A DNA stretch of 64,000 nt, taken from assembly GCA_008632985.1 (NCBI GenBank), contig QPGO01000067.1, forward strand, positions 1 through 64,000, given 5' to 3'. Numbering within the stretch: position 1 is the stretch's first letter; every line of letters begins with the position of its first letter. A program made the translations under genes and the position numbers. The notes under the pieces were generated by a model. That model had not been told where the DNA came from, searched no databases, and saw only the letters and a list, made by a program, of their open reading frames with translations. This document shows, piece by piece, positions 1 to 64,000 of the stretch. The stretch comes from Psammoneis japonica. Taxonomy: Eukaryota.

Positions 1-3000
1 CCTTCAACATCACCAGGAAAAGCACCACAGAAGACAAGAAAGTAAAAGAGACACTTGGGGCTCACATCAAAAGGCTTTTGTGGAGGCCACTTTGGTTGTG
101 TCATGAAACTGTTGTCAACAGATCAACATGTTCTGTCCAAAGTGGCCACAACAAAGGAACAAGAGGGCAAAAAGAAAAAACAACCAGAGGCTTGAATCCT
201 CACAAGCAATGACAAGCAGACATGCCAACAGACTTTGCAGAGAGTCTTTGTGTGGTGTCAAGATGCAGCGTTTTGTGAGCTGACCTCAGAGCCCAAGTTG
301 AGGAGAGTGCATCAAATGTCTCAAAAATGAGAGGCTCAGCACATCTTGAAAAAAGAGCTCAGCTCAAACCATGATCAACGCTGATGACAAACAAAAGGGC
401 ATCAATGAAAAGGTCAACAAGCACAGTTTTGCAAACTCTTTGGCTTGGTCTGAGCCCAGACATTGTTGTTCTTCCCAAACCCTTCTTTGTGGCTTTTCAA
501 TGCAATGCAGTGCACCGCCACAAAGCAGTGCATTCTTGTTGACATCAACAGGAACAAAAAGATTTGGCAGATGAAGACAAATTCATGAGCAGCTCAATCA
601 TGAGTCATGGTCACAAATGTGCTCAATCATGGTTTGCACAATCAAAAGGTCCAGCTTGGCACCTGAAAAACCCAGAAGTGCAAACAAAACACCCCACAGT
701 GTGAAGGCTTTTTTTTCAGCAATGGAGCAGGGGAGTTGAAACTGTCTTTCTGCTGTGTCTGAATTGTTTTGGTGTTCCAGCTGTGAGCAAAATTCTGTTT
801 GAATGTGCTGGCCACTTGTTGCCCCCATCCAGGAACAGCCATTTTTTGTGCTGATTGTGTTGCTGTGCCCTTCCATTGAGAACACTGTTTGCACAACTTT
901 TGTTTGGCAGCATGCACAGATCAGCTGGGAGTGGCAGTTGGAGAGATGCTGCCACATTGTGAAAATTGAGTGTCAAACACATCTCTCTAAGACTTGCATT
1001 CTCAGATCATTTTGGCCACAATTTTTGCAAACTCAGCTCATTGACAACTGCTGCTTGTGCACTGTGCCAGTGTCCCTCCCATGTTGAGCATTGACTTTGA
1101 GTCAATCACAGACCCAGGTTGCTGGTGTGGTTGTGTCAAAAACACCCTTGTTCTTTTCCTCTCATTTTTCATCTTGCCTGGCTCTCACAAAGTCCACTCT
1201 CACAGTCACTTTTTCCTTGTTGGACTGCTTGACATTTGGAAAAAATGTGGCATTTTTCCAATCTTCAACACCCAGCATCTGCACATCAAATCAAACCAAA
1301 CAACATGATGATCTCCAGGATGAAGGCAAAGGGAAGTCAAACTCCAAAGCATTTGCTGGGCGGGTGGTGGCTTCTTGATGCCAGCCAACATGCATCATGC
1401 TCAGGAACAGCAACTTGAATGTCTGGGTTCAATCTCAATTGTTGCCAATCAAGAGGAGATGCAAGAGTGCTGCTGTTGAAAAATTGCCCAATGGAGTGTG
1501 AACACTTCTGGATCAGCAAAAGATTTGGGCATTGTTCACCCCTTGACAGGAGTCCCCTGTCAGCAGGGAGGCCCCGTCTTTGTCATCCCAAAGCCAGCCA
1601 TGGCACATGAACAACATGCAGGAGAAAATTTCTGTCACATTGACAAATGGAGGGTGTCACAGAGCTCAAGCAATGACTCAAAAAGCAAGTGAACTCAGGT
1701 TTTAATGTGTGACCCCAATCAACATCATGGTGCACCTTCTGCAACCTTGTTGTTGGCTGCCATCTCCAAATCTCTCCTTCCCTGTGACTGGCTTTTATTG
1801 TTGGCCAGTTCCAGCTCCTGAAGTGAAATGAAGTTCATCAAGTGTGGTTGACTCCCTTTCCAAAAACTTCTCTTGGAACACCCAAAAAAATTGCAATGTG
1901 GTGCACATGCACAAAACATGCCATTTCTTGTGTGCAGGTGTGTTGGCAGGATTTTGCAGAAAAGCAAAATTGGTTGATTGGCAGATGGCATGCACAAGCA
2001 CAACACCTGGGGGAGCTGGGGAATGGGCCTGTTGCACTTTGATCGAAAGCTTTGAATCCCACAGTGATTGGGCAACTTGTCCAAGATTTTGCTTTGCCAA
2101 TCCCCACTCCAGCTGCATTGAATGCCAGCTGGATGAGAGCAGAGTGTGGGTTTGATTCTGCTGTTGGCTCAGGAGGTTGGGGACCTCAAGGTGTGCTGCC
2201 AAAGCCTTCTCCAAAAGCACCCACAAAGTCACAAGCTCTTGTGGAGAACAAACACACCAGAAGTTGTGCACACACACACAAAGGAGAGGTGTGATGTGGA
2301 AGAACAGGGAGATTGAAAAAAGAAAGTGAGCCTTGACATCAATTTGAGTCCAGGCACTTGAAGAACATGCTCTTGCTCCATTTGCTTCATGCTGTCATCA
2401 GGACCAGCAGATGCAACATTCTTGCCATCCTTGTCCACAAAGGGAGGGTCATTGCCTGCATCGCCTGTCTCCCAACCATCTGCACCAGGCACAAGAGAGC
2501 CCAAATTTGAGCAACAATCTGGTCACAACACCCAGGATGCCAGGGGTTAAAAGCAAGACAGGGAGGCACCCCCTTCATGTGTGGTGTCATTTGGTCAAAT
2601 GTCAGTGCTGGTGTGCAACAAAGGAGCCCCATGTGTGGGACCAACAAAAAGCAAAAAAGGCAGCAGTTTCTCATGACACACATGTGGCTTGGAATCTGAC
2701 AAGATGAGGCAAGCTTGGATTTCTTCCATTTGGCCAGAGTGATGAGTTTGCAATGAAGAGGCCCTTGAACAGTGTGAAAAAAATGCCTGCCCCCAGCACT
2801 GGCAGGGCATTGCCCCACAGGGTGCTGCTTTGTGCAAGCATGTTGCTTGCCTGGGCATTGAAAACTGCTGGCAGAGATGGCTTGCAAGCTTTGCAGTTGG
2901 CAACAGCTCCAGAGTTGCACCAAATGAATGTTCATCATCAGAAATGAACAAAGCATCTGCAGCAATCTGATTGCAGTGGCAACACTTGGACAACAACAAC

Positions 3001-4960
3001 TTTCTCAGGCTGCAGCATGTCAAAAATGCAGGCAAACTCAACTCAAGGAGGTGCTGAAGAGAAGCAAGCTTGTCAAAAAAAGCAATGACTTGGCTTGTTT
3101 TGCATGAAGCTTGACATCATGCCACCAGTGCCTTTGTTGTTGCTGCAAAAACACTGCATTGTGGGAAGAAGCTGCCACTCTGACAGAGACCAACAGAGAC
3201 ACCACATTGTGAAAAAAAACAAAAGCCAAGAGCAAATCTGGGAGGTGGGCTGTTGGAAGATGCTCCATGACAAGAAGCACCATGACCTGCCAAGACTTGC
3301 TTGACTGTCAAGCAAAGTGAGTTTTTGCTGGAGATCATCAGATGGGTCTGAAACTCAAACATTGTGCACATCCACAAGGTCTTTGAGAATCCAAGATTGA
3401 GCCTTTTGCAGCTTTGCAAAGAAGCAAAGAAGAAGCTCATCAAGCAAGTTCTGCATTCTTTCACATCTCATGGCACCGAGCTTGACATGTCCACAAATTT
3501 GAGCTCCTGTCAAAAGATGGTGGCTCACATCTCTGCATGGACTCCAAGCTGCTTGTTCTGCAGTGAGTTGAGCCAAGTGAAACCAGAGTGGGAGGGGGGG
3601 GGGGGGGGGGGACAAAGGATTTGAGGATCCATTGTTCAAAAAGCATGTTGTCATCATCATTGTCTGGGCCTTGGGTTGACATTGAGACAGGATTCCAGGG
3701 CACAGTCCTCACACCCTCCAGGGCTGGTGCCACTCTTCTGCTCTTCTTCCTCCAAATGCTGTGTCAACACCATTTTCTTTCCTTGTTTTGCCTGTTTCTC
3801 ACAATGTTTGTTTTCACAGAGCCATTTTTCCTGCATTGAACCTTCATGTTTGACAAATGACGGCATTTTTCCAACATTTGACACCTGTTGTCTGCAGCAT
3901 GGAAGAACCAAACCAAACAATGTTGTTCTCCAGGGTGAAAGAATGTGGCATGCAACCACCTGTCATTCTCCTCCTGGTGGTGCTGCAGAGATGCACCACA
4001 ATGTGTCATTTGCCAAAGCTCAACTCTTCCTGCCAAACCATCCTTGCACCACAGAGTTGGGCTGACTGCTGTGTGCACACCCTGTTCTTGCTTGGGTGGC
4101 TTGCAAATCATGCCTGCATCAACAGCAGCCGGAGCAACATTTTTGTGTGGGCGATGTGGAAAAAATCTTCAGGCTCAGTGCTGGTGTGATGCAACCTCAT
4201 TCAGAGCCCCAGCGCAATTGTCTTGAGCACTGTGTGTGGCACAAAATTGCAAAATGTCATGCGAGCTTGACCCAGCAGGATGTGAGCACTTTCAGCCACC
4301 CAATTGCCCAGTTTGAAGATGCAGTGTTTCAGCTGCCAGTTTCAGAAGCAGTTGATGGCACTGTCTTGTGCCAAGCTGCCCTTCAGAGCCAAGTTGGCCA
4401 AATTTTTTAGCCACATTGTGATGACCCAATGGCCAGCATTGCCACTCTGACAGGGTTCTTGTTGCTGAACATTTTTCATGGTGGCCATGCTGGGAGGAGG
4501 CAACCCAAATCTTGAACGAACGCATGCCAACTGCCTCCAAAGCTTTTTTTCAAGCCACTTGCATCCCCAGGGACTTTGAGAATCAACCAGACTGAGGATT
4601 GCTGATGCACCACAAGAGCGGCACTTCTCTTGCACATGCTCTCTTTGGTGTGGCGATTGCCACCATTGCAGATGCAATCTCAGCACTGCCAGCTGTGCCA
4701 ATGGTCGTGGACAATGGTGGCACCAGTGATGGAATGTCATCAGGCAAAAGTGTCATTTGAGTGAAACCAGTGTTTGCAGTTTGGCTTGTTGCGAGCTGCA
4801 ACTTCGTCAATGATCTGTGTCAATGACATGATGACAGGACTGTGTTGCAGTGTTGTGGGAATTGCATGTCATGCACACCCCTCCTTCTTGAGCTTAAGAG
4901 GTGGGGCCTGACACTGTGTGCCATGATGAGAAACCCATTGATTGTGACAAGCATGGATTG
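1..4960. mobile_element. Heavily decayed repeat/TE-like domain, nearly devoid of both TpA and CpG; family not identifiable
   Basis: The few surviving TA sites are in TTA/TAA contexts (agtaaaa ~43, ctctaag ~988, tttaatg ~1703, ttttatt ~1796, ggttaaaa ~2548, tttttag ~4408, cttaag ~4895). ORFs are Cys/His/Trp-rich and essentially Tyr-free. Confidence 0.55.
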
Positions 4961-5200
4961 AGTTGTGTGCTGTAGCTACATTGCAACAACTGCAGTGTGG
5001 TTGGAATTGCATGTTGTGCCCACCTTTCCTCGAGCTACAGTGGTGGGCGCCTGACACTGTACACAATTCTGAGAGCCGCATTGTATAAGTGCGGATGAAG
5101 TTGTGTGCCTACATTGTAACAATTGCAGCGTGGTGGGAATTGCATGTTATACACGCCTCTCCTCAAGTCAAAGTGGTGGGTCCCGACATTGTACTCAATA
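4845..5200 (+). repeat. About 3 degenerate tandem copies of a ~135-145 bp unit straddling the domain border
   Basis: GGAATTGCATGT recurs at ~4858, ~5003 and ~5136, each followed by a ggtggg...gacaYtgt motif. Confidence 0.8.
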
Positions 5201-5902
5201 TAATGATAGCCTACCTCTTCACTGGTACGATCTGGACCGAGTTATACCTGTGCGTTAATAAGAGACAACGGTTGCATACTTTTGGTATGAAAAGGTCGCC
5301 GATAAGTGGCTGCGTCATGGATAAACTCTAAACACCGCATGAAATCGTTCCAGCCAGCATGCAACCGATCAACCCTTCCAGAAACGCGAGCTCGAAGGGA
5401 TATGCGATCATGTTGCAACTCTTCCATTCCTTTTGCACATGCCGAGCCGCTGCACCGGGCCGTTTCTTGAGTTGACGACACGTCAGACTGTCGGCTTCAT
5501 TGCGATTATCGTCGACCCATCTCAGGGCGCAAAAGTCGGGAACTTCTCGTGCGTGTTGCAATAGAACTTGTCAAAGGTCTCCATACTGAATACTTTTGTC
5601 TTGTTGTTTAGCCTGAAAAACCGCGGATCTTTCCCAACAACAATGAACCATCGGCGGCGGTGTGCGTTCTTCGTTTCTCGTGATTACGACTAGCGTATGC
5701 GGCAACCAAACAACTTTTCTCGTTTTGTGGACCCTGCACCACCCTTGTATTTGCCGCCATTTTTACAAATGCTGAACGTATTGTGCTCATTCTGTCGAGT
5801 TCAAAATGGTTCATCCAAACTGATAAGACGTAATTTTTTTCTGAATGCATGATATAGAATTACCAAAACCATCAGGGAGTGAAGTAGTTTGCAGCTTGCT
5901 GT

Positions 5903-6877
5903 CTACATCTGTTTCATCCGTCTAAACGGCATGCGATGCCGCAACGTCTCCATTCTTTCGTGAAAACGTGTGAACTTCAAATTCTGAATCGTGTGTTCTC
6001 TTTGCAGCTGAACTTGCCGCCTTTCGAAGTCTGCTTGGGCTTGGGATAGTCTCGTGTACCCTAACTCTTTCAAAATCCGTTGCCTATGACGTCTTGACAA
6101 GACAAAATCATGATTGTGACGTCTATCTAATAGCCGCGCCTGGTGTTCATCAACAAGAAGAATTTCACTGTCTATCCGATACTCCCAAGACAGTGATACT
6201 GGTGGACCCTCTGAACATGCGGGATTGTCACCCAAACATACAAGATGTTCCCGTGTGGAAACCGTTTCAAACTCAATGTGTCTCCTCGCTTTTGATTTCT
6301 TCATCTCGGTCGAGAGTGATTCCTCTAACGTTGGAATTTTAAGTATACTCTTTGTCGGCTGCCTTTTCAAGTTAATTGGATCAGCCCTGATGAAGGAATA
6401 TTGACAACCTGCGCATCGTTTTGCTTCAATACCCATGTCGCCTTTGGATTGTTTATGGGGTATTTTTGCTTCGGGGTTCTCACGCTCCACGTCGTCGACT
6501 GGCACTTCGACACCGTTTTCATCAACCCATATGACGTTCTCTTCATAACTCTCCCTCGATGTACTTTCCAGTTGGTTGTTCGAGTCCATCAGTTCCTTCG
6601 TCTTGGGTATTGTGCGCGTCGTGGTATCTAGCAACGAATCCCCAGTCTTCATGCTATCGACAGTTTCATCGTGTCTCACTTCATCCCTCAAGTTTGATCG
6701 ATCGACCTTTCTAGGCCCAGCTCCCCAGCGATGGAAAACTACCTTCTTTACTGGCATTGCCGGCTTTCGCGTCAAACTCGCTACATCTCCATCAATGTTT
6801 TTGATCTTGTTGTTGCCCAAGGTCAAGGATTTGACTGTGTTCACGGAGTCTTGGTAGACAAGCCAATAGAAAACCAT
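5903..6877 (-). CDS. Uncharacterised protein with an 'F-x2-V-x2-REH-x3-LGDNP-x-CS-x-GPP-x-SL-x-W-x-Y' motif that I recall from diatom hypothetical proteins
   Basis: Long open frame with normal Tyr and TA content. First ATG at 6877; the true start may be MPVKK further in. Confidence 0.7.
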   Translation of the reverse strand: MVFYWLVYQDSVNTVKSLTLGNNKIKNIDGDVASLTRKPAMPVKKVVFHRWGAGPRKVDRSNLRDEVRHDETVDSMKTGDSLLDTTTRTIPKTKELMDSNNQLESTSRESYEENVIWVDENGVEVPVDDVERENPEAKIPHKQSKGDMGIEAKRCAGCQYSFIRADPINLKRQPTKSILKIPTLEESLSTEMKKSKARRHIEFETVSTREHLVCLGDNPACSEGPPVSLSWEYRIDSEILLVDEHQARLLDRRHNHDFVLSRRHRQRILKELGYTRLSQAQADFERRQVQLQREHTIQNLKFTRFHERMETLRHRMPFRRMKQM

Positions 6878-7354
6878 CCTTCCTGCTAATGTCGTCAATC
6901 ATACAACGCACTACCCCTCCTTAAGCTCTTTGTTCATTTTCACAGCCGCTTTCCACTGCTCATCCGTGTCACAAGTTTTGTCCTCGTGTCACAATCAAAT
7001 TTGATATGGAAGCTTCAATTCAAAAATCGAACCTCGAATCTCGTGGTCGCTACTTACAATATGTACCTATTCAGCAACAAATTCTATGTATAAAAATGTC
7101 TATATAATTTATATCTGTTCTTGACGGATATATTGAAATTCCAAAAGTAAATAAACATAATCGCTTCTCAATGTAACATTGAAGTTCCAAAACTGCGGGC
7201 GAATCTTTTGTTTTGGCCGGTGTCACCGGGTCGACCACCAGCATCCACCATCGCCCAATTACCGACTACCGACAAAAATCTAGAGAAAATAATAATACAA
7301 CACAGTGCTGCATGCAATAGAAGGTACAGTTGGTATAGCGCTCCACGAATTACG

Positions 7355-9367
7355 ATGAGTTCAAACCAAGAGAAACATTCAAAGGGACTTCGAGAAGGTG
7401 GAGATGAGATACAACGAGCTAAATTTGCTCAGAAGAAAGGAGCCTCTTCCGTTCAAGGCAGCGACGTTGCGAGCAATAAGAATGACAGCAAGTTGGACAA
7501 GAGCAAAACGAGAGGGAAGCGACGCGAAGCAGAAAAACACGGCGACACAAGGGGAAGAGAAGAGGGTGGGTGGGAAACAGTGGCGGGCAGATGGAATACA
7601 ACGAAACGGCGACTTCTACAGTAACTAGGCGTGTTTCTGGCGGTCGCGAGGATAATGGACTCTCTCCAATGAGTCAACCCCGAAAGCAGCCAACGAAGTT
7701 CGATCATGTTCAAGAAGTCGCCCACAGTGAAAGCGAACGACAATTTCCTGGAGCAGTTGCGGTTGAAGGGATAGGGGCAGACACAGAGGAGGACATGGGG
7801 GAGAGCGAGCATGAAGAGAATTCGGAAACTCTTTCAGCCGGTGAAAATAATGGGGCTGATGTCGCATTCATCGCTGAAGCAAGAGTGGTCGAGGACGACG
7901 ACCGCACAGAGCTTCACAATGAAGTCGACCGTTTGCGAACGATGGTAAACGAGATGCAGACGAGAGATGAGCAGACGAGAAACACTCCGGTAGTGCAGGG
8001 TGAAGCGGTGCCTGTCGCCTCTGAAGCAGGACCAATGACAGAAGCCGCAACCGACGAAGAGCAAAGGAGCCATGACACCCATAAGAGAAAAGGCGCCGAT
8101 GGAAACTGGTTTCAACGTCAGCCCCGCTGGTTGTGGTTAGTGGTAGCCATTGTTGTAGTTGCCACTGGCGTAGGTGCCGGTGTTGGCATCTCTCAGAGCA
8201 ACAACGATACGCAACCGTCATCAATAGCCCCACAAACTGCACCTACAACATCACCTTCGCTTGAATCATCAACAACAACGCCTTCCCCAACAATGCCTTC
8301 ACCGCTGTCTTTAGAAGCTACTGTGGAGCTCGTAGAAGCAAACTCGTTTGATGGCGGCGCAGCACTCAGCGACCCGTCGTCGCCTCAGTCCGAGGCTCTA
8401 CAGTGGCTGCTGAGCAATTCTGGGCTGGACGACTACTCGGATCGCCGCAAGATGCAGCGGTTTGCGCTCGCGACTTTATACTTCAGCACCAATGGAGACG
8501 GTTGGAAAAACTCGACCGGCTGGTTGAGCAACAGCCATGAGTGTGATTGGCACATTTCGTCTCGCTTTTATGGTCCACTTTGCAGCGACGGCGAATTCGT
8601 GAGCACCATCTTTCTGCAACAGGAAAATTTGGTGGGAACTTTGCCGCCAGATCTTGCGCTATTGTCGGATTCCATATGTAAGTTGATGTAATTATGTTTT
8701 TTGAAAAGTAAGAATGAATTGACTCACGTTTTGTTTGTACAGTGACCATTCTGTTAGAGTGGAATTTTTTGTCGGGTCCTATTCCGACCGAGTTCGGGCT
8801 CTTGACAAAGCTCGGTAGGTTTCTTGAGTTTTGGATATTCCCCGAAAGTGAGCGCAATTGACACCACTCATACGAGTATGTTTAACTTTATGTCGCAGGA
8901 TTTCTCGACTTGGGTCCCAATCGGTTATCGTCGTCCATTCCTAGCGAAATTGCAGGCATGACTAGTCTAAGTAAGTTACAACGGAGGTTTTGTGTGATTG
9001 ACGTTGGTCCTCTGTGTCTCTTATGTAGTGTGCGCCTCGCCATTTCTTTCTGGGGAAATCTCTTGATAATAGATTGGCTTTCGTTTGGAGAAAATGATTT
9101 AACGGGCAATGTACCTTCAGAAATCAACCAAATGACAAAGTTGGGTAAGTCATCGCCCTTGACTTCCGGCCCCTCCTCTTTCATTTCCTTTGACTTCACT
9201 CACAGCCACTATTCTCATGGCGTCCTCTTCCTCTATTATTGTCCTTCGCAGATTACCTTAATATCCAAGACAACAACTTTTCGCCGCCATTTACGTGTCC
9301 CGGCTTCATATCGACTTGCTGGGTTTCATGTGAAGATCCTTCAAATGCTTCCTGTCGTGAACTCTAA
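7355..9367 (+). CDS. Single-pass membrane leucine-rich-repeat protein. Exons ~7355-8677, 8743-8814, 8899-8970, 9073-9144, 9252-9367; apparent 1-nt frameshift near 7565
   Basis: TM helix WLWLVVAIVVVATGVGAGVGI, Pro/Ser/Thr stalk, LRR N-cap (SPQSEALQWL..QRFALATLYFSTNGDGW..WLS..HECDW), LxLxxNxLxGxIPxE repeats, GT..AG introns, last exon DYLNIQDNNF..CREL*. Confidence 0.85.
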
Positions 9368-9662
9368 AAGTTGTCACGTCACATTGATTTCTGCCCTTCG
9401 GGCAAGGATGTGGATACCACATGAGCGCAGGAGGCTTTTTCGCCGATGCCATTGCATTCAACTCGTATCGAAGAGCGAAACGCGCAAAAAGAAACAAAAC
9501 AAGGCGAACAAGAATGACGCGTGGTGATTGATAGCCACTATACCCAAAACAAGATTGAGCTTGACGAGGACGTCAACCTTAGCTTATCTTTCTACGCAAC
9601 GATAATCTGTTTTTTCGCGAAGCACCAAGCAGTATGCTTATCTTCTTTCCTTGCAACATATT

Positions 9663-10071
9663 CTCTCTACTGATTCAATGCGTATCCCATCATAGGATCC
9701 ACGCTGCATAGATTTGACGGTTTTATCGACCCATTCTTGTTCCGTTACGGGAAAGGTAGTGGCTGGAGCGGGATTTCCGTCGTTGGAGCCAGTCAAGGCT
9801 CTCTCTACTGATTTAATGCGTATCCCATCATGGGATCCACGCTCCATAAATTTGACCATTTTATCGACCCATTCTTGTTCCGTGGCGGGAAAAGTAGTGG
9901 CTGGAGCGGGATTTCCGTCATTGGAGCCAGTCAACGCTCTCTCTACTGATTTAATGCGCATCCCATCATAGGATCCACGCTGCATAAATTTGACCATTTT
10001 ATCGACCCATTCTTGTTCCGTGGCGGGAAAGGCAGTGGCTGGAGCGGGATTTCCGTCGTTGAAGCCAGTCA
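9663..10071. repeat. Three tandem copies of a 138-bp unit (46-aa repeat in minus-strand ORF 9638-10156)
   Basis: CTCTCTACTG at 9663, 9801 and 9939; translated repeat GNPAPAT.FP.TEQEWVDK.VK.M.RGS.DG.RI.SVER. Confidence 0.9.
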
Positions 10072-11250
10072 CCGGCGCTGTCTTCGACGCACTGGGCACA
10101 GCAGAAGTCACACCTCCCTGACATCCTCTTTGATTCATGGCCTTGGTAGTCTTCAAGATCCAAGCTTGTTCCTTTGCGATTAAGACATGGCATTAGCACT
10201 CAGTGCAATGTTCAAGATGTGCTTCAGATTCATCTAATGCTCGGTCATTAAGCAGAGAGTTGAAGAGCCTAATCAGCAAACAAAGGAGAAGCAGCACACG
10301 AGAGGAGGCAGCATGGAAAGAGCTGCAGGGGCAGGAGCAAAGAATGGGTGCACAAGACAGCACACGAGGCATTTAAAGAAGGGACAGGAGATGCATCAGA
10401 GTGTAAATTTGGAGAGAAAGCGGGGAGCATGGGCAGAAAGATGATGAACAAGGTTGCAGCTGAGAATTTGGGTGGCCCACTGAGAAGGAGCAGAGGAGCG
10501 GCGTAAGAGGAGCTGAAATGGTCAGCAGTGATTTGATGCCAGGTGAAGTCAGTGGAGGACAACAGATGGTCCTGCATTGCCGCCCCGCAAATGTAGTTTG
10601 GATCGACCTACAAACCGCGGCTTTGGAATATGCCATACCGATCGTCTTTGTTACCTCGGTCACGACCGTAATTAAGAGGGCAGTGACGCACTCCTGCAGT
10701 GGGTAGATACCGCAAGGTAAAGCTGACGAATTGCGGTAACGACATCATCGTAACGGATATACACTGTCGCACTTCATGCCGACTGGATAATATTGACCAG
10801 AGAAGACAATAAGGATACCATGTCTATTCTAGAGTAGAAGTTCGTTGCAACCAGCAAAAAATGTGGAAATGGTCGACGTCACTGTGACAATGGCGTTAGT
10901 GCGTCGTGAAAGTCTCTTTCGTGATACTGTGTACCGTATGACATGAGACTGCAATAAAAGTAGGGCCCTAAGGTTTACTAAATGATATGTGAACTAATAT
11001 ATATATGTAATATGTAGTCGACATCCGAGACGACGACTCGCCATCGTTCAAGGAATGAAGTCATACCCATATGCTGTACATATGTATTGAAATGCAATGT
11101 TTCATTGGGAGACGATACTATATCTTGTGGTCACCCTTTTAATTCTTTCAAATAGAACACAAAGGTGCTCATCCTTGAGATAAGGCATCACAATGAAACT
11201 CCATGAAACGTAAACTCACGCAATGAACCGCATCTGCGGCAACTTGGAAC

Positions 11251-11781
11251 TCAGACCTTGACACACACGAGCTCAAGCATCATTCTGCTATCATCACCTA
11301 ATAGCACCCCAGAACACTTTGCATCCCTCAGACCACCGACCCAATTTATAACTGCGTCGTCACCACCGTATTTGAAAAGGCAACGCGCAATGATTGCTGA
11401 ATATCCAGATTCACAACTTGCCTCGACAGTTTGGACTCCTGGGAGGGACTCTAAACCCGTAGTCCCAATTGAGTTGCTCACAATTTTATGAGACTTTCGA
11501 GTGAGGGAATTCAATTTATTCTGCTCCCAATCCTCTGAGACCCTCCAGTACCTCCAACTTCCAGACACCGGCACGCCCCTTGGTTGCACAACATCCCACC
11601 AGGTGGCGGGGGGTAACAACTCGGCATTGACAAGCTCGATATCTTTTCGGATGGGCGTAAAACCGGAAGCATGGATCTCGCCAGGGTCTCCTAACTCCAT
11701 TTCCACTTTTTGTGCGCCCTCGGTTATTGCCGTCTTGTAGTCAAAACACGGCTGTGTTAGCCTCATCGAGGGTACGACCAT
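11251..11781 (-). pseudogene. Possible class I histone deacetylase-like fragment
   Basis: GGDDAVINWVGGLRDAKCSG resembles the class I HDAC motif DIAINWAGGLHHAK, but the catalytic HH is absent and the ORF is short. Confidence 0.3.
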
Positions 11782-12172
11782 GCCATAACCAGCTTGACTC
11801 GCTCTTTTGTGCCTGTGCGTGTCTTATCCATATACATCAGAGTTCTTCAGAATGTTCTCCGTATTCTCTATAAGTCATTTCAATGACTTATCCCAAACTG
11901 CAAGGTCTAACGAGATAAAGACTTCAGTGATAACAAAATTGTGAGCGAAAGACCGAGGTAACGAGGGTCGCTTTCAGCGAAGCCCGTTACAACGGCTTCC
12001 GTTATATCTAATAGGTTCATTAATACTATATATCAGAAAAATAAGGTGCGAGACACTGCACTCTTCCCTTCCATGATTCGAGTGTCGAGAATCATGCGGG
12101 ACTCAAAAAATTTAAATTCCAATGGATGAGGATAGAAGGGAAACCCAAATGTTGGGGAGAAAACCCTTAACC

Positions 12173-15100
12173 TCAGGTATGATGCGGTACGACGCGACGT
12201 ATATTCAATCGTTCTGTCACATGAGGTGTGCGTTGGACCGTAAGTGTGCCGTTGGCGTGCACTTGAACGATGGGACATGGACCGTGAGCTCGTGGCTCGA
12301 GCTTGGTTGGGTCGACAGCCTTGAGTAGAACTTGTCCGCCAACTTGAAAATCGCAGGATCGGCATTTAGCGTTGGCTCGATGGAGATTCGCATTGACAAT
12401 CGCTTGTCGGTGTTCTTGAATGGCAGCAAGATCGGCTGGGACCGGCAAGTCAAGAATCATGTCACGTTGAAAAACCACAGCACCGGGTGAAATCTTGAGA
12501 GCACGAGAAACCGCACATCGCATTGCATGCATGGCGGTTGCCAATGCATTGTCCACTAGTTGATTGGCCTGCTCAACATTCTGTGGAGGATAAACATGAA
12601 GCAAAGTGCGCAAGACATTTCCAACAGTTTGATGCATGCGCTCGCATGCTGCATTGGCTTGTGGATTTCGCGACGCAGTCGGAGCGTCTTCCACTCCTGC
12701 TCGTTGCAATGACAATTGAAAGTCCTCTCCAATGAATTCTCCACCATTGTCATGGATGCACCGGTTGGGACGAGGACAACGAGACAACCAACAATTTTCA
12801 AATTGTTGAGCAATGTGAGACGAGGTTTTGTTGTCGATGCGAGTGAGTTCAGTCACATTCGAAACGGCATCAATGCAAGTCAAAGCGTTGAATTCGATTT
12901 CATGGTTTTGAATTTCAATTTTCCAGGGACCGATGAGGTCAACCGCAACTTCCGTCCATGGCAACAAAGGCGCTTCCCGTTCAGGCAGGTCCCCACATCC
13001 AGGGCCCAAAGTTTTCAAACGTTGACAATCAGCACAATGAAATCTTTCACAGGATTGACGAAGGGCAGGATGACAGAAATGTGCGCCAATGGTGGAATGC
13101 ATTCGGTGCACTCCTGCATGTCCCAAAATCCTGTGATGCCATCGCATGATGTCATGCAGCAACGCCGTTGGAACACAAATTTTCCACGCAGTCGGAGGAT
13201 CATTCGGTCGAGCACGATGACAAATTACAGGACGCTGATTCACATGTTCCACAACGAAGCGTTCTGGATGTTGTTGTCGCATGTTGTTCAGCTCCACGTC
13301 GACGAATTGGTGTTCTTGAATTCGTTGCACAGTTGCAGGGTTTTGCATTTCCTCGAGAGAAGGACAGTTCAAAAATGATTCACACAATTTGGGGTCGTCC
13401 ACGACAGAAGAATAAAATGGAGATGGTTCTTCACGACGACAGGAAAAATGAGATGCGCTGTTTTGGTCGTCCAGTTCTTCTTCATGCGGTGGCATGGCAG
13501 GGTCGATCGTCTTAAAATCAATCAGCTTGCCCTTGTCAGGAGCACACTTCCCTTCCGCAGGAGGGTCCACACGCGGCAATCTTGAAAAACAATCCGCCAA
13601 GAGATTGTCTTTGCCATCAACGTATTCGAAAGTTGGGGCAAAATCTTCCAAGAAGAGTCGCCACCTAAGAACTCGTTGAGAATTGAGCGTGCGAAAGGTG
13701 AGATTTTTATGATCCGTAAAAACAGTGCAGTCAGCTCCAAATGACATGCTTCGAAATTCTTTGAAACACATCACCACCGCCAACAATTCTTTTTCAATCG
13801 TAGAGCAGTTCTGTTGTGCTGCGCTGAGTTTCCGGGACCAGCAAGCCACTGGTTTCCCGTCTTGCATAATTGCGGCTCCCATCTGATAGTCCGAAGAGTC
13901 AGTGTAAATGTGGAATGGCTTGTTGTGATTCGGGTGGACCCAAAGGGTGTCGTCCAGCATCAAGGTTTTCACATCTTCAAAGGCTTGTTGACATTCAGGG
14001 GTCCATTCCAACTTGCTCTTGCCTGTCAACTTCGTGAGTGGAGCGAGCACGTGTGAGCGACGAGGCCACATGTTGCGACAATGAGTTGCCGCACCGACAA
14101 ACGATCGTAGTTGCATCACAGTTTTAGGTGGTTGCATTCGCAGCACCGCTTCCACTTTCTTCTTCCACGGTCGGACTCCTGCAGGCGTGAGCCAATGGCC
14201 TAAAAAATCCGTCTCTTGGACACACCATTCGCACTTGAGTGGGTTAATTTTCAGATTGTTCTCTTCTAGTCTGGATGACAGCTCATCGAGTCGACGCATG
14301 TGAGTGTCAAACGAATCATCAAATTGAGCAATGTCATCAATGTAAGTTTCAACATCGATTCCTTTTGCCACTTTTTCAATGATGGCTTGAGCAACATCGG
14401 GAGAGGTTTTCAAACCCATGGCCAATCGACAATGTCGAAATTTTCCAAACGGAGCAACAATGGCACACAAATCCTTGGATTCTTCGTCAAGCTCGACATG
14501 ACAATAAAACACAGTGAGGTCCAACTTGGTCAAGCACTTGCATCCCGAGCGTCGGTGAACAACGTCTTGAATGATCGGCAGAGGGTGGACCTTTCGTTTG
14601 AGTGCCTTGTTTAACTCTCGAAAATCGGATGCCCATCGAACTCGTCCATCCTTTTTGGGAGTCACAAAAGTTCCGGCTGCCCATTCAGTTGGTCCCACTG
14701 GTTCCAGTGCGCCAATGTTACATGGATGTTGCAGTTCTTTCTTAAAAAACGGCTTCATCCCTCTTGGATGCTTCGCAAGCCTTAGAATGGAAGGGAACAG
14801 CGTTGGGATCAACTTCCAAGTGAACAGTCTCATGCGGACATTTGCCAAGCGTTCCATCAAAGAGGGTTTCATGCTTTTCAAGCACAGCCTGCAGCTCATC
14901 ACATTGTTCTTGAGTTGAGTGAGTTTGAGCTTGCGCCACTTTCGCGGATGATGCTTTCTCGTATTTGGCGTCCATCACAAAAGATTGTCCGAAGGCTTCC
15001 TCATCGTCTTCGTCCTCTCCGTCGTCTTCCAGTGTATCCAACCAATTCTGAACTGAGTTCCAATGATTGGATTGCTTCATTGGGATCGACGTTTCCAACC

Positions 15101-15656
15101 ACTTTGTCATTCCAAATCGAAAATCAAGCACGATTCCGGCTTTCGACAAAAAGTCTTGTCCCAAAATTAAATCACACTTGCATGGGGCATCAAAAACTTG
15201 AGCCGCAATGCTGTCGACTTGTTTTGACTTGTCAAATTCTGGCAATGTCAAGTCCTTCATAACAACGTGTCGGGAGGATTCATGTCGTCCGGCTGCCGTC
15301 TGAAAGCTCAACCGTCCTTCATCGTTCATGGTTGGATTTGCTCCCTTCGGCAAAACTCGAGAATGAACAAGAGTGTCAGCACCTCCTGAATCCAACAGCA
15401 CTCGCAACACTCGCTCACTCTCTTGATTTTGAATGGCACGCGCCGCCATCAACGTCGTTGGCACCACATTCAATGGCTCAGGAGTTGCAGTTTTAGGGGT
15501 TGGCACAGCGCACTCCAAAACGCCGCCCAATTTTTCTTCATTCACAGTGTGAGATTCCATCAGGTCTCCCACATTGTCATCAACATTAAAACACACATTT
15601 TCTTCACGATCACGCGAAACATAAAAAGATTGAGCGACACGCTCTGACTCGGGCAC
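12173..15656 (-). pseudogene. pol: Gypsy A pol (protease, RT, RNase H, integrase), frameshifted near 14750-14900
   Basis: LLDSGG; PKKDGRVR..DFRELN; YIDD; YTDSSDYQMGA; TDHKNL; H..GH..C..C; VDLIGP; DNGGEF; NPQAN..ERMH. Confidence 0.92.
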
Positions 15657-15668
15657 TTCCGTCCCTTG

Positions 15669-16914
15669 TCAATTGCGCCAACTTCGTTGGCCTTGATGGG
15701 TGTGACCGTTCTGATTGCATCCATTTCCACCTCGCATCTCACGAGGCCCTCCTTGATCAAAATGGTGCGACTCCATTTGCCAGCCACCAGGAGGAGCTGC
15801 TCCAGCCGGATTTCCACAGCCTTGGGTGTCACCGTTGGCTTGGGTGCCGTTTTGATTTTGGCAACAGGATCCATTCCCTTGAGAATTCTGGGAGTTGTTA
15901 CAATTGCCGTAACCTTGGCCTCCATGTCCTCCTTGATTGCCACAATTGCCACGTCCTCGACCTTGGAAGTTGCCACGACCGCCTTGACCTTGGGGTCCTC
16001 TGCCTTGGCAGTTTCCTCGGCCTCCACCACGACCTCCGCTACGACCGCCACGGTCGGACCTCGGTCGACAGTTTTGGCTTTCTGGATTCAAAACACAATC
16101 CTTCCACTTGTGGTCGTGATTCGCATGCACCGGGCATCTAGATTCTGGATCCGTTCTGCCACTGTTGCCACGAGAACGTCTTGAAGCTTGAGACGAAGCA
16201 CCATTGCTTTTCCTCTTCTTGTCCTGCTTCTTGTTGCCACTCTTGTCAGCAAAAGATTTCTCGTTGTTCATGCAACTGATGATCTCAGCAAGAGCATCGT
16301 TCGCTGTCGCTCGTCCTGCTCGAGCATGCATCTCACGCCACGGACGAGGAAAACTGTCGAATGTCATCTTTTTCTTCTGAGCTTCGTTGACTTGAGGAGC
16401 ATTTCCTGGAAGTTTGTTGGAGTGCCGAATCAAGGTTTCCATGCGATCTGCATGCGCCTGCACTTCAGATTTGAATGGGTTTTTCAAAGTCAGCAAATGT
16501 TCAATCATCGCATCACGCGCTTCATTGTCACAATAAGACAAGTAAAAACGATTAATTTCCTGATCAAAACGCTCGACAGTTTTATCGGCATTCGTCAATT
16601 GCATTGGTCAAGTTCGCCCACTTGTCCTCTGCAGCATCCGCAAGCACTTCCTCGAAATTTTCGAACAACTCCTCGCCAGCAGTGTGCTCCAATTTCACAG
16701 CAATTTTACGAAAACGATCCTCAACGAACAACAATGCTTCAATGCCATGAGCACCATCAAAACGCGGACACTTTTTTGTACGAGTGCTACCGTCATCATA
16801 CGATTGGGTCAATTTCACTTCCTCCAAGTCAGAATGCTCAAATTTAGCTTCACAGCTGGTGCAAGGCTCCTTCAACGATTCACTCATCATGAAAAAGGGA
16901 ATGCAATTGTTCAA
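15669..16914 (-). pseudogene. gag: Gypsy A gag-like ORF, frameshift at ~16590
   Basis: Lies upstream of the protease; CPVH-x4-H-x4-C knuckle followed by an RGG/N/Q-rich tail. Confidence 0.75.
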
Positions 16915-17581
16915 TGGTCCTCTCCAGGGACTCTACCTTTGACTCCAAATGATGCACTCGGCTCGCCAAATTCTGTTTGTGTCGTTTACGTTGTTGCACT
17001 TGTTTCTGGTGCTCAATGGCCCAAACTGCTGCTCTTGCGCGTGGTTCTCTTTTCTCACGTTTGGTCAATTTGTTTGCATTGTTCCCAGTCTCCATCCAGT
17101 TCTTTGAATCGACTGTAATTACAGTGCAAGGTCTAACGAGATAAAGACTTCAGTGATGACAAAATTGTGAGCGAAAGACCGAGGTGACGAGGGTCGCTTT
17201 CAGCAAAGCCCATTACAACAGCTTCCGTTATGTCTGACAGGTTCATCAATGCCACACGTCAGAAAAATGATGTGCGAGACACTGCACAAACAACACAAGT
17301 CTTTCCAATGACTCATTGTGTGTGTCTGGGTTCGGTTTCTGATCACTGCTTCAAGCACTGCGTTCCACACATTTCACAAGATCTCCGAGAGAGTGGCTCT
17401 GAGAGATCTGTTCTATCTCGTCTCACAATTCGAGCATCTAACAGCACAACATCTACATTGTCAACTATCTCCTGGCGCCATTGGGCACAGCAAATTTACT
17501 CCCCATCTAAATCCAACTTGTTCTTTGCTTCTGCGAAGCCCTCATTGTCGACAGCAAGTCTGGCGAATTGCCCTGACCTAA

Positions 17582-20500
17582 CATGTCAGCTGAAAACTGT
17601 CCTTTCCATCTTGTTCGCCCGGAACGAACAAGCGAAGAACATCGCAAAGATCGTTTTGTGTCTTTCGAGTCTCCAGTCGACCCAAATGATCCTGATGGAC
17701 TCAAGTCCACCATAGAAGTGCGTGCATTGGACAGTGATGACCCTGAAGACACTCTCGCTTTCTTCAAGCGTTGTGAAGAAATCTCTGCTGTCCTCAACAT
17801 TGCAGAGGGAATTCCACGTTTCCGTCCAATCAACCGCCTTTTGACAGGCCAGCCGATGGATGACTGGAACACTGTCATCGATCAGCACGAAGATCGAGAT
17901 CAAGACACTTTTCTTGCGGCACGCGAAGATTGCACCTTGACCAAGATGACCCGCGACATTGCGGCAGACACCAAGGATTGGCTGCAGTCCCTCAAGAAGC
18001 CACGCAATGACACCGTACAGTCATTTCTTCAACGTGTCCGCCAGATCCACGATCTCATCCCATTTGTGCCCTTGCCAACGGACGAAGATGTTGTTGATCC
18101 AATTCCGAAGTTCGCGGAAGCGGAGCTCGTCGTTGTCATCAGAAAATCCGGTCCCAAATCATGGATTCATGACCAAACCAAGGCCAACATTCGAGGATTG
18201 GGCCTCAACCAACAGGTCCAGTGCTGTGAAGGCTTGCGATGCATCGAGCCAAACAATCCTCGAGACAATTCTGGCGGGAATCGCCGGAACAATCGAAACA
18301 ATTCATCCAATCGTCGTGGTGGAAACCAGACGAATCGCAATGACAGGAATCAAGGTGCCAGTTCCAACAGAAGAAATCAACAGTCAAATGACACATGTCC
18401 CACACATGGTGTTGTGCATCCCGGTGGAAGGGAGTGCAACATCATTCGCCGAGAACGCAAACAGCATCAACATAACCGCACCAACCGCGGTCAACAACAG
18501 CAAGGCTCCAACCGCAATCAGAACAGTCAGAGGACTCAGCCAAGTCATCAGTGTGATGCAAGGAGCCATTCTCGTCTTCCAGAAGAGAACAATCAGGTTC
18601 AGAATCAACCTGCTCGTTCGACACAGGTTCGACTCCGCTCGAATCCGAACGACGCTGATGGCGCATCGTCACAAGACATCAACGAAATCTCCGACATGTT
18701 TGAAGAGATGAGTGCCACTCAGGAGTCCCAATTGAAAGTGCCGGACCCTGCATTGACTGCGGAAGCGACGACTCAGTTTCTCAATCGCGAGACAGGCCAA
18801 CACAAATGCTGTCTTGGCCTGCTCGACACTGGAGCGCGTGGCAATTTCGTCAAGCGTGATGCGCTCAAGTCCATTCCTCATTCCATCAAGACTGTGGATG
18901 CAAAAGTCAATGGAAGACACAAAGCAGTCAAATCTTCGCAGCTTGCCACTGTTGAAATCAAGCTCCCAGAATTTACGAGTGCAAAAAAAGCATCTGTTGA
19001 TGCTCACATCGAAGAGAAGGCAATCGGGCGCCATGACATCGTTGTTGGCCGCCGAACGTACCAAAGCCTTGGTCTCATCTTCAATTTCAAGACCAAGAGT
19101 GTCACATGGGACGATGTTGCCATTCCCATGCGTCCAGAAGGATCAATGGATCGAGACGAAATCACAAACATTGATCCTGCCGATGCAGCTTTGCCTGATT
19201 TTATGCTAGCTGCCATTCAACGTCAGACTCGTGCCATTTCTAGCAACGAGTGTGACAAGCATGACTGTCAGAAAATGGCATCGGAATGCAACCATTTGAC
19301 TGAAAGTCAAAAAAGACGACCTGTTGGAATTGTTCGGTCGCTGTCCCAATTTATTTGATGGAACCCTCGGTGCAGTTCCTGGTCCTCCGATCAAACTCCG
19401 AGTCAAGCCTGGCTCTGAGCCTTGTTGTGCCAGGGCTTGCACCACACCTCAAGCCCTTTGTCCCATCGCAAGAAAAGAAGTCGATGAACTTGAAAACATT
19501 GGCGTCATTGCTCGCGACATTGCTTCCGAGTGGGGCGCGCCATGTTCACTCCGACCAAAGAAAAATGGCGGAGTCCGTTTCTTGACCGACTTGCGGTGCC
19601 TCAACTCATGTCTCATTCGCCATCCTCATCCAACACCAAATCCTGATGATGTGATTTGGAAAATCAACGGATTTGCGCACGCCACTTGTTTCGATCTCAA
19701 CCGTGGCTACTGTCATTTCGCACTCGACCGAGAGTCGAGCAAGCTCTGTGCTGTCATCTTGCCGTGGGGCAAGTGTTGCCACCTTCGACTCCCTCAAGGA
19801 GCCATGCCTTCGAGTGACATCTTCCAAGCCTTTGTCAATCGACACTTTGGCGACATGGAAGACACATGTGCTTTCTTCGACAACATTCTTTTGTTTGCAA
19901 AATCAACTTTCGCTCAGCACCTCCAACGAATCAAGCTCGTGCTTCGTCGACTCGATGAGAGCAACCTTTGAGTGCACATTGAAGGCACTTTTCTTGCTGC
20001 TCCTGAGGTTGACTTCTCAGGGTGTCACATCACGAGAAAGGGTGTCACACCTCAGAAGGAAAAGATCATTCCCATCCTTTGTTTTGCTTCTCCCAAGAAC
20101 AAAAGTCAGCTCAGATCGTTCAATGGGTTCGTCAATTTTTGTGAGAAGTTGTGGCACCGCAAGAGCCACACCATGGCACCTCTGTCGGCTGTGGTTTCTC
20201 CTAAAATCAAGTTCAAGTGGACCGATGCCGAAGAACAAGCTTTTCAAGCTATGAAAAAAATTGTTGCTCGCCAAGTTCTGTTGCGCTTCCCTGATTTCGG
20301 TCGCGACTTCCATGTCTATGCCGACGCGAGCGATTGTCAACTCGGCGCCGTCATAACTCAGACATTTGAAGATGGCGAGTGGCCCATTGCATTCTACAGT
20401 CGTGAACTGTCCAGAGCTCAACGCAATTGCACTGCCATGGAGAAGGAATTGCTGTCCATCGTCGAAACAATGAATGCGTTTCGTAACATCCTATTTGGAT

Positions 20501-21860
20501 GTTGAGTGCATGCCAAGACCGACCACAAAAACTTGACCTTTGACAGGTTTAAGTCGGAACGCGTCAAACGTTGGCGTCTCTTGTTGGAAGAGTGTGATTG
20601 CACTTTTGAACATTGTCCTGGCAAGAACAACATCATCTCTGACTTTTTGAGTCGCTGTCCAGTCATCGACGTCTCTGCTGACGACTTTGAAGAAGCCATG
20701 ACTCTGAAACTCTCTGAAAATGAATTTCCAGTAACCTGTGACCGCATTGCGGAACATCAAGCCGCCGACAAGTCTCTTCAACTTCGTAAGACAACTTCTT
20801 CCATTTGTGCAAGCCATCAGTTTCAGAAACATCGCATCATTCTACGGAACGACAAGATCGTCCTTCCACCCACCTTGTTCCCAGCCGTGTTGCGCTGGTG
20901 TCACGATTCTCTCTGCCATCCTGGAGCTAATCGCACCTACCTCACTCTTGCTTCCCACTTCTACACTCGAAACATGCAAGAACTGGTTCGCCGTTTCGTC
21001 CGTGAATGCCAAATCTGTCAAAAACAAAAACGCACCGTGAAACAGTGCGGCGAATTACCACCACCAGATGTCGTGTGCAAACCGTGGCAAGTTGTGCAAG
21101 TCGATCTCTTTGGGCCCCGGACGTTTGCCGACATCAACGGCATTGACCGATCCATCAAGGCCGTCTCTGTGATCGACGTTGCCACTCGTTGGCCCAAATT
21201 GTCATCATGCAGTTCCAAGACCTCCGAAAACATCTCACCAATCGTGGATTGGGTGTGGTTCTGTCGTCATCCGCGACCCGAGTCCGTCATTTATGACAAC
21301 GGACCGGAATTCACGTCTGAATTTACCGGCTTGCTTGACAGCTGCGGAGTTGAGCCCAAGCCTGCGACCCCGTTAAAAATCCACAAGCGAACGCGATTGT
21401 CGAGTGCATCCACCAAGTCATTGGCGATTCCATCCGATCTGTGGATCTCAGCTCAAGACCTTTTGATGATTCAACAATCGAAGGTGTGCTTCAATCCGTC
21501 GCATGGGCTCTGCGCAGTGCCTGCCACACAGCCCTTGTGTCCACTCCTGCTCAGTTGGTCTTCGGCCGTGACATGGTCATTTCTGCGACATGTCTGGCTA
21601 ATTGGAAATTTATCAACAAACGTCGTGCTCAAAACGTCCTGCGCAACAACGCGCATGAAAATGCCAACCGTTTGCCTTGCAATCACAAGGTCGGTGATCA
21701 AGTTTGTGTGACCACCAAGGACGTCCAACGCAAGTTAAACCCCAAAGAGGGTCCATTCGCATCGCACGCATTCACACCAACGGTGCAGTCACCATCCAGC
21801 ACTCTCCCGACGTCACTGAACGGATCAACATCCGTTGTCTTCACCCTGTCTTCTAAACTG
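17582..21860 (+). pseudogene. Gypsy B gag-pol with several stops and frameshifts
   Basis: CPTH..H..C knuckle; LLDTGARG; PKKNGGVRFLTDLR; YADASD; EKELLSIV; TDHKNL; HDSLCHPG..CQIC; VDLFGP; DNGPEF. Confidence 0.92.
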
Positions 21861-22745
21861 TCCAGTTGGGGAAGCGAGTGCTGTGGGTGTGTGTGTCTGT
21901 CCGTAAGTGCATTGTGTGCGTGTCTCATCCATGTGCATCAGAGTTCTTCAGAATGTTCTCCGCATTCTCTGTGAGTCATTTCAACAACTTATCCCAAACA
22001 ACACAAGTCTTTCCAATGACTTGTTGTGTGTGTCTGGGTTCGGTTTCTGATCACTGCTTCAAGTGCCACGTTCTGCACATTTCACAAGATCTCCGAGAGA
22101 GCAGCTCTGAGAGATCTGTTCTATCTCGTCTCACAATTCGAGCATCCAACAGTGTGACATCTACATCATCAACTGTCTCCTGGCGCCATTGGGCAAACTG
22201 TTCCGGCAGCATTGCCGCACAAGTCCCCTGAGGGCACATGCGAGCAATGAAGTGCCCAGCACAGTTTGAACATCCGGGGAGCGTCACATTCACAAGGAGG
22301 CTGAGATCCGCCTTGACATTCATCGCCCCAATTGTCATCAAGAGAATGAGCGGCAGCAGCTTAGAAGCAAGTCGTGACAAGAACACACTTTGACATGCTC
22401 CAAAAGACAAGTTCGAATGATGATGTCGTGGTGTTGTGAGGACAGAATTTGCAGTCTCTGGCAACCCAGTGTGAGCCAATGGTTTGATTAGAACCAAGTT
22501 GACAACTGGCCTTGTGATGAACACAGATGAACTGGTTGTGATCACTTTGAATTTCGAAAAGGTGAGAAGACGAACGTCTCAACAAGTGTTTTCCGACAAG
22601 TGTTTGAGATGTCTTCAACAATTTGGGGGCCGCACGTGTGAACAATTTGGGGCCACAGAAATCGAATGTTGACAATCGGATGTCGCAGATGTCGCGAGGC
22701 ACAAATGGACGTCAACAGTCACACTCCCTCATTCGATGAGATGGG

Positions 22746-25700
22746 TCACCAGCCGAAAAGCAAATGACGGAGCTCATGGAAAGCCGCCTTGGGCAGCTGT
22801 TTCGTGAAGATGTCGGCTTGTTGATCGGCAGTGTGAATGGGTTGAACTTCAATGCGACCGTTGGCGACTTCGTTGCAAAAGTGGTGAAGCATGACGTTGA
22901 AGTGTCGAGTGCGTGGGCGCATTTTGGGTGCGCGAGCGATCTCCATTGCGGCGGAGTTGTCCTCGAACATCGTGCAATGCATGACAGGTGTCGTTTTCAC
23001 ATTGGTGTTTTTTTCCTTGAGTTCTTCCAACAGACACATGATAGATTTCACATGTCTGGCAGCTGCAGAGAGGGCAATGTGTTCAGATTCTGCGCTGCTG
23101 AGAGCAAACATTGTTTGCAGCTTGGAAGACCAATGCAGGGGCACATTTGCAAACTTGACAGCAAAACCAGAGCAAGAGCGAGCGGCATCAGGATGGTTTG
23201 CTGCGACAGCCTTGTCCCAGTTGCCACAAAAATCAGCATCAACACAGCAATCAAGGCCACGTGTGTCGTCTGGTTTGATGATGCATCCTTCATTTCGGGT
23301 GGCTGGCAGACATCTTCCAATGTGTTTGATGGCAGCGCCGTGAGAAGCTTTGGGATTCGACGTGAAGCGGGCGCATTGGTGAGCAGCATGTGCAATGTCA
23401 CCTCTTGTTGATTTTTCTAAGAAGTTCAGTTTTCCAATGACAGAGCGGCAGTTCCATGATTCCTGAAAAGGTGCGCCATCCGGATCGGGTCCGATGAGTT
23501 TTGCAGTGCTTGCTGGGAGCTCATGTGTCTTGGTGTTGTTTGAATTCGAGTTGTTGCAAGTGCCAATGAGACCAAGGTCTTGGAGAATGCTGTCAACGAG
23601 TTGTGGTTGGTGCAGTTTGAAAGAGCCGTCCGGTGACGTTTCGATTTTGACGCCAAGGCAGTCACCAATGTCGCCTTCATCGGACATGCGTGCACATGCA
23701 CCGAGATCCTTGATACATTGATCAATCTTAGCATCCGAAGGATCGAATGTAAGACCGTCATCGGTGCAAACTGGGAACATGGTCGTTCCACGGCAGAAAA
23801 CACATTCGTCGAATGAAGACTGTGTAAAACCAATGTCGAGTAGCACGTCTCGTAAGAATATAAACCACGTTCGTCCAGCGTCTTTTCCACCACATATGTT
23901 TTTCAATGCTTCCAAACAATGCTTGTTGCGATCCAAATTAGGAAAGTTGATGCCTCTTGGCAGTTCCACAAAGGTGGGCCTTGGAATGTCAGCGTGTGGA
24001 TGTGCCAATACAAAGTCAACTTGTCTTGATTTCCATTTGAAGAGGATGGAGAGAATAAGGAATAGACGGATGATAGTCCAAGAAAGTGTTGGAGCACAGG
24101 TTTCCTCGTAATGTTTTCCTTTCTTCATTTTGTGTCCTCCCAAGTTGAGTCGACTTTTCCACTTGCATGCTTTGCGTGTGCCGATACGTCGCTTGCGCTT
24201 CATAGACCATATTGCAGGAAGAATAGTCTCACCCTGTGGTACATCAGCCTTTTCAATAACTCGCCAATGTTTCCTATCGGTATGGTCTTGGACTTCTTTA
24301 ACCACAGCTTTCTTGAATTCGTGAGCGTCTGGTTCGCGAAGAGCCTCGTGCATGTAGAGAGTGTCCGGGTCATTGGAAGCTTTCATGCTGTACAAAATGG
24401 GGTCTTCTAGTTGATTTCGGTCGTCGTCGATGAGATACATGTCCTGGGCAATAGCTTCATAAGTGGTTGCAGCGTATGAGACAATATTTTGTTGACGTTG
24501 AAGTTGTGACTCAATGGCCCTTTGGGTCATTTGGACTTTACGACCAGAGCGAGTTGTGACCGTTGGTGTTGGCGATCCTGAGTCGGCTGCAGAAGTTTCA
24601 GAAGTCTCGTTTGTTGTTGATGGACCTCCCTCATTTGGTGGAGTAGCGGTCTCTGTTTGATCCGAGTGGCTTAGAGATGATCCTGTATCATTTGTATTGT
24701 CCATATCAGTTGGTGGTAAGTCCGATACATCTGGAGTAGGAGCTGCAGTCACCTTACGTCTTGACTTATCAGTTGTTTTTGCAGAGAATCTGACGCGTGC
24801 TTGTTTCTTGTAATGACACTTTTCTTGCCATACACTTCGAGGGATGACGGATGAGCCTTTGACAGTCTCAAATAGGTCGTCAAATTTGACATGGTATTGT
24901 GGAGAGGCAAGTCCTGTTTCAAGGTTAAGGATGAGTGCCACAGATCTGGCGTGTCTGGGTGAAGGTCCGAGGTAGATACCCACTCGTGCTCTTGTTTCCC
25001 ACTTTGGTAGATGAGAGCCTGACTGTAACTTGTTCTTTAACACATGTGCAGGACATCCAAAAGAGTGGAAGTGTCGTAGTTTTGGTTTGACTTGCACGTT
25101 TGCGAAGAGCTCTATTGGAGATTCGTTTCCAGGAGATCTGGCGGTGTGATTGTGCACGTTGTTGGCATAGCGTATAGCACATGGCCATAAGTGGTGATCA
25201 ATAGCGTTTGGCCAGCGATGGTGAGCGTGTATAAGTTGTGTTCTCGCTTGCTCTTGTAGGTCTCTAATGCGTTTTTCTGCTCTGCCGTTCTGAAAGTGTG
25301 CATTGACTCCGCAATGGGTCACATGCTGCCCTTGTTGACGTACCGATTTGATGAATGCGTTGTCGGCGAATCGTCCATTGTCGGCGTGACAGTGTTGGAT
25401 ACGGACTCCGAGGGAGCGGGCAAATGCTTCATAAGCAACTTTGGCGTGTAGCGTTTCTTCTGAGGTGATCGATTTTTGTAAGCACACGAAGGACAGGTCG
25501 CTATAATGGTCGACGAAGACCGTGACGTAGCGACATCGTTGACGTGTTGGCATGCCCTTGAGTTGAGCTGTTAGTCCAGGCGTGGTGGCGTCGAGTTGGT
25601 CGACTGATGCTACTTGGCCGGCAGCAGTGGCTTTGAAAATTTTGGTTTGTTGTGTGCCCTTGGTTCGCCATGGTACCTTGGTGGCTTTACCATAGCGGCA

Positions 25701-26409
25701 TGCAGCGCAGACGGGTACGCGGCAATCAGTGAGGCGCTTGGGTAGGTCTCCGGAGTTAGCCACATGCTTTATGCGTGAAAATGGCAAGTGTCCGAGTCGG
25801 TAGTGCCAAAGTAGTAGTTCGTTGGTAGGAGTCAGGTCGTCTGGGAATGTTTGGTCCTCGACGACTGGTGCGCCAAAGTTCGTATCCGAGAAGTCCACCG
25901 TGTTGGGTGTCGTGGCTTCTGGTGTAGCCGCAGTTGAGTTTGTAGGCGTTGTAGCAGCTGTTGAGTTGCTGTTATCGACGGCTTCGTTGAACGTGTGACG
26001 TGCAGTTGGTGCAGTGGTCTGTTCTTCAGGTAAGTCTTCAGGTTCGGGTTCGATGATGTGTGCATTTTGGAATGCTTTAGGTTCTCGTGCTTGCGAGTTG
26101 TACTCACGCTCAAATTCGTTGTGCTTGTCATAGGATGGAGCGGAGCGGAAGACTGGTACATTTGCCTTGGAGAGCGGCATAGTGCGAGAGCATTTCTCGT
26201 CTTGCCATCGAAGTGTCGTTCGATCGTGAAGTGTCTTTTCATACGTACCATCCGGATTGTTGGAAATTGGTGCGAGTACTTGTGCCAAGTGTTGTGGCGA
26301 GAGAAGACGAATTGGAAGCGCAGGTACGTAGTACGTGTTCGGTATGATGAATTCGTGTGGCAAGCCATCGTCGTCCTCAACCTTCCATTTAACTTTGCCC
26401 TTGAAGGTC
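22746..26409 (-). pseudogene. pol: Copia C pol, 3' part (end of protease, GAG-pre-integrase, integrase, RT, RNase H)
   Basis: LWHYRLGH..CAAC; FVDHYS; ADNGRF; QNGRAEKRIR; WSMKRKR..KSRL; VCTDD (YxDD position); CVDADF; EDNSAA; ADIFTK. Confidence 0.95.
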
Positions 26410-26519
26410 AAAGAAAGACAAAATTCTATATTTTAAGTGCTGCTCGAACTCCACTCGCCACTAGCTCCAAGCCGGCCCACACTCCCAGTACACCGAAGTG
26501 CGGCAGAAGTAGTTGTGGA

Positions 26520-29500
26520 TTAGCCGACCGCGGCGTCACGAGATTGTGACGCCCATCCAAAGCAGCTGAGAATGGTCCGAGCACCGCGCACGGCAAGTCG
26601 TTTTGCCTCTCTCATGCTTGTTTTAAAAAGTGATTTGTTCGTAGCCAACCAGTTGTGAATCTGATGAGTCGACTGGTTTAGGTGCTCTTCAACCGTGTCG
26701 AATAAATAATGCCGATCCTTTGCCAAATGTTCATTCTGTCGTTCGTGTGTCAACCTGAGTTCAGCCTCAGCAAGTCTGCGCTGTGCAGACTTCCACGTTT
26801 CTTTGTCGTGTCCGTGAAGAGCCTTGTTGTGGTCATCCCATAAAGCCCACCATTCTTTCCACACAAAAGAACCAATGCTGGTCACCCAATCACGTCTGCG
26901 TTTGTTAGTGTTACCTTCATCTGACCTCACGCGACGCTCAAGCACGTGAAACCGTTGGAGCTCATTCCACAGATGCGAAAAACGACCGTTGAAAATCTGT
27001 CGCCATCCGACAGCCTGTTGCGAAGCAGCCACTTGGCGCACACGGGGATGAATCGAATCAACATTGAGAACTTCCTCATTGAACCACGCTTCCAATCCTT
27101 GCAACAACAGATCCCTCAAAGGAGGCATCGTGTCTAATTCGTCACAGCGCCGACGCAAGCCTTGTAAAAATTTCCGATGCCACTGTGCCTGTCTCGGGCA
27201 CCGAAGGATGTGGTCTCGATCCTCCACAGGATGCTGACAGTGGAGACAACAGTCCGATCGCGCAGGATCACATCGATGTGCAATCTCATTTGCAGGCAAA
27301 ATGTCCTGAACCAATTTAACGGTTCCAACTCTGTGTTTGACATGACAATGCATTAAAGTTGCGTGCGTCTTCCAGTCGACTTGGTTGAAGACCTCTTCAG
27401 ACCAAGAGTGCTTTTGCTTCATGTGCTCAACCAGCGCAGGAGATGCTGCTGCACATCGAATCTGGCTCTTGAAATTGGACGCAACAGTTCCTTTCTCGAG
27501 AAGAAAATTGGCAGCGCAATGAGGTGAGCGTGGCACAGTTTCAGTGTCACCAAAACATTTACCCTGGAATGCTCCAGCCAAGTGATCGGCCCGAACGTTC
27601 AACCGCGCATTAAGAGGAAGTCGGGAAAGCGGAGCATGGCGATCCTGGTGTCCTTCAACCCATTCAACGGCAATGAAAGTGCCACTCTTGTCTTGTACCC
27701 GGTGTTCCTTTGTGTCAAGAAAAGCATGAAGAATTTCGTTCACGACATCCCAATCCGGAGACAATGTGTGCGAGACATGATGACGAAGAAGGAAATCCGT
27801 TTGGCTGTCCAAGGAGCATTCCTCACACTCAACGGGAGGAGGGGTGTTGAGATTTTGTACTGTGTTCACGAGGGAGCTGTTGTCACACACAGACAAAAAG
27901 CCTTGCAAGAAAACCGCATCGCAAAATTCCATCAGCCGAAGCATGAATCGAGACACAGACAATGGACCACGTGCTTCCGCTCGGCACGAAGCAGGGCGTT
28001 TCCCAAAAACTGGTCCAGAACAATCAACCAAAATGACTCCTTCAATCGTGAGTGTCCAACCAAAGGTGGCAGACTCGTGTGTGACGGAGCCGTCGCTGCC
28101 TGTTTTTCCAATCGCAGTGCGAAGAAAATCAGCAATCTCAAACACGGAGCGGTGCAGGGCAATAAAATCGAAGAGGGATGCCTCCCATTTTGGCAGAGAA
28201 CCGAGGAATGACTCAAAGTCAGATGCACTTGGAAGAGCAAACGGAGCATCAAATCCCACTCGCTGAAAGGAGAATGTCCAATGTCCAGCATCGGTGGAAT
28301 CAACGGAGACAGGAACAGCAGCAGAAGAAGGATGGGGAACCACTTCCAACGCACCCACCGAGTCAGCGCTCACATTGGACACCGGAAAAATTTCAAAACC
28401 CAAGGGTGATCGAATGTAAAGGAACTGTTCAGTTGAAGAGAAATGCGCCGATGCCTGCATCCGCATTTGGTCCACTGGGACAACCCAATCCCCTGAAGGC
28501 TCCCGTAAGTCGCAGTCATCTGAATTGCAGAAAAGAAGGCACGCGCGTCGCCATTGTTTCCAGGCGGCTGGGGACGGATTTTCCTGGTCAACGAAATTAA
28601 TCTGGCAGGTGCTGCTGGCCAGGGATGGTTGTCCCAGCACTTTAGATTCATCGAGACTGAGGCCATCAGGAAGCGTAATGTCAGAAAGCGTGAGAACCTG
28701 AAGAAACAGACGGCAACAATTTGCCAAGCATGCTTGACGATCAGTGAATGTTCCGGACTCCAGGACCGCGTCCATAATGTGTTGGTCGTTGTTGCGCTGA
28801 AGGGGAAGAACTCCACTCTGATCCAGCTCCATTCTACCATCAATTCGAGAGAGGAAGGACCGAAGTGACAATGGCCATTTTGATTCAGAATGGGGAAGAA
28901 CCGCAGTGACGTCATTGAGACAACTGATTCCTGTGCCCAGATGAAGTTGTGTCCACGAGACGGCAATGCGCAACAGTAAATTCGGCTGACCGTCACCTCG
29001 CCAGTGCTTAAGAAATTGGAGAGCTTGAGCCAAGCCTTGTTCCACATCTAGGGAGCGAAAACCACCGCCTCCCAACGAGCAAGGGCCGTGCAGAAGATCC
29101 CGTTTCGTGTTACGGTTGTAGCCACATTTGGCAAAAACAGCTCTCATAGATTTCCGTTGGATCTCAAGAAGTTGCTCAGGCGGGAAATGAGTGTTTGGGA
29201 GGACACAGGCAACAGACGGAAGACAGCTTGCATGACAACAAGTCCAGGCGTCGCTGCGGGTCATTGGACAGTTTCGAACAAGAGCACTCTTGGAGTCGCT
29301 CTTTTCTTTAAGCTTGGAGCATTGAGTCTTCTGGGTTCCAACCGGTGACTTGTGGTGTCCCAAGGTCTTATGAGCCGAACAAGCTGACAGCTGAGTGCTG
29401 CAACAGGAGGAGGATCTGTCCGCCGTGCATGTTTCCAATTCGAATTCATCATGACAAGGTTTCAGGTGCGGCTCACCATCGTCGGTGAAAAGCCACTCGA

Positions 29501-31360
29501 TGGCGTGGAACAAGCATTTCGGCAATTCAAGTTCGTGACCAGCAGCATTGAGAAGATCGCACCACAGTTGAGTGTCATGCTGCAGCTTCAATGCAAGATT
29601 GGCAGCCGAGGGTTGAGGAGATGCCCGAAAATCGTTTACCTGGGTAGATGCATCGTCAACGTAACCACGTGAGAACATGCGAAGCTGAATGGAACGGTCG
29701 GGAGATTCAAAGAACGCTCCACGCGCCTTCTGGTCAAACAAATCAAACAATGAATTGCAAATCTGGTTCCAACACTGGGGAGAATTGCCACTGCCTTGAC
29801 CGCTGCCATAAATCGGAAACTCAGCAGTGTGAGAGTACGAATCCTGGGCAAGTCCTGTTTCCGTTCGAAGCCAGTGTCGAGCCTCGTGGAGGGTTTCCGT
29901 GGCAGACGCCGTGACCTGCTTGTCCATGCCAAGGCTCCTGCTCTGAATGGCACACACAGCCGGAAGGTTCCGATCACAATACGAGGTGCAATCATTGTCT
30001 CCTGACATGAGAGTCTTCCGTCCAGTCCTTGACATCTCAAGCACAAGTTCTTCCAAAAACACCGGATCATTCGCACATTTGAATGCTCTCGTGCCACAGA
30101 TCCCTGGATTGTGCAGTCGTTCCTGTTCCATGTGTTGTGCCAAAGCTCGCCACTTGACACTGCAGATGAATTGAAAATCCGCCTCATAGACATGCACAAC
30201 ACGCAATCGGTGAATCTTGGTGTTTCCCGGTTCCTTGAAAATCATGACATTCACGACATCTTTCCAGCGGTCGCAGGAATGTCCCCACTTCAAAGTGCAG
30301 TTCAGCAAGTTCAAACGGACGTGGACAAGGTTAGTTTGGACTGCATCCAAGGCGTCCTTCTCAGGAGTGGGATCTCCGCCACCATGACGAGCAGACTCAA
30401 GAGCTCCTGGAGTCGCCAATGCGCAATCTCGAAAAATCCGTGTCTTTCGTGAGATGACACACAACGTCAGAGAGTTCAAAGCGCTGTGCCATCGATGAGA
30501 GAAGGTCGTTGTCATCAGCAAAATCTGTGTTGAAGTCTCCACAGATGATGACCTCCCGATCAGGGTCAGACAAGAAGGATTGAAGGATCTTTGACAAGTC
30601 CTGACAGAACGCTTTCCGTGGGTCGAGAGTGGAGGATTCTCTTTGCCTGAGTGGAGACACTTGTTGTGCAAAAGCAGTGGTTTCACCAGGGGAGTTTCGG
30701 TGTTTTGGACAAACCCGACAACAAGACATTGCCACAACTTGGCGTCCTCGCTTGCCATCAAACACTTGAAAGGACCACCGGCCAAGAGGATCAGATTCTT
30801 GAGATCGAAAACGACCAGCAATCGAGTTGCAAGATAAAAGAGCAGTGCCACCTGGCTTGCAGGGTGAAACAAAGGAGATGTCACTCGTCGAAAAAGTGGC
30901 TCGACCATGATGCAAAGAATTGCGCACCGTTTTCAAACAGGCAGACTTAATCGGATGCTGAGAAGTGTCCAAACAAGTTTCCGAGATGCCTGTCAGGTCC
31001 GCCTGGATCTCGTTAGCCACTTGACAGCACGAGTTAAAGTCACCACCTTGAGCGTCATACGACGTTCCGTTTGCATTGAAAGCATGTGAGCGCGTGTGNA
31101 TCCGGGAGTTTTTCCTGCAACAGGGAGCCAATGGCTTCATTGGAACGTAAATTAGAACAGTCAATGGTCCTTTGTTGTGAAGACACCCGTGAACGTCCGT
31201 CTAGAAGAGTGCGCCAAGCTTGAGAAGCTGACGATGTCGACACCTGTGTCGACTGAGTTGGATTGTGACAAGCCGATAAACGGCTGGGGGTGAGGCCGTG
31301 CTTCCGCGAAGGAAGACTGAGGACTAGACCCGGATGGAGAAGGCATCCTGTCTGCGTCAT
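26520..31360 (-). pseudogene. LINE ORF2 (AP endonuclease, RT, RNase H, zinc finger), frameshifted
   Basis: FNANG, GISET, PGGT, DPLGRWS, CGDFN (APE); IFKEPG..RLRVV, GSGQGSG.SP, GYVDD (RT); SDGS, RAEARG, CDN, WVEGHQD, LNVRADHLA (RNase H); CLHC..EDRDHILRC. Confidence 0.9.
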
Positions 31361-31393
31361 GAGAAAACAGCGGGTTAGACGACTGGGCCCACC

Positions 31394-33046
31394 TTACAGA
31401 AAATCCGAATCAGTTCGATTCAAGTCCTCCATGGCAGCATCGTTGGGAGGTTGTTCGGAGGAAGAGCCAGCGGGAACCGAAACTGCTGGGCGTTTGCGGT
31501 GCGGAGATTGACTGGACCCAGCAGACATGGCCACAAGAGACTCTTGAACAAGAGAGTGAACCTCATTAGATAAAGTTTCCAGTGAAGCCTGACAATGCTG
31601 CTCCAGACGCTCGATGCACTTTTCGTCATCCTGTTGAGATTGCAAGACGAGTTGCTTCAATTCGGCAACTTCTTGAGACGCAGAAGTGAGATCAGAGGCA
31701 GCAGGAGTGCCTGGAATGACCGTGCCAGGTGTGCTCCGGAGAACTTGCGCGAAGGTTTGAAATCCACCATGAATTCCCACAGCAGGCGGGATTGGAGCCG
31801 AAGGAGGAGGTTGTGGCTGTGCCGATGGATTGGTGAGAGAACCAGAAGGAGAAACATCAGAAATGTCAAGAGAAACCCAGCTCTGGACACTCGCAGATGT
31901 GATCGAATCTGCCGTGTCGGAAACATCATCAGTGACACCAGGGATCATCGGGCGGGGAGCGTTCACCAGAGGAACAACGTCGCCAGGGAGATCATTGATC
32001 CAGCCAGGTAACTGTTGAGAGATCTGCTGCTTAATTTGATGAAAATGAGTCTTGTCAACAAGAATGTTGTGCCGCGGAGTCTTGGCAAAACGTTTCGACG
32101 GAACAAAATCCAGTGCGCCGGGAACAGGGCTGATGTTGGCCGACAGGCAAAAGGCGACATTTTCCGGACAATGGAGCAAAGGAATAACGTGAGTTTTGGC
32201 AAGTGTTTTGCTCTGTTTGCGCACTGCTTTGTCGAATTCGTCAGGGTGAGAATGACGCCACCGGGAAAAAACAAGGACCAATGGATGCGTTTTTAGAACT
32301 TCCAACAATGCCGTGATCATGTCTTTGGCATGCTGCCGCGGAGTTTCAACAGCATAAAATGTTGCACGGATGGAAGGATCTTTGGGAGACTCAACGGAGT
32401 GAGGTGTCAATCGGAAGTGAAGTTTGGACTTGGCACGAGGAGAGAGTGACTCCAACAACTTTTTCACAGCAAGGTCAGCCGGACAGTGTTTCGGGAGATG
32501 ATCCATGAGGAGAGCAACGTGAGACAAGTCGACAATCGTCTCATCCCATTCATGACGCCGCATGAAAATGCCATTGTCTTTCAAAACTTTGTTGACGAAT
32601 GGAATGTTCCAGACATCTGACAAGGACAAGGAAGTGCGGATGCGATGGGCAACAACAAAGGTGGGGGGATGACGACGAGAGCCGCTGATGCGATGCACGA
32701 CAAAATGTTGTGAGTGAATGAGACCAGAAGTCCATTCAACCACGTTGACATCAGAAAGGCATTTGCCTCGGTTCGACATGATGGACACCTTGTTCACCAA
32801 TGGGTCTTGGGAGGCAGTCTGCTGTAAGGCATGAAGAACAGTCGTGTGCCCCATGGCGAGAACCGTGGTGGCGTTGTCTTCAGAAGAGGCAAGTTCAAAA
32901 CGAAGGGTGATCTCTTTCAGATCGGCACTTTCGGGACGGCCGGAACCAGTCCTAGTGGGAGTGAATGGAGCATTGTCCATGCCGGAGGGAGGATGAGGGT
33001 TGTGCTCACTGGTGGGGCCAGCCAGCGGCGGCAGAGGGGTCGTCAT
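31394..33046 (-). CDS. LINE ORF1 (550 aa, C-terminal coiled coil), Tyr-depleted and probably dead
   Basis: ATG at 33046, 75 nt inside the 5' end; open frame ends just before ORF2. Confidence 0.7.
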   Translation of the reverse strand: MTTPLPPLAGPTSEHNPHPPSGMDNAPFTPTRTGSGRPESADLKEITLRFELASSEDNATTVLAMGHTTVLHALQQTASQDPLVNKVSIMSNRGKCLSDVNVVEWTSGLIHSQHFVVHRISGSRRHPPTFVVAHRIRTSLSLSDVWNIPFVNKVLKDNGIFMRRHEWDETIVDLSHVALLMDHLPKHCPADLAVKKLLESLSPRAKSKLHFRLTPHSVESPKDPSIRATFYAVETPRQHAKDMITALLEVLKTHPLVLVFSRWRHSHPDEFDKAVRKQSKTLAKTHVIPLLHCPENVAFCLSANISPVPGALDFVPSKRFAKTPRHNILVDKTHFHQIKQQISQQLPGWINDLPGDVVPLVNAPRPMIPGVTDDVSDTADSITSASVQSWVSLDISDVSPSGSLTNPSAQPQPPPSAPIPPAVGIHGGFQTFAQVLRSTPGTVIPGTPAASDLTSASQEVAELKQLVLQSQQDDEKCIERLEQHCQASLETLSNEVHSLVQESLVAMSAGSSQSPHRKRPAVSVPAGSSSEQPPNDAAMEDLNRTDSDFL

Positions 33047-33140
33047 GGCGACGGCTGCTTGGTGCACAAAACGCGTAGAATTCCACGTAGAACTCACTAA
33101 TGTGTGCTTACGTAGAAAAGTAACTTTGCCCTTGAAGGTC

Positions 33141-35059
33141 GATTTGGCGTTGCCACTTGCAGCTTCCACGACAACGTTGACCTCAGTTGGTGGTTCAATG
33201 AAGTCGTCTTTGTTGTTGGTCATGCAGCAGGAGGCATGGTTGTCAACTCCGAGGTTGAACGAGTCTGTGTCGAAGTTGTGATCGTGTTGATCATTGCAGT
33301 TACAGCCATGGGAGCATGATGCAGTGTGGCATGAGGCGTGCTGCGATTTGAATCGTGTGAGTCGGCAAGTGGCTTTGTTGCACATGATGAAATGTCGGCG
33401 TTTTCGTCGGATGTGACGCATGTTGGTCTTGAGATGGTTTGGTTTCCTTGGTGGTCTACGACTTCTCAGGAGACATTCCGTCATTCGTCGTAACCAGGAA
33501 CGCAGGAGTGGAAAGGAGCAGAGCCAGTTCAGCAGTTCCACCATCGCGCAGCAGATCATGTTGAGCGCACAGAAGAATGGCAGGAAGACTGTGCATGCAC
33601 CACAGAACAGCCACAGCCGTAAGTGCAGCTTGACTTGTAATGCGGTGCTGGCGAGCACTCACTCTTGATCCGATACGTCGTGTACGCCAACGTTTGCCAT
33701 AGAGGCAGTTAGGTCAGATTCGGCCTTGTTCTTGACGGTGGTGCAGTCCTTGGTGAGGTGAGCAGACCAATGCTCGTGATGTTTGCACCATTTGCAGGGT
33801 TTGCCCTCAACAGTCTTGGTGTGTGATTGTCCGTCTTTAGGAGCCGTGTTGCGCCAGGCTAGCTTTCCGTAGAAGAGTTGTTTCTTGCATCCGTTAGGTA
33901 GGATCTTGAACTTCTGGCGCTTGTTGTGATTGTTGGAACCCGATTCTTTTGTTTTGTTGCTCTTGGTGGAGCTCTGAGCATTCCTGTTTCCGCTGCTGGC
34001 AGAGTGTGGAGCGTTGCGAGCTTTGTTGTCGCGCAGAGTCTTCACTTTGGCTTGTAGAGCTACGATGGTTTCTTGCTCTTTCGTTGGTGCCATCCACTTT
34101 TCAGATTCGATGAGGATCTTGTGCTTGTTTTCAGCCTTGAGCATGAGAGCATGTACGTCAAGATCTGATCCATCTTCGTAGTCACTCTTGCACTTCTTGA
34201 TGGATTCGATGAATTCTGAGTCGGTGCACGTGAGGCAAGCCTTGAATGCGTTGTTCAGCAGGTCGGAACCAGTGTGGCCGTGAGTGGCAAGTTTCTTTTC
34301 CAAGGATTTGACGTGGTTGTTGAAAGTCTTGATGTTTTGACCGTCAACTGCAGCCATGCAAGCATCCAGGTTGCCCATTTGGTCACGGATTGCCGAGACA
34401 GCAGCCCTTGTGTCGACTTGAGCCTTGGATGGAAGAGCTTTGAGGCAGGCTGCGCCGCATTCCTCATCTCCAACAGTGCACTGAGCCTTTTCTTCCGTTG
34501 CCATGATGGTCTTGGAGGCCTTGTCTAGGGTGCTCTGGAGACATGCGAGAAGCTGGCAGTTGTTCTGCGCGTTGCGTTGCGCTAGATTGAGGCAAGTGGC
34601 AGATGCGGTGCGAATTTGTTCAGCTGAGATTTGTCCACACTCAGTGAGCATGTCCTTGTTCTCGACTGGCAAAGCAGGAACTGCACCATGGTTGATGTTG
34701 ATTGTGAGGACTTTGTTCCAACCATTGGTTTTGGAACGGACCGCGAGTTCTTCGAGGAAGACTGGGATGTTGGGCGATTCAAGACTGAACTGGGTGTCCA
34801 ACGGCTTGGTCGCGTCTACGAAAACGAGCGTGTCACCTTTCTTGGTGTAGTCCAAAACGTCTGCACGGGCCAGTGCTGGTGACTTGGCAAAAGGTCCTGG
34901 AGCAGCTGCTGCTGGTGGTGCAGGCATGTTGTTCACAATCGGCTGGACAGCCGCCTGGACAGCTTGTGCGATGGCGTTAGCGAGCGCGTCAGCGTCCGCC
35001 ACAATGAGGTCTTGAAGTTCCTGAGCACGTCTTTGTGCTCCTCTTGTTAAATGGCACAT
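33141..35059 (-). pseudogene. gag: Copia C gag (33659-35059) followed in the same frame by a linker and the protease N-terminus
   Basis: WCKHHEHWSAH-x4-C knuckle; FDTDS..GVDNHASCCM..DDF protease motif. Confidence 0.85.
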
Positions 35060-35379
35060 CTTGTTGGTTCGGAGAGAACGTTGCTGGTTCGATTAAGAAC
35101 ACTTTATCGCAGAGGAAGCGTGTGAGCTGATGGTTTAATTAGAACTAAGTTGACAACTGGCCTTGTGATGAACACAGATGAACTGGTTGTGATTGCTTTG
35201 AATTTCGAAAAGGTGAGAAGACGAACGTCTCAACAAGTGTTTTCCGACAAGTGTTTGAGATGTCTTCAACAATTTGGGGGCCGTACGTGCAAACAATTTG
35301 GGGCCATAGAAATCGAATGTTGACAATCGGATGTCGCAGATGTCGCGAGGCATGAATGGACGTCAACAGTCACACCCAG

Positions 35380-38300
35380 CACTCACTGTTCTCTGTTTTT
35401 TTTTTTTTTTTTGTGAGAGGAGAAGAAACAAGTGCGGAAGCAAAAAATCAAAAACACACGCAATGCATGGGGTTCATGCAGTGTGTGTTTCTGAAAGCGC
35501 ATGTGGAATGATGCAGAGGAATCAGTGTGAGAAAATCTTTGGTGTCAACAAAGATGCATGCAGAAAAAAGAAAAAAAAAGCGCGTGTAGAATGACACAGA
35601 GGAGTTGGCACAAGAAATCTTTGGTGTCAACAAAGATGCATGCAGGCTTTGACTTTCTCGTTGTTGGACTCGGATTTGCTGCCAATCGCAGTGAACGAAA
35701 CCACGTCAGTGCCATCGTCTTCAGCATGCTCTGTTGTGATTGGTTCAACATGATGTGAGTTCTCCATTTGTCCACGGAAGCAAGAATTTTGGCATCACCA
35801 AAGTTCCCAACTAACCCAGGAAGCCTTGGGAAAGTCAGGCCACTCCCAAAATGATGCACTGCTGTCCACTGCTCTCTGTTGTTCTGCAAGAATCAGTTGC
35901 ATGGCACTGCACAAACTCCAGGCCTGCAGGTTGTCACTGAAGCTGGCATCGTCCATGCCCCTGCTTCGAGCAGTGGTCCCACCACCCCGCACACCATCCA
36001 CGCTGGCAAATCAAAGAAGCTCTTCGTCCTTGCCTTCTGTTGCTTCTTGGGTTTGTCCAAGCTCTGGCAAGTCAGAGAGAGCATGTTTGGCATCGGCTCA
36101 GGCACTCCATCTCCATCGACATGATCCTTGGTTTCTTCATCAAAATTGTCCAACAGCAGATGCAGCCCAAGACTCAAACTCCCCTGATCATCATCATTCT
36201 TCAGAGGGTCAATGAAGCCACTGTCGTCACATTGGAAAGGCAAAGGGATGAGTGTCAGGCACTTGTGCTGCTCATCCTCTTCCTGTGAATCCAGGCAATT
36301 GATGCAAGCTTGTCTCCCTTTCTTCAAGGCTTGACACTTGGGGTGGTTCTCATCAAATCCAGGAACACCTTCATGCTCAAAAAGAAGAATGTCAGGGTTG
36401 ATTGCGTCAGCCCCGGTCGGCAGCAGAGCTTGAATTCTCACAGAACGACTGCCTTTCACGATCTTGGCTTCCACATGATGGCTCTTGACACAGCAACGTG
36501 ATTGACACCATTGTCTGGGTCCATCCATGCAAGAACAGAGGTCGTGAATGCCTTGTCATGTGAACTCTGAAGTGCGATGAAACCTGCAGATTCTTTTGCA
36601 CTTCAGATGCCAAGACATCATCCGTGCTGCCGGAGTTGCTGGCATTCTCCTTCTTCTTGCCACTGGCAGGGACTTGGGCAGGAGGCTTGGATGGTGCTTT
36701 CTTGGTGGCAGCCTTCTTCTTGGCACTTGTCTTCACCATGGTGTCTTTGTCTTTGTCTCCTCTGGCAGGAGTGTCAACGTCTTCTTCATCATCTTCCTCC
36801 TTCTCGACTGCCTCTTCTTCTGCCACACCCACTTCCTCCACAATGTCCTCATCTTCTTCTTCTCCTTTGGTGTCTTCTGCCTTTTGCTTTCCGGTTTTGC
36901 CCTTGTCAGACTTGCACTTTGCTGTCAACATTGCAAAATGCATGGGTCATGATTCAACAATGCTGCAAAACAACATCAACACATTGCAACGACATAAAAA
37001 GAAACACACATCTGCTGACACCATCTTTTCCCAGCTTTACAAAATTCTCACAGGTGCGGCTCGTCTGTGTCCACCAATGGCTTTGTCCAAGTTGGAGTTC
37101 TTTTGTGGCCTCCAAGGTTTTTGTGCAAGAAAAGACGAACCATTCATTTGCCTGGAATTTTTCTTTGACGCAGGCAGGGTGCATCTGCGTTGGAGGGATC
37201 CCAGCCATGCAAGTGCTTGGCACACTCTTGAGCTTGTTGTTTCTTCCAGCGGGGTGCTTTTGATGACTGCTCAACGTTTTGGTGTGCTTCTTTTTCTTGG
37301 AGAGCACTGGCACACCATTTTGCATGTTGTGTGTGCAACATTTGTGTGTTCATTGCAATTTTGGGTGATGTTCAACTTTTGAATTCCGGCCAGAATTCTA
37401 AAAATGTCTGTTCATGATTTCCTGCCACTTTGATGCAAGCGATCACCTCGAGAGAGGGAACTGCAAAGAAGCCCATGGCAACATGCAAAAGAAGGACATC
37501 AGAGGTGCACAAAAAAATGGGCAAATCAAATGCAACGCTTCCATGTGAGATGTCACTGTCATCCAAACAGGCCAGAAAACCACTTGCCTGCCCTGTGCTT
37601 GCATGTGCCATTCATGCAGATCTCTTGTGTGTTGCCATGCACTTCTTCGTGACATCCTCTTTCCTTGCCATTGCTCGCATCAAAGTGGTTGGAAATCGCA
37701 ACAAAAAATGCCGGCCAAATTGGCCAGAAAATGACCAGCATTAAAATGCAGAAATTGGTGTGTGAAGCAATGTGATTGATGCATTTGAAAATGCACAGTC
37801 TCATCCACCATGCTGTGGGCAGGGAGGTGGGGCCATGGGGCAACAGCATTTGAGTGCATCTTTCTGTGTGCATTCCGCACTGGAATGCTGCATGTGAGGC
37901 CGGTGTGCTGACCTGCAGCACCCAGCAACACAGTGGCGCCACCACTCTCAATCAACAAGAAATCGAGACATGACACGAGTGAAACACAAAGCAGAGATCG
38001 GTTGGTGCCAAATGCCAGCACTGTTGTTGTTCTGTGTCATTCGCAGACCTGCAACACATCTGAGATGATCATGCAAATTGTTCATGCCAGCGTCATTGTT
38101 CTGCCACAGTTGACTCTGCAGATTGTAAGACAACAAATCAAGGGAAGTCCAGGAAGTCATTTCATTTGTTCAAGTTCAAGAAGGCAGGACTGCAACATGA
38201 GGTCTGCACAAATGTTCTCACTGGCATTTTGTGTGGATTCATGGACCTTTTTCTCCCAGAGATTGGCCAGATCTTGCCATCTTCCAACACAGTCTGAAGC

Positions 38301-40150
38301 ACAATGTTGAGAAGAATGAGTGGCTTGAAGCAGATGATGGATGTGGTGCCAAGGACCCTGACTTTGTAAAGACTCCTGCTGGCATTTGATGCGTGGAACC
38401 AAAGGCAGTTGTCAGGGCTAGATCCATTGCCAGGAACAAGGAGAGACAGCCAATGACCATCTCAAGCTCTTCAAGTGTGCCTTTCTGAATGCTTTCACCA
38501 CAACATTGAACTTTGTGGCCAGTGCTTCTGAGCCTGCGCCATCGTCACACAGCTGTCTTTCCAGCATGGCAAAGGCTCATTCAGCACAGCAGACAAATGT
38601 GGTGTCCTGCAGAAAACCACCGATTTGAAGGATTTTCCTCTTCCAAGCACTCCAGCAGATGATGATTTGCAAGAGAGCAAACAGTGTTCTTTTTGTGAAC
38701 TGGAGCATTCATTGACAAAATGCGTGCCACGCCCCAGCATGCCGTGCATGCCAACCTTTGCCCAAACCTTTTGCTGTCATGCTTTGTGCACACATGTGCA
38801 GTGGCCAACATGCAGTCTCTGTGCTGCAACATGACATGAGCACAATGAGACCGGTTTGGTGCATCTTGTCGACCTGGCCATTTTTGTTGAAGCCGCCAAC
38901 ACCAGGGACAAAGGCAGGGCTGGAACAGATCCGCATCATGGCCAGACAACCTGACTTTCCCGCAGCTTCTGGCAGGAAGCAAGCAATTGGAAAATGCTGG
39001 TGTGCACGTTGAAGTAAACTTCTGCGTCACAATTGCGTCAGCAGCTGCAAGTTTGAATGACCAGGATTGTTGATGAGAGAACAGTCTCAATGAGTTGGAT
39101 TTGAGTGTGCGCCCCTCCACATCCAATGCAGAGCTTCTGGGATCCTGGCCAAGAACGCTGAGAAGCAACTTGATGCCAAGAATGCTTGGGAGTCTCACAG
39201 AGCAGAGCTTCTGGTCAAAGCTCAACTGCTCTCCCGTTCAGAAGCTCAGGGTCATTAAAAGCAATCAAATCACATCTCCTGCCTTGTCCTTGACTCCACA
39301 ACTCCCTTGGTTGACAGAGTTGGGCAGAGCACAACATCCTGGGTGTGGTGTGTGGGCAAAGAAGAAAAACCTTTTCCAAGCAGCAGTGTGATCCAGTCAC
39401 AGTGATCAGTGTTCCTGTCCCAAACAAAGCTGGAAAAGTGAGAAGAATGAAAAGTCCCAAGTTTGACCAGTCACAGTCACAAAGACTGGACCATGTCATC
39501 TTGACCTGGAAGTGCCCTCCTTCAAGATGGACAAACCGAGAAGTCACAGTTGGTGGGTGGATGTGCTGCTGGCATGTCGTCTCCATCTAAACTTGGGGGT
39601 GTGAAGAGGACTCAAGTGCACGCCAAGCAGTTCTCCACATCCAACACAGAGCTTCTAGGATCCCAGCCAAGAACCACTGAGAAGTGACTTGACACCAAGA
39701 ATGCTCAGGATTCTCACAGATCTGAGCTTCTGGTCAAAGCTCTGCTCTGCACAAAGGGGGGATGGGTGAAACCAAACCCTCTGCAGGGTTCTGTGAAGAC
39801 AAACACAGGGGCTCGCAGGACCAAGAGAAAAGTGATGACACCTCGGGCACTTTTTGAGCAGCAGCTTTTGATGCTGTGGCCAACAGCATTTTGCTGCATT
39901 GGCCACAGGAAAAAAAAAATTGCAGGCTCAAAAAAGCAGAAGAAATGCCAGTTCCTGCTTCCCCATGCAGAAGCTCAGGGTCTTCAAAAGCAATCAAATT
40001 GCATCTCCTGCTTTGTCCTCAACTCTGTGACTCCCTTGGTTGACAGAGCCCCCCCCCCCGATGAGACACCCAGGTGGTGGCCACCTTGAAACCATGGTCA
40101 CACAGGACTGCATGCAAAGTCCTGCACCACCAGAAGCACATGTGTCCAAC
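35380..40150. mobile_element. Decayed repeat region, possibly including a PIF/Harbinger-type DNA transposon remnant on the minus strand (~35.9-39.0 kb)
   Basis: Depleted of TpA and CpG. Acidic/Lys-rich ORF remnants at 35893-36943. HTERCTQMLL..SHTNFCI near 37740-37880 weakly resembles the Harbinger IE.AFG.L..LHNFCI motif. Confidence 0.3.
39119..40048 (+). repeat. Dispersed direct repeat in two blocks (~39119-39223 with ~39638-39741; ~39238-39318 with ~39967-40048)
   Basis: catccaa..cagagcttct..ggtcaaagctc and cagaagctcagggtc..ccttggttgacagag each occur twice, differing often by TG/CA swaps. Confidence 0.8.
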
Positions 40151-42478
40151 TCAGATCAACTGTGTTCACGGAGTCTTGGCAGACAAGCCAATGGAAAACC
40201 ATCCTTGCTGCTGATGTCGTCAATCACACAATGCACTGTCCCTCCTTGAGCTGTTTGTTCATTTTTGCAGTCACTTTCCACTGTTCATGTTTTGTCCTTC
40301 GTGTGTCACAATCAATTTGTGATGATGGACAAGCTTCAAAATCCAAAATTGAACCTCTCAAATCTCTTGGTGGCAATTTACAACATGTGGACATTCAGCA
40401 ATGCATCACATGAATGACAAAGTCTGTGTGATTTACATTTGTTGTTAATTGGGTGTGTTAAAATTCCAAAAGTGAACAGATGTGTTTGCTGCTGCATGTT
40501 GACATTTAAATTCCAAAACTGCTTTTCTTTTGGCCCGCGCTGGTGTCCGGTCGACCACCATCCAGCATCGCCAATGATGCTGCTGCTGGTGCAAAAAAAA
40601 ACAACAACACAACACAGTGCTGTGTGCAACAGAAGGCACAGTGGGCACAGCGCTCCATGGATCATGATGAGTTCAAACCAAGAGAAACATTCAAAGGGGC
40701 GTCGAGAAGGTGGAGATGAGAAACAATGAGCTGAATTTGCTCAGAAGAAACGAGCCTCTTCTGTTCAAGGCAGCAACATTGCAAGCAACAAGAATTGCAG
40801 CAAGTTTGACAAGAGCAAAATGAGAGCAAAGCAACACAAAGCAGAAAAATGTGGTGACACAAGGGGAAGAGAAGAGGGGTGGGTGGGAAACAGTGGCAGG
40901 CAGATGGAACGCAACAAAACAGCGACTTCTGCAACAGTGACTGGGCATGTGTCTGGCAGTTGCAAGGATGATGGACTCTCTCCAATGAGTCAACCCTGAA
41001 AGCAGCCAACAAAGTTCAATCATGCTCAAGAAGTCACCCACAGTGAAAGCGAGTGACAATTTTCTGGAGCAGTTGTGGTTGAAGGGATGGGGGCAGACAC
41101 AGAGGAGGACATGGGGGAGAACAAGCATGAAGAGAATTGGAAACTCTTGCAGCTGGTGAAACCAATGAGGCTGATGTCGCATTCATTGCTGAAGCAAGAG
41201 TGGTTGAGGACAACGACCACACAGAGCTTCACAATGAAGTTGACCGTCTGCAAACAATGGCAAAAGAAATGCAGACAAGAGATGAGCAGACAAGAAACAC
41301 TCCATTGTGCAGGGTGAAGCGGTTCCTGTTGCCTTGGAAGCAAGCTCAATGGCAGAAGCCGCAACTGACAAAGAGCAAAGGAGCCATGACACCCACAGAA
41401 GAAAAGGCGCAGATGGAAATTGGTTTCAACACCAGCCCTGCTGGTTGTGGCCAGTGACAGCCATTGTTGCAGTTGCCACTGGTGGCGGAGCCGGTGTTGG
41501 CATCTCTCAAAGCAACAACAACAAGCAACCATCATCAACAGTCCCACAAACTGCACCTGCACCATCACCTTTGCTTGAATCATCATCAACAATGCCTTCC
41601 CCAATGATGCCTTCACCACTGTCTTTAGAAGCTGCTGTGGAGCTCACAGAAGCAAACTTGTTTGACAGCGGTGCAGCACTCAGTGACCCATCATCGCCTC
41701 AGTCTGAGGCTCTGCAGTGGCTGCTGAGCAATTCTGGGCTGGATGGCTGCTCGGATTGCCGCAAGATGCAGCGGTTTGTGCTCACGACTTCACAGTTCAG
41801 CACCAATGATGGAGATGGGTGGAAAAACTCAACCAGCTGGTTGAGCAACAGCCATGAGTGTGATTGGCACAATTTGTCTCACTTTTGTGGTCCACTTTGC
41901 AGTGACGGTGAATTCATCAGTGCCATCTTTCTGCAACAGGAAAATTTGGTGGGAACTTTGCCACCAGATCTTGTGCCATTGTCAGATTCCATGCGTGAGT
42001 TGATGCAATCATGTTTTAAAATGCAAGAGTGAGTTGACTCACATTTTGTTTGTGCAGCAACCATTTTGTTAGAGTGGAATTTTCTGTCGGGTCCTGTTCC
42101 AACCAAGTTTGGACTGTTGACAAAAGCTCGGCAGGTTTCTTGAGTTTTGGACATTCCCCACAAGTGAGCACAATTGACACCACTCTGAACTTGTGCAAGT
42201 TTGTTTAACTTCATGTTGCAGGATTTCTCAACTTGGGTCCCAACTGGTTGTCGTTGTCCATTCCCAGCAAAATTGCAGGCATGACTGGTCCAAGTGAGTT
42301 GCAACAGAGGTTTTGTGCGATTGGCGTTGGTTGTCCTCTGTGTCCAATGTTGTGTGTGCCTGGCCATTTCTTTCTGGGAAAATCTCTGTTGTGGGTTGGC
42401 TTTCCTTTGGAGAAAATGAGCTGACGGGCAATGCACCTTCAGAAATCAACCAAACAACAAAGTTGGGTGTAAGTCATC

Positions 42479-45400
42479 TGATGTGCACATTTTAAAAATC
42501 GAAAATTCCCAAGATTTGATTCCAGGAATCTTGTCAAAATTCGATTCTTGACAACGCACGTGACTCGCGCTCGTGGATTTTTGGAAATGCCCATTCTTGA
42601 GAGAATCCCCCCCCCCTTCATTTTCAAAAATGCATGCCTTTCATTTTCGAAAATGCCGTGCTTGCTCTCCCGAGCAATGCAGTCCACACAAACTTTGTGG
42701 CAAACACCATGAACAATGATTGTCTCAACCACATTGTGCGCTGTTCGAACGTGATGCATTCCATCACAAAAGTGGAAGGGGGAACCCAAACCACATCCAA
42801 GATGCTGACACAAGAGCAATTCCATCACATTGAACACCTTCTTTCACATTGTGAGTCTGGAGATGCAGCAGCCGGACTTGATGTCAAACAATGGCGATGC
42901 AAGCACCCTGAATGGAGCCAGACATCAATGAAATGTTTTGTTCATGACAGATTGACGTGTTGCCAAGATGCAAAGGTTTGCTGGCCAAAGGACAAACGTG
43001 TCATCCATGAACTCATGTGCTTTGACATCATGTTGCAAGCTCATGAGATGGAAGGCTGTCACCGTTCCATCAAAGCAACATTCAGCCATTTGTCCAATGA
43101 TTGCTGCAACACAGCTGCCAACATGGTTTGCGTTTTTTGCAATCATTGTCCTCATTGCATTTCTCTGAAGTCCAAGAACAAAAAGTTTGCATCCATTGTA
43201 AAAGACAGGGGGAAATTGCAATGCTTCGCAGCACCAGTTTGCAACACCCTTTTTTTACAGCTGTCTTGAAGATTCCCACTTTCTGAGTCACCCGACGACT
43301 CCCGTGACAAACTCAATTTGTGCACTCTTTTCATGGAACTCACTCTCATTGGCAACATCACCACCACTGCTTTGTGCTGTTTTGTTGTTGACAACCATGC
43401 TTTGTTTCTGTTTAACCCACACTCAGCCATCTGGCAAAATGCGTCATTCAGCAACATTGTCACAACAATCCCTCGGAGAGCAAAATTCTTTGTCGTCTCC
43501 CAACAAACTTTCAGCCATGACAGAAGAGAAGCATCACAAACACTGTTTTCTAGCCAAGGCTTTTGGCATGGATGAGGTGGGCAGTCCTTCCACTGCCAAG
43601 ATGTCCAAGGCATTGACGGAAAAGGAGCACGATCACATCGTCTGCTTGCTTGATCACATCATGGACATGGGTGACATTGAGAAAGGTCTTGACGCAAAGC
43701 AGTGGTGCCGCAAATGTCCCAAGTGGCACCACATGAATGACAAGCACTGTGTGGAGCATCCTCAGGAGGGTCCTTCACTGTTGTTTTGTAAAGGAGAGGA
43801 AACGCCCAAACAAGTCATTCACCAGATGATGTGCTTTGACATGCTCAAACAAATCCACTCATTGTCCAGTCACAAGAAGGTGGCATTCACTCATGCTGTT
43901 GCACAGGACAAGCACTTTAATGTCACCCAAATCATTGTGAAGGCTTTCATCAACACTTGCCCACAATGTTCTTTGAAGCAGCCATGGGCTCCAAAGCAAA
44001 AAGGGGCCGTTCATTCAAAAATGGTGCTGCTCAAACATGGTGCAGTTAGGAAGACTGTCTTTTTTGCAGCGACAGCAATCAATCATCCACAAGGGCAAAA
44101 TCCCAACCTCTGCTTGAATGCCCATTGAATGGTTCAAAAACAAATCACCACATTGCAGCAAAAAGACAGCAAACTTGTTCAGAATTTTCTTGTGCACCCT
44201 GACAATGTCTTTGTTTTTGGGCTTCTTTGGGTTGTCCCTCCACACTTCCATCACTTGCACCAAGCTTTTTGCAGCTGCATTCACTCCACTCCTCTCTGGT
44301 GGGCAACCCAGGCCTGGCCAACCAAGAAGAGCATCACAATGGGGTGCCTGGTGGGTTTCCAGTCTTGTTGATGTCAACCATTGGTTTGCACATGGCATGT
44401 CCAAATCCAAAAGCATCGTCAGGTGGCTCGAACCAAGACACAGACAGCATGACCATTTCAGTGGCACCAAAAAAGCAGGACTTGTGTGGATGCAACTCAA
44501 AGCACATTTGCACAGACACAATTTGAGGCAGTGCAAGTGAGTGCTTGTCAATGAGTGCAACAATGAAGTGGAGAAAAACCTGGTGATGGCCTGTTGGCTC
44601 CATGTTGCGTGCAACTCGGTGTGCATCAATCCCGGCACATCCCTTGAATTTCTCCAAGTTGGCAAAAAGCAGCTCATGATCAACGCACTTCAGATGATCC
44701 GGCAGGTCTTGGTGTGCTTGGATTGCATGTGTCATCAGTGGCAGAGTCATTTTGATCTGCCATGCAGAGTTGTCCACTGACGACCTGGAACATCCAACAA
44801 CAGTGTTTCTCACATTTCCAAAATCATCAATCCCCAAGACGGATGGCACGGGTGCCATGGGTTCGTTGTTGCTGTTGTGGTGGTCAGAGTGACAGTCAGA
44901 GAAGCAATCAAATGCATTGATGAGGCAGCACAGGGCCTTGGTCTTAATCTCTTGCATTGCACCCAGCAAAAGGCAAACAAAATCTTCAACTCAGTTGGGA
45001 AGTTCTGGATCAACCCAAGGGTTAGAAGTGAACTTGGGTTGGAGAGTGTCCATGATTTGAGAGAGAATCAAAAAGAATGCCATGGCTTCCTTTGTGCCCT
45101 TCTGTTTGCATGGCCTTGCAACACCATTGGCATGTCCCTTCCTTGTGGTGCTTGTGTTGGTGATTGCACGGCTGATGGTGTGTTCCTGTCTTCCCCATTT
45201 CCAAACATTGAGACTCTCTGTCCTTTGGTTTTTCATGATGTTTCTTGATGAGTTTCTGTGAATGATTCCAGTCTGCTCAATGTGTCAGGTGTTGTTGGTG
45301 AAAAGAATTGACAACCACGAGAAAGCATTTGGAATGATCTCTGTCAATGTTGTAGATTGACCAGACAGTGGATGTGTCATTGGATCCAAGTTCCAAAGCA

Positions 45401-47600
45401 AGGTTCACAGTGTTGTCTTGGCAGTGGGGAACGTTGGCTCTGCAAGGCAAAGACACCTGCAATGGAGACTGAAATGTGACATGACAGCAGAAAACACATT
45501 TTTCTTGGTGCTTTGGAGACAGCCAGCCAAGGTTGTTGATTGGCTTGTCCTCGGAAGAGTCATCGTTGAAGCACTCAGGGCAGACCTCTTTTAAAAAATA
45601 AAAACAATGTTGAACATGCTCTCCTCCTTAAACACCTTTTCCCTCAACGAGGCCTTGGACAGTCCAACTTTCTCTCAACAGCACAGGTGAAAGTGTTCCT
45701 GCTGGGCATTTTAGCTGGTGCACCAACAGAAGATGAAGATGACACTTGAAGCCAATTAGAAGGTTTGGATGTGACTGAAGAGGTGGAGTCAAGGCTGGCA
45801 GACTGGACCAGGGAAGATCTTGTGCGGCAAGAACACCAGAGGTTCCAATGTGTCCGATGAGGCAGATTCAAAGCTGAGAGACCAAGACCTGTTAGACCAG
45901 GACTTGTGGGACCTGGCGCAACAAGACACAGGAGGTTCCAAGACATCTGAATGGGTGGAGTCGAAGCTGCGAGACCTGGACAGAGAAGACCTGGTGCAGT
46001 GCAACACAGGGCTGCAACTCCTGCTGCAGAACTTTCCATGCAGCATGTGTTCGTTTGCAGGAATCCCTTGAGCAATTGCATCCACAAGGAGATGGGAACA
46101 GGAACACAAACAAGGGCTCTGGTTGGGAACTGGTGCTGCCGACAGAGACAGCAACATTGGGAGGGAGAGCAGCCACCAGAACGATGCCCAGTGGTGGACC
46201 AACTGGAGAAGGCAGACTCATGACTGGCCCCAGACCAATGCCTGCTGGCACTCAAAGAGAACAGTGGCAGTGCGGAGAGCAAGACCTGCACCTGTGGACC
46301 TGGAGCAAGAATGAGACCAACACCTTGAAATTGACCAGGAGCAACATGACCAAGAGCAGTGTGCAGAGCGTGACCATGACATGGACCTCAACCCAGAACT
46401 GGTGTGGGGTGAGTGACAAGTGGAGGAACAACCATGACCACAATCTTGACCACGAACCATGCCACCACTGTGATGACCAGCAATGGTGGGAGAAGAGGGG
46501 GCTTGCCTGGAAGAGGGTTTCTTGAAGGGACGGCCCTTTCCCCTGGAATGCCGAGTTTGCTTTTTTGCAGTCAATGCAGTCATGGGGGCATGCACAGGTG
46601 CCCACTGAACTGGTGCTGAAGGGAGTGCAGCACATTGAATTAACTGTGCTGGAGCCAGAGGCTGCAACGGTGCAGGGGGGGACGTGATGGTGTGGCTGCG
46701 ACAACGGCGATGGAGCAGCAACGGAGTGGCAGGCTGCAACGATGCAGTGGGAGCAATGCAATGTGGCTGAGACAACGGTGACAGAGTTGAAGGCTGCAAC
46801 AATGCGGTGGGAGCATGACAGCATTGCTGCAATGACCGCAACAGAGCGGCAGGCTGCAATGATGCAGTCGGAGCATGACAGCATTGCTGCAACAACAGCA
46901 ACGGAGCTGAAGGCTGCAATGATGCGGTCAGAGCATGACAGTGTTGCTGTGACAACAGCAACAAAGCTGAAGGCTGCAATGACATGGTTGGAGATGAATT
47001 GGTGAAAATTCTTGACAGAAAGTCACGGCCAGGCAATGAGCTGCAATGCCATGATGAATGTGCAGAGCAATGCGGTGATCGGCAAGGATGCTGTTCTGGA
47101 GAGACATCATGGCAACAAGCAGACCCACCACATCCATGATGGGGTGAACAACAAGGACAACACACAGGGAAGTCATTGCGGATGTGACATCTTGATTGTC
47201 TGGCAGAGCAATGGAGAGAGGAGGGAGGTGAGAGGTCAAGACCTCTTGACCAAGGTGGAGCACCACTGTCACCTCTCACAAGATGCATGGCGTGAAGCAG
47301 GCAGATGAACAACAGTTGGTGCTGACAGTGTGGACAGAAAGCAACAACAAAAAGGCTCGCGGTGGAGTGAGAAAAGCAGCGATGACCATGTTGCTTTCTC
47401 TTTTGTGTTGGATGTGATGAGCTGGTGGTTGCGTGGTGTGCCCAAAATGACTGTTAAATTTGTGCCAACGTGCAACAATGACCGTCACCAAATGGGCACG
47501 ATCAAAGATTCTCAAAAAATGATGGTGTCATTTTTTAAAATGACCATTTTGGGGAATGCTGATTTTTGAGAATCCACGTTTTCGAAATTCCATGCAACAC
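42479..47600. mobile_element. ~5.1-kb insertion in intron 4 of the dead LRR copy, with two tandem degenerate HHCC integrase zinc-binding modules (Ginger/KRBA2-like)
   Basis: Host sequence breaks after gtaagtcatc and resumes at gcccttg. VIHELMCFDIMLQAH..H..T..VFCNHCPHC (~43000-43160) and VIHQMMCFDMLKQIH..H..T..AFINTCPQC (~43810-43970). Confidence 0.6.
46718..46985. repeat. 60-bp minisatellite, about 4.5 copies
   Basis: AGGCTGCAA at 46731, 46791, 46851, 46911 and 46971. Confidence 0.88.
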
Positions 47601-48184
47601 TTTGCCCTTGATTTCTGGCCCCTCCACTTTCATTTCCTTTGACTTCAGTTGCAGCCGCAAATCTCATGGCGTCCCTTTTCTCATGTTGTTGTCCTTCGCA
47701 GATTGCCTTGACATCCAAGACAATGACTTTGCACTGCCGTTTACGTGTCCTGGGTTCACATTGACTTGCTGGGTTTTGAGCGAAGATCCTTCAAATGCTT
47801 CCTGTCGGGAACTCCAACAGTTGTCACGTCATGTTGATTTTGGTCCTTCCGGCAAGGATGCAATGGTCACCGCATGAGTGCAGGAGGCATTGTTGCCAAT
47901 GCCATTGCACTCAACTTGCATCAAAGAGCAAAACATGCAAAAAGAAACAAAACAAGGCAAACAAGAATGACACGTGGTGATTGACAGCCGCTGTGCCCAA
48001 AACAAGATTGAGCTTGAAAAGGGCGTCACCCTTGGCTTGTCTTTCTGCGCAACGACAATCTGTTTTTTTGCAAAGCACCAAAAAACCAGTTTGCTTGTCT
48101 CCTTTCCTTGCAACATGTTCTCTCCACTGATTCAATGCGCATCCCATCTTGGGATCCTCGCTGCACAGACTCAATGGTTTTGTC

Positions 48185-51100
48185 TGACAGACATCCGAGA
48201 TGATGGGGAGCACACTCCCTTGTGTCAGACAGACTGGCACAGACAGCATGGAGAGATCCGATGATCTCTCCTTTGCTCACTTTCTTTCTCATCCAGTGCA
48301 CGATTGTCATCTGTCCCAGACATGCATTAGATTGTCCCGATGCCACCAGCCCATGAGGTCATGAGCAGCAGTGCGCTGTTCCTCTTCCTCTGTTCTCCTC
48401 TGTCGCAATGCCCGCTGTGTGATTTGGCAATTTTTCATTGTTGAAATCGTCATCATTGTCACAGCTGTTTTTTCGCCTCTCGATTTTGTGATCAGACGAC
48501 CACTGTAAAACACATGCCAGAGCTCTGTGCAGGAATTTGATTTTTTCCCGTGCAACCATGGTGAACAAAACCCCAAGTGCCATCGATTTGACCAAGATCA
48601 AGACGACACGGGTTGAATTCAGCCCACATGATCTCTTGCCCAATGCACGCCGTCACCTGAATGCTCTTTATTCTGATGAGACACCTGCTCCTGAAGATCT
48701 TCTGGATGGATTCACTCCTCAAGGCCTCAAGAGCAATGCTGTCACTGTCCTCCGTCGTGAGATCCTTCACAATCTCATCATCCCCCAAGCTGCCCTGACT
48801 GAAGATCTTGCGTGCATCGGACCGATCATTGAAAAGGCCCCTCTCTTTGTGGCCATCCCTCAAGACTCCCCAGTTCATCTGAACCTCAGTGCTCTTCAGA
48901 AGGCCATGATCAAAGTGATCTCAGAGAACGATGACACCACAAAAGCACACACTGGGACTTTGCGTTTCCATTTCAGCCCTGGTTTTGGCATCATGATTGC
49001 TGGGATGATGTCTCAGATGATCCACATCCGGACCCAATGCCTGCTTCAAGTTCTGCATCCCCGCCGGTTGCTGCTGCAGGTCCTGCTCCTGAAGACTTTG
49101 CCAAGGCCTTGGCAACTCATTTGCCTGGTCCAAACGAGCATGGGCAAGCCATGACTGATGGGTTGAAGAGCATTTCAAGTTCTCATGCATGTGCTGAGTC
49201 CAAGTCATGCCCAGTTGCTGGGTCCACTGCTTGCAGCTCTGATGCTGCTGTTGTTTCTCATGTTGAAGATGCGCTCACTGTGGACACTTGGATGGATCCC
49301 ACAGATGCCAACTCCTTGAATGCCAAGTCTGCCATGTCTGTTGTGGAACCTGTGGGTGAGCCACCTGCAGTTGTTGATGCTGGATCCCTTGCATTTCCTG
49401 CCAAGTCGTCGGCACTTCCCGAGAATGTCCATGCCTGCCTGCTCAAGACCCCGAAGTTTTTTGTGTCTGGCGGCCCCATTGTTTTGCACAATGGCGGTCA
49501 CATTGGTCCATTGGATGGTTCATGCTGCATCACCAAGGTCACCCATGAGCTGCTTGATGCCTCTGTGGTGCCTTCGCATGATGCGCATGACACCCGTGGA
49601 CACAGCCACAGCTCTGTTGGTTGTCAAGTCGCTTTGTCTTTGGATTTTTGGCTTGGCTGTCGTCAATTTTGGATGTGCGGTGCCGCCATTCCTTCCACCA
49701 TCCAAACAAGACCAATGGGAGCAGGGCAGTTTTATGAAAGAGGGCCACGGAGTCTTGCTGCCTTCTTCCGCTGTTCTGCAGAATTCTCCATTGCAAGGAC
49801 CGTTGTCGTGTCTGAAAGTGCTTTTCATGGTGCTCCAGACCTGTCCACCATTGCTGACGATGATCCTTTGATTCCTGATCAGGGGGAGGGCACAATGTGG
49901 CACAGAGGAAGTGTGCAAGATTGATCAGCACGCAACAGCCTCCACTGGAAAAATGTTGGGTGACCAAGATTCGCACGTCACAGAGAATTCCACAACCACA
50001 CGTCATCTTCTTCCAACAATGAAGCACTCCAGGCTGCACTCTGTTTGCTTGCTGAGCTTGGAAGTGGGGTGACCCTGAAAGAGCGCAACTGAGTCTCACT
50101 GCCTCCCATTGCATCACTTCTGTCCTTCACCGTCAGGACCATTGTTGCTTTGAATGGCATTTTTCCTGTCACCCCCGACCTGTCGACCATCCCTGATGAT
50201 GACCCTGCATTTTTTTGATCAGGGGAGGGATTCCCACAACCTTGAGGCCCAGCAGAACTCCAAAATCCTTCGCAACGAGCTCCCGACATTTTTCTTTTAC
50301 CAGGCATGTGACAATTGCACATGCAAAAACACATGGATCCGACATGTTTGCTCTGCAAGTGCCTCGAAAGAGGACACAAGTCTGCGACAAATTTACGCAG
50401 AAATGTGCGAAAGAAAAACCCGGATTTTGGGACATGTTTGGGACATGGCTGGGCACAAGGATGATGCAGAGGAAGCATGTCAGGCTGTTGAGAATTCTGC
50501 TTTCCACCAAAACACCTCACACTTGACGATCGCGTTTTGAACGCCGTGCGATGCTCACCTCCAATGCGTCACTGTTCTTTTGACATTGAGCGACTTTACG
50601 ATCCATTTTGTTCTCCCAACATGTTTTTCAGGGGCAACACAAATGGTGGTGGAAGCATTGGTTTGTCAGGTGGATTGTTGTTGCTTCATTTTCACCGCAT
50701 CATCCACCATGGTGGATTTCCATTTTTTGGCCCTGTCTCCTCCAATGAGTTTTGGCGACAGTGTGACTCACCAGAATGTCTCTTTGCTGCCAATCATTTG
50801 TGGATTGACAAAATTCTTCTTTGGTGCACAACTCAATTTATCCAAAAGATTTGTTGGGACTGCCTTTGACATTTTTTGTCAAAGACCGATGCGCTGATCT
50901 CGGGACGGATGTTTTTTGTTCCCAACATGCTCGTCGCTTGTCGAGATGTTGTCGTTGATTGTTGTCGTGTTCGCAGACCAAGTCTTGGCCATTTCTTTTG
51001 GTGCTCTTATTTGTTTTTTGCTGCTCTGGTCCTCTCTTTCATTCGGATTGTCTCTTTTCTTTCTTGATGAGCTTTTGCATTGCTCATCAGGGGAGGGTGA

Positions 51101-51266
51101 CAGACATCCGAGATGGGGAGCACACTCCCTTGTGTCAGACAGACTGGCACAGACAGCATGGAGAGATCCGATGATCTCTCCTTTGCTCACTTTCTTTCTC
51201 ATCCAGTGCACGATTGTCATCTGTCCCAGACATCCATTGGATTGTCCCGACACCACTGGCCCACAA
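48185..51266 (+). mobile_element. 3.1-kb non-autonomous LTR element, ~170-bp LTRs (48185-48356, 51098-51266), with a gag-like ORF remnant and no recognisable pol
   Basis: Near-identical direct repeats starting TGACAG; PPT aggggaggg before 51098; PBS-like GGTCATGAGC at 48357; TSD-like TTGTC/TTGCC matching TTATC in the live copy. Confidence 0.85.
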
Positions 51267-52621
51267 TTGCCAATCCATTCTTGTTCCTTCATGGGAAAAT
51301 GCAGCGGCTGGAGTGGGGTTTCTGTCATTGGAGCCAGTCGCCGGCCTTGTCTTTGACGCACTGGGCACAGCAGAAGAGCTGCACCTCCCTGACATCCTCC
51401 TTGCTTCATGGCATTGGCAGTCTTCAAGATCCAAGCTTGTCCCCTTTGCAATTCAGACATTGTGTTGGCACTCAGTGCAATGTTCAAGATGTGCTTCAGA
51501 TTCATCTGATGCTTGGTCATCAAGCAGAGAGTTGAAGAGCCTGATCAGCAAACAAAGAAGAAGCAGCACATGAGAGGAGGCAGCACGGAAAGAGCTGCAG
51601 GGGTGGGAGCAAAGAATGGGTGCACAGGACAGCACACGGGGTGTTTTAAAGAAGGGGCAGGAGATGCATCAGTGCAGCCAAAGTTTGAAGAGAAAGTGGA
51701 GAGCATGGGCAGAAAGATGATGAACAACGTTGCAGCTGAGAGTTTGGGTGGCCCAATGAGAAGGAGCAGAGGAGTGGCAAGAGGAGCCAAAATGGTCAGC
51801 AGTGATTTGATGCCAGGCAAAGTCAGCCGAGCACAACACACAATGCATGGCGGCCAAAGTGAGAGCATGAGAGAAGGCAACATGGGAAGGGTCAGAGCCT
51901 TGGAAAGCAGAGGACCAAGTTAGACCAGGGAGGCTTGGGCTGGGAGCAGAGACCAGGGGGGAAGGAGCCAAAAAGGAGTCGATGGAGAAAGAAGCCAAGA
52001 CCACCAAGGTGATCAACAGGAAAAGGAAGGAAGAAGATCCCATCATCACAAAGAAACTGAATGGTGAGGGGGGAGAAGCCATTGTTGGAAGAGGAGGCAG
52101 CAGGTCCAAGAAACTTCAACCTCATGCTTGCTTTGTGTGCTTCAGTTGGAGCTGGACAAGAAGGGTCAGGCAGACCAGGAAGAGGGTGAGGGGGAGCTTT
52201 GGAAATGGTGACATCACAACAGCAATGCAGTGATGATGGGAAGGGTGGCAATGGAAGCAAGAGGAGGAGTGGTGATGCCAACATCAGCTGGGCAAAGGAG
52301 GGGGCAGTTCAGAAGGAGATTCACAGGTTCAAGATGAACGTCGCCAGGGTGTGTGTTGCACAGTTCAGCAAGAGGACCCAAGGTTTGGGTGATGACAAAA
52401 ACTGCATCTCGGATGCCGTTGGACAACAGGAGCCCAGATTTGTGGTTGCCTTTGCAAGCAAAGGCATGATCACTGCAGGTGTTGAGGGCAGCATGGCTGC
52501 AGGGGCACGGGGTGCCAACAAGCAATGGAGGCAGCACAGGGAGGCAAAGCTTGCGTTGGGCAGCAATGGTGCACTCATCAGAAGCAATGTGAGTGGCATG
52601 GGAGCAGTGGGAGAATGAGCA

Positions 52622-53810
52622 AAGTGGGAGACTGGTGGTGAGAGGAGACAGAAGGGAAGGCAAAAAAGAGCGCATCTGCCACATCAATGACATGGATGAA
52701 ACCAACAGACTTTCTGCAGCCGAAACACTGCAGGACTCAATTTTGTGTTGACACCTTCTGCACCATCCAGGCAATCTGCTAAAACACGTGACATGGTTCG
52801 ATTTTGACAGGAATGGGCAAACTCTGTGATCCAGTGTTTGTCAAAGCTCATGACTGAAAAGTTTTATTTCAGTCTTGCCTTTGCTGCATGTTTCAGCAAA
52901 AGCTGAGTCGTGCATGACCAACAATGCACGTTTCAGCAATTTCTGAAACCTGCTGCATGTTTCAGCAGACTCTGCTGCAACCTGCCATGTTTCAGCAATT
53001 GCCAATGCCAACTGCATCAGATGCCCATTTGGGGCCCACATGTGGGCCGTAAGATTTTTTTTTGGCCCATGTGAGGGCCGCAAATTTTTTCAAATCTTCA
53101 ACGACAGAGACAGCTCATGAACAGACCCCCCACAGTCAAATTTTCCACACCCGAAAACACAGGAATCGGCACTCCAGCTGTTAAAAAAGTCCCACTGGTT
53201 GTTGTTGTGGCCTCTAAAATGTGCTTGCATTTTTGCGCAATTTTCCGCCAATTTCTCCCTCCACCATGGTGGACCCTGGGCTGGCCCCGCCGGTGAAGGA
53301 TGTTTGCTCCAGCAACCTTGGACACCTGACAACCTCATTGGGGAAATGCCAGATGTGTCAGAATTGCTTGCAGTGGGAATGGACATGCCTTTTTCACTTG
53401 TTCAAGACATGCCGCGAAACCCGGAATTGCACTCTGCTGCCAAAGCACCCTCTGCTCCCGCACATGCCCCCCCTCCAAGTCTTCCTGTGGAGCCACCAGT
53501 GTGGCCAAGAGAGCTCGGGTGCAATTCAGCTTTGCCAAACAAAAGTTGATTGTTTCTGACATGAAGCACTTGCATCCTCAATGCCAGCTGCTGCACTCCG
53601 CAAAGGAAAGCATCGCCGGGGCATCAACGAAGGTGTGGAGTCAGCCATCTGTCTTGTTTTTGTCCCGAAGCAAGTGCTGGGAGACTGGTGGTGAGAGGAG
53701 ACAGAAGGGAAGGTAAAAAAAAATGCATCTGCCACATCAATGACATCGAAACCAACAGGCTTTCTACAGCCGAAACGCTGAGGGACTCAATTTTTGTTGG
53801 CATCTTCTGT
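52622..53810 (+). repeat. ~140-bp direct repeat (~52622-52760 and ~53672-53810) at the right border of the repeat domain
   Basis: gggagactggtggtgagaggagacagaagggaagg..ggactcaattt occurs twice. Confidence 0.85.
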
Positions 53811-54260
53811 GTGAGCCTGTGTTCTGCTTACCGGCAGGGCCTACGTACGTACGTCACAACCGAAGGCCGAAGAACGAGCTCAGCGAGCGCGAGAAGGTGT
53901 GCGCGAAACACGCGCGAGTCGCGAGTCCACGTCGGAGGGAGTTTCGAGAAAGGCCAAAAAAAGTCAAAGGACAATGGTCAAAATGCCGCGCCTTTGTCCT
54001 TCAGAGCGTTATAGGTGAATGCGCTGAGGCGAAACGGTGTTATCAAAACTCGGAGAAACTTCTAAAAGAGAAAAACCCACTCCGATGCCATGGAGATTTA
54101 GGAAGCCATGTCGCACGTGATCGTTGCGTGATGGGGTTTGAGAAAAAGTGGGCTTCGCGTCGGTCAAGTTTCGTCGAAGCGATGAGAAGCGCGGTGCATT
54201 GTTGCCATAAAACGAACCGCATGTTATGCGTATCTCCGTATTCCATCAACCAAACAACAA

Positions 54261-55412
54261 ATGGCTTCAATAACCCTCCCCGCCACCATGTGCGCCGTTC
54301 AAGGCAACGACTATGGTGATCCCGATCAGGTGATTAGTGTTAAGGACGGCGTTCCCGTTCCTTGTCTTGACGTTCTTCCGGACAAAGGAATTTTCGGTCC
54401 ATACGGCCCATTTGTTATTGTCAAGGTCCTCTCCGTTGCTCTGTCTCCAGGTGATTGGAGAACGCTTTCAGGCAAGACTAAGAACGTGCAAGGACCCGCT
54501 AGCTTTCCTTATGTTCCCGGTGGCGATCTCTGCGGTATTGTCGTTGCCACACCAGAGAATGCAGAAGAGCTGAAAATTCCTTTCAAGGTTGGTGATCGTA
54601 TTGCAGCTCGCTTTACAGGAAGTGGGCCGAAGGGTGCACTGGGTGAATTTGCACTTGTTGATACCACCATTGCAGACAAGGTGCCAGACTCAGTTTCATC
54701 TGATGGGGCGGCCGCCCTTGCCAGTGCATCCTTTGCTGTCCCACTTGCGGATTGGATTAAAGAAGGAGACGAGCGTGTTCTCATATTGGGAGCTGGAGGT
54801 GGACTTGGAAGTCATCTATGCCAGCTCATTCGCGAAAGAGGCGCCTCTTATGTCGTTGGAGTATCCTGCTCGCCCGAAAGACTCCTCAAGGCTCCTCTGT
54901 CCTACGACGAAGCAGTTGATTACACAAAAGAGGACGTTTTTGACAAGGAAGCGTTTAAGAACAAACCCTTTGACGTAATCATTGACCTCTCCGGCGGAGG
55001 GTGGAAGCGCCTCTATCAGGACTCGTCCAGAAATCTGCCGCTCATTGTCAAACCTGCTTCTCAAGGAGGCCGATACATCACTCCCATTATCTCCGATGAG
55101 CCCATACTTGAAGTTTCTTCCATGGCGGGCTTCCTCTGGAAAATCATTCATCCTTCTCTTGCACGTGCAATTTGGACCAGAGTTTGGACAAGGTCCAAGC
55201 TTCCGTCGTATTCATTCGCTGTTCTCGGGCCTGAGGAACGTTCCGTCATTACAAAAACTCTCGCGTTAGCTGAGGAAGGAAAGCTCGTACCAGTTATGGA
55301 TTCTCGTGGTCCTTTTCCATTCACGACAGAGGGCGTGCGGGGCTCTTTTTGCGCAATCCAGAGCCGACACAATCAAGGAAAAGTCGTGGTTCGTGTCGCC
55401 AACCAGGAGTAG
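54261..55412 (+). CDS. MDR-superfamily NAD(P)H quinone oxidoreductase-like protein
   Basis: P.VPGGDLCGIVV, FKVGDRI, GALGEFA, VLILGAGGGLGS (Rossmann fold), AVDYTK, C-terminal GKVVV. Confidence 0.9.
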   Translation: MASITLPATMCAVQGNDYGDPDQVISVKDGVPVPCLDVLPDKGIFGPYGPFVIVKVLSVALSPGDWRTLSGKTKNVQGPASFPYVPGGDLCGIVVATPENAEELKIPFKVGDRIAARFTGSGPKGALGEFALVDTTIADKVPDSVSSDGAAALASASFAVPLADWIKEGDERVLILGAGGGLGSHLCQLIRERGASYVVGVSCSPERLLKAPLSYDEAVDYTKEDVFDKEAFKNKPFDVIIDLSGGGWKRLYQDSSRNLPLIVKPASQGGRYITPIISDEPILEVSSMAGFLWKIIHPSLARAIWTRVWTRSKLPSYSFAVLGPEERSVITKTLALAEEGKLVPVMDSRGPFPFTTEGVRGSFCAIQSRHNQGKVVVRVANQE

Positions 55413-55637
55413 TCTATCCTTGTCTTTCTAGTTTCCAGGAAACCTTGTGGTAGTACTCAATGTTCGATTGTGTCTAGAAGATAGTGAACGGAATTGTGTT
55501 GCAAGTGAATTAGCACGCGACCCAATGCAGTGTGCTGTAAACAAAGGCGGCGAATGTAATTGAAATATGTAATATTTGTTTCTTGTGCGGTACTACCGTA
55601 GCTTGGCAATTAGCGCGGGTTTCGATCTGACGTTTCT

Positions 55638-56468
55638 TCAGAAGAAGAACTCACAGAAAGCCTCGTCCAGCGAATCTCTCGATTCCAACAAGTCACAAAG
55701 TATTCTCCACAAAATACGAGGGAACGAACGTGCTTCAACTTGATCACTGACGCGGTGTTCGTCTGATGCTTCCGTTTCATTGTTTGGAGGTGCACTGCTC
55801 TTTTCCATGATTTGTTTTGATTCCGAAAACATGTCGGATCTGCAATACGGACACGTCGATTGCTTTTGTAACCACTGTGTGATACACTGCTTATGAAACA
55901 AATGATGACAACTCCTTCCACTGCTGACGGTATCATTTTCATCTAGAGGTACGGTATGAAGAGCAACGATGAAATGAATGAGCGAATCAATAAAGGCGTT
56001 GAAAAAACGAGAACAGCAAACTCGTACGGACTGCTTACCAAATTCACCTAAACAAATACAACAGCACGTGTCATCGTGGTACACGTCTGTTTCAGCAGAG
56101 CAGCCCCACATATCATTCTGTATCTGGCGCTCCGTTTCTTCCAGAGAATACGGTCGAGTGCTCAGCGCTTGTTCGATTCGCTCATTGCGATCTCGCCTGG
56201 ATGAATCGAAGTCGGAGTCCCAGTAATCCATGTAGGAGCCGCTGGAGAATTGAGAATAGAAAGAAACGTGTGCATACCAGGCAGCCACCTTGCACAGACC
56301 CATAATTAACACTTCGCTTGCCATAAAGGCTAGCAGAACGACGCCAATGGAAACCGAGAATCCCTGATCAGGTGGGGTCTGTTCGCAGGGACATTCTTCT
56401 GGAGGTTTCTCGCTGTCGCAGTATTCATTTGCTAACTCGTGAAGCCCTGCCGTAAAAATAATACTCAT
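55638..56468 (-). CDS. Membrane-anchored RING-H2 E3 ubiquitin ligase with a 96-nt in-frame intron (55943-56038)
   Basis: N-terminal TM helix; splicing GTAAG..CTAG gives CCICLGEFDEND..CHHLFHKQCITQWL..CPYCR. Confidence 0.85.
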   Translation of the reverse strand: MSIIFTAGLHELANEYCDSEKPPEECPCEQTPPDQGFSVSIGVVLLAFMASEVLIMGLCKVAAWYAHVSFYSQFSSGSYMDYWDSDFDSSRRDRNERIEQALSTRPYSLEETERQIQNDMWGCSAETDVYHDDTCCCICLGEFGKQSVRVCCSRFFNAFIDSLIHFIVALHTVPLDENDTVSSGRSCHHLFHKQCITQWLQKQSTCPYCRSDMFSESKQIMEKSSAPPNNETEASDEHRVSDQVEARSFPRILWRILCDLLESRDSLDEAFCEFFF

Positions 56469-56923
56469 TGTGGGATATGCTTGTAGCGACTTTCTTCTCT
56501 TTTTAACACAGTTAGTTTAGTCACTTGACAGCAGCTTGACACTTGATTGAGGAATTCGGTATTGTGTTTACCTTCCCTGCACAGCTCAAGCTGTTTTTTG
56601 TTTGCACTTCATTCGCCCCTCCTTGCTCTTGGAGGGAATTCTTCGGCACAGAGGGCAATAGTCATATTTTATTCATCTACGCATCCTTAGCTTGTTCAAT
56701 ACCTTTATGTTATTGTGTCTGTAGGTTAGAAACTCTCTGAAAGGATGATAGTGGTTGACACTCATTTTCGTCGACAGTTGAGTTTGCGTCATGATGACAT
56801 CAGCCGACCGTTCAGGCCTTTCGGGAGAAAAGCGCCTCACAATTTGCCCGTATTATCATTTTGGAACAAATGCGAACGGAGCAGCCCCAATGCACTTTGC
56901 AGAGATAGACGCAGCACACTACC

Positions 56924-57280
56924 ATGAGCTTGAATGACAGTAATAACACAGAAAACGCAACTCTTACAAGAGTAAGAGAGCGGCAATGGATGTACCTGGG
57001 ACCCATCATGGCTGCTCCCATTGCGCACATTTGTGTGACGCTTTACAAGGATGCAAAGACACCCCGACAAAAGCAGTTGCTTCTTGGCGTTGGTGTGGTG
57101 GGATCTACAGTAATGACGATTGGAATGCGCTTGTACCTCATGCATCATGCAGGTTATGCAGGGTCTCATCATGCTGATTGCAGTTCCAGAGAAAAACTCG
57201 TCACGATGGAAGAGAAACGCCGAATGGAAAATCCAACAGCCACAGACGTTGTGGCTGGGGCATTTAGAGGTTTTGGGTAG
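56924..57280 (+). CDS. Small hypothetical membrane protein (118 aa)
   Basis: ATG in accATG context, two hydrophobic segments, fits between neighbouring genes. Confidence 0.65.
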   Translation: MSLNDSNNTENATLTRVRERQWMYLGPIMAAPIAHICVTLYKDAKTPRQKQLLLGVGVVGSTVMTIGMRLYLMHHAGYAGSHHADCSSREKLVTMEEKRRMENPTATDVVAGAFRGFG

Positions 57281-57337
57281 AATGAGATCTCGGATTTTAA
57301 GGGAGTACTGATGCTAGCATACAAGTAGTATACAAAC

Positions 57338-57455
57338 AGAGCCAACAATTTGGTTTTACCATGTTTAACAATTAGAGTTACAAGACCTCCATGCTATAGT
57401 AGTATTTTGAATAAATAGAGCCAACAATTTGGTTGTACCATGTTTAACAATTAGA
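57338..57455. repeat. ~39-bp direct repeat between two convergent 3' ends
   Basis: agagccaacaatttggttKtaccatgtttaacaattaga at ~57338 and ~57417. Confidence 0.8.
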
Positions 57456-57484
57456 TGCATAATATCCACATATTGCTGTTTCTC

Positions 57485-59041
57485 CTATTCGTTTCTCCGA
57501 TCCTCTGCTTCCTTGGCAAGAGCGACTGCAGTCGAAACGGCAGCGGAAATAGCAGAGACGGCACGCTGTCGGTTTGTTGGCATTCGAGCCGCATAAACAG
57601 CCCTTCTGGCAGCGCCAGTAAGAGTTCCAGCTAGTGTTCCAGGGGCGACACCGTCATCTACACCGAGCCCGTGACTTCCTAAACTCAGCCCCAACGTACC
57701 GGGACTCAGTCCCATCTTCTCCACTACCGACGAGCTACCAATCGCGTCAAGGACATCATCAGCCGCTCCGAGAACCTCTCCAGCTGTATCTAGTATTGGC
57801 GCGAACAAAGGTGCGAATGGGCCTTTTGCCGGCGCAAGCACTGCTGCGTTGGGGCCGCCGAGGGTGAGCATGCTTCCCAAATCTTGGTATTGAAAAATCT
57901 CGACTGGTGCTTTGCTTTCAGAAGATGATGCCTTGAGCTGTGAAAGTACATTGCTGGCCACGGTTTCCGCTTGTTGCATGGCAGCTTGCGCTGTTCTTGG
58001 TACCTTCGGCTGACCGTCGGGCATGCTTACAATTTCAGAACAGTCCCCGAGTGCCCACACCATTGGGTATTTGTTATCGCGGAACGTGCTGTCTTTCCAT
58101 ATACAACGAAGTGATGAGTCTATAGCTAATCGCCCTGTTTCGCTCTTCATCAATTCATCGAGTCCTCCCGATACTGGAGACGCGGCAGCCGATCCAGCTG
58201 TCCACAAAACGGCATCACATGTAGTTTGGTAACCATTGTCTCCCTTTACAATGAACTTGTCGCCTCCATCCACATCAATGGATTGTACAGAGCAGTCATC
58301 CACTCTGACACCTAGTCGCTGTAACGCTTTGTCTACCAGCGGTTCTGCGCGGGTACCTGCCATTGGAGCACCTCGGCTGAGGAGGCTGACTTGCGAATCG
58401 GGTAGCCGACGTTGAACACTCGCTGCCAACTCCACACCACCATACCCACCCCCAACTACTGCAATATGTGCATGCTCCTTCTCTAAACTATTCAGCAAAG
58501 ATTGCGTCTCTCTTGCGTCCTCTTTCGTATAAAAGGGTTGTGCATAATCAGATGCGCCGGGTACAGAGCTCATGATGGATTGCGGAGTAGCGCCGACGGC
58601 AAGCACAGATGCGCGAGTACTCAGGGAATCGTCTGATGACAGATCCAGAACCTCGCAATCTTTATCCTTGAAAGATTCAAAGCTAGCCTTGACATGCCTA
58701 ACCCCTGTGCCCTGCAATAAATCATCGTATTTTGGACAAACTTCCGCTTCCGAGGCTGTACCGACGGCCAAGTCGTAAAGCAAGGGCAAAAAGACAAAAC
58801 TGTCCGAGTCGTCCACCAGAGCCACATCCAAATCTAACTTCTGAAGACGAGATTCGCGGGATATCGCCAGAGCAGTGTATAGACCCCCAAAGCCTCCTCC
58901 AACGACTGCCACGTCGCAACTTGCAGCAAGAGATGAGGAAGGTCGCCGCGGCGACTGCGTGGTTGGAACAAAAGCCTTTGCCACAAAAATATAAGCATGG
59001 AAAAGATAAACGAGGCCAGTGAACCGCATCATTCCTGTCAT
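57485..59041 (-). CDS. NDC1: Plastid-targeted type II NAD(P)H dehydrogenase, NDC1-like
   Basis: Signal peptide plus AKAF-VP; VVGGGFGGLYTAL; FVFLPLLYDL; VVGGGYGGVELAA; WTAG; ALGDC; TAQAAMQQA; FQYQDLGSMLTLG. Confidence 0.85.
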   Translation of the reverse strand: MTGMMRFTGLVYLFHAYIFVAKAFVPTTQSPRRPSSSLAASCDVAVVGGGFGGLYTALAISRESRLQKLDLDVALVDDSDSFVFLPLLYDLAVGTASEAEVCPKYDDLLQGTGVRHVKASFESFKDKDCEVLDLSSDDSLSTRASVLAVGATPQSIMSSVPGASDYAQPFYTKEDARETQSLLNSLEKEHAHIAVVGGGYGGVELAASVQRRLPDSQVSLLSRGAPMAGTRAEPLVDKALQRLGVRVDDCSVQSIDVDGGDKFIVKGDNGYQTTCDAVLWTAGSAAASPVSGGLDELMKSETGRLAIDSSLRCIWKDSTFRDNKYPMVWALGDCSEIVSMPDGQPKVPRTAQAAMQQAETVASNVLSQLKASSSESKAPVEIFQYQDLGSMLTLGGPNAAVLAPAKGPFAPLFAPILDTAGEVLGAADDVLDAIGSSSVVEKMGLSPGTLGLSLGSHGLGVDDGVAPGTLAGTLTGAARRAVYAARMPTNRQRAVSAISAAVSTAVALAKEAEDRRNE

Positions 59042-59477
59042 CTATCTCCCTCGTCTGGGATCGCGTTGTGAGTGCAGTGTTCTTCTGCATCATTGCGAAG
59101 AAGTGAAGAAAGTGAGCGAGATGAGGAGTGAGTCAGTCTCAGTCACGAATGTTGATGTGTGCGTCAGTCACGAACAGAAATCTTGACGGTTGTTCCAAGC
59201 TAGGAAGAGAAGATGATTCCTACTGTACCGTATTCTCTAAAGTAAGAGAGCTCAGGCGATACGGTAGCTACAATAGAGAGTAGAGGGAGGCTACAACGTA
59301 CCGCGGAACTACATAATGGTAAGCAGAATGCTAGTACTTGTAGGTATGGTGTCTCAGTCACTTTCGATGCATTCTATCTGACACAATCCAAGCAACGATC
59401 ATTTGAAGCAGCAGCTACGTGTGACGCATTGAAGTCCGAAAAGAGATTGGGCGATTCTGACCTTCATAGGTTTTGAT

Positions 59478-61721
59478 TCAAACCGCGCCCCAATCATCGC
59501 CTGCTGCTGGGATCCTTGTGACAATACGCAGCACCCCATGCCGAAATCCCCATTGCCTGAATCGATGAAGACGTCTACCATCCAGCGCAAACTTCCAGCA
59601 AAGTGCGACTGTTGAAACGTTCCCGTTCAAGCACCCAGCCTCGAGAAGCTCGTTGTATAATGTTTCTTCGATATTGTGATCCCACCTTGCAATTCTTTCC
59701 CGTTCCATCAAGGAATTATTGCTCGTGACAGACTCGGATATAGCGGCATCTGGAGCTTCTGGATTAGTCTTATTTTTGTCTGCGACGGCCTCGTTTCCGG
59801 AGCTGTCTTCCGTGGGCTTTACTCCAACAAGATAGTCCTTCAAATCAACAATAACATGGTGCGCCCGAAGCCAAACAGCCATGGAATACACAACCTCTTC
59901 CACGTCTTGGGCTCGCACTACTCCTGGATCAATAGGGCGCAGTTTAGGTGATCCCGCAGCACCGACACTTTTCTCAATCAAACCAGGCGATGCCATTTTG
60001 GCTGCATGATGCTGCTGCTGCTGCTGCCCCAGAGAGGAAACAATTCTGTCACCCATTAATGCAATGGTTTCGTCCTCGTCATCGTCCAAAGACAAGGACA
60101 CGCGCGACATGAGCTCTCCGAGGGTTGCACCGTGCGAGGTAAGGACACTGACCACCAAAAAGATGGACAGGTTCGGGCCAAACTTTTGACAAAAGCTCAG
60201 TGACAAAGCTTGCAGTTTCTTTGGAACAGCATCATGACAACACGCCAAACGAGACGATCGACCCAGCACGGGCGATAGCACGCATATTCGGTGACCAACC
60301 AAGTACCCAGCCAATTCCAATGCCCAGGCGAGGGGCATACCCGCATCGACGGATATCTCACTCAATGATTTGTGTGGATTTACCATGAGCAAAAGTTGTT
60401 CCAATTTCTTTGGTGCTGTCTTTGATGACAAGGGAGTCGACGATGCCATTACAAGATTTTCCAAGCATTCGCCTGGTGAAGCGTGTGGAAACAGAAGTGT
60501 GTGGTACGGGCGAATGACGGGTTTGCTATCCATCATGACCGAAAGTCTCGATGGTAGCGTGGTAGCATCCGTGGTGACAGATGAAAAGGTGACAGAGGCA
60601 CTAGATATAGACTCGATGGGCACAGCCACATGTCGATTGATGTACACAATCCCATCTTGTCCGCTTAGGAGCCCCATGGAAGTCGGTGCGTACAAGTGGT
60701 CGTTCCGTGAGAGGGCATGAAAGGTCTGAGCCAATTCACGAGCCAAGTTCCCATTTAGCGGCTTTGCTGCACCACTGTCCGCTTGTTTCTTTTCCGAATC
60801 ACTATCATCGTGATGAGCTTGAGACGCCAACATGACTTCCACAGCTTCTTGTTCTCGTCCTTGATAATTCAACAGGTTTTGCGTCGAAGTTGTTTCAGTC
60901 CCTGGCTGGTGATCCCCACCACTAACTTGATCCACTATATTTGAAACAATCAACGAACCACTCCCTAGTCGACGATGACGCCCCTTCTTAGCAGTGTCTG
61001 AGGGTGCAGCATTTGTTGCATTTGAAGCAGCACTGCTGCCTGATTTCGTGGTCGTAGCTGGATTGTTCGACGTTGAAGTGGCTGCTGCTGCGGCGGCAGT
61101 AGCTGCATCTGCCTTGGCTCCATCATCACTGAGGCCCAAATCTTTTCTAAGCTTCAAAAAGAGAGAAGATTGAGTCGATACGTACTGGCATCGCCGTTCT
61201 TCTCGTTCCAGAGCACGACATAAACGCCCCATGGATATATGAACTCGTCTTATCGACCGAAAGGACGCTGATGCAAGACGCCCACTTGTGCTTGTTTCCT
61301 TGCTTCCTTCATTCTGCTCTGAACTAGCCAATGCTTCAGCATCAAACCAACCAGAAATGGGAATGGCAGATGTTACCGTGAGTGGCTCCAAGGCAACCAC
61401 GACGCTGAATAGCACGAGGTCCGTGATATCATTATCATCATCTTCCAACAAGACTGCACGGCAACAAAACACTGTCCCTCCCACACTAACCGTCATGGGC
61501 TGTCCGCAGAGAGGCTTTTTGGGACGAAACAGCTTGGCCATGACTCGTGGAGGCAACGTGAAGAACAAATCGTTGAGCTCTTCTTCGTGTTCTTGTTTCT
61601 CTTGACTGTTTTCGTCCACACGAGAAGGAGCAGTTACAGGATACCGGAACGCTAATCTTGCTCCCTTACCCATACCCTCCACCACGAGGGCTATTCCCAA
61701 CACATGAAACGGTGAATTCAT
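59478..61721 (-). CDS. NPRL3: GATOR1 complex subunit NPRL3/Npr3 homologue
   Basis: N-terminal LGIALVV..GARLAFRYP, AKLFRPK..LC, LEREERRCQYVS, LAREL, IRPYHTLL. Confidence 0.8.
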   Translation of the reverse strand: MNSPFHVLGIALVVEGMGKGARLAFRYPVTAPSRVDENSQEKQEHEEELNDLFFTLPPRVMAKLFRPKKPLCGQPMTVSVGGTVFCCRAVLLEDDDNDITDLVLFSVVVALEPLTVTSAIPISGWFDAEALASSEQNEGSKETSTSGRLASASFRSIRRVHISMGRLCRALEREERRCQYVSTQSSLFLKLRKDLGLSDDGAKADAATAAAAAATSTSNNPATTTKSGSSAASNATNAAPSDTAKKGRHRRLGSGSLIVSNIVDQVSGGDHQPGTETTSTQNLLNYQGREQEAVEVMLASQAHHDDSDSEKKQADSGAAKPLNGNLARELAQTFHALSRNDHLYAPTSMGLLSGQDGIVYINRHVAVPIESISSASVTFSSVTTDATTLPSRLSVMMDSKPVIRPYHTLLFPHASPGECLENLVMASSTPLSSKTAPKKLEQLLLMVNPHKSLSEISVDAGMPLAWALELAGYLVGHRICVLSPVLGRSSRLACCHDAVPKKLQALSLSFCQKFGPNLSIFLVVSVLTSHGATLGELMSRVSLSLDDDEDETIALMGDRIVSSLGQQQQQHHAAKMASPGLIEKSVGAAGSPKLRPIDPGVVRAQDVEEVVYSMAVWLRAHHVIVDLKDYLVGVKPTEDSSGNEAVADKNKTNPEAPDAAISESVTSNNSLMERERIARWDHNIEETLYNELLEAGCLNGNVSTVALCWKFALDGRRLHRFRQWGFRHGVLRIVTRIPAAGDDWGAV

Positions 61722-61747
61722 GATGCTCTAACTTACGTCTCAACGGT

Positions 61748-61990
61748 TCAGTCTTGCTTCTCACGTCGACGTGTAGTTCCGCAGAAATTGGGGAGGAGAA
61801 TGAGCATAATCAACAGCACACCACCTACAACAAGCCAAGAATATGGTATGTGATGATCGTCGTGGAGGTAGTCGGTGTTTTGATCTTGATCGGGAGTCAT
61901 CGACGCTTCGAGACGCCATGGGGTTTGCTGTCTATCTGGGGGAGTGGATCTTGCAGATTGAAGACACGTAGAAACCAACGTACATGTCAT
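61748..61990 (-). CDS. Possible small single-TM protein
   Basis: WLVVGGVLLIMLILLP followed by a basic tail; ends 27 nt upstream of NPRL3, so it may be UTR or a uORF. Confidence 0.3.
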   Translation of the reverse strand: MTCTLVSTCLQSARSTPPDRQQTPWRLEASMTPDQDQNTDYLHDDHHIPYSWLVVGGVLLIMLILLPNFCGTTRRREKQD

Positions 61991-62181
61991 ACGAGGATGT
62001 GTATATATAGAACCTCATAACTTGTAATCTTATTATATACATCATGCTCCAGTCGCGCGCGACAAAACGAAAATTCCAAAAAAAAAAGATTCGACATCGC
62101 CCGCAAGCAGTCTACAGCAGCAATACCGGTAGGCCACAGCACCTTACTACTTTTTATCTCCATTTGCAGTGAACATCCACC

Positions 62182-64000
62182 ATGGCATCACCATCGACGG
62201 ATGGTGCAGAATCAGCCTCGTGCATGTCATCATGCCTGCCTTGTTTCTCTCGACCAAAAAAGAAGTACAGAGAAATATCTACGCCACCGGCACACAAGCC
62301 CCCATTCCGAAGAGTCTCCGTCTACGAAAGCGCTGTGGAAGCCAATGAGCTCACAGAGAACGAGTTGGCTGCTCTCAAAGAATTAGAGGATGCCGTCGAT
62401 GGATCAAATGATAGAGATTCCATGTATTTTTTCGATGCAGAGGAAAGCATTGACGGCGTAAGCGCACAACCGGTAGCATCCGTGTCGTACCCACCAGCTG
62501 CCTGTCCGGACCCGCATCCGCGTGCTTCGGTCGTCATGGACAATCCCTCTACTCTCATGGTGAGTACCAACAAGGCAAAGCCACAACGGGAAATAACAAA
62601 ACGCCGATCCTCTATTGCAAGGCTTCTGAGAGCTCCCGCTGGTGCTACTGCTCCTACCTCGGTCGAGTTGCAAGGGTATCCGGGAGAACTAAACGAGAAA
62701 GAAGTAGAGGCGGCATTGAAATTTCGGGCCGTGCTCAAGCAAAAGATTACCGAAGGAAACGATAACTCGTACAAAGACATGGTTCATGCTTTCAAAAAGG
62801 CAGAAGAGGTAAGGCATGGAATTTTTGGTTCATCGTTGTCTTCGTCTGCCTCACCCGTTTGTTTGAATCCCCTTTAGGAGCCGTATGCCTTGTGCCGATT
62901 CTTACGCTCCAGGAGCTTCAATGTGGAGGAAGTTATGAAAATGATGGATGAAGGGATAGAAACATGGAAAGACGGCGAGAGCCATGACTTTTATCCAGGT
63001 GAGTGGTGCACTGAGCCTCGGTGGAATCGTTGAAAATAGCATTCACACCGCGCATCAACTACCTTTTGTTCTTTCTTTTGCCAACTACTACAGATGTTGA
63101 AGAAGCTGTCGGAGCGCCAATGCCCGTCTTTCTGACACAATATCCCTTTCTTTATCACGGCAGTGCGAAGAACGGTTGTCCTGTATGTTACTTCAAGATT
63201 GGGAAGGTCTCTGTCGAGGGCATTGAGGCCATGACTGAGATTGACAATATTGCGGTAAATTTATGGGGCTTGCAGTCGACACATCATCATTGTTTCGCCA
63301 TGTCTCGCTTATTTATTTCTTTTTCTTTTCCACTCTGTAGAATATGTGTTGGAATATCATGATATTTCAGTTTCCCCAGCAGGTGATGAAGGCGCAAAAA
63401 CTCAATCCAGACCGAGTAGTCAGGTGAGAACCGGTTCCTCGTCTTTGATGAACTCGTATGCTTGATTCTGTTCAGACAATCTAAATCATTGGCTCTGTAA
63501 ATAGGTGTGAAGGAGTTACGGTATTCGATCTGGAAGGGCTGAGCTCGAGTAATATGAACTCGCGCACTTTGGATGTTTTGAAGAAGGTCATCGCCATCAA
63601 TGTTTGTTTTCCCGAGGTAAGACCAACTTTTGTTTTTGAGTGATTCATATTTCTTCATTTTTAAGCTTATGCTTTTCTCTTCTCAGGTGTTGAATGCCTT
63701 GGTTATCTTGAACGCACCTGGTTTCTTCTCTTGGGCATATAAGATTGTCAGGAAACTGCTCGATGAGCGAACAGCCAGCAAGATTAGTGTGTTTTCCAAC
63801 AAGGCCAAGGGCGACAAGTGGATGAAGGACCATATCGATACGAGTGAAACGCTCTCAGACTATGGAGGGACAGCATACTCGTTTGCCGAGGCTGCAAAGC
63901 GGCAAGGGAGTGGATCGGAATATCGTCGAGATCTTGCCGAGCTTTTGTCAGTTGCAAAGCGTGGGAAGAAGAAGTACACGTTTGAACTCAAGGGAGACGA
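62182..64000 (+). CDS. SEC14/CRAL-TRIO lipid-binding protein, multi-exon, runs off the window
   Basis: GYPGEL; EE|EPYALCRFLRSRSFNV (intron 62809-62877); YPFLYHG.AKNGCPV; DLKGL; FPE|VLN..ILNAP.FF; LLDERTASKI; further GT..AG introns. Confidence 0.88.

Follow-up and report, generated by a model that had tools for sequence, protein, structure and literature searches.

Loss of TpA by probable targeted hypermutation in retrotransposon blocks of diatom nuclear DNA

How can blocks of nested retrotransposons lose nearly all of their TpA dinucleotides when the genes beside them keep theirs? This question is raised by the 64-kb stretch of nuclear DNA analysed here (the window), which belongs to a diatom or a near relative and contains two such blocks plus a stray copy of a host-gene segment (Table 1). 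In 2-kb windows, the observed/expected ratio (o/e) of TpA was 0.48-0.71 in genes. It dropped to 0.01-0.03 at 1-4 kb, and between 12 and 53 kb to 0.03-0.27, except for 0.38-0.64 at 23-26 kb. Pooled flanks (17,402 bp) held 709 TA (o/e 0.600; TG 1.16, CA 1.18), whereas 371 were found in the 41,501 bp of 12250-53750 (o/e 0.139; TG 1.49, CA 1.57) and 7 in 1-4900 (o/e 0.021; TG 1.85, CA 1.82, CG 0.073). Tyrosine made up 1.0-3.1% of residues in six flanking ORFs but 0.0-0.7% in nine ORFs of the depleted domain, and 2.2% in the ORF of a Copia "island". The original prediction, that TA has been replaced by TG or CA across a 42-kb domain and 1-4.9 kb while the flanking genes have normal TA and Tyr contents, is therefore borne out overall, except that 23750-26700 is mutated only in part. 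This 3-kb island is confined to one Copia gene and is a counterpoint to an account based on hypermutation.

Table 1 Features of the 64-kb window, with domains assigned by Pfam search of ORFs
Feature	Position	Strand	Remarks
Left hypermutated block	1..4900		TpA and CpG nearly absent; continues past window start; Pfam domain in 0/3 ORFs tried
Left flanking genes	5000..12200		Ordinary TpA and CpG; TA o/e 0.46-1.01 per 250 bp
Intact (ancestral-state) copy of 3.7-kb segmental duplication	6834..10564	+	Self-BLAST; includes LRR-type gene 7486-8691
Unmutated edge repeat copies (85 bp + 163-bp LTR)	11814..12061		TA o/e 0.81-0.87
Gypsy-type LTR retrotransposon, 163-bp LTRs	11899..17287	-	LTR pair; interior TpA-depleted, CpG retained; RVT_1, RNase H and integrase in 12173-14974, protease in 14742-15668
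Second Gypsy-type element, 201-bp LTRs, TpA-depleted	17287..22195	+	LTR pair; RVT_1 19300-19971, RNase H 19972-20505, integrase 20506-21711
Block between 256-bp direct repeats	22469..35375	-	Copia pol (RVT_2 and gag-pre-integrase in 22746-26432); APE-type endonuclease ORF (Exo_endo_phos in 30397-31200); long ORFs without assignment (26520-30932, 31394-33658, 33659-35092: no domain above Pfam cut-off; 26520-30932: no match among PDB sequences)
Less-mutated island in Copia pol gene	23750..26700	-	TA o/e 0.39-0.86 per 250 bp
Older hypermutated block	35500..53750		TA o/e 0.03-0.09, CG o/e 0.21-0.49
Mutated duplication copy, part 1	40159..42478	+	Matches 6834-9154 at 84% identity
Insertion splitting mutated copy	42479..47603		Between self-BLAST-paired blocks; 60-bp tandem repeats at 46716-47017; no Pfam domain in ORFs tried
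Mutated duplication copy, part 2	47604..48184	+	Matches 9155-9727
Short element within mutated copy, ~169-bp terminal direct repeats	48185..51263		Repeat pair 94.7% identical
Mutated duplication copy, part 3	51275..51838	+	Matches 10007-10564
Right flanking genes	53800..64000		Ordinary TpA and CpG; TA o/e 0.48-0.71; zinc-ADH-like, RING finger and NDH2-type oxidoreductase (the last 45-60% identical to diatom proteins); also a 749-aa ORF

Mapping of TpA o/e in 250-bp bins, by which edges are resolved to one or two bins (250-500 bp), placed the borders at ~5000 (0.18 to 0.96), ~12250 (0.87 to 0.14) and ~53750 (0.06 through 0.40 to 0.54), and TA loss ends at the edges of the repeat blocks as anticipated. 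The predicted domain start at 11814 is indeed a block edge, but TpA o/e falls only at ~12250, and the onset of depletion therefore lies ~430 bp inside the repeat block. Gypsy and Copia elements are both affected; the LINE also listed by the original prediction has the endonuclease domain as its sole basis.

The fate of TA sites was followed in the 3.7-kb duplication by pairwise alignment, and the direction of change was tested with outgroups. The intact copy has 124 TA, of which the embedded copy retains 8 and shows TG in place of 52 and CA in place of 49; only 3 sites go in the reverse direction. The two outcomes (52 vs 49) show no run structure along the copy, and both strands are used equally. 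A>G affected 103/245 adenines in TpA but 70/1505 of the remaining adenines (ApA 18/548, CpA 32/485, GpA 20/472). At 15 informative differing codons, the homologue consensus is matched by the intact copy in 12 and by the embedded copy in none. In alignments with homologues, conserved-Tyr columns of the Gypsy element (n=22) hold Y in 5, C in 7 and H in 6, and those of Copia (n=32) Y in 10, C in 13 and H in 4; within Copia, the island (n=22) has Y 10, C 8, H 2 and F 2, and the 3' part of the ORF (n=10) Y 0, C 5 and H 2. These data indicate that TG/CA arose from ancestral TA in Gypsy, Copia and the duplicated host gene, in agreement with the predicted A to G change at TpA on either strand, a non-TE gene copy included. 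By the genetic code such a process can take away stop codons (TAA and TAG) but can make none; it also converts Tyr to Cys or His and erases TA-rich signals. The elements are therefore disabled through missense changes and lost signals, not through nonsense.

Five LTR-type pairs (874 columns) contain 44 differences, 38 of them at former TA sites: 23 are TA paired with TG or CA and 15 are TG/CA doubles, and the remainder comprises three CG/CA, one TA/CG and two transversions. TA changes are thus enriched over other transitions, of which there are none in these columns. The 201-bp LTR pair (17287..22195) differs only by 8 TG/CA doubles and 2 sites with TA against TG or CA; the 256-bp direct repeats (22469..35375; 95% identity) have 8/8 differences derived from TA (4 doubles, 4 singles); and the ~169-bp repeats (48185..51263) show 2 TG/CA doubles, 1 TA/TG, 1 transversion and 3 gap columns. 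The expectation that LTR pairs, gene duplicate and border repeats would all be of the TA type holds in general but not for the border-repeat pair 52625/53678, where 2 TA sites stand beside 6 other transitions, 3 CpG sites and 1 transversion. Because the LTRs of one element differ at TA sites, mutation postdates integration and acts on DNA, as had been proposed. In the repeat pairs we infer ~61 ancestral TA sites, with 0.68 mutated per lineage, and the TpA rate is about 10^3 times background, a ratio that rests on just two background substitutions.

CpG follows a different course. Its o/e is 0.03-0.11 at 1-4.9 kb and 0.21-0.49 at 35.5-53.75 kb but 0.72-0.97 at 12-35 kb, and in young repeat pairs 3/34 CpG sites differ as against ~53/61 TpA sites. 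These data indicate a separate decay of CpG that is slower and present in the older blocks only, and a TpA rate well above it. Methyl-CpG decay by deamination of 5-methylcytosine likewise turns a self-complementary dinucleotide into TpG and CpA; however, it acts at CpG and is the slower process here, and 12-35 kb has lost TpA yet kept CpG.

The limits of hypermutation are sharp and are set by position rather than by sequence family. The edge repeats at 11814..12061 contain 7 + 15 TA against 1 + 4 in their inner paralogues at 21915-21999 and 17125-17287 (22 vs 5 in all), and TA stands in the edge copy at 16/16 TA-type differences. On the other side of the balance, related elements do not share the signature as a rule: Tyr-poor members number none of 120 Gypsy homologues and one of 120 Copia homologues, and among 79 metagenome loci a single one is TA-poor. 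The process had been called RIP-like, but induction by repeats is not supported, because one copy of the duplication and the edge repeat copies are spared, the inner paralogues being mutated. RIP in Neurospora and other fungi also consists of dinucleotide-specific transitions that cripple repeats and spare neighbouring genes. In contrast to the present case, it changes C to T at CpA and so makes TpA, mutates both copies of a duplication and makes stop codons, whereas here TpA is destroyed, one copy is spared and stop codons are removed.

The motif is wider than TpA, with a pyrimidine preferred 3' of the A, and therefore RTAY is lost first and TTAA last. From genes through the mid block to the old block, RTAY counts are 229/17/0 and YTAR counts 114/69/40 (chi-square p 5e-25), with ATAT at 70/0/0 and TTAA at 27/22/21; the 68 TA in the 23,151 bp of 1-4900 and 35500-53750 include none in RTAY context. 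In the duplication pair, A>G occurred at 66/130 TAY and 37/115 TAR (p 0.004), with TAG (15/51) below the other three 3' contexts, and within-site competition at RTAR and YTAY sites (41 vs 26) showed a modest TAY preference. In addition, A>T at TpA is raised (11/245 vs 16/1505, p 5e-4) and A>C is not, which fits bypass of an abasic site where a damaged A has been removed and points, weakly, to an adenine lesion.

Targeted, DNA-level hypermutation of TpA to TpG/CpA in the repeat blocks is the best explanation of these data and a reasonably probable one, and adenine deamination is its favoured, though tentative, chemistry. The A:T to G:C changes at TpA of either strand within the two retrotransposon blocks would arise if a TadA/ADAT-like deaminase turned adenine into hypoxanthine, a base that pairs with C, as proposed for the chlorarachniophyte Bigelowiella natans. 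The limits would follow chromatin state, silent repeats being mutated and genes and a probable promoter at the block edge being spared, which would tie the process to silenced chromatin. As foreseen, Pfam searches of ORFs found no candidate mutator gene within the 64-kb window. Polymerase-eta-type synthesis (WA to WG), another candidate of the original prediction, is not supported, because ApA is spared (A>G 18/548 against 103/245 at TpA).

That prediction knew of no described pathway of this kind, but TpA-erasing hypermutation has a single earlier report, from an unrelated alga, and is found here in a diatom, on retrotransposons and a gene copy. The main text of the B. natans preprint (Mettrop et al. 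2026, 10.64898/2026.01.13.699255) describes de novo TpA to TpG/CpA changes at ~1000 times baseline and proposes ADAT-type deamination. The likeness extends to changes that are almost only A:T to G:C and always at TpA, confined to bounded stretches of foreign DNA with normal genome next to them; to long-term TpA loss with CpA/TpG gain, TpA-poor coding sequences there being enriched in reverse-transcriptase and DDE domains; and to a mutator enzyme that is a candidate only, ADAT2 being the one proposed there. The host here, however, is a diatom-like stramenopile rather than a member of Rhizaria, and the targets are LTR retrotransposons and a duplicated host-gene segment rather than a giant-virus/virophage insert. 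TpA o/e is 0.02-0.14, near saturation, against 0.45 in the NCLDV region of B. natans, and the window holds a fossil record of mutation in place of de novo events. The wider RTAY/TTAA motif, the extra A>T and the relation to CpG do not appear in the main text of that preprint, from which the word "context" is absent.

Since TpA is self-complementary, A-to-G and T-to-C on the opposite strand are inseparable, and chemistry at adenine and at thymine both stay under consideration. The sequence data would fit equally well an attack on thymine, in which a TET/JBP-type dioxygenase carries T through 5-hydroxymethyl- to 5-formyluracil in silent repeats and fU:G mispairs turn RTA into RCA; we regard this as unlikely, although it has precedents. 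In dinoflagellates, a different lineage of SAR, 5hmU is the product of a TET/JBP thymidine hydroxylase; this thymine-directed modification is repeat-enriched and reportedly silences TEs (PMC11572971, in part). In Crypthecodinium, work of the 1980s assigned most 5hmU to TA and TC (PMC11071213, in part), and 5-formyluracil mutates chiefly A:T to G:C via fU:G mispairs, so that oxidised thymine can give T to C (PMC7051996, in part). Dinoflagellate 5hmU is, however, a modification and not a mutation signature, and the base-resolution map in Breviolum, as presented in the section used here, has neither a sequence preference nor a TpA rule. In the window TpC is spared (TC to CC in 3/216 of the duplication pair), and an abasic site would account for the raised A>T more readily if it lay at A rather than T. 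Neither 5hmU nor a TET/JBP enzyme is known to us from diatoms.

Untargeted damage at TpA, for instance a TA photoproduct caused by UV or some other lesion, could be fixed where repair is poor in compact silent chromatin, with no dedicated enzyme. This would suit a photosynthetic alga exposed to light, domain limits that coincide with gene/repeat transitions and the minor A>T component. It is improbable, however, given a contrast of ~10^3-fold and the TA o/e of 0.8-1.0 kept by untranscribed spacers adjoining genes; repair usually differs only few-fold between chromatin states. Near-pure transitions and a strict dinucleotide rule point instead to an enzyme, and the process in B. natans is active in some lines only, according to the main text of the preprint.

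It is very improbable that the loss is an artefact, with TA still present in the DNA and the TpA of repeats carrying a modified base that sequencing or polishing reads wrongly. Modified bases do cause systematic long-read errors, and neither the window nor run X1 has a recorded library type. Nevertheless, the TA-poor sequence recurs at depth 52-66 (gene flank 57.9) in contigs of run X1, which were built from exact 31-mers and may come from the window's own source sample; one of them, at single-copy depth (41091-41865), is identical to the mutated gene copy over 776 bp. A symmetric modification would yield clashing strand calls rather than uniform TG or CA. Ordinary divergence of ~5% is present in the mutated gene copy too, as expected of old DNA, and the same TA-poor signature occurs in L064, a metagenome contig independent of the window. 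The mutations of B. natans, moreover, were called from Illumina data, according to its preprint.

ADAR-like A-to-I editing of retrotransposon transcripts that are then reverse-transcribed into DNA is scarcely credible, even though the majority of targets are retroelements and ADARs favour 5' U (Discussion of 10.64898/2026.01.13.699255). The LTRs of one element differ, so the change came after integration; a non-retrotransposed gene segment is mutated too, and both strands are equally affected. ADARs favour 3' G, whereas TAG is the lowest A>G context here. They are also metazoan, as stated in that Discussion. Footprints of ADAR (RNA) and of APOBEC C-to-U editing (cDNA) resemble the present case as editing-type retroelement hypermutation with a neighbour-base preference, but they arise before integration and on one strand, whereas here mutation came after integration, on both strands, and in non-retroelement DNA as well.

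The reverse reading, namely RIP-like CpA to TpA change in the gene copy, or elements born TA-poor or avoiding TA under selection, draws on the fact that pairwise comparison alone gives no direction, but is contradicted for the window and hardly conceivable there, given that outgroups put TA (Tyr) as ancestral, the replacements are the non-conservative Cys and His, LTR pairs diverged after insertion and the flank TA o/e of 0.60 is ordinary, not raised. For L064 this reading may hold: its 1082-aa ORF is intact with no TA and few CpG, and Tyr is replaced by Phe at 9/19 conserved columns, which looks like evolved TA avoidance in that single element.

The original prediction that TA dinucleotides are lost from the repeat blocks while TG and CA are gained was confirmed by composition. 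The pooled gene flanks (17,402 bp) contain 709 TA with a TpA observed/expected ratio (o/e) of 0.600, whereas 12250-53750 (41,501 bp) contains 371 TA (o/e 0.139) and 1-4900 contains 7 (o/e 0.021), and the o/e of TG and CA rises from ~1.17 in the flanks to 1.5-1.85 in the depleted blocks. The TpA borders at ~5000, 12250 and 53750 are each sharp within 250-500 bp (one or two 250-bp bins). Within the window, the depleted blocks consist of Gypsy, Copia and other insertions, and the neighbouring genes are normal; nine ORFs from the depleted part contain 0.0-0.7% Tyr, versus 1.0-3.1% in six flanking ORFs. CpG o/e is 0.03-0.49 in the older blocks (1-4.9 kb and 35.5-53.75 kb) and 0.72-0.97 in the younger block (12-35 kb). 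Because the younger block has lost TpA yet keeps CpG, the loss of TpA is independent of that of CpG.

Judged by homology, the flanking genes are nuclear and belong to a diatom or one of its close relatives. The best matches of an NDH2-type oxidoreductase ORF (57485-59041, minus strand) share 45-60% identity with it, the named ones coming from the diatoms Seminavis, Pseudo-nitzschia, Cylindrotheca and Nitzschia, and matches of the Copia and Gypsy proteins include Nitzschia and Epithemia elements as well as many environmental contigs. A LINE had also been predicted among the affected elements. Its endonuclease domain (Exo_endo_phos) is indeed present, but no reverse transcriptase was detected, and searches of ORF 26520-30932 against Pfam (E up to 1) and PDB sequences found none. 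The minus strand of 26520-35092 carries three successive long ORFs (1470, 754 and 477 aa) with one in-frame stop between the last two; none of them has a domain above Pfam's cut-off, and the first (1470 aa) has no PDB sequence match. The sole ambiguous base of the window, one N at position 31099, lies in the endonuclease ORF region.

Mobile elements and duplicated host sequence in the window
Feature	Position	Strand	Basis or content
Gypsy element, 163-bp LTRs	11899-17287	-	Domains and LTR pair
Second Gypsy element, 201-bp LTRs	17287-22195	+	Domains and LTR pair
Block bounded by 256-bp repeats	22469-35375		Contains Copia pol, endonuclease ORF and long ORFs
Copia pol	22746-26432		Inside the 22469-35375 block
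APE-type endonuclease ORF	30397-31200		Exo_endo_phos domain; inside the 22469-35375 block
Older block	35.5-53.75 kb		Holds a three-piece copy of host segment 6834-10564
Pieces of the host-segment copy	40159-42478, 47604-48184, 51275-51838		Split by two later insertions
One of the two insertions splitting the host-segment copy	48185-51263		Own terminal repeats
Host LRR-type gene	7486-8691		Within the intact copy of the host segment

Outgroups were needed to establish the direction of change, as pairwise comparison alone cannot separate TA-to-TG from RIP-like TG-to-TA. At the 22 columns of the Gypsy pol in which Tyr is shared by at least 70% of 60 homologues, the window has Tyr at 5, Cys at 7 and His at 6, and other conserved residue types are each retained in 55-100% of their columns. 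Similarly, the 32 conserved-Tyr columns of the Copia pol hold Tyr at 10, Cys at 13 and His at 4. For the host LRR-type gene, a consensus built from the 150 best of 9226 homologues (175 aligned stretches) agrees with the intact copy at 12 of the 15 informative differing codons, with the embedded copy at 0 and with neither at 3; these codons include TAC to TGC, TTA to TCA and CTA to CCA. These outgroup states from Gypsy, Copia and the host gene indicate that TA is ancestral and TG or CA derived, and therefore a reverse RIP or an inborn composition is unlikely. In contrast to fungal RIP, which changes C to T at CpA and raises TpA, the window has lost its ancestral TpA (o/e 0.02-0.14). Moreover, RIP mutates every copy of a duplication, whereas the intact copy at 6834-10564 is spared here (TA o/e ~0.6, matching the homologue consensus), as are the edge repeat copies.

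Comparison of the two copies of the duplicated segment further defined the specificity. Among the 124 TA of the intact copy, 8 are kept in the embedded copy, 52 have become TG, 49 CA and 11 AA or TT, and only 3 sites show the reverse arrangement (TG in the intact copy, TA in the embedded one). Counted per adenine on both strands, A>G occurred at 103/245 TpA (0.42), 18/548 ApA, 32/485 CpA and 20/472 GpA. The WA-to-WG synthesis by polymerase eta that had been proposed as a candidate would also affect ApA, and these rates exclude it. C>T was found at 119/343 in CpG versus 55/1233 elsewhere, and the 174 CG ended as 62 TG, 58 CA and 41 unchanged. As TpA and CpG are each singled out in the per-base rates, two separate dinucleotide processes have acted, and the features of methyl-CpG decay, namely CpG to TpG/CpA change with low CpG o/e, are present in 1-4.9 and 35.5-53.75 kb. 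The duplicate also contains 20 CA|TG doubles; mutation of the intact copy was rejected as their source, since ~18 are expected from two-step paths in the mutated copy (CA to TA to TG, or CA to CG to TG; arithmetic from per-base rates).

Both LTRs of one element are identical when inserted. Across five LTR-type pairs (874 aligned columns), 23 sites are TA in one copy and TG or CA in the other, 15 are TG|CA, 1 is TA|CG, 3 are of CpG type and 2 are transversions, amounting to 38 TA-derived events and 0 other transitions. At each TG|CA site, an ancestral TA was changed on one strand in the first copy and on the other strand in the second. When three short and less clean pairs from the older block and the border are added, the eight pairs give 27 TA singles, 24 doubles, 8 CpG sites, 9 other transitions and 8 transversions; in a control tandem-repeat pair within a gene, 5/19 differences are of TA type. 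From the five pairs, ~61 ancestral TA sites were inferred, with 0.68 mutated per lineage and ~1.1 events per site, and CpG changed at 3/34 sites. The TpA rate is near 10^3 times background, to be read as an order of magnitude only since it rests on 2 background substitutions. TG and CA outcomes follow one another no less randomly than in shuffles (35 runs vs 37.4, P = 0.33), so strand-coordinated tracts were rejected, and the spacing of surviving TA is no more uneven than in the gene flanks. The substrate is thus integrated DNA, whose two strands are affected equally and show no long same-strand runs; this rules out editing of retroelement RNA. ADAR-type editing would precede integration and follow the sense strand only, whereas the LTR pairs differ at TA sites and the non-retroelement segment has changed on both strands (TG 52, CA 49), making RNA editing an unlikely origin of the pattern. 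The earlier interpretation is partly right: it stands as regards ancestral TA and DNA-level change on both strands, on the evidence of outgroups, LTR pairs and the duplicate, and polymerase eta (A>G 18/548 at ApA) is among the parts that fall.

The limits of the process are set by position and not by sequence family. Repeat copies at the edge (11814-12061) retain 22 TA versus 5 in their inner paralogues, and the embedded copy alone of the duplication is mutated. Depletion begins ~430 bp into the repeat block. Immediately upstream of the minus-strand ORF 11251-11823 is the spared stretch 11824-12250; this edge, possibly an LTR, may act as the promoter of that ORF, which could explain its escape. 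In addition, a 3-kb island in the Copia gene (23750-26700) is half mutated, with Tyr at 10 and Cys or His at 10 of 22 conserved-Tyr columns, versus Tyr at 0/10 at the 3' end of the same ORF.

The TA that survive are non-random in context, the RTAY, mixed and YTAR classes differing across regions (chi-square p = 5e-25).

Tetranucleotide contexts of TA by region
Context	Genes	12-35 kb block	Old blocks
RTAY	229	17	0
YTAR	114	69	40
ATAT	70	0	0
TTAA	27	22	21

In the polarised set, A>G occurred at 66/130 TAY versus 37/115 TAR (p = 0.004), the A before the pyrimidine being the changed one. Indeed, CTAC/GTAG sites favour this A by 13 to 1, competition being weaker at RTAR and YTAY sites (41 to 26), and Tyr codons (TAY) in the two pol genes became Cys at 20 positions versus His at 10. 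The rule is therefore T-A-Y with adenine as the target or, equivalently, R-T-A with thymine as the target. The natural site of TadA is U-A-C, and ADARs favour a 3' G; these site preferences may serve as a lead. Reading the strand of the targeted A from tetranucleotide gains in the blocks was dropped, being confounded by ancestral element composition. A>T is also raised at TpA (11/245 vs 16/1505 elsewhere, p = 5e-4), and A>C is not (4/245 vs 23/1505). An abasic site at adenine, with A inserted opposite, would yield A>T, and one at thymine would restore T; the A>T excess thus weakly favours a lesion at adenine.

Taken together, our data demonstrate a transition process that works at the DNA level after integration, is specific for TpA(Y) and is limited by position; it may be carried out by an enzyme guided by chromatin state. 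For the chemistry, we give adenine deamination somewhat less than an even chance; in its favour are the A>T by-product and the preference of tRNA-type deaminases for a 5' T, both of which fit. Oxidation of thymine by a TET/JBP enzyme is a serious rival, albeit an improbable one. Such enzymes are reported to mark repeats in dinoflagellates (PMC11572971), older work describes 5hmU in TA and TC contexts (PMC11071213), and 5-formyluracil is reported to yield mainly A:T to G:C changes (PMC7051996), but TpC is spared in the window, where 3/216 TC changed. Damage combined with poor repair is an unlikely cause of the changes.

A sequencing artefact is likewise unlikely. In one public sequencing run (X1), 0.83 of the 31-mers sampled from 36001-46000 are present, and its contigs cover the old block at a word depth of 52-66, compared with 57.9 in the gene flank; one contig is identical to the mutated gene copy over 776 bp (0 other letters). 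This agreement is not fully independent, as X1 may be the source sample, and two further runs contained next to none of the stretch by 31-mer sampling. Among the 40 differences between window and X1 listed for 36001-56000 (201 more exist), ten cluster at 41872-41922 and probably represent a paralogous gene copy, and the other 30 comprise 17 CpG-type, 6 TpA-type and 7 other sites. The differences may be allelic variation made by both processes, hinting that both are recent enough to be polymorphic; the 6 TpA-type sites among the 30 are a weak hint of recent activity.

A comparable composition is rare among relatives of the elements elsewhere. Among 79 metagenome loci with Copia pol relatives (median TA o/e 0.60), one locus of 4263 bp (L064) has a TA o/e of 0.02 and a CG o/e of 0.11, the next lowest TA o/e among the remaining 78 being 0.43. 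It has no DNA similarity to the window, its 4 remaining TA lie in TTAA, TTAG and CTAT (twice), and it keeps a 1082-aa ORF with Phe at 9/19 conserved-Tyr columns. L064 may thus be an element with evolved avoidance of TA and CpG rather than a decayed copy. Among the 240 listed homologues of Gypsy and Copia, one protein alone is Tyr-poor (1/120 Copia, 0/120 Gypsy), a Copia homologue on a 66-kb contig (P0331); with 1.2% Tyr and Cys at 12/26 conserved-Tyr columns, it is probably another hypermutated copy. No Copia relatives were found in viral_contigs.

To our knowledge, the cytosine-directed systems, fungal RIP and animal APOBEC, are the only targeted hypermutation against mobile DNA known in detail. 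The first report of a TpA-directed A:T-to-G:C process dates from 2026 and concerns a single chlorarachniophyte, Bigelowiella natans (10.64898/2026.01.13.699255); our literature search on TpA hypermutation, including diatoms and retrotransposons, returned this preprint as the sole report and none on diatoms. In mutation-accumulation lines of B. natans, the preprint describes 231/302 mutations as lying in integrated giant-virus and virophage regions, all of them at TpA and all but one A>G or T>C, at ~6e-7 per site per generation, ~1000 times baseline, in some lines only; it also describes TpA-poor coding sequences as enriched in reverse-transcriptase and DDE domains and proposes an ADAT2 homologue as the enzyme (10.64898/2026.01.13.699255). 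Its main text mentions neither diatoms nor sequence context (10.64898/2026.01.13.699255). The window shares with B. natans near-exclusive A:T to G:C transitions (here in five young repeat pairs), changes at TpA that give TpG or CpA by strand, and delimited foreign or mobile regions in a normal neighbouring genome. The ~1000-fold rate in B. natans compares with ~1.1 events per TA site versus 2 background substitutions in 874 columns here. The same kind of process is thus recorded in a second, distant algal lineage. New relative to B. natans are the saturation, the retrotransposon and host-gene-copy targets and the motif detail.

The presence of this process at saturation in a diatom-like genome means that it is confined neither to one species nor to viral inserts, and provides a second lineage for a comparative search for deaminases or dioxygenases that carriers share and non-carriers lack. 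Testable details are the preference for TAY/RTAY, the resistance of TTAA and the minor A>T by-product, and a sequence-specific DNA adenine deaminase working in chromatin, if that is the enzyme, would be of interest to base editing. More speculatively, and less likely than not, a chromatin-guided DNA editor reading T-A-pyrimidine might be an old genome defence of SAR algae (Rhizaria and stramenopiles), perhaps wider, as a counterpart of RIP and CpG methylation. A few million generations would suffice for it to clear silent mobile DNA of TpA, and some elements would have answered with TA-free genes, as the intact ORF and Tyr-to-Phe changes of L064 may show.

From the genetic code and the context counts, such change never creates in-frame stops; it removes TAA and TAG, turns Tyr into Cys or His and erases TA-rich signals. 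Because TAA and TAG are removed, ORFs of 933-1470 aa persist in the younger block. The window holds 81 stop-to-stop ORFs of 150 aa or more, mostly in the blocks and up to 1470 aa, and gene finders will annotate the many long ORFs, false or fossil, that fill mutated repeats of this kind. Two tandem arrays were also observed, one of three 138-bp repeats (9627-10075) inside ORF 9638-10192 and one of four repeats spaced by 60 bp (46716-47017) in an insertion splitting the mutated gene copy.

Follow-up and report, generated by a model that had tools for sequence, protein, structure and literature searches.

Unequal loss of TpA from the two LTRs of a nested Gypsy element at the edge of a transposon domain

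The two LTRs of a retrotransposon have the same sequence at insertion. In the window (the whole stretch of 64,000 nucleotides which was analysed) a Ty3/Gypsy element, here called Gypsy A, has one LTR close to unique DNA which has kept its TpA dinucleotides and another, deeper in a transposon domain, which has lost most of them. The question raised by the locus is what kind of process changed the one copy and spared the other. That the pair is asymmetrically mutated had been stated in the initial annotation, and aligning 11899-12060 with 17125-17286 confirms it.

Nested elements and their LTRs

Gypsy A is a single insertion on the minus strand (11899-17286), bounded by direct repeats of 162 bp with TG..CA ends which are 90.1% identical. 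It sits in the 5' LTR of a second element, Gypsy B, and this LTR is colinear on either side of it (Table 1). The CAAAC duplication matches at the two ends and the host LTR continues colinearly beyond each of them, which shows one insertion; the two Gypsy A LTRs are therefore of the same age. The domain order is that of Ty3/Gypsy, with a weak protease match upstream followed by RT (RVT_1, pol residues 106-261), RNase H (324-445) and integrase (zinc domain 601-655, rve 686-771). A primer-binding site was compared with the window only, which has no tRNA gene, and gave no tRNA match. The sequences flanking Gypsy B, gtgcc (11809-11813) and aactg (22196-22200), do not match as a target duplication. 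The edge LTR of Gypsy A carries on its minus strand the motif TATATAG, which we read as resembling a TATA box; the interior LTR has CGTGTGG at this position.

Table 1. Coordinates of the nested elements and of the TA-content change point in the window
Feature	Position	Strand	Remarks
Gypsy B 5' LTR, first 85 bp	11814..11898	+	Severed by Gypsy A insertion; matches 21915-21999 (90.6%)
Target-site duplication CAAAC of Gypsy A, left copy	11894..11898		5 bp, direct sequence reading
Gypsy A 3' LTR (edge copy)	11899..12060	-	15 TA, 10 CG
Gypsy A polypurine tract GGAAGGGAAGAG (as on minus strand)	12061..12072	-	Immediately upstream of 3' LTR
Gypsy A pol frame (RT, RNase H, integrase)	12173..14974	-	Open over 933 aa
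TA-content change point, normal to collapsed	12206..12391 (support interval)		Best 12206
Gypsy A gag and protease region	14742..16607	-	Aspartyl protease match weak, under Pfam cut-off
Gypsy A 5' LTR (interior copy)	17125..17286	-	4 TA, 8 CG
Target-site duplication CAAAC of Gypsy A, right copy	17287..17291		5 bp, direct sequence reading
Gypsy B 5' LTR, other 201 bp	17287..17487	+	Matches 21995-22195 (91.0%)
Gypsy B internal part	17488..21914	+	RT 19300-19968, integrase 20506-21708
Gypsy B 3' LTR (interior)	21915..22195	+	

Of the 162 aligned columns of the two Gypsy A LTRs 16 differ, one by a G/T transversion and 15 by transitions which fall on TA or CG steps. Twelve of the columns lie in 11 TpA dinucleotides, with TA always in the left copy and TG (6), CA (4) or CG (1) in the right; the remaining three are clustered sites (17205, 17212, 17220) with CG to the left and CA to the right. 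The earlier hand count of about 11 TpA sites, three CpG-to-CpA changes and one transversion is matched exactly, and the edge copy does always keep TA and CG as had been claimed: among the 16 differing columns, and across the 162-bp alignment, there is no site where TA or CG is lost in the left copy and kept in the right. The sum of CA and TG is 15 in the left LTR vs 29 in the right. The asymmetry of 11:0 is significant (two-sided binomial, p = 0.001), as is the comparison of TA kept and lost, 15/0 vs 4/11 (Fisher's test, p = 5e-5). The first 85 bp of the Gypsy B LTR have 7 TA vs 1 in their interior mate, with six TA opposite YR and one TG opposite CA; adding them brings the figures to 17:0 (p = 1.5e-5) and 22/1 vs 5/18 (p = 3.8e-7).

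Spectrum, strands and polarity of the changes

The five LTR comparisons in the window give 60 differences, of which 58 are transitions at TA, CA, TG or CG steps, and in the columns outside these steps 2 of 442 differ. Three of the 58 transitions are the CpG changes in Gypsy A and nearly all the others are TA-derived. In the window's Gypsy, Copia and LINE-like domains TpA has an observed/expected ratio of 0.01-0.3, and the mean is 0.59 in both gene islands.

The direction of the change can be read from proteins and from LTR pairs. When the Gypsy A pol is compared with 40 homologues, the 21 columns with a conserved Tyr now hold Tyr (5), His (6), Cys (7), Phe (2) and Ala (1). Tyr has thus been replaced by His or Cys at 13 of the 21 columns and the reverse direction is found at none, while other conserved residues are kept (His 11/12, Cys 13/15, Trp 15/15, Gln 13/14) and the frame of 933 aa has zero stops. 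The interior LTR pairs contain double differences in which CA stands opposite TG, 8 in the second part of Gypsy B and 4 in Copia C, and their intermediate class is TA opposite YR, never CG opposite YR. In the 201-bp part of the Gypsy B LTR the 8 double hits and 2 sites with TA opposite YR make up all 18 differences. Identical starting copies can yield this combination only from TA, and the ancestral state is therefore TA. Because the outgroup proteins and these pairs give the polarity, the interior LTR of Gypsy A is the derived copy. A further Gypsy A LTR was not recovered in full, and the only site of this LTR polarised directly is 17220, where all 6 other contigs have G.

The process also reached DNA which is not a retroelement. 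In a duplicated host-gene segment TA of the gene-island copy stands opposite YR of the domain copy at 104 columns and the opposite holds at 3; for CG the figures are 123 vs 12, the losses being one-sided in the domain copy. The products in this segment are 49 CA and 50 TG. As it is the domain copy of a host gene that has mutated, the TpA mutation acts on DNA in place. It hits both strands, giving 6 TG and 4 CA products in the inner Gypsy A LTR and 6 His vs 7 Cys in pol.

CpG is lost as well. Its observed/expected ratio is 0.03-0.43 in the old domains (1-4000 and 36001-54000), and at 15 of the 40 best-supported variant places other copies have CG where the window has TG or CA, with a single case of the opposite. 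The sequence is also carried by an independent data type, the contigs of run X1, of which 407 of 1712 show at least 99% similarity to the stretch. Taken on these comparisons, hypermutation of TpA to CpA or TpG with a slower, parallel decay of CpG is what caused the LTR divergence.

The spared border zone

TA is retained from the junction between repeat and unique DNA at 11814 to about 12206. This zone of ~0.4 kb abuts the unique DNA and includes the ends of both nested elements, 85 bp of Gypsy B and 307 bp of Gypsy A. Measured from the outer edge of the repeat nest the change point is at 392 bp, and from that of Gypsy A at 307 bp; TA/(TA+CA+TG) is 85/280 on its left and 6/236 on its right (2 × dLL = 81). 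The Gypsy B LTR follows the same division: its first 85 bp, at the junction, have retained their TAs and the 201-bp part, 5.4 kb away from the border, is stripped of them. The word-depth of the contigs is ~47.5-69 in the unique flank and reaches 332 at 11863. It had been proposed that copies of the same age mutate by position, and the shared insertion together with the left copy lying in a TA-retaining zone at unique DNA supports this. It had also been proposed that mutation follows distance from the domain edge; here the sparing of the edge copy stands, but the transition is a step ~300 bp inside Gypsy A and not a gradient.

The evidence comes from a single border, where two LTR pairs are nested, together with two edges of weak signal. 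At the latter, the tandem units at 4846-5199 (TA 5:1, CG 5:1) and the pair 52625-52760 / 53678-53809 (TA 2:0, CG 2:1) go in the same direction and lean weakly toward sparing of the edge. Pairs in which both copies are interior have small imbalances (2:0, 0:4 and 1:0).

The explanation which we consider probable is that a context-specific TpA mutator acted in the transposon domain and spared its outermost ~0.4 kb. Gypsy A would have inserted 85 bp within the 5' LTR of Gypsy B, itself abutting single-copy DNA at a putative join. After insertion the chromosomal DNA of the domain would have been hit by the mutator, changing TpA to CpA or TpG by an A:T-to-G:C transition on either strand, for which deamination of adenine in TpA would be the simplest chemistry; a slower decay of CpG to TpG or CpA would have proceeded alongside. 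The mutator would have reached everything from ~12.2 kb inward and left the outermost repeats by the unique sequence, so that the inner 5' LTR of Gypsy A lost 11 of 15 TAs, including the TATA-like motif, and 3 CpGs, and the outer 3' LTR none. Since sequences identical at insertion have met different fates in one nucleus, the target would be chosen by place and not by homology alone; the place may be a domain of silent chromatin with its border inside the repeat.

A chance patch could look the same. If the mutator works in episodic tracts and has yet to reach the outer 0.4 kb, the position of the border would be a coincidence. A stretch of 3 kb with normal TA (~23.75-26.7 kb), deep in the domain within Copia C and with a sharp inner boundary, implies that sparing is possible without a border; Copia residues 901-1228 contain 0 Tyr, 17 His and 15 Cys, and upstream there are 6-7 Tyr per 300 residues. 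Loss is uneven in Gypsy A too, with 0 TA left at 12601-13200 and 16 at 13401-14400, and in Bigelowiella natans, according to a preprint, the mutations arose in some lines only (bioRxiv 10.64898/2026.01.13.699255). However, among 407 interior windows of 400 bp only 23 (5.7%), all in the one Copia patch, have TA observed/expected of at least 0.5, and the spared zone begins exactly at the repeat/unique junction, with two other edges leaning likewise. We regard chance as unlikely, though it deserves to be taken seriously.

An artefact or an exchange is quite improbable: in the one case misassembly or a haplotype switch would have placed the left 0.4 kb beside a mutated copy, in the other this stretch would be the product of recent conversion, with an unmutated Gypsy A as donor. 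In runs X1 and X2 the single-copy contigs do track the window up to 11814 and then continue with 224-311 letters absent from it, Gypsy B lacks a matching target duplication, and the summed contig depth, although it does not give a copy number, suggests that the A family has many copies which could be donors. Yet both ends of Gypsy A are bound to a single insertion site by the CAAAC duplication and the colinear Gypsy B LTR. Conversion by another A copy cannot account for the spared 85 bp of Gypsy B beside the 307 bp of Gypsy A, and a haplotype switch requires a second locus with Gypsy A at the identical site in Gypsy B.

Selection is more doubtful still. The outer LTR might now serve as promoter or leader of a neighbouring gene, hypermutated variants being purged, and its TATATAG motif is indeed kept and oriented toward an open frame starting at 11784. 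This frame has no homologue (0 hits in homology searches), and selection must guard ~30 separate TAs over 0.4 kb; we give the idea very little weight. Hardly credible is the reverse polarity, in which a RIP-like C-to-T change made the left-LTR TAs out of CA and TG: all 15 transitions are formally readable as C:G to T:A in either copy and TA/(TA+CA+TG) is higher in the spared zone (30/82) than in the gene islands (267/1210 and 391/1879), but conserved Tyr became His or Cys with no shift of His, Cys, Gln or Trp to TA-containing codons or stops, the transposon domains are TA-poor and not TA-rich, CA opposite TG between LTR mates is impossible for a process whose product is TA, and of the duplicated gene segment only a single copy has mutated.

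Known processes and what the border-spared LTR means

In fungal RIP, CpA is changed to TpA in both copies of a duplication, and the DNA becomes rich in AT and acquires stop codons. The process seen here resembles it in that repeated DNA is inactivated by transitions in a dinucleotide context. RIP was rejected because here TA is destroyed, so that stops cannot be created, GC is near 48%, the pol frame is free of stops, and only the domain copy of the duplication is hit. Methylation-driven CpG decay, with CpG going to TpG or CpA and a low CpG observed/expected, resembles what is found at three inner-LTR sites; it is here read from sequence alone and accounts for just 3 of the 16 Gypsy A LTR differences. 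Editing of RNA or cDNA by APOBEC- or ADAR-type enzymes affects one strand and takes place before integration, and clustered transitions in LTR retrotransposons, a likeness to the present case, have reportedly been ascribed to a deaminase. It was rejected as well: both strands are equally hit here, LTR mates differ by chromosomal place, and the duplicate of a host gene is also affected.

The closest likeness is to B. natans, a match for a process which the initial annotation had left unnamed. A preprint by Mettrop et al. describes a TpA-specific hypermutation, T/A to C/G, which affects integrated DNA of viral and other foreign origin and was measured as new mutations at a raised, episodic rate in mutation-accumulation lines; an ADAT2-like adenosine deaminase is the preprint's proposal only (bioRxiv 10.64898/2026.01.13.699255). 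It gives Rho TpA as 0.45 for an NCLDV insert, and reports that reverse transcriptase and DDE domains are over-represented among low-TpA coding sequences (bioRxiv 10.64898/2026.01.13.699255). As in that account, nearly all changes here are TpA to TpG or CpA on both strands and confined to clustered foreign or transposon-derived regions, the gene islands being normal. The targets differ, being LTR retrotransposons and a duplicated host segment in which TA is driven almost to zero, and here CpG decay coexists and the position of the border, which falls within an element, is known to a few hundred bp; the abstract, Results and Discussion of the preprint do not describe borders, LTR pairs or CpG decay. 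New mutations were measured in B. natans, whereas the present signature is known from comparing sequences. The host is not a chlorarachniophyte: the named relatives of the flanking NDH2-like gene (45-56% identity) are all pennate diatoms, which belong to a different supergroup. It should be noted that the genes in the window are long single open frames.

The annotation's further claim that dating by LTR divergence is invalid here follows from the 58 of 60 differences being transitions at the four steps. Dating in such genomes overestimates age about ten-fold or more, the raw divergence being 3.6-9.9% vs 0-1.2% at other sites. RIP is described as inflating LTR ages too (PMC4522978). Because stops cannot arise by loss of TpA, dead elements stay open over long frames; long frames that are spurious also turn up on every strand, and gene callers will be misled.

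The Gypsy A LTR pair is a natural experiment in which sequence, age and nucleus are shared and place differs. This argues against targeting purely by homology or small RNAs and suggests some mark of the domain, the place to look for which is the interval of about 200 bp at 12206-12391. A tentative reading, which we would put somewhat below an even chance, is that diatoms possess a genome-defence mutator which erases TpA, probably by DNA adenine deamination, is aimed by chromatin position and not by homology or small RNAs, and has a sharp border ~0.4 kb into the repeat block, the location alone then distinguishing LTRs which are identical and share a nucleus. With Bigelowiella this would be a widespread equivalent of RIP in the SAR supergroup which has so far been overlooked. 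Hypermutation targeted to TpA in foreign or repeated DNA is already known from B. natans; the diatom case would be a second, distant lineage and would make that finding no one-off, and diatoms, a major algal group, would gain the process.

Gypsy A, its host element and the difference between its LTRs

The segment 11899-17286 is a single Ty3/Gypsy retrotransposon, here called Gypsy A. Its frame of 933 aa shows the Pfam order reverse transcriptase, RNase H, integrase zinc domain and integrase core, with a weak Pfam match to a protease upstream, and the polypurine tract GGAAGGGAAGAG adjoins the 3' LTR. No second copy was found in the window, where BLAST of the element and of its LTR matched Gypsy A alone. 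Both LTRs are directly flanked by CAAAC (11894-11898 and 17287-17291). The insertion interrupts the 286-bp 5' LTR of another element, Gypsy B, and both pieces of that LTR are colinear with the 3' LTR of Gypsy B. The flanking CAAAC and the colinear split LTR together make the two ends of Gypsy A the product of one insertion event. Reverse transcription makes the LTRs of a new insertion identical, and the two LTRs of Gypsy A were thus identical when inserted.

Coordinates of the elements, frames and duplicated segments discussed in the text
Feature	Position	Strand	Remarks
Gypsy A 3' LTR (edge copy)	11899-12060	minus	162 bp, TG..CA ends
Gypsy A 5' LTR (inner copy)	17125-17286	minus	162 bp, TG..CA ends
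Gypsy A pol frame	12173-14974	minus	933 aa
Gypsy B 5' LTR, parts 1 and 2	11814-11898; 17287-17487	plus	interrupted by Gypsy A
Gypsy B reverse transcriptase	19300-19968	plus	
Gypsy B integrase	20506-21708	plus	
Gypsy B 3' LTR	21915-22195	plus	
Copia LTR pair	22469-22724; 35120-35375		
Copia pol frame	22749-26432	minus	1228 aa, open throughout
Segment between Copia body and 5' LTR	26523-35092	minus	about 8.5 kb, long frames
Duplicated segment, island copy	6834-9154; 9155-9727; 10007-10564		
Duplicated segment, domain copy	40159-42478; 47604-48184; 51275-51838		
Direct repeats in domain copy	48185-48353; 51098-51263		166-169 bp, 94.7% identical
Frame with tandem units	9638-10192	minus	gene island
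Frame next to border	11251-11784	minus	
Long frame	17577-19358	plus	593 aa, no family match
Long frame	26523-30932	minus	1470 aa, no family match
NDH2-like gene	57488-59041		

The two LTRs now differ in 16 of 162 columns. Twelve of these columns sit in 11 TpA dinucleotides (six TA|TG, four TA|CA and one TA|CG, edge copy first), at every one of which the left LTR holds TA; three are CG|CA sites within 16 bp (17205, 17212 and 17220) and one is a transversion. The left LTR has 15 TAs and the right LTR four, and every TpA change points the same way (11:0, p = 0.001; Fisher p = 5e-5). Aligning the two copies thus returns the counts of the initial annotation (about 11 TpA sites, three CpG to CpA changes, one transversion), and its statement that TA and CG are always retained in the edge copy is borne out. 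The observation is therefore confirmed. Its interpretation, that copies of the same age mutate by position, is supported by the single insertion, the one-directional loss and a step in TA content at 12206.

A TATATAG motif in the LTR, which we read as a putative TATA box, has become CGTGTGG in the 5' LTR, the copy expected to drive the element. A scan of metagenomes with the start of the LTR, in which two TA sites were written as Y/R, returned no match.

Mutational spectrum and polarity

The gene islands (5300-11800 and 53900-64000) have a mean TpA observed/expected ratio of 0.59 and normal CpG. The ratio is 0.07-0.3 in the younger transposon domains (12-36 kb), again with normal CpG, and 0.01-0.09 in the old domains (1-4000 and 36001-54000), where CpG is also down, to 0.03-0.43. 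With falling TA the ratio (CA+TG)/(AC+GT) goes from about 1.2 to about 2.0. In the old domains, taken as approximately 1-4900 and 36000-53700, the excess is made up of CA+TG, and the many long open frames there hold no recognisable Pfam family.

The polarity of the change can be read from LTR pairs inside the domains. Adjacent CA|TG double differences are found between the mates of part 2 of the Gypsy B LTR (eight) and in the Copia LTR pair (four); where copies that started out identical now read CA and TG, the ancestor can only have been TA. The intermediate class in these interior pairs is TA|YR alone (Y, pyrimidine; R, purine), and CG|YR never occurs. Five LTR comparisons with 870 aligned bp yield 60 differences, of which 58 are transitions at TA, CA, TG or CG steps; only 2 of 442 columns outside such steps differ. 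A 35-letter piece from X1, one of three sequencing runs of a single study available as contigs (X2 being another), was aligned with both LTRs of Gypsy A and gives sites with the three states TA, CA and TG; this pattern fits a TA or a CG ancestor and was not counted for polarity. A base-calling artefact of modified DNA was judged unlikely, since 407 of 1712 X1 contigs placed on the window match it at 99% or better; X1 could itself be the source sample.

The protein gives the same direction. A search of 5.8 billion proteins gave no close relative of Gypsy A pol, the best match being 67% identical. Of the 120 homologues listed, 40 (47-67% identical) were aligned with it. At the 21 columns of conserved tyrosine it has Y at five, H at six, C at seven, F at two and A at one, while conserved His (11 of 12), Cys (13 of 15), Trp (15 of 15) and Gln (13 of 14) are retained and no stop interrupts the frame. 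TA thus went to CA or TG, about equally on the two strands, and not the reverse. Tyrosine makes up 0.75% of the protein; the minimum among the 120 listed homologues is 2.56% and the median 3.52%.

By the genetic code, a TGA made through TA to CA or TG can come only from TAA, and a sense codon never becomes a stop. This is why the mutated pol is still open and why long frames lacking a family match are abundant; loss of TA also removes TAA and TAG, so that very long frames of this kind are to be expected. Two examples are listed in the table, and such frames run on several strands and in several frames of the TA-depleted DNA. They are a pitfall for gene prediction.

The three CG|CA sites in the inner LTR of Gypsy A belong to another process, which is slower. 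The inner LTR has the derived state at 17220, where all six other contigs have G. Among the best-supported 40 of 309 variant places between family copies, 15 have CG in the other copies and TG or CA in the window, with one the reverse; the corresponding numbers for TA against CA or TG are ten and six.

The 40-52 kb domain contains a duplicate, 83.6-87.5% identical, of a gene-island segment; that the duplicate is old follows from 116 transversions in 3422 aligned columns. TA in the island copy stands against CA or TG in the domain copy at 104 columns and the reverse at three, and CG is lost in the domain copy 123 times against 12. The TA changes gave 49 CA, 50 TG and one CG, seven TAs being kept, and a runs test detected no strand-coordinated clustering of the CA and TG products (z = -0.9). 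As this duplicate is not a retroelement, the process works on chromosomal DNA in place and reaches beyond retroelement intermediates.

The duplicated segment includes an LRR-type gene, and its domain copy is broken by two insertions. One of 3 kb is bounded by direct repeats, in which five of six differences are transitions at CA, TG or TA steps. All seven surviving TAs of the domain copy are preceded by T, as are 19 of the 99 mutated ones. Sequence context or local clustering may be behind this, and the surviving TAs of the inner LTR of Gypsy A show no such bias. An open frame in the gene island has a 46-residue unit three times in tandem, nearly unchanged from one to the next; it is encoded by 138-bp repeats (9662-10074, 93% identical), and a related piece lies at 51275-51339.

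The step in TA content and its relation to the border

TA density is normal to 12202 and then collapses. A likelihood change-point in TA/(TA+CA+TG) over 10800-13400 falls at 12206 (support 12206-12391), the ratio being 85/280 on its left side and 6/236 on its right. The junction between unique and repeated DNA lies at 11814, where X1 word-depth rises; this depth is summed over contigs and does not give copy numbers (47.5-69 in the flank, about 300 in Gypsy B, 2000-3800 in Gypsy A). Sparing thus covers roughly the outer 0.4 kb of the repeated DNA, made up of 85 bp of Gypsy B and 307 bp of Gypsy A. The edge piece of the Gypsy B LTR has seven TAs against one in its interior mate (six TA|YR, one TG|CA), while the other piece, which Gypsy A shifted 5.4 kb inwards, is depleted like its mate (four against two). 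Taking the LTR of Gypsy A and part 1 of Gypsy B together, TAs kept and lost are 22 and 1 at the edge and 5 and 18 in the interior (p = 3.8e-7).

That the border causes the sparing is favoured by a spared zone which begins at the junction and covers two different elements, and by other edges: in tandem units at the left island edge (4846-5199, located by BLAST; Tandem Repeats Finder at 4500-5600 gave nothing) the island side keeps TA 5:1 and CG 5:1, and a 136-bp repeat at the 53.7-kb edge has retained more TA (2:0) and CG (2:1) in its outer copy. Against it stands normal TA at about 23.75-26.7 kb inside the Copia element, deep in the domain. The first 900 or so codons of Copia pol have normal TA and tyrosine, whereas the last 328 have no Tyr, 17 His and 15 Cys, and both LTRs are also stripped of TA. 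The change along this frame makes a second sharp boundary within a single element. The patch is the only interior one with normal TA (23 of 407 interior 400-bp windows, 5.7%). With evidence on both sides, we regard a causal role of the border as fairly probable.

A LINE-like insertion has probably nested in the Copia element, taking up the segment that separates the body from the 5' LTR; an endonuclease/exonuclease/phosphatase match lies at 30400-31098, and the sole N of the window at 31099. As to barrier elements, the window contains no tRNA gene and no Rfam family. The open frame next to the border gave no homologue, which leaves the idea of a neighbouring promoter unsupported.

The scenario that would refute the initial annotation, an assembly chimera or a recent gene conversion of the left LTR, keeps a low probability. 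Single-copy contigs of both X1 and X2 match the window up to 11814 (2 differences in 1315 positions of the flank) and then continue with 311 and 224 letters unlike it; their loose end has no match in the window, either by letters or by purine/pyrimidine pattern. The bases flanking Gypsy B do not form a target-site duplication (gtgcc at 11809-11813, aactg at 22196-22200). The mismatched ends and the diverging contigs suggest an insertion polymorphism, a rearrangement between Gypsy B copies or a misjoin. They are most simply read as coming from a different allele or strain lacking the nest, plus an earlier rearrangement at one end of Gypsy B. A misjoin at 11814 is possible; it would alter what the border adjoins but not the asymmetry inside the nest of Gypsy B and Gypsy A. 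Gene conversion from another Gypsy A copy cannot explain the spared 85 bp of Gypsy B.

Proposed mechanism and relation to known work

The comparisons show transitions at TpA made in place, on both strands and after insertion, and confined to a domain whose TA content has its step at 12.2-12.4 kb. As to the chemistry, the adenine in TpA would be deaminated and then copied as if it were G when the DNA next replicates, and a route through a modified thymine would give identical products. Targeting may follow a silent chromatin state bearing CpG methylation, which would account for the parallel decay of CpG, and adjacent active or unmarked chromatin would then set the border back from the edge of the repeats.

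A preprint (bioRxiv 10.64898/2026.01.13.699255) reports that among 231 single-nucleotide mutations in two viral inserts of Bigelowiella natans, 230 were A-to-G or T-to-C, all of them at TpA. It finds RT and DDE domains over-represented among coding sequences low in TpA, and proposes an ADAT2-like deaminase. That signature of new mutations equals the one in the window. Its abstract, Results and Discussion do not describe borders, LTR pairs or CpG decay. The literature gave nothing on TpA hypermutation in diatoms, this preprint being the only directly relevant work found. LTR ages inflated by hypermutation are a known caveat for RIP (PMC4522978).

The genes in the window are long single frames. 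The NDH2-like flanking gene has best matches of 54-61% identity, and those named by organism are pennate diatoms throughout (Seminavis, Pseudo-nitzschia, Cylindrotheca, Nitzschia, Amphora, Bacillariaceae). Searches by sequence features likewise tend to Bacillariophyta, one of them with a mixed outcome. The system is a recently described type of hypermutation in a new lineage, and the LTR pair of Gypsy A is informative on the targeting of the mutator.

Follow-up and report, generated by a model that had tools for sequence, protein, structure and literature searches.

The 64,000-nt stretch of Psammoneis japonica DNA that was analysed (GCA_008632985.1, QPGO01000067.1:1-64000; hereafter the window) carries at 22470-35374 a single old, dead Ty1/copia insertion, which lies on the minus strand, has a canonical length of about 6.2 kb and was later split by a 6.7-kb LINE (Table 1). 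In its minus-strand ORF the integrase precedes an RVT_2-type reverse transcriptase, which is the domain order of Ty1/copia elements, and the homologues of the pol product are single ORFs of 1300-1400 aa on contigs of about 6 kb. The two LTRs are direct repeats that start with TG and end with CA, a hallmark of LTR retrotransposons. Given its minus-strand orientation, the right LTR of the element is its 5' LTR, and a seven-base purine run, GAGGGAG in the orientation of the element, adjoins the 3' LTR at 22724-22730. Domain order and size match those of the CoDi-type Ty1/copia elements of diatoms, and the closest named relatives are diatom proteins (42-46% identity). Unlike these, the present copy has lost 12 of 15 conserved tyrosines, including that of the YxDD motif (residue 882), which now reads Cys. 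It is a family member in which gag-pol is not intact, and is dead because the ORF is split by the LINE and the YxDD Tyr is replaced. The family is multi-copy, as read-derived contigs have a depth of 350-780 versus about 55-65 for single-copy sequence, and no further copy of the LTR was detected within the 64-kb window by repeat search and blastn.

The LINE lies between identical 20-mers. Its 41 homologues, mostly of about 2000 aa, carry PF03372, PF00078 or PF13966, and those that are named come from diatoms. A read-derived contig (depth 308) connects 26389 directly to 33121, and other copia copies therefore exist without the LINE insert. A single N occurs inside the LINE at 31099.

Table 1 Features and base-composition domains in the window. 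TA o/e and CpG o/e, observed/expected ratios.
Feature	Position	Strand	Remarks
Second domain depleted in both TpA and CpG	1-5000	.	1-kb map
Domain depleted in TpA only	12001-36000	.	TA o/e 0.05-0.36, CpG o/e normal (0.75-1.0); contains two gypsy-type elements, copia and LINE
Target-site duplication of copia (CCCAG), left copy	22465-22469	.	Flank layout: GGCAACCCAG, LTR ... LTR, CCCAGCACTC
3' LTR of copia	22470-22723	-	254 bp; TA o/e 0.05; 1 TA remaining
copia pol ORF, integrase then RT (RVT_2)	22746-26411	-	1221 aa; gag_pre-integrs 196-242, SH3_retrovirus 442-511, RVT_2 716-951
Spared patch with near-normal TpA	23601-26800	.	TA o/e 0.36-0.86; spans the copia/LINE junction
Target duplication of LINE (20 bp), left copy	26390-26409	.	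Identical to 33121-33140
Nested non-LTR (LINE) retrotransposon, 6.7 kb	26410-33120	-	TA o/e 0.18; Exo_endo_phos match, E 2.4e-6
ORF2-like ORF of LINE	26520-30908	-	Homologues
APE endonuclease ORF of LINE	30397-31164	-	Exo_endo_phos
Target duplication of LINE (20 bp), right copy	33121-33140	.	Identical to 26390-26409
Gag-side part of copia ORF, separated from pol by LINE	33141-35059	-	TA o/e 0.22
5' LTR of copia	35121-35374	-	254 bp; TA o/e 0.25; 5 TA remaining
Target-site duplication of copia (CCCAG), right copy	35375-35379	.	Flank after right LTR, CCCAGCACTC
Older domain depleted in both TpA and CpG	36001-53000	.	TpA o/e 0.02-0.11, CpG o/e 0.18-0.63

The two LTRs align without gaps and are 95.3% identical. 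They differ by 12 bases in eight sites, all of them transitions and all of the TA type, meaning that each site reads as TA in one LTR and CA or TG in the other, or as CA in one and TG in the other. At the four single sites (left/right: 22486 G/A, 22495 C/T, 22633 C/T and 22656 C/T) it is always the right LTR that holds TA, and the remaining four are tandem swaps between CA and TG (22477-8, 22543-4, 22639-40 and 22702-3). The site states are thus six CA and two TG in the left LTR, and one CA and three TG in the right LTR. This alignment agrees letter for letter with the original prediction, which had listed four TA-retaining and four reciprocal sites; the roughly dozen CpGs that it had described as identical were counted as 12 per LTR, at the same positions in both, with 0/12 differing. 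Among 200,000 simulated placements of 12 random transitions on the LTR, none put every change in a TA-type site and 147 gave at least four adjacent pairs.

Mapping of dinucleotides disclosed that about 40 kb of transposon-rich DNA in the window is nearly stripped of TpA while the adjacent genes are spared. In the transposon island around the copia element TpA is nearly absent (observed/expected 0.02-0.2) and CpA and TpG are in excess, as opposed to 0.5-0.7 for TpA in neighbouring genes; within this one 64-kb window, the genes at 54261-61721 give 0.59 versus 0.02-0.36 for the transposon domains. The ratio is 0.26 for the whole window, 0.36 for the copia element without the LINE, in which CpG is not depleted (0.90), and 0.06 for the copia flank at 22196-22469; DNA that belongs to no retroelement has the same loss. 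The TA-type signature extends over most of the window and not just the copia element; this extent, the minus-strand orientation and the nested LINE were no part of the original prediction. TpA is lost in sharp-edged patches irrespective of element borders: at 400-bp resolution there are 3 TA in the 1200 bp of 22401-23600 and 10-17 TA per 400 bp in 23601-26800, with a new fall from 26801. Because the boundary of this spared patch crosses the copia/LINE junction, the TpA loss postdates the insertion of the LINE. CpG decay is a separate, slower process, seen in the older parts only (CpG observed/expected 0.04-0.6 across 1-5000 and 36001-53000).

The same spectrum was found in the other repeats. 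An ordinary spectrum in other LTR pairs would have counted against the original prediction and is not seen; in the three further LTR-like pairs of the window, 33/40 differing bases are of the TA type and 10 sites are swaps, which brings the four pairs to 45/52 bases and 14 CA/TG swap sites. For comparison, 15 LTR pairs from related copia elements in metagenomes give 24/228 with no swaps (Fisher p = 5.6e-27). In one LTR of the present copia element a TA site has taken about 2.5 hits and in the other about 0.9, versus 0 changes in 472 other bases, and the excess of the TpA rate calculated from this pair is at least about 270-fold, as an indirect estimate and not a measured rate.

The loss follows a four-base preference, in the order ATAT > ATAC/GTAT > GTAC, ATAG > ... 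>> TTAA, with ATAT hit most and TTAA almost spared. Survival in the doubly depleted and in the TpA-only domain is 1% and 16% for VTAB, 11% and 36% for TA with one T:A flank, and 64% and 84% for TTAA, respectively. Over contexts, survival ranges from 0.00 to 0.64 for TA and from 0.22 to 0.52 for CpG, for which all ten contexts were covered and almost no dependence on flanking bases is seen. The TpA process needs no homologous partner. The left gypsy LTR at 11899-12061 keeps 10 TA that its partner has lost and has no losses of its own, and at 6834-10564 lies an unmutated paralogue whose copy is saturated.

The direction of change, from TA to CA or TG, is given by three kinds of outgroup comparison, namely conserved tyrosines (in copia and in the nested LINE), other genomic copies and an unmutated paralogue, the first two being made in and beside the copia element. 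At the 15 columns in which Tyr is conserved in 28 homologues of the copia product the window has 3 Y, 10 C and 2 H, and conserved His and Cys columns are all kept (19/19 and 8/8); in the LINE ORF, the 20 conserved Tyr columns read 3 Y, 7 C, 5 H and 5 other residues. One TA-to-CA/TG step explains 19/38 replacements in copia and 18/106 in the LINE, and one CpG step explains 2/38 and 8/106. Among the 40 variants listed of 1109, none of which lies in an LTR, TA in other genomic copies faces CA or TG in the window 15 times, and the opposite holds once. As for the unmutated paralogue, 102 of its 125 TA are changed in the mutated copy (49 to CA and 53 to TG, without strand bias and with no significant runs test) and eight are kept, changes in the opposite direction being close to zero; in the same pair, the mutated copy has CA or TG in place of 121 of the 176 CpG of the unmutated paralogue. 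An ancestral TpA at all eight LTR sites, as originally predicted, is thereby supported through polarisation from adjoining sequence, together with a likelihood ratio of 3.1e4 for TA over CG as the ancestor of the swap sites.

The pattern is very probably due to a process that acts after integration and converts T:A to C:G at TpA on either strand, leaving other bases, CpG included, almost untouched. The DNA of the copia element would have been struck so that TpA became CpA or TpG, and each LTR would have been struck independently, the 3' LTR losing about nine-tenths of its ancestral TpA and the 5' LTR about six-tenths. A site struck in one LTR would make the pair read TA against CA or TG, and a site struck in both on opposite strands would read CA against TG. 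The pattern, its direction, its timing after insertion, its four-base rule and its independence from CpG decay are shown by the data. The agent may be a nuclear activity directed at silenced or foreign chromatin.

Ordinary methylation decay, with the swap sites formerly CpG and 5-methylcytosine deaminated on opposite strands in the two LTRs, is a highly improbable source of the differences. It likewise turns a self-complementary YpR step in silenced repeats into TpG and CpA in equal shares, and CpG decay is indeed present in the window, both in the paralogue pair and in the older domains; but it acts on CpG and not TpA, is almost independent of flanks and is absent from the LTR pair, where all 12 CpG are intact and no site has CG against TG or CA. 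Under a CpG origin, the maximum likelihood of 16 sites showing four double hits and no single hit is 3e-6, and the four single sites are of the TA type regardless. CpG decay was rejected as the source of the LTR differences on the unchanged CpGs and on its confinement to older domains.

Very little credence is also given to a pre-integration origin, through A-to-I editing of element RNA, deamination of the cDNA or errors of reverse transcription, with the changes subsequently fixed in both LTRs. ADAR/APOBEC editing leaves deaminase signatures in retroelement copies, and editing of the ADAR type favours A after U, as noted in a preprint (bioRxiv 10.64898/2026.01.13.699255); moreover, four changes of conserved tyrosines lie inside the spared patch, and the source copy may for this reason already have carried part of the TpA loss, which would then not have arisen in place. 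Such editing, however, takes place before insertion, strikes a single strand of RNA or cDNA and leaves both LTRs alike, whereas LTRs made from one template here differ at eight sites, and each has both T>C and A>G on one strand. The nested LINE, the flanks and non-retroelement DNA are depleted in the same way, and the patch boundary runs across the copia/LINE junction. The original prediction had placed the changes after insertion and on both strands, and had argued against RNA editing and reverse transcriptase error; the data bear it out on these points.

An artefact, in which modified bases are miscalled in long reads and the consensus resolves at random to CA or TG, would account for the swaps, for CA and TG being equally frequent and for TA and CG having been lost together, and is nonetheless scarcely credible. 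Contigs assembled from reads by exact 31-letter words (word depth 52-66), from reads that may share the sample of the assembly and so do not represent an independent individual, show 0, 1, 2 and 4 differences over 776, 644, 643 and 1314 nt of the most depleted part (36001-53000). Because they reproduce the depleted sequence with its mix of CA and TG, this is no consensus artefact, the exclusion being strong and not absolute. Strand-specific miscalls would predict all-CA and all-TG versions instead, and the coding consequences are coherent in two elements, copia and LINE.

It is just as improbable that the LTRs derive from two different copies by recombination or gene conversion, with differences older than the locus. 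The family is multi-copy and the spared patch could be a conversion tract, but the 5-bp duplications on both sides are identical, as for a single insertion, and differences of the TA type only would still call for the same mutation process.

Fungal RIP creates TpA from CpA by C-to-T change and needs paired duplicates, both of which it mutates; it resembles the present case in that dinucleotide-specific transitions riddle transposons and destroy reading frames. The least probable reading of all is the reverse one, in which the TAs of the right LTR arose from CpA/TpG by C-to-T change of a RIP-like kind, triggered by homology: the four single sites of the LTR pair alone can equally be read in this way, but TpA is depleted and not enriched (0.26 in the window, 0.36 in the element without the LINE), the outgroups show TA to be ancestral, C-to-T alone cannot produce swap sites, and the duplicates are unequally hit. 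RIP was rejected on the lack of a TpA excess, the opposite direction, and the spared gypsy LTR and paralogue set against their saturated partners.

Targeted T:A-to-C:G hypermutation of DNA has been reported once so far, in a 2026 preprint on integrated viruses of one alga. In the integrated viral DNA of Bigelowiella natans, de novo A>G/T>C changes are reported to occur at TpA only, about 1000-fold over background, and the long-term trace consists of TpA-poor, CpA- and TpG-rich windows and coding sequences, in which RT and DDE domains are over-represented; an ADAT2-like enzyme was proposed as a putative candidate (Mettrop et al., bioRxiv 10.64898/2026.01.13.699255). The two cases share an almost exclusive A>G/T>C change at TpA, giving TpG or CpA according to strand, and a restriction to blocks of foreign DNA at orders of magnitude over background, which here refers to one 64-kb stretch and an indirect rate. 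They differ in the host, here a diatom-like stramenopile and not a chlorarachniophyte, in the targets, here LTR and LINE retrotransposons, and in the depth of depletion, which reaches an observed/expected ratio of 0.02 versus 0.45 in the viral region; the B. natans events are de novo, whereas those in the window are known from sequence comparison. The main text of the preprint does not mention CpG, LTR or retrotransposons, copia, diatoms, context, trinucleotides or flanking bases. Beyond that main text, the window adds the four-base rule, the sharp patch edges that ignore element borders, the independence from homology, with duplicates hit to unequal extents, and CpG decay as a distinct process.

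Most likely the adenine of TpA is deaminated to hypoxanthine within duplex DNA, a chemistry held at slightly below even probability; oxidation of thymine at TpA with subsequent mispairing with G is a rather unlikely alternative, and a different TpA-specific lesion or repair error is a further one. That LTR and LINE elements of a diatom-like genome carry this signature to saturation suggests that major marine phytoplankton possess a widespread genome defence that has so far gone unrecognised. Tentatively, diatoms and chlorarachniophytes, perhaps the wider SAR, might share a chromatin-directed DNA-editing defence that converts duplex TpA (ATAT best, TTAA hardly) in silenced mobile or viral DNA to CpA or TpG, whichever strand it strikes, until no TpA remains, kills frames via Tyr to Cys or His, and may act per homologous chromosome, such that alleles of one transposon island are about 10% diverged. 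If true, this defence would parallel RIP and CpG decay, but with adenine or thymine as its target. In 78 related metagenomic elements TA observed/expected is 0.30-0.92, and because none is so extreme as the window, hosts of this copia group do not in general share the process.

Leads toward the enzyme are given by the four-base target rule, by sharp domain edges that can be set against chromatin marks, and by the fact that the process depends neither on homology nor on the methylation decay of CpG. Insertion ages cannot validly be taken from LTR divergence in genomes of this kind, all 12 LTR differences here stemming from this one process, and two haplotypes may appear far more diverged than by descent. 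Domain searches miss the transposon proteins of TpA-stripped genomes, and the disappearance of TAA and TAG as stop codons inflates open reading frames.

The copia element was found to be bounded by direct repeats of 254 bp apiece, which align without gaps, start with TG and end with CA; CCCAG flanks the element on both sides. As the pol ORF lies on the minus strand with its domains in copia order, the right repeat is the 5' LTR and the left one the 3' LTR (see table). The LTRs differ at 12 bases, 100% of them transitions. Alignment recovered exactly the eight differing places of the original prediction, namely four single sites with TA in the right copy and CA or TG in the left, and four tandem "swap" sites with CA in one copy and TG in the other; both kinds are referred to here as TA-type. 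About a dozen CpG had been described as identical in both, and each copy indeed carries 12, at the same positions. In 200,000 trials with 12 transitions placed at random on the LTR, none had all 12 at TA-type sites.

The ancestry of the swap sites was modelled with sites hit independently in each LTR, and with CA and TG as equally likely outcomes of a hit. A TA ancestor at the four sites gave a good fit, the loss probability being higher for the 3' LTR (0.92) than for the 5' LTR (0.60). In line with this inequality, the internal sequence beside the 3' LTR has almost no TpA. A CpG ancestor would need four double hits and zero single hits among 16 CpG, and the likelihood ratio of TA over CpG was 3.1x10^4. 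As 0 of the 472 bases outside TA-class sites of the LTR pair differ, the TpA rate estimated from this pair exceeds background by at least about 270-fold. The LTR differences had been interpreted as erasure of ancestral TpA after insertion, on both strands, and this interpretation is supported overall, the TA ancestry of the eight sites themselves being polarised by inference and not read from the LTRs of other copies (none of the 40 variant rows of other copies listed, of 1109, lies inside the LTR). Nor do the LTR pairs of the window have an ordinary spectrum, as 45 of the 52 differing bases of its four pairs are TA-type, with 14 swap sites. Control LTR pairs from metagenomic copia relatives (n = 15), some of whose terminal repeats may be assembly effects, gave 24/228 TA-type bases and no swaps, and their mutation spectra are ordinary.

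What the LTRs show locally is part of a much larger pattern. Observed/expected ratios over the whole window were 0.26 for TpA, 1.48 for CpA and 1.43 for TpG, and a 1-kb map displayed domains with sharp limits. Comparable depletion was absent from 78 related copia loci in metagenomes (TpA 0.30–0.92). TpA loss acts patchwise and ignores element borders, with patch edges near 5.0, 12.1, 23.6, 26.8 and 53.5 kb. A 3.2-kb patch with near-normal TpA (23601-26800) spans the junction between the copia element and a nested LINE, within an otherwise TpA-free domain; a gene-conversion tract, a boundary in the chromatin or protection may explain it.

Domains (from the 1-kb map) and features of the window, with observed/expected dinucleotide ratios
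Feature	Position	Strand	TpA	CpG
Doubly depleted domain	1-5000 and 36001-53000		0.00-0.11	0.03-0.63
TpA-only domain	12001-24000 and 27001-36000		0.05-0.36	0.75-1.02
Normal domain	5001-12000, 24001-27000 and 54001-64000		0.44-0.72	about 0.8-1.1
Copia 3' LTR	22470-22723	minus	0.05	
Copia 5' LTR	35121-35374	minus	0.25	
Copia pol ORF (gag_pre-integrs, integrase SH3-like domain, RVT_2)	22746-26411	minus		
pol, 3' part			0.15	
pol, 5' part			0.62	
Copia gag part			0.22	
Nested LINE			0.18	
Identical 20-mer flanking the insert	26390-26409 and 33121-33140			
APE-type endonuclease of the insert	30397-31164			
Gypsy-type element	12173-16604	minus		
Gypsy-type element	20506-21711	plus		
Genes			0.59	
Host ORFs, uninterrupted (alcohol dehydrogenase, RING protein, type-II NADH dehydrogenase)	54-62 kb			

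Three outgroup tests agree in pointing to the direction TA to CA/TG, with a repeat pair as a fourth line. At 15 columns of copia pol where Tyr is conserved among 28 homologues, the window has Tyr at 3, Cys at 10 and His at 2, the Tyr of the YxDD motif being among those replaced; conserved His (19/19) and Cys (8/8) columns are unchanged. The LINE ORF has Tyr at 3, Cys at 7, His at 5 and other residues at 5 of its 20 conserved Tyr columns. A single TA to CA/TG step accounts for 19/38 (copia) and 18/106 (LINE) replacements at conserved columns, and a single CpG step for 2/38 and 8/106, respectively. Among the 40 listed of 1109 variant rows, 15 have TA in other copies and CA/TG in the window, with 1 in reverse, and 8 have CG in other copies and TG/CA in the window, with 2 in reverse. 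The repeat pair is formed by a sequence of about 3.5 kb belonging to no Pfam family, found unmutated as a single copy in a normal domain (6834-10564) and saturated as a second copy in three pieces (40159-42478, 47604-48184 and 51275-51838) with 5.1 kb and 3.1 kb of inserted sequence between them. The 125 TA of the unmutated copy correspond to 49 CA, 53 TG and 8 TA in the depleted one, and its 176 CG to 58 CA, 63 TG and 40 CG; reverse changes are near zero. At either end of the 3.1-kb insertion lies one member of a 169-bp repeat pair (48185-48353 and 51098-51263).

The process has no strand bias and leaves no processive tracts: CA and TG outcomes are equal in the repeat pair (49:53), where a runs test for strand clustering of TA outcomes was not significant (48 runs, 52.0 expected). 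TpA loss follows a strong four-base context rule. Survival relative to normal domains was, in the TpA-only and doubly depleted domains respectively, 0.05 and 0.00 for ATAT, 0.07 and 0.00 for ATAC/GTAT, 0.18 and 0.00 for GTAC, 0.47 and 0.17 for CTAA/TTAG, and 0.85 and 0.64 for TTAA. In polarised pairs VTAB was kept at 0/67 sites and T:A-flanked TA at 13/64 (p = 4.5e-5; the counts leave out sites altered to anything but CA or TG). At singly flanked sites the changes numbered 22 and 24 by strand, and a target of three bases read on one strand (VTA) was rejected; because either strand was changed equally at these sites, the flank acts on the whole duplex step. CpG decay is separate from TpA loss, being nearly flank-independent (survival 0.22–0.52) and absent from the 12-36 kb domain; a flank rule common to CpG and TpA was rejected.

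TpA loss thus described takes place after integration, is specific to TpA, hits both strands and is targeted regionally to transposon DNA. We infer that an enzyme lies behind it, and adenine deamination to hypoxanthine in DNA at TpA would be the most likely chemistry, as proposed for Bigelowiella natans. The main chemical alternative is oxidation of thymine at TpA to a base that mispairs with G, and the evidence does not discriminate between the two.

If modified bases had been misread in a long-read consensus, the CA/TG swaps would be accounted for. This artefact was rejected, since contigs built from a sequencing run of the same organism (word depth 52–66; the three run rows listed are of one sample and study) match the most depleted part closely, with 0 differences over 776 nt (record 7), 1 over 644 nt (record 4), 2 over 643 nt (record 5) and 4 over 1314 nt (record 6), and show the window's own mix of CA and TG. 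Other copies mapped to the region differ by 942 transitions and 144 transversions. The interval 41091-41865 is spanned exactly by two read-derived contigs of equal depth (64.2 and 66.4). One matches the window without any difference, and against it the other shows 5 gaps and 89 differences; the latter could be a paralogue, or this transposon island on a second haplotype, independently hypermutated.

A RIP-like trigger by homology pairing is argued against by the sparing of the 6834-10564 paralogue and of the gypsy left LTR (11899-12061), which at the domain edge has kept its TpA, while its partner LTR has lost 10; unlike RIP, the process runs in the opposite direction and lacks homology dependence. 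CpG decay and pre-integration editing were both rejected as accounts of the process.

The phenomenon is already in print as a preprint on B. natans, the only report of TpA-specific T:A>C:G hypermutation retrieved by full-text search, with none for diatoms; a SPLASH literature match was unrelated. The main text of the preprint describes de novo A>G/T>C changes in integrated giant virus and virophage, confined to TpA and at about 1000 times the background rate. It also finds RT and DDE domains to be enriched among coding sequences poor in TpA, and puts forward an ADAT2-like deaminase; the terms CpG, LTR, retrotranspos-, copia, diatom, context, trinucleotide and flanking are absent from this main text (10.64898/2026.01.13.699255). 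The process here is of the same kind, in another lineage. It differs from that report in having retrotransposons as targets, at saturation, and it adds the four-base context rule, patchwise action and CpG decay as a distinct process.

Homologues of copia pol are single ORFs of 1300–1400 aa whose contigs measure about 6 kb, and the element here is 12.9 kb long. A read-derived contig of depth 308 links 26389 to 33121, so that other copia copies are without 6731 bp. This insert is a LINE nested in copia, as deduced from the flanking 20-mer, the APE endonuclease and a 1462-aa ORF whose 41 homologues, mostly of about 2000 aa, have PF03372, PF00078 or PF13966; a PDB sequence search with this ORF gave no match. 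No Pfam match was found for the ORFs at 26520-30908 and 31394-33658, and only a sub-threshold one for 33659-35059. The former two exemplify the very long open frames of dead elements in the window, inflated because TAA and TAG disappear along with TpA, which makes ORF length a poor guide to intactness here. Overlapping ORFs of 150–250 aa were also seen on both strands. The sole ambiguous base of the 64 kb is an N at 31099, within the LINE, and a run of about 20 T (35394-35413) lies just past the right copia target duplication, where reads appear cut.

All named best matches are diatom proteins, whether for copia pol, for the LINE ORF or for the NADH dehydrogenase (identity up to 56% for the last), and none of the three has a near-identical relative among recorded proteins. 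The source is accordingly taken to be a diatom or a close relative, and not Bigelowiella. An uninterrupted minus-strand ORF of 747 aa (59478-61721) lies in the gene-like domain and belongs to no Pfam family. Repeat blocks at 11814-12061, 17125-17487 and 21915-22195 combine three segments as a+b, b+c and a+c, which suggests a gypsy element (163-bp LTRs) inserted at the LTR edge of a second element (201-bp LTRs). Tandem repeats occur at 46718-47017 (60-bp unit, about 5 copies, 65–76% alike) and 9662-10075 (138-bp unit, 3 copies, 91–92% alike).

Follow-up and report, generated by a model that had tools for sequence, protein, structure and literature searches.

What decides which TA dinucleotides outlive a process that has removed almost all of them, and what do the survivors say about the mutator? 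The question is raised by a contig of the diatom Psammoneis japonica (QPGO01000067.1), of which positions 1–64,000 (the window) were analysed here. Between positions 35380 and 53700, only 60 TA are left in 18,321 bases (3.3 per kb; observed/expected (o/e) ratio of 0.05), compared with 701 in 17,102 bases of control DNA (o/e about 0.6; positions 5100–12200 and 54000–64000 of the same window). TA-poor islands with sharp edges are found along contig C69 and within transposon copies, and genes are spared.

Surviving sites and a converted host-gene duplicate

A sequence-only reading of this DNA had placed the residual TA almost entirely in TTTA/TAAA, TTAA or TTAG/CTAA contexts. This is borne out by 51 of the 60 survivors (85%), as against 148 of the 701 control TA (P = 2e-23), and the survivors it quoted are all present (41626, 42017, 42070, 42493, 48506 and 52865); the other nine lie mostly in GTAA/TTAC, CTAG and CTAC. 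TTA or TAA is present at 55 of the 60 survivors (284 of 701 control TA) and YTAR at 35 (114 of 701); no survivor lies in RTAY, the context of 225 control TA. A second saturated block stands at the start of the window (Table 1).

The assembly itself may have been made from run X1, the only run that covers the region (run X2 has almost no coverage); with this limit, 3 of the 14 A>G/T>C differences listed against X1 fall on surviving TA where 0.2 would be expected, and these three sites may be still segregating or recently converted.

The window also contains an unmutated host gene region, which polarises the changes, and its mutated duplicate in three pieces (Table 1). Only one other long copy of the region was found in genome G000. 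Of this two-copy gene one copy was converted and the other spared. In the three aligned pieces, 124 source TA became TG (52), CA (49) or other sequences (15), or remained TA (8). Of the sites that lack a neighbouring T or A, 0 of 67 survived; of those that have one, 8 of 57 did. None of 261 CA became TA. Piece 1 retains TA at 40379, 40434, 41626, 42070, 42206 and 42470. The pair of neighbouring sites that had served as the original example is exact, with source TA 8312 kept and source TA 8319 converted.

Table 1 Features of the window (positions in the 64,000-nucleotide stretch)
Feature	Position	Strand	Remarks
Second saturated block	1..5000		9 TA; TTA/TAA in 7/9, RTAY in 0/9
Unmutated host gene region, source of the duplicate	6834..10564		TA and CpG normal
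Gypsy1, Gypsy-type LTR element	11899..17287	-	Pfam RVT_1, RT_RNaseH, rve; partly converted, CpG nearly intact
Gypsy2, presumed second LTR element	17287..22195	+	Class presumed from motifs
Copia1, Copia-type element with nested insertions	22469..35375	-	Pfam RVT_2
Copia1 LTR pair	22469-22724 and 35120-35375		
Copia1 pol frame	22746-26432		
Nested element, presumed LINE-like	26520..31200	-	Label from motifs
Saturated block	35380..53700		CpG o/e 0.33; CA and TG o/e 1.7
Surviving TA 39256, 40446, 45757	39256..45758		Read CA in run X1 contigs
Mutated duplicate, piece 1	40159..42478	+	From 6834-9154, 84% identical
Kept and converted neighbouring sites	41622..41637	+	TTTAG kept at 41626; GCTAC to TG at 41633
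Mutated duplicate, piece 2	47604..48184	+	From 9155-9727
Mutated duplicate, piece 3	51275..51838	+	From 10007-10564

Spectrum and independence of conversion

Conversion rates were modelled on three transposon families (Gypsy1, Gypsy3 and Copia2; 55 copies, 731 sites and 6,481 conversions), with 20 further copies of Gypsy1 entering the model. One barely converted copy of Gypsy2 (L037), five further copies of Copia1 and two further copies of the nested element served as independent tests. The class of Gypsy2 is presumed from motifs, as is the LINE-like label of the nested element, in which a Pfam scan found no match.

Changed TA sites became TG in 3,373 cases, CA in 2,751 and something else in 101, such that 6,124 of 6,225 changes (98.4%) are single transitions. 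In the raw counts of all three families, TG outnumbers CA on the sense strand; this apparent transcription-strand bias is gone after context is taken into account (sense-strand ratio 1.02 [0.93–1.14]). The hazard is 1.45 per A in TA and 0.0026 for other A, a difference of about 500-fold. Rare A>G changes outside TA are 3.3-fold more frequent where TA is converted, and again prefer a 3′ pyrimidine. Pairwise TG/CA concordance between copies (s.d. 0.044 versus 0.038 permuted; maximum 0.776 versus a permuted mean maximum of 0.751) does not support inheritance of conversions from a common ancestor; the copies were converted independently. Strand-coordinated runs, the mark of processive single-strand clusters, were absent at any distance (|z| under 1.6).

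Pol eta leaves a WA signature of errors that come in patches, are coordinated by strand and include some transversions. AA to AG changes, which this signature predicts, had been described as not obvious, and no excess is seen in 15 of 491 AA>AG compared with 10 of 444 CA>CG and 15 of 379 GA>GG (P = 0.37), nor in transposon copies (66 of 22,385 compared with 92 of 37,513 for CA and GA together; P = 0.25). In heavily converted bins, A>G changes per 1,000 are 2.95 for AA, 2.82 for CA and 2.14 for GA. It is thus very improbable that an adenine glycosylase followed by Rev1-type insertion of C opposite the gap, or a WA polymerase of the pol eta type resynthesising silenced DNA, accounts for the pattern: outcomes other than TG or CA make up only 1.6% of TA changes, there are no patch-wise strand runs, and pol eta is already largely refuted. 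The genome does contain five to six Y-family polymerase matches, and TA is described as a hotspot of WA mutagenesis in either strand (PMC7884765), which is the likeness to the diatom pattern.

Conversion per copy spans about 1% to over 80%, with gradients inside copies, and several copies of families with 17–20 copies are barely converted. Repetition alone is therefore probably insufficient, unlike in fungal RIP, a dinucleotide-specific transition hypermutation of repeats that affects both strands and is linked to methylated chromatin. The chemistry of RIP is also the opposite, as C>T at CpA creates TpA whereas the diatom process removes it.

The same range and gradients weigh against a sequencing or assembly artefact, such as the miscalling of a modified TA, which is scarcely conceivable. 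Run X1, as the possible source of the assembly, is not an independent check; however, X1 contigs of 644–1,314 bases show only 0–8 differences. Miscalls falling randomly on either strand of about 700 former TA would be expected to produce hundreds of TG/CA swaps. Double changes from CA to TG, moreover, require two fixed steps.

Flank code, helical phase and CpG decay

Survival depends on the flanking bases after normalisation for copy and position: the cross-validated negative log-likelihood falls from 3,948 without context to 3,098 with it, and the code, resolved by strand, has the same direction in each of the three families. Pooled over the 731 sites, rates relative to G at +1 are 3.2 for C, 2.9 for T and 0.74 for A. 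Upstream, A at −2 gives 1.5, T at −2 0.63 and T at −3 0.52; downstream, A at +2 gives 0.48 and T at +3 0.57. An adjoining CpG lowers the rate (CGTA 0.31; TACG 0.51 [0.36–0.67]), an effect hidden in the saturated block by the decay of its CpG. Rates of the 16 tetramers span a 12-fold range, from ATAT, the fastest, to TTAA and CTAG.

The governing rule is mainly the base 3′ of the converted A (pyrimidine fast, purine slow), on both strands of the palindromic TA. Within a site, the A before a pyrimidine was converted 1,143 versus 493 times in Gypsy1 and 252 versus 101 times in independent copies. Survivors are consequently of the YTAR class (TTAA, CTAG and TTAG/CTAA) or lie at the edges of A-tracts, as both A's of such sites are poorly flanked. 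The model fitted to Gypsy1 predicts the 60 survivors (area under the curve (AUC) 0.89), 119 survivors farther along contig C69 (AUC 0.84), survival in the host duplicate (AUC 0.83) and which strand was converted (AUC 0.65, P = 0.01).

Three further effects were considered and set aside. In Gypsy1, A-runs of at least four clearly add strong protection: 244 of 290 survive, and the additional TAAAA term is 0.12 (resting on 16 Gypsy1 sites). Such runs also account for 56 of 179 saturated survivors versus 86 of 2,445, but the other paired sets do not confirm the effect (0.55 [0.13–1.72] in Gypsy3 and Copia2; 0 of 3 sites surviving in the host duplicate). AnTm tracts such as AATT have no general effect (1.16 and 0.87). 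Coding selection does not explain the TG/CA bias, the synonymous term being 1.11 [0.93–1.28] with no gain in cross-validation.

What is new here is that conversion oscillates at 10.2 bp in phase with AA/TT and coincides with CpG decay inside copies. Site residuals after removal of context have a 10.2-bp period (pooled z = 6.1; 0 of 400 permutations, periods 6–16), and conversion correlates with in-phase AA/TT (r = 0.193, peak period 10.2, phase 0; 0 of 2,000 permutations). Independent copies show the phase effect again (rate ratio 1.31 [1.13–1.55] per about one s.d.). Taken family by family, Gypsy3 alone has a significant autocorrelation period (0 of 400 permutations; Copia2, 45 of 400 with a peak at 10.6; Gypsy1, 287 of 400). 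Neither the saturated survivors (P = 0.10) nor Gypsy2 by itself (1.12 [0.89–1.42]) reach significance in the phase test. We had first predicted protection of inward-facing TA steps; the observed phase has the opposite sign. A 180-bp period appears in Gypsy1 only (2 of 400 permutations) and is possibly an artefact of 500-bp bins. Within single copies, CpG was lost at 112 of 2,295 sites in TA-converted bins and at 14 of 1,830 in spared bins (odds ratio 6.1). Phase and co-located CpG decay together suggest that the substrate is duplex DNA that is methylated and wrapped in nucleosomes. As the fingerprint partly follows helical phase over 30–90 bp, an active-site preference does not account for all of it.

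The context preference as first read is therefore supported with three corrections: the 3′ base, CpG and helical phase. The dependence on flanks in TTTA, TTAA and TTAG stands; the notion that TT/AA itself protects does not, because the base 3′ of A decides and CTAG is as slow as TTAA.

It might be supposed that the enzyme sees TpA alone, and that the flank and phase effects arise from the shape of the DNA, the setting of nucleosomes and repair that is uneven. Beyond the 10.2-bp phase, this draws on a post hoc anticorrelation (rho = −0.64, P = 0.044, n = 10) between the duplex rates of the ten NTAN classes and their published ability to form nucleosomes (PMC2943623 Table 1), and on the control of glycosylase access by rotational setting (PMC10498010). 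We find it very doubtful: which strand of a duplex site is chosen depends strongly on context and has no periodicity, and the phase of a neighbouring ‘permissive’ TA is without effect (r = −0.03).

A two-step, RIP-like route, in which a methyltransferase-type enzyme marks TpA in silenced chromatin (for example, as N6-methyladenine, placed symmetrically on the palindrome) and deamination or miscopying follows, is unlikely in our judgement. The flank code and phase would then be those of a base-flipping methyltransferase, and the N6 of adenine sits in the major groove, facing outward at AA/TT-phased positions. The near-absolute specificity for a palindromic dinucleotide, the duplex-symmetric flank effects (CGTA/TACG; −3T/+2A), the nucleosome-scale phase and the co-location with CpG decay all fit. 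Against it, we know of no TpA methylation in any eukaryote, and MT-A70 had no match in the genome, a weak point given that the control search was also blank. The genome has 27 matches to the C5-methyltransferase family, and diatoms possess a RID-related DNMT4 with no assigned function (PMC9998398).

Candidate enzymes and related systems

At little better than even confidence, and reasoning from sequence patterns, we favour a nuclear enzyme that would alter the adenine of TpA so that it is read as G, directly in the duplex of nucleosomal, CG-methylated transposon chromatin. Deamination of adenine to hypoxanthine would be the simplest route. The enzyme would take sites singly, with no restriction to one strand, and replication would fix TG or CA, after which the site would no longer be a substrate. 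It would need a 5′ T almost absolutely (about 500-fold) and favour a pyrimidine on the 3′ side and another A ahead of the T, with T/A-runs and an adjoining CpG slowing conversion. Nucleosomes would probably give rise to the 10.2-bp period and methylation to the CpG decay, and the role may be one of defence. A search for an AAG/MPG glycosylase in the genome found no match, which counts in favour of this reading; an EndoV gene is present, which counts against it. An ADAT2-like gene (L026), which has the N of the GCxN motif, and a TadA-like gene (L023) are also present, as are two A_deamin genes (L098 and L099); ADAT2 has a housekeeping role, and finding it counts as no evidence.

In sequence, chemistry on A and chemistry on T look the same: each A>G is a T>C on the opposite strand, and the data are symmetric to a reading in which T is the target (5′-R-T-A-T-3′ on its own strand) and thymine modification or excision is fixed as C. 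We regard this as improbable, as no simple chemistry yields 98% T>C and loss of T is expected to yield transversions.

Several known adenine deaminases can be held against the code. TadA-type enzymes need single strands, whereas no strand runs are seen in the diatom. The likeness to them is one of direction only, a 5′ T with a 3′ pyrimidine, and TACG, which matches the native TadA context (UACG), is disfavoured in the diatom. Engineered TadA (ABE8e and TadA8.20) prefers a 5′ T/U and, more weakly, a 3′ U (PMC12027372, PMC13225742), and produces A>G at TA sites genome-wide (PMC13225742). In these sources, the 5′ preference of TadA8.20 is 5- to 10-fold, against about 500-fold here, and UAG and UAC are both high, whereas TAG and TACG are slow in the diatom. 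Fungal Tad2/Tad3 mRNA editing is A-to-I with U at −1; its purine at +1 and pyrimidine at −2 are the reverse of the diatom code. ADAR acts on RNA and has a slight preference for a purine, G or A, at +1 (PMC9600606), whereas pyrimidines are about threefold faster than G here and the strands are equal. Amphioxus BjADAT2 favours GAA and hairpin loops (PMC10354150), and GAA is among the lowest non-TA contexts in the diatom (12 of 8,744). The flank code rules out all three of these preferences as a match. As had been expected, the fingerprint discriminates between candidate enzymes, though only in part: it excludes several and names none, and it partly reflects helical phase.

The closest parallel is from Bigelowiella natans, a member of a different supergroup, in which TpA hypermutation affects integrated NCLDV and virophage DNA (bioRxiv 10.64898/2026.01.13.699255). 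That preprint, as far as its accessible text goes, reports TpA-depleted coding sequences enriched in transposon domains and proposes ADAT2, as a candidate only. Both organisms share almost exclusive TpA>TpG/CpA change at the DNA level in foreign, silent or mobile DNA; the diatom process reaches transposons and a duplicated host gene, to saturation and with CpG decay. The main text of the preprint has no context beyond TpA (‘flanking’ and ‘context’ occur 0 times), no methylation link and no periodicity. Our literature search on TpA hypermutation, with most subscription journals outside its coverage, returned this preprint only and listed no paper on its periodicity. The 11 relatives from metagenomes have TA o/e of 0.45–0.73 without loss of RTAY, and a shortage of Tyr is seen in none of 120 protein relatives (2.56–4.48% versus 0.75%); both comparisons are little informative, because metagenome contigs collapse copies.

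The strand-resolved, quantitative code can serve directly as an acceptance test for candidate enzymes, and has already eliminated preferences like those of pol eta, ADAR, fungal Tad2/3 and amphioxus ADAT2. It can equally serve to test directly if the chlorarachniophyte process and that of the diatom are a single system. Because TA was converted to TG or CA, dead diatom elements keep open frames in which Tyr has become Cys or His. We tentatively suggest that diatoms, and perhaps other SAR algae, may possess a dedicated natural DNA adenine editor that acts on nucleosomal, methylated duplex, with near-absolute specificity for TpA, the code R-A-[T-A]-Y and outward major-groove access: a mirror of RIP. 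If true, a natural adenine editor for duplex or chromatin DNA would be a new genome-defence chemistry, and one of relevance to base editing.

Surviving TA sites and their replicates

Three kinds of DNA alternate in the window, namely genes, elements and saturated blocks, and the same island pattern extends through the following 120 kb of the contig (156 of the contig's 184 one-kb windows were usable, the others containing N). The assembly comprises 597 contigs and 91.4 Mb.

Features of the window, with TA observed/expected (o/e), CpG and CA/TG values
Feature	Positions	TA o/e	CpG	CA/TG	Remarks
Genes		~0.6	~0.95		
LTR and LINE-like elements	~12-24 kb; 27-35 kb	mostly 0.05-0.25	intact		
Saturated blocks	1-5000; 35380-53700	0.03-0.05	0.07-0.33	1.7-1.9	
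Control DNA	5100-12200; 54000-64000				
Gypsy1	11899-17287				pol frame 12176-14974
Gypsy2	17287-22195				
Copia1	22469-35375				
LINE-like element	26520-31200				
Host region	6834-10564				intact; three tandem units of 138 bp at 9662-10075
Host duplicate	40159-42478; 47604-48184; 51275-51838				three pieces within the saturated block
Tandem array	46718-47017				60-bp units, decayed
High-copy insertions	48020-51274				short repeats between duplicated-gene pieces; contig depth up to ~4000
Host gene	54186-55412				named relatives all diatom proteins (Attheya, Seminavis, Amphora, Cylindrotheca, others), on which basis the organism is treated as a diatom

The larger saturated block retains 60 TA; the control DNA, 17.1 kb in all, has 701. 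The sequence-only reading had placed the residual TA almost entirely in TTTA/TAAA, TTAA or TTAG/CTAA contexts, and this observation is real: 51 of the 60 lie there, versus 148 of 701 in control DNA. RTAY accounts for 0/60 and 225/701, respectively, and YTAR for 35/60 and 114/701. Retention (block/control) rises with the length of the adjoining T/A-run, from 0.011 (none) through 0.073, 0.25 and 0.71 to 1.2 (four or more), although these ratios are approximate because the control is gene-rich DNA.

The host region was duplicated as three pieces within the block, where 124 aligned TA became TG (52), CA (49) or other steps (15), with 8 unchanged; none of the 67 without a flanking T or A was retained. 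The pair of neighbouring sites quoted in that reading was exact, with TA 8312 kept at 41626 and TA 8319 present as TG at 41633. Double changes also occur in the duplicate (CA>TG 14, TG>CA 6), with CA>TA in 0 of 261, and newly arisen TA (or CG) steps appear to have been erased in their turn.

Contigs assembled from sequencing run X1 span the entire block, and long pieces differ from it at 0–8 positions. Of the 40 differences listed among 170, we excluded 13, of which 3 fall in the LTR and 10 within a cluster of paralogues. Changes of the type A>G or T>C make up 14 of the remaining 27, and 3 of the 14 change a surviving TA to CA (0.2 expected). This agreement argues against strand-random miscalling, although it is not independent confirmation, as X1 may be the source sample. 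An artefact is extremely improbable.

Because saturated DNA reveals only the end point, we gathered partly converted copies. Gypsy1 has 20 further copies at 94–96%; of the 255 TA retained by copy L009, the other 20 sequences retain 37–96. Single alignment columns contain both TG and CA, and agreement between any two copies stays within what permutation gives; the copies were therefore hit independently, after insertion. Weaker matches yielded Gypsy3 (reference L054, 19 copies) and Copia2 (reference L083, 16 copies), named by similarity to window elements; loci L069 and L087–L089 were left out as non-members. Independent test sets were Copia1 (5 copies versus L030), Gypsy2 (1 versus L037), the LINE-like element (3 copies) and the host duplicate.

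In nine of the 16 Copia2 copies (L070–L086), conversion starts at 0.8–1.0 at the 5′ end and declines almost to zero in the 3′ direction. The reverse occurs in none, which suggests nucleation at the 5′ end followed by spreading. Each end of Gypsy1 (the window copy and L001–L020) is nearly all-or-none hit or spared, varying between copies, and Gypsy3 is converted chiefly in its middle. The converted Gypsy1 pol frame is still open, with 0.75% Tyr and 3.97% Cys (Tyr in 120 relatives, 2.56–4.48%); a Tyr-poor open frame is a protein-level marker for finding TA erasure elsewhere.

A strand-resolved flank code

Conversion was fitted as competing risks: a TA contributes two A's, each with its own flanks, and exposure is set per copy and later per 500-bp bin of a copy. 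The first fit used 190 of 255 Gypsy1 sites, dropping ends, columns with <15 copies and columns of a single uniform outcome. Survival had been expected to depend on flanking bases even after normalisation, and it does: context lowered the cross-validated negative log-likelihood from 3948 to 3098, and a synonymous-status term brought no gain. The pooled fit covered 731 of 740 reference TA (11,131 observations, 6481 conversions; bins without conversion dropped). Relative to G, rates were 3.21 (C), 2.89 (T) and 0.74 (A) at +1; 0.48 for A at +2 and 0.57 for T at +3; 1.49 (A), 0.77 (C) and 0.63 (T) at −2, the base before the T; and, further 5′, 0.52 (T) and 1.24 (A) at −3 and 0.72 (T) at −4. Adjoining CpG gave terms of 0.31 (CGTA) and 0.51 (TACG), and the sense-strand ratio was 1.02 [0.93–1.14]. 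Directions were identical in each family fitted alone.

Per-strand tetramer rates, in descending order, are ATAT 1.0, ATAC 0.76, CTAT 0.66, GTAC 0.61, TTAT 0.41, GTAT 0.40, CTAC 0.40, ATAG 0.37, TTAC 0.30, ATAA 0.24, TTAG 0.20, CTAA 0.15, GTAG 0.13, GTAA 0.09, CTAG 0.08 and TTAA 0.08. The slowest both-strand sums are those of TTAA and CTAG (0.17), TTAG/CTAA (0.35) and GTAA/TTAC (0.39), and these classes account for 51 of the 60 block survivors.

An independent set of 497 sites repeats +1C (2.7), +1T (3.3), −2A (1.7) and CGTA (0.35); the +2A, −3T and TACG terms fall short of significance there. When the Gypsy1 model is used to tell survivors and control TA apart, its AUC is 0.89 in the block and 0.84 for 119 survivors farther along the contig; in the host duplicate it scores 0.83 for survival and 0.65 for the strand hit, and its rho with survival is −0.40 (Copia1), −0.60 (LINE-like) and −0.32 (Gypsy2). 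A point against the code as read here is the extra term for four-A runs (0.12, from 16 Gypsy1 sites): every other set has just 2–4 such sites, with an interval that includes 1, and 0/3 survive in the host duplicate.

CpG decay and helical phase

CpG was lost at 112 of 2295 sites in hit parts versus 14 of 1830 in spared parts (Mantel–Haenszel odds ratio 6.1, 18 copies holding both); TA conversion and CpG decay therefore share domains irrespective of age. In other diatoms, domains of this kind correspond to transposon islands that carry CG methylation (PMC9998398).

Once context is accounted for, the residuals of the sites show a period of 10.2 bp (pooled z 6.1, 0/400 permutations, periods 6–16), in a test that was post hoc and gave a sign opposite to prior expectation. 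Gypsy3 alone gave z 7.0 (0/400); Gypsy1 alone peaked at 10.2, yet with z 2.0 (287/400), and Copia2 alone at 10.6 with z 3.2 (45/400). Strand choice showed no periodicity. Residual conversion correlates with in-phase AA/TT 6–79 bases away (r 0.193, 0/2000 permutations, 696 sites), maximally at period 10.2 and phase 0 (0.13, 0.13 and 0.29 per family); the correlation is 0.187 after reading-frame centring and strongest at 30–55 bases. CpG loss is weakly antiphase (rho −0.07, p 0.02). The independent sets give a rate ratio of 1.31 [1.13–1.55] per approximately one standard deviation (Copia1 1.36, host duplicate 2.56 and Gypsy2 1.12, the last having an interval that includes 1); 178 saturated survivors shift in the expected direction, but with p 0.10.

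In the general view, positions rich in AA/TT turn their minor groove towards the histones, and the same source disputes AA/TT alone as a nucleosome former (PMC2943623); other mutational processes are known to follow a 10-bp period around nucleosomes (PMC10498010). From the sequence pattern, we infer that conversion may occur on nucleosomal DNA with the major groove outward. The ten duplex rates anticorrelate with the published nucleosome-forming ability of these tetramers (rho −0.64, p 0.044, n=10), a post hoc result of little weight. A context-blind enzyme, with the pattern arising purely from chromatin or repair effects, is decidedly improbable.

Candidate agents

Reference TA became TG (3373), CA (2751) or other steps (101, including 19 CG). 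Per 1000, private A>G outside TA rises from 0.79 in little-hit to 2.64 in heavily hit bins, and non-CpG G>A from 1.08 to 1.61; in heavily hit bins, each A of a TA has a hazard of 1.45, ~500-fold above that of other A. In the private-change counts, taken without the two oldest Gypsy3 copies, the AA>AG excess predicted for a WA-type polymerase is absent; such changes were not obvious to the sequence-only reading either (A>G after A/C/G, 2.95/2.82/2.14; AA versus CA+GA, p 0.25). Neighbouring Gypsy1 conversions show no strand coordination at distances of 2 to 3000 bases. The lack of AA excess, the purity of outcomes and the absence of strand runs lead us to reject polymerase eta (WA signature, PMC7884765), and polymerase routes as a group have a very small chance of being correct. 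The rare non-TA A>G changes prefer a 3′ pyrimidine (AAT 4.8, CAC 3.8, AAC 3.4 versus AAA 1.0, AAG 0.8), and this shared preference suggests leakage of the TA-hitting agent. T-centred chemistry is improbable.

The agent would deaminate adenine directly on duplex chromatin, a reading that we hold to be slightly better than even. Fungal Tad2/3 editing favours a purine at +1 with a pyrimidine at −2, and ADAR has a slight preference for +1 G or A (PMC9600606), both the reverse of the diatom code; amphioxus ADAT2 prefers GAA and hairpins (PMC10354150). Engineered TadA matches in direction (TA sites genome-wide, PMC13225742; 5′ U 5–10-fold, 3′ U 1.5–2-fold, PMC12027372) but is far less strict.

Gene matches in the assembly include ADAT2-like L026, TadA-like L023, Y-family polymerases, EndoV and many C5-methyltransferases. 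AAG/MPG glycosylase removes hypoxanthine; its domain (PF02245) had no match in the assembly, whereas EndoV (PF04493) did, and the control search succeeded in 4 of 14 genomes. MT-A70 had no match in the assembly, its control being likewise blank. A route through a methyl mark is unlikely. The gene inventory does not identify the TA-erasing agent.

Other genes were observed alongside these. Two separate A_deamin (ADAT1/ADAR-type) genes are present (L098 on C40, L099 on C79). A dCMP-deaminase gene occurs twice (L021 on C41, L022 on C317); both loci encode one and the same protein and are normal in TA content, so that the pair is either an allelic assembly duplicate or an unhit duplication. C5 DNA-methyltransferase domains at L095–L097 (C301, C297) lie in TA-erased DNA (TA o/e 0.07–0.10), two with a stop within the match, and are possibly borne by mobile elements.

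In the literature searched, the sole paper found on a TA-erasing process is a Bigelowiella natans preprint (bioRxiv 10.64898/2026.01.13.699255), which reports that mutation-accumulation lines follow the identical dinucleotide rule and names ADAT2 as the proposed enzyme; its main text contains no flank analysis. The earlier interpretation holds, with corrections, and the process represents a variant of a type with a single previous description. The additions here are the strand-resolved code, the within-copy CpG link and the helical phase, which together allow the search for the enzyme to be put to a direct test.

Follow-up and report, generated by a model that had tools for sequence, protein, structure and literature searches.

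The window analysed here is a 64-kb stretch of DNA from a diatom-like genome, with 138 open reading frames (ORFs) of at least 120 aa. Two host proteins encoded in the window have their best named relatives in pennate diatoms. In brief, host-gene blocks with a TpA observed/expected ratio (o/e) of about 0.6 alternate with the blocks 1-5000, 12250-23700 and 26750-53700, where the ratio is only 0.03-0.2. The density of TpA is 40.3 per kb in the host blocks, 9.4 in blocks that we call young and 2.9 in those that we call old. The CpG o/e is 0.03-0.6 in blocks against approximately 1.0 in host DNA. Profiles of 1 kb and 250 bp, together with the positions of TpA, place the block edges at approximately 5000, 12241, 23714, 26707 and 53714. 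These edges are sharp to about 100 bp.

The first block, 1-5000, is an old one, with a TpA o/e of 0.00-0.06 and a CpG o/e of 0.03-0.18. A young block at 12242-23713 (TpA o/e 0.05-0.33, CpG o/e still 0.8-1.0) contains two gypsy-type elements, A and B, and is continued at 26708-35999 (TpA o/e 0.06-0.36, CpG o/e 0.6-0.9), a part that carries the remnant of a LINE-type endonuclease (30400-31200) and very long ORFs free of stops. The second old block, 36000-53714, holds the copy of a host gene. Its TpA o/e is about 0.05 (58 TpA in 17.7 kb), its CpG o/e 0.2-0.6 and its CA/TG o/e 1.6-2.0. The young blocks are poor in TpA and yet keep a CpG o/e of 0.8-1.0; the two losses are therefore separate, that of TpA being much the faster.

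Element A (11899-17287, minus strand) is a Ty3/gypsy LTR retrotransposon encoding PR-RT-RNaseH-IN, with the target duplication CAAAC. It is nested in the left LTR of element B (11814-22195, plus strand), also of the Ty3/gypsy type. The left LTR of B comprises 11814-11898 plus 17288-17487, and the right LTR is located at 21915-22195. In sequencing run X1, one contig links 11814 with 22196 by 190 other letters, as expected of a haplotype without elements A and B. The family of element A has a depth of approximately 1700-3100 in this run, compared to 50-80 for host DNA, corresponding to about 40-50 times single copy. All sequencing runs that we found are from one sample of one study, and the assembly itself may have been built from them. 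Adjoining the host DNA, 428 bp of transposon sequence (11814-12241) have a normal TpA density; this spared edge takes in the A LTR, 85 bp of the LTR of B and roughly 180 bp from the interior of A.

The LTR pair C (22469-22724 and 35120-35375, 95.3% identity) bounds a composite on the minus strand, 22469-35375, which includes a Ty1/copia-type pol ORF at 22749-26432. An unmutated patch (23714-26707, minus strand, TpA o/e 0.45-0.71) lies inside this continuous ORF, and the RVT_2 domain straddles its left edge. The 3-kb patch is located mid-block, and nearness to a host gene does not explain it, a point against the reading proposed below.

The LRR gene segment and its duplicate

The source segment, at 6834-10564 on the plus strand, has a normal TpA o/e. 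It comprises a promoter, a five-exon LRR gene of diatom type and 1.2 kb of downstream DNA with a 138-bp tandem repeat. Homology starts at 7747, and the stop codon TAA at 9365-9367 closes the last LRR exon, which ends in SCREL. The initial annotation described an intron-bearing segment from 6834 to about 10560 as duplicated. A BLAST search with 6001-11500 against the whole window recovered this duplication as three co-linear plus-strand matches, 33 kb from the source and split by 42479-47603 and 48185-51274. Piece 1 (40159-42478, equivalent to 6834-9154) has 83.6% BLAST identity to the source with TpA and CpG converted, and its first-exon ORF holds four in-frame stops. Piece 2 (47604-48184, equivalent to 9155-9727) has 83.6% BLAST identity as well and holds the former stop codon, now CTCCAA at 47812. 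Piece 3 (51275-51838, equivalent to 10007-10564) has 87.5%. The 138-bp repeat has fewer units in the copy than in the source.

The alignment of source and copy continues across the promoter and the introns. The copy was therefore made from DNA, and an RNA intermediate is excluded, as had been concluded from the retained introns. A possible objection to the duplication, that the two copies are misjoined haplotypes, is answered by the homology itself: it ends exactly at 6834 and at 10564, with unrelated sequence outside.

The first insertion in the copy (42479-47603, 5125 bp) is unclassified. It is depleted in TpA and CpG as well, and carries a 60-bp tandem array at 46659-47017; we found no LTR, TIR or Pfam domain in it. 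The second insertion (48185-51274, plus strand) is an LTR element, also TpA-depleted, with LTRs at 48185-48353 and 51098-51263 (94.7% identity) and probably a 5-bp target duplication of the ancestral form TTATC. Neither flank of the copy (35376-40158, 51839-53700) contains a recognisable transposon domain. For these flanks and the first insertion, a search of 71 ORFs gave no Pfam family at E <= 0.001 and nothing credible at E <= 0.5, tblastn of the same regions gave no pol homology, and no terminal repeats joining the two flanks were found. As an alternative, the gene copy may be a fragment amplified within a multi-copy element.

Global alignments of source and copy contain 453 substitutions, 354 transitions and 99 transversions. 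The source has 124 TpA, of which 8 are kept and 116 lost, 52 to TG and 49 to CA. Of its 175 CpG, 42 are kept and 133 lost, 62 to TG and 58 to CA. This spectrum bears out the statement that nearly all TpA and most CpG were converted in the copy, mostly to TpG or CpA. In total the copy has 12 TpA, with CpA and TpG higher than in the source, and the GC content is unchanged (0.476 in the source, 0.477 in the copy). Transitions were counted at 103 of 246 TpA sites and 119 of 348 CpG sites, compared to 71 of 1514 other A/T and 56 of 1242 other G/C sites. Even with a generous background of 10%, the loss of at least 116 of 124 TpA has a probability of about 5e-105. All six strings quoted in the initial annotation could be located in the alignment. 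Three are TpA examples, at source positions 7332 (GGTATAGCG to GGCACAGCG), 7621 (GTAACTAGG to GTGACTGGG) and 8431 (GACTACTCG to GGCTGCTCG). The others are intron donors, GTAGGT to GCAGGT at 8815 and GTAAGT to GTGAGT at 8678 and 8971, and the stop codon, CTCTAA to CTCCAA at 9362.

The source state is ancestral and the copy is the mutated one, judging from outgroup proteins. At 46 informative amino-acid differences these match the source 35 times and the copy 4 times, with 7 ties, and all seven Tyr codons (7/7) are lost in the copy. With a TpA o/e of 0.53-0.65 the source is like other host-gene blocks, and the copy alone was hit, as first proposed. We considered the reversed polarity, RIP of the source with TA derived in the live copy, and rejected it on the 35 of 46 sites at which outgroups side with the source. 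There are 20 swaps between CA and TG from source to copy (14/261 and 6/228). These need no mutation of the source, since by our estimate about 4% are expected from two-step routes in the copy via a hypermutable TA or CG.

It is very unlikely that the TAs are still present and that a modified base at TpA, with 5mC at CpG, was miscalled as CA or TG by a long-read base-caller. Alternatives of CA and TG at one site do look like strand-dependent miscalls, but the k-mer contigs of run X1, with a depth of 50-80 and a longest contig of 315 kb, imply accurate reads. At the swap sites, where the depth is several hundred, these contigs give CA or TG, not TA. Of the 31-letter words sampled from 7001-17000, a stretch with only 49% host DNA, run X1 contains a fraction of 0.69; many words of the TpA-depleted element therefore exist exactly in the run. 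Miscalling of this kind would also leave the other changes in the copy to be explained, namely 99 transversions, the indels, both insertions and a divergence of 7% at the remaining sites.

Mutation of integrated elements

The LTR retrotransposons of the window provide internal controls. In LTR pairs A-D we counted 37 differences: 17 of TA versus CA/TG, 14 swaps of CA and TG within one dinucleotide, 3 CG/CA, 1 CG/TA and 2 others. Thus 31 of 37 are TA-type differences or CA/TG swaps. For pairs B and C, 18 of 18 differences are of the TA type, with no other mismatch across 456 columns. The additional 85 bp of LTR B add six TA-type differences and one swap, nothing else, and all differences between the LTRs of B are either TA versus CA/TG or CA/TG swaps. 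As LTR twins differ almost only in having TA opposite CA/TG, or CA opposite TG at one site, the changes took place after insertion and on both strands. From the LTR counts we estimate that the rate of TpA hypermutation is at least about 100 times background. When run X1 was compared to 7001-27000, 28 of 31 differences in the transposon block, among the 40 of 752 differing places listed, were interconversions of TA, CA, TG and CG.

These observations bear on whether the elements could have arrived already mutated, by editing of RNA or cDNA during retrotransposition (ADAR-like A-to-I editing at UA, or APOBEC-like editing of cDNA). Most targets are indeed LTR retrotransposons. Context-specific clusters of transitions in mobile elements, as seen here, resemble the work of APOBEC on cDNA and ADAR on double-stranded RNA, and a 5' preference for U/T is typical of A-to-I editors according to a preprint (10.64898/2026.01.13.699255). 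APOBEC and ADAR act on one strand before integration, whereas here both strands of integrated DNA are changed, including those of a gene copy that was not retrotransposed and retains its promoter and introns. The two strands contribute equally (52 TG and 49 CA), the two LTRs of one element show independent outcomes (the 14 CA/TG swaps), and block edges cut through elements. We regard prior editing as extremely unlikely.

Conserved protein positions are affected as well. Element A has lost Tyr at 17 of 22 conserved columns, with Cys in 7 and His in 6 of them, and its Tyr content is 0.75% compared to a median of 3.53% among 120 homologs. Selection for avoidance of TA, for instance against a TA-cutting nuclease or RNA decay, combined with mere decay of the gene copy, has next to no probability in our assessment. 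TpA is under-represented in most genomes, and its o/e is about 0.6 even in the host DNA of the window. Against such selection, however, TpA was converted in the dead pseudogene too, pol has lost conserved Tyr residues, LTR twins differ, and related elements elsewhere are not depleted. Among 78 related gypsy loci from metagenomes, none has the signature (the lowest locus has a TpA o/e of 0.39, the lowest 1-kb window one of 0.29), nor is any of 120 listed pol homologs low in Tyr (lowest 2.56%); both sets are best-scoring matches and so biased to intact copies.

Survival of TpA in the young blocks relative to the host blocks depends on the flanking bases. ATAT is erased (0/75), ATAC and GTAT survive at 0.05 and GTAC at 0.15, and TTAA is spared at 0.63; the preferred context is RTAY. 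Eleven of the 12 TpA remaining in the copy are in TTA context. The choice of strand agrees with T-A-Y at 39 of 59 sites (P = 0.009). TpA is palindromic, and T>C at R-T-A leaves the same sequence as A>G at T-A-Y. A:T>T:A transversions are four-fold enriched at TpA in the copy (11 of 246 sites compared to 16 of 1514 elsewhere, P = 5e-4). Under the A-rule, A:T>T:A is the outcome of an abasic site at adenine but not of one at thymine. The excess is thus a weak hint of an adenine lesion. Hypoxanthine from adenine deamination is read as G, and we infer that the chemistry is deamination of adenine to hypoxanthine. The same block-limited process in situ might instead start from a thymine lesion, such as oxidation to a base of the hydroxymethyl-uracil type that mispairs with G. 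Bases of this type are enriched at TpA in the DNA of dinoflagellates, and the palindrome accommodates either origin; the A:T>T:A excess, weak and inferential as it is, speaks for adenine, and we consider a thymine lesion improbable.

Choice of the target

The gene copy is one victim of a process that extends through the window. Recognised targets are LTR retrotransposons and the two-copy gene segment, none of them proven to be single-copy. One high-copy LTR is spared, which argues against copy number as the trigger. Of the two LTRs of element A, the one adjoining host DNA keeps 15 TpA and the inner one 4. Likewise, the 85 bp of the B LTR that adjoin host DNA keep TpA that their partner inside the block has lost. 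At the right edge, the repeat copy at 53678-53809 retains two TpA lost in its inner partner. The edges thus cut through high-copy elements beside host genes, and position, not homology, seems to pick the target. The initial annotation proposed that a chromatin domain is targeted, not pairing of homologs. Its positional part fits the spared edge of about 428 bp, which includes an LTR from a family of roughly 40-50 copies, the rest of the same elements being mutated. That the identity of a block is a chromatin state remains inference.

In fungal RIP, C:G>T:A changes, mostly CpA>TpA, create TpA and make the DNA AT-rich; the process is premeiotic, is triggered by homology and hits both copies. RIP in Neurospora and other fungi and the process described here have in common that dinucleotide-specific transitions inactivate transposons and gene duplicates and leave compositionally odd blocks. 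Here, in contrast, TpA is destroyed (124 to 12) with no shift in GC, only one of the two copies is mutated, and the host genes resemble those of diatoms. The fungal RIP frame against which the duplication was originally set is thus not supported. A RIP-like process, triggered by pairing or by small RNAs from repeats, with the source spared by chance or by purging selection, would still account for all recognisable targets being repeats or a duplicate, and diatoms have DNMT4 enzymes, relatives of fungal RID of unknown function (PMC9998398). We find it unlikely. The direction is opposite to that of RIP, the source has no trace of mutation even in introns and intergenic DNA, beyond the reach of selection, and at a block edge one LTR from a family of 40-50 copies has escaped while its twin is mutated. 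The hypermutable insert of Bigelowiella natans is single-copy (10.64898/2026.01.13.699255).

Based on these observations, we suggest that the window probably records a post-insertional, block-limited hypermutation of DNA, turning TpA into TpG and CpA, and that the gene duplicate was rewritten as a bystander. In brief, A:T>G:C changes at the A of TpA on either strand would convert TpA into TpG or CpA. The process would work within delimited, transposon-rich and presumably silenced blocks, on double-stranded chromosomal DNA after insertion, at a rate that we estimate to exceed background by at least about two orders of magnitude. It prefers 5'-RTAY-3', with ATAT first and TTAA nearly immune. The TpA process cannot give rise to stop codons, and the sequences hit thus retain very long ORFs. 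A second, slower layer strips CpG in older blocks, probably via deamination of methylated CpG. Of these features, the spectrum and its polarity, the action on both strands after insertion, the sharp edges and the flank preference are shown by the window itself. The 3.7-kb duplicate of the LRR gene, made at the DNA level, would be a bystander by virtue of sitting in a hypermutated block, with its source untouched among host genes. The CpG layer is like the decay of methylated CpG in silenced transposons, in that loss to TpG and CpA is confined to blocks and reaches an o/e of 0.03-0.3 in the older ones. Such decay accounts for this layer only, not for the faster loss of TpA. DNMT5a-dependent CpG methylation of diatom transposons has been described (PMC9998398).

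Relation to other hypermutation systems

To our knowledge, cytosine (RIP and APOBEC) is the only base for which directed hypermutation as a form of genome defence is well understood. The sole report of a TpA-specific A:T>G:C process that we found is a 2026 preprint on one unrelated, rhizarian alga, B. natans (Mettrop et al., bioRxiv 10.64898/2026.01.13.699255). We did not find a paper that pairs a diatom with TpA, CpA and TpG. According to the preprint, mutation-accumulation lines of B. natans showed A:T>G:C hypermutation only at TpA in a silent, single-copy viral insert, in delimited regions and at rates that exceed those elsewhere in the genome by orders of magnitude. Over the long term this leaves low TpA with high CpA and TpG, in clusters where reverse transcriptase and DDE domains are enriched. 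The NCLDV insert has a TpA o/e of 0.45, the target need not be repeated, and an ADAT2-like DNA adenine deaminase is a candidate enzyme (10.64898/2026.01.13.699255).

The two systems have in common A>G and T>C changes at TpA, with TpG and CpA in similar numbers (here 52 and 49), as well as confinement to delimited regions and a rate that is orders of magnitude higher, here estimated from LTRs. The hosts are a stramenopile and a rhizarian, respectively, and the evidence is historical here but comes from mutation-accumulation lines there. The depletion is far deeper here (TpA o/e 0.03-0.2 compared to 0.45 for the NCLDV insert), and the targets seen in the window are LTR retrotransposons together with the duplicate of a host gene. 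Beside what the preprint text describes, the RTAY flank rule, the sharp edges inside elements and the layer of CpG decay were found here. We rate the present case as a further instance, in a diatom, of the kind of hypermutation seen in B. natans.

The window carries built-in controls: a gene with its duplicate, LTR twins and spared element edges. The flank rule, RTAY with TTAA immune, can be used to match candidate enzymes, and the block edges, located to within about 100 bp, can be compared with chromatin maps. For annotation, hypermutated blocks yield many long false ORFs, loss of Tyr conceals transposons from domain searches, and ages from LTR divergence are inflated by TpA hypermutation. 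Recurrence of the signature in a diatom-like genome, and at much greater depth, suggests that the process may be widespread among marine protists. More tentatively, and with somewhat less than even confidence, we speculate that diatoms and chlorarachniophytes share a position-directed DNA-editing defence, a counterpart of RIP that is aimed at silenced chromatin and not at homology. Adenine would be deaminated at 5'-RTAY-3' on both strands, TpA would be gone before one ordinary LTR substitution, and proteins would be disabled by changes of Tyr to Cys or His with giant ORFs left standing. The edges at 12241, 23714, 26707 and 53714 would then be fossil heterochromatin boundaries.

The duplicated LRR gene segment

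The segment 6834-10564, which carries an LRR gene (stop codon of the last exon TAA, 9365-9367), is repeated on the same strand and co-linearly in three pieces. BLAST of this source region against the window and self-comparison place the pieces at 40159-42478 (83.6% identity), 47604-48184 (83.6%) and 51275-51838 (87.5%). This confirms the duplication described in the initial annotation, and the sequence strings quoted there are all present at the kind of place described. The first two pieces are separated by an unclassified insertion of 5125 bp (42479-47603), the last two by a 3.1 kb LTR element (48185-51274) with LTRs 94.7% alike and a probable target duplication of 5 bp. The unclassified insertion contains a 60-bp tandem array of approximately five to six units (46659-47017; 65-90% alike). 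Downstream of the LRR gene the source has a 138-bp tandem repeat (9662-10074; three units, 93% alike), which codes for a 46-aa repeated module in a 184-aa ORF on the minus strand (9641-10192). About 279 bp of this repeat is absent from the copy, which hence has fewer units.

Similarity breaks off precisely at 6834 and 10564, beyond which source and copy have unrelated flanks, and this rules out that the two are misjoined haplotypes. A single N lies between them at 31099, within the ORF of a LINE-type endonuclease; it looks like an ambiguous base and not a scaffold gap, because the ORF continues across it.

Global alignments of source and copy gave 354 transitions and 99 transversions. Only 8 of 124 source TpA are kept in the copy (52 became TG and 49 CA), as are 42 of 175 CpG (62 became TG and 58 CA), and the conversion of both dinucleotides in the copy is thereby borne out. 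The transition rate per site is 42% at TpA positions, 34% at CpG positions and 4.5-4.7% at all others.

Judged from 28 homologs and the exon map, the product of the source gene is an LRR protein of the diatom type. For polarity, the copy was translated codon by codon and compared with the 28 outgroup proteins. At 46 informative amino-acid differences the outgroups agree with the source 35 times and with the copy four times, with seven ties. All seven Tyr codons in the two exons examined are lost in the copy, including ones conserved in 13/27 and 23/28 outgroups, and four stops interrupt the first-exon frame of the copy, CGA>TGA accounting for three. From these observations the TA states are ancestral and the copy is derived; the reverse, TA arising in the live copy, fails against the outgroups.

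Depleted blocks and their elements

Dinucleotide profiles divide the whole window into blocks with edges sharp to about 100 bp. Host-gene blocks (5000-12241 and 53714-64000) have TpA o/e of about 0.6 and CpG o/e of about 1.0. Young blocks (12242-23713 and 26708-36000) have TpA o/e 0.05-0.36 and CpG o/e 0.6-1.0, and old blocks (1-5000 and 36000-53714) 0.00-0.16 and 0.03-0.65, respectively. TpA falls from 40.3 per kb in host-gene blocks to 9.4 in young and 2.9 in old blocks. The process acts across the window, and the gene copy is just one of the sequences hit.

CpG loss is a separate, slower process, because young blocks have lost TpA and kept CpG, and old blocks have lost both. Its simplest cause would be deamination of methylated CpG, given that CpG methylation of diatom TEs via DNMT5a is reported (PMC9998398).

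Pfam searches on 71 ORFs identified two Ty3/gypsy elements, B (11814-22195, plus strand) and A (11899-17287, minus strand), the latter nested in the left LTR of B. Young blocks also hold a Ty1/copia-type pol (22749-26432) and a LINE-type endonuclease remnant. No recognizable domain was found in the old blocks. TAA and TAG need TA, and TA>TG/CA makes no stop, so the blocks are full of long ORFs. TAA plus TAG drop from 16.9 to 2.3 per kb per strand, and the window has 138 ORFs of at least 120 aa. Three on the minus strand, of 1470 aa (26523-30932; the longest), 754 aa (31397-33658) and 477 aa (33662-35092), lack a significant Pfam domain. They are likely artefacts that arose as stop codons were lost, neither TAA nor TAG being possible without TA. 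Gene finders would predict proteins from such ORFs.

Timing, context and chemistry of TpA loss

At insertion, both LTRs of one element are identical. Four LTR pairs (A-D; C is 22469-22724 / 35120-35375) differ at 37 places: 17 are TA versus CA or TG, 14 are swaps of CA and TG at the same dinucleotide, three are CG/CA, one is CG/TA and two are other. For a swap, the ancestral dinucleotide must have been TA, mutated on one strand in one LTR and on the other strand in its partner. Pairs B and C differ at 18 places, all TA-type; nothing else is mismatched over 456 columns, and the 18 CpG that they share are all unchanged. An extra 85 bp of LTR B contributes six TA-type differences plus one swap, and no others. 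Mutation is post-insertional, on both strands and fast. If same-outcome, invisible sites are counted as being as many as swaps, about 82% of LTR TpA was gone before one ordinary substitution arose, from which we estimate that mutation ran at least about 100 times faster than background. Compared with elements B and C the gene copy is old, because it diverges from the source by 7.1% outside TpA and CpG.

The proteins carry the same mark. Element A keeps Tyr in 5 of 22 conserved Tyr columns (seven became Cys and six His), and other conserved residues are changed in 0-38% of columns. Its Tyr content is 0.75%, versus a median of 3.53% in 120 homologs.

K-mer contigs were compared from two sequencing runs, X1 and X2, both from a single sample and perhaps the reads that went into the assembly. 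Among differences listed for other copies of the TE block in X1, 28/31 are TA/CA/TG/CG interconversions, and overall X1 contigs differ from the window at 685 transition and 41 transversion places. A base-calling artefact is argued against, since X1 contains 0.69 of the words of a stretch in which host DNA makes up only 49%, and since CA/TG variants occur in it at high depth. Contigs of X1 and X2 link 11814 to 22196, the exact outer ends of B, via 190 other letters, and another contig links 11894 to 17288 with element A absent. The sample may be polymorphic for the A and B insertions; alternatively, those contigs may come from other copies.

How often TpA survives in young blocks, scaled to host blocks, varies with the neighbours: 0/75 expected-scale sites for ATAT, 0.05 for ATAC and GTAT, 0.13 for ATAG, 0.15 for GTAC, 0.48 for CTAG and 0.63 for TTAA. 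An additive model fits ten flank classes, with 5'-flank strength A > G > C > T. TTAA accounts for 21 of the 65 TpA remaining in old blocks, and 11 of the 12 remaining in the gene copy are in TTA context, four of these being new, from TTGA. Where the contexts of the strands differ, the T-A-Y strand was mutated at 39/59 sites (P = 0.009).

Between source and copy, A:T>T:A transversions are enriched approximately four-fold at TpA (11/246 vs 16/1514, P = 5e-4); A:T>C:G transversions showed no such enrichment. The excess may have been left by abasic intermediates at adenine; because it would be expected from them, we lean towards adenine deamination at TpA as the chemistry. A thymine lesion could instead be the primary event, and sequence alone cannot decide between the two. 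Adenine deamination is also hypothesized by the authors of a preprint on Bigelowiella natans, who name an ADAT2-like candidate (10.64898/2026.01.13.699255).

Targeting, host and precedent

Element A belongs to a family of about 40-50 copies, with depth 1700-3100 in X1 versus 50-80 for host DNA. Nevertheless, the 428 bp of TE sequence adjoining host DNA (11814-12241), comprising 85 bp of B LTR, a whole 163-bp A LTR and approximately 180 bp of A interior, has normal TpA density. The host-adjacent A LTR has 15 TpA and its in-block twin four. A 136-bp repeat at the right block edge is likewise spared compared with its inner copy, more weakly. Position, and not copy number, seems to decide the target. 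The proposal of chromatin-domain targeting over homology pairing gains from the gene duplicate, because only the in-block one of two once-identical copies was rewritten, and from the spared high-copy LTR edge; the link to chromatin is inferred.

A 3 kb patch with normal TpA density (23714-26707) lies in a continuous 1228-aa copia-type pol ORF, the rest of which is TpA-depleted; the RVT_2 domain crosses the left edge of the patch. An active 5' half may have been protected here, gene conversion may have occurred recently, or the assembly may be a mosaic. In the host region, three of nine listed differences between window and X1 contigs are TA>CA/TG, too few to judge a low rate of the process in host DNA; two of the three are in a source-gene intron, and the sites are 8874-8889 and 11065.

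The best named relatives of an NADH dehydrogenase (57488-59041), as of the LRR protein, are pennate diatoms (Seminavis, Pseudo-nitzschia, Cylindrotheca and Nitzschia; 45-56% identity), and the exons of the host genes are long. RIP converts CpA to TpA and leaves DNA AT-rich. Here, unlike in fungal RIP, TpA is destroyed, CpA/TpG reach o/e 1.6-2.0 and GC stays the same (0.476 vs 0.477). On these grounds and given the diatom-like host, we reject fungal RIP. The initial interpretation is partly supported, the domain idea gaining support and the RIP frame none; the observation itself holds.

A literature search gave one matching report only, the 2026 bioRxiv preprint on B. natans, and no paper joining diatom with TpA, CpA and TpG. 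In B. natans mutation-accumulation lines, two integrated viral regions gathered 231 mutations, of which 230 are A>G or T>C and are placed on TpA by the authors, and the genome has TpA-poor, CpA+TpG-rich clusters enriched for RT and DDE domains (10.64898/2026.01.13.699255). The TpA signature is the same, here in a diatom-like genome, and the hypermutable insert there is single-copy, which agrees with position over copy number. Depletion is much deeper here. It has struck a duplicated host gene as well as LTR retrotransposons, and the flank rule and sharp edges go beyond the main text of the preprint. The signature was seen in 0/78 related metagenome loci and 0/120 homologs, both biased samples; it is shown in this window, and generality among diatoms is not claimed. 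TpA-erasing hypermutation of these putatively silenced blocks is real and striking, and of a kind previously described only once.
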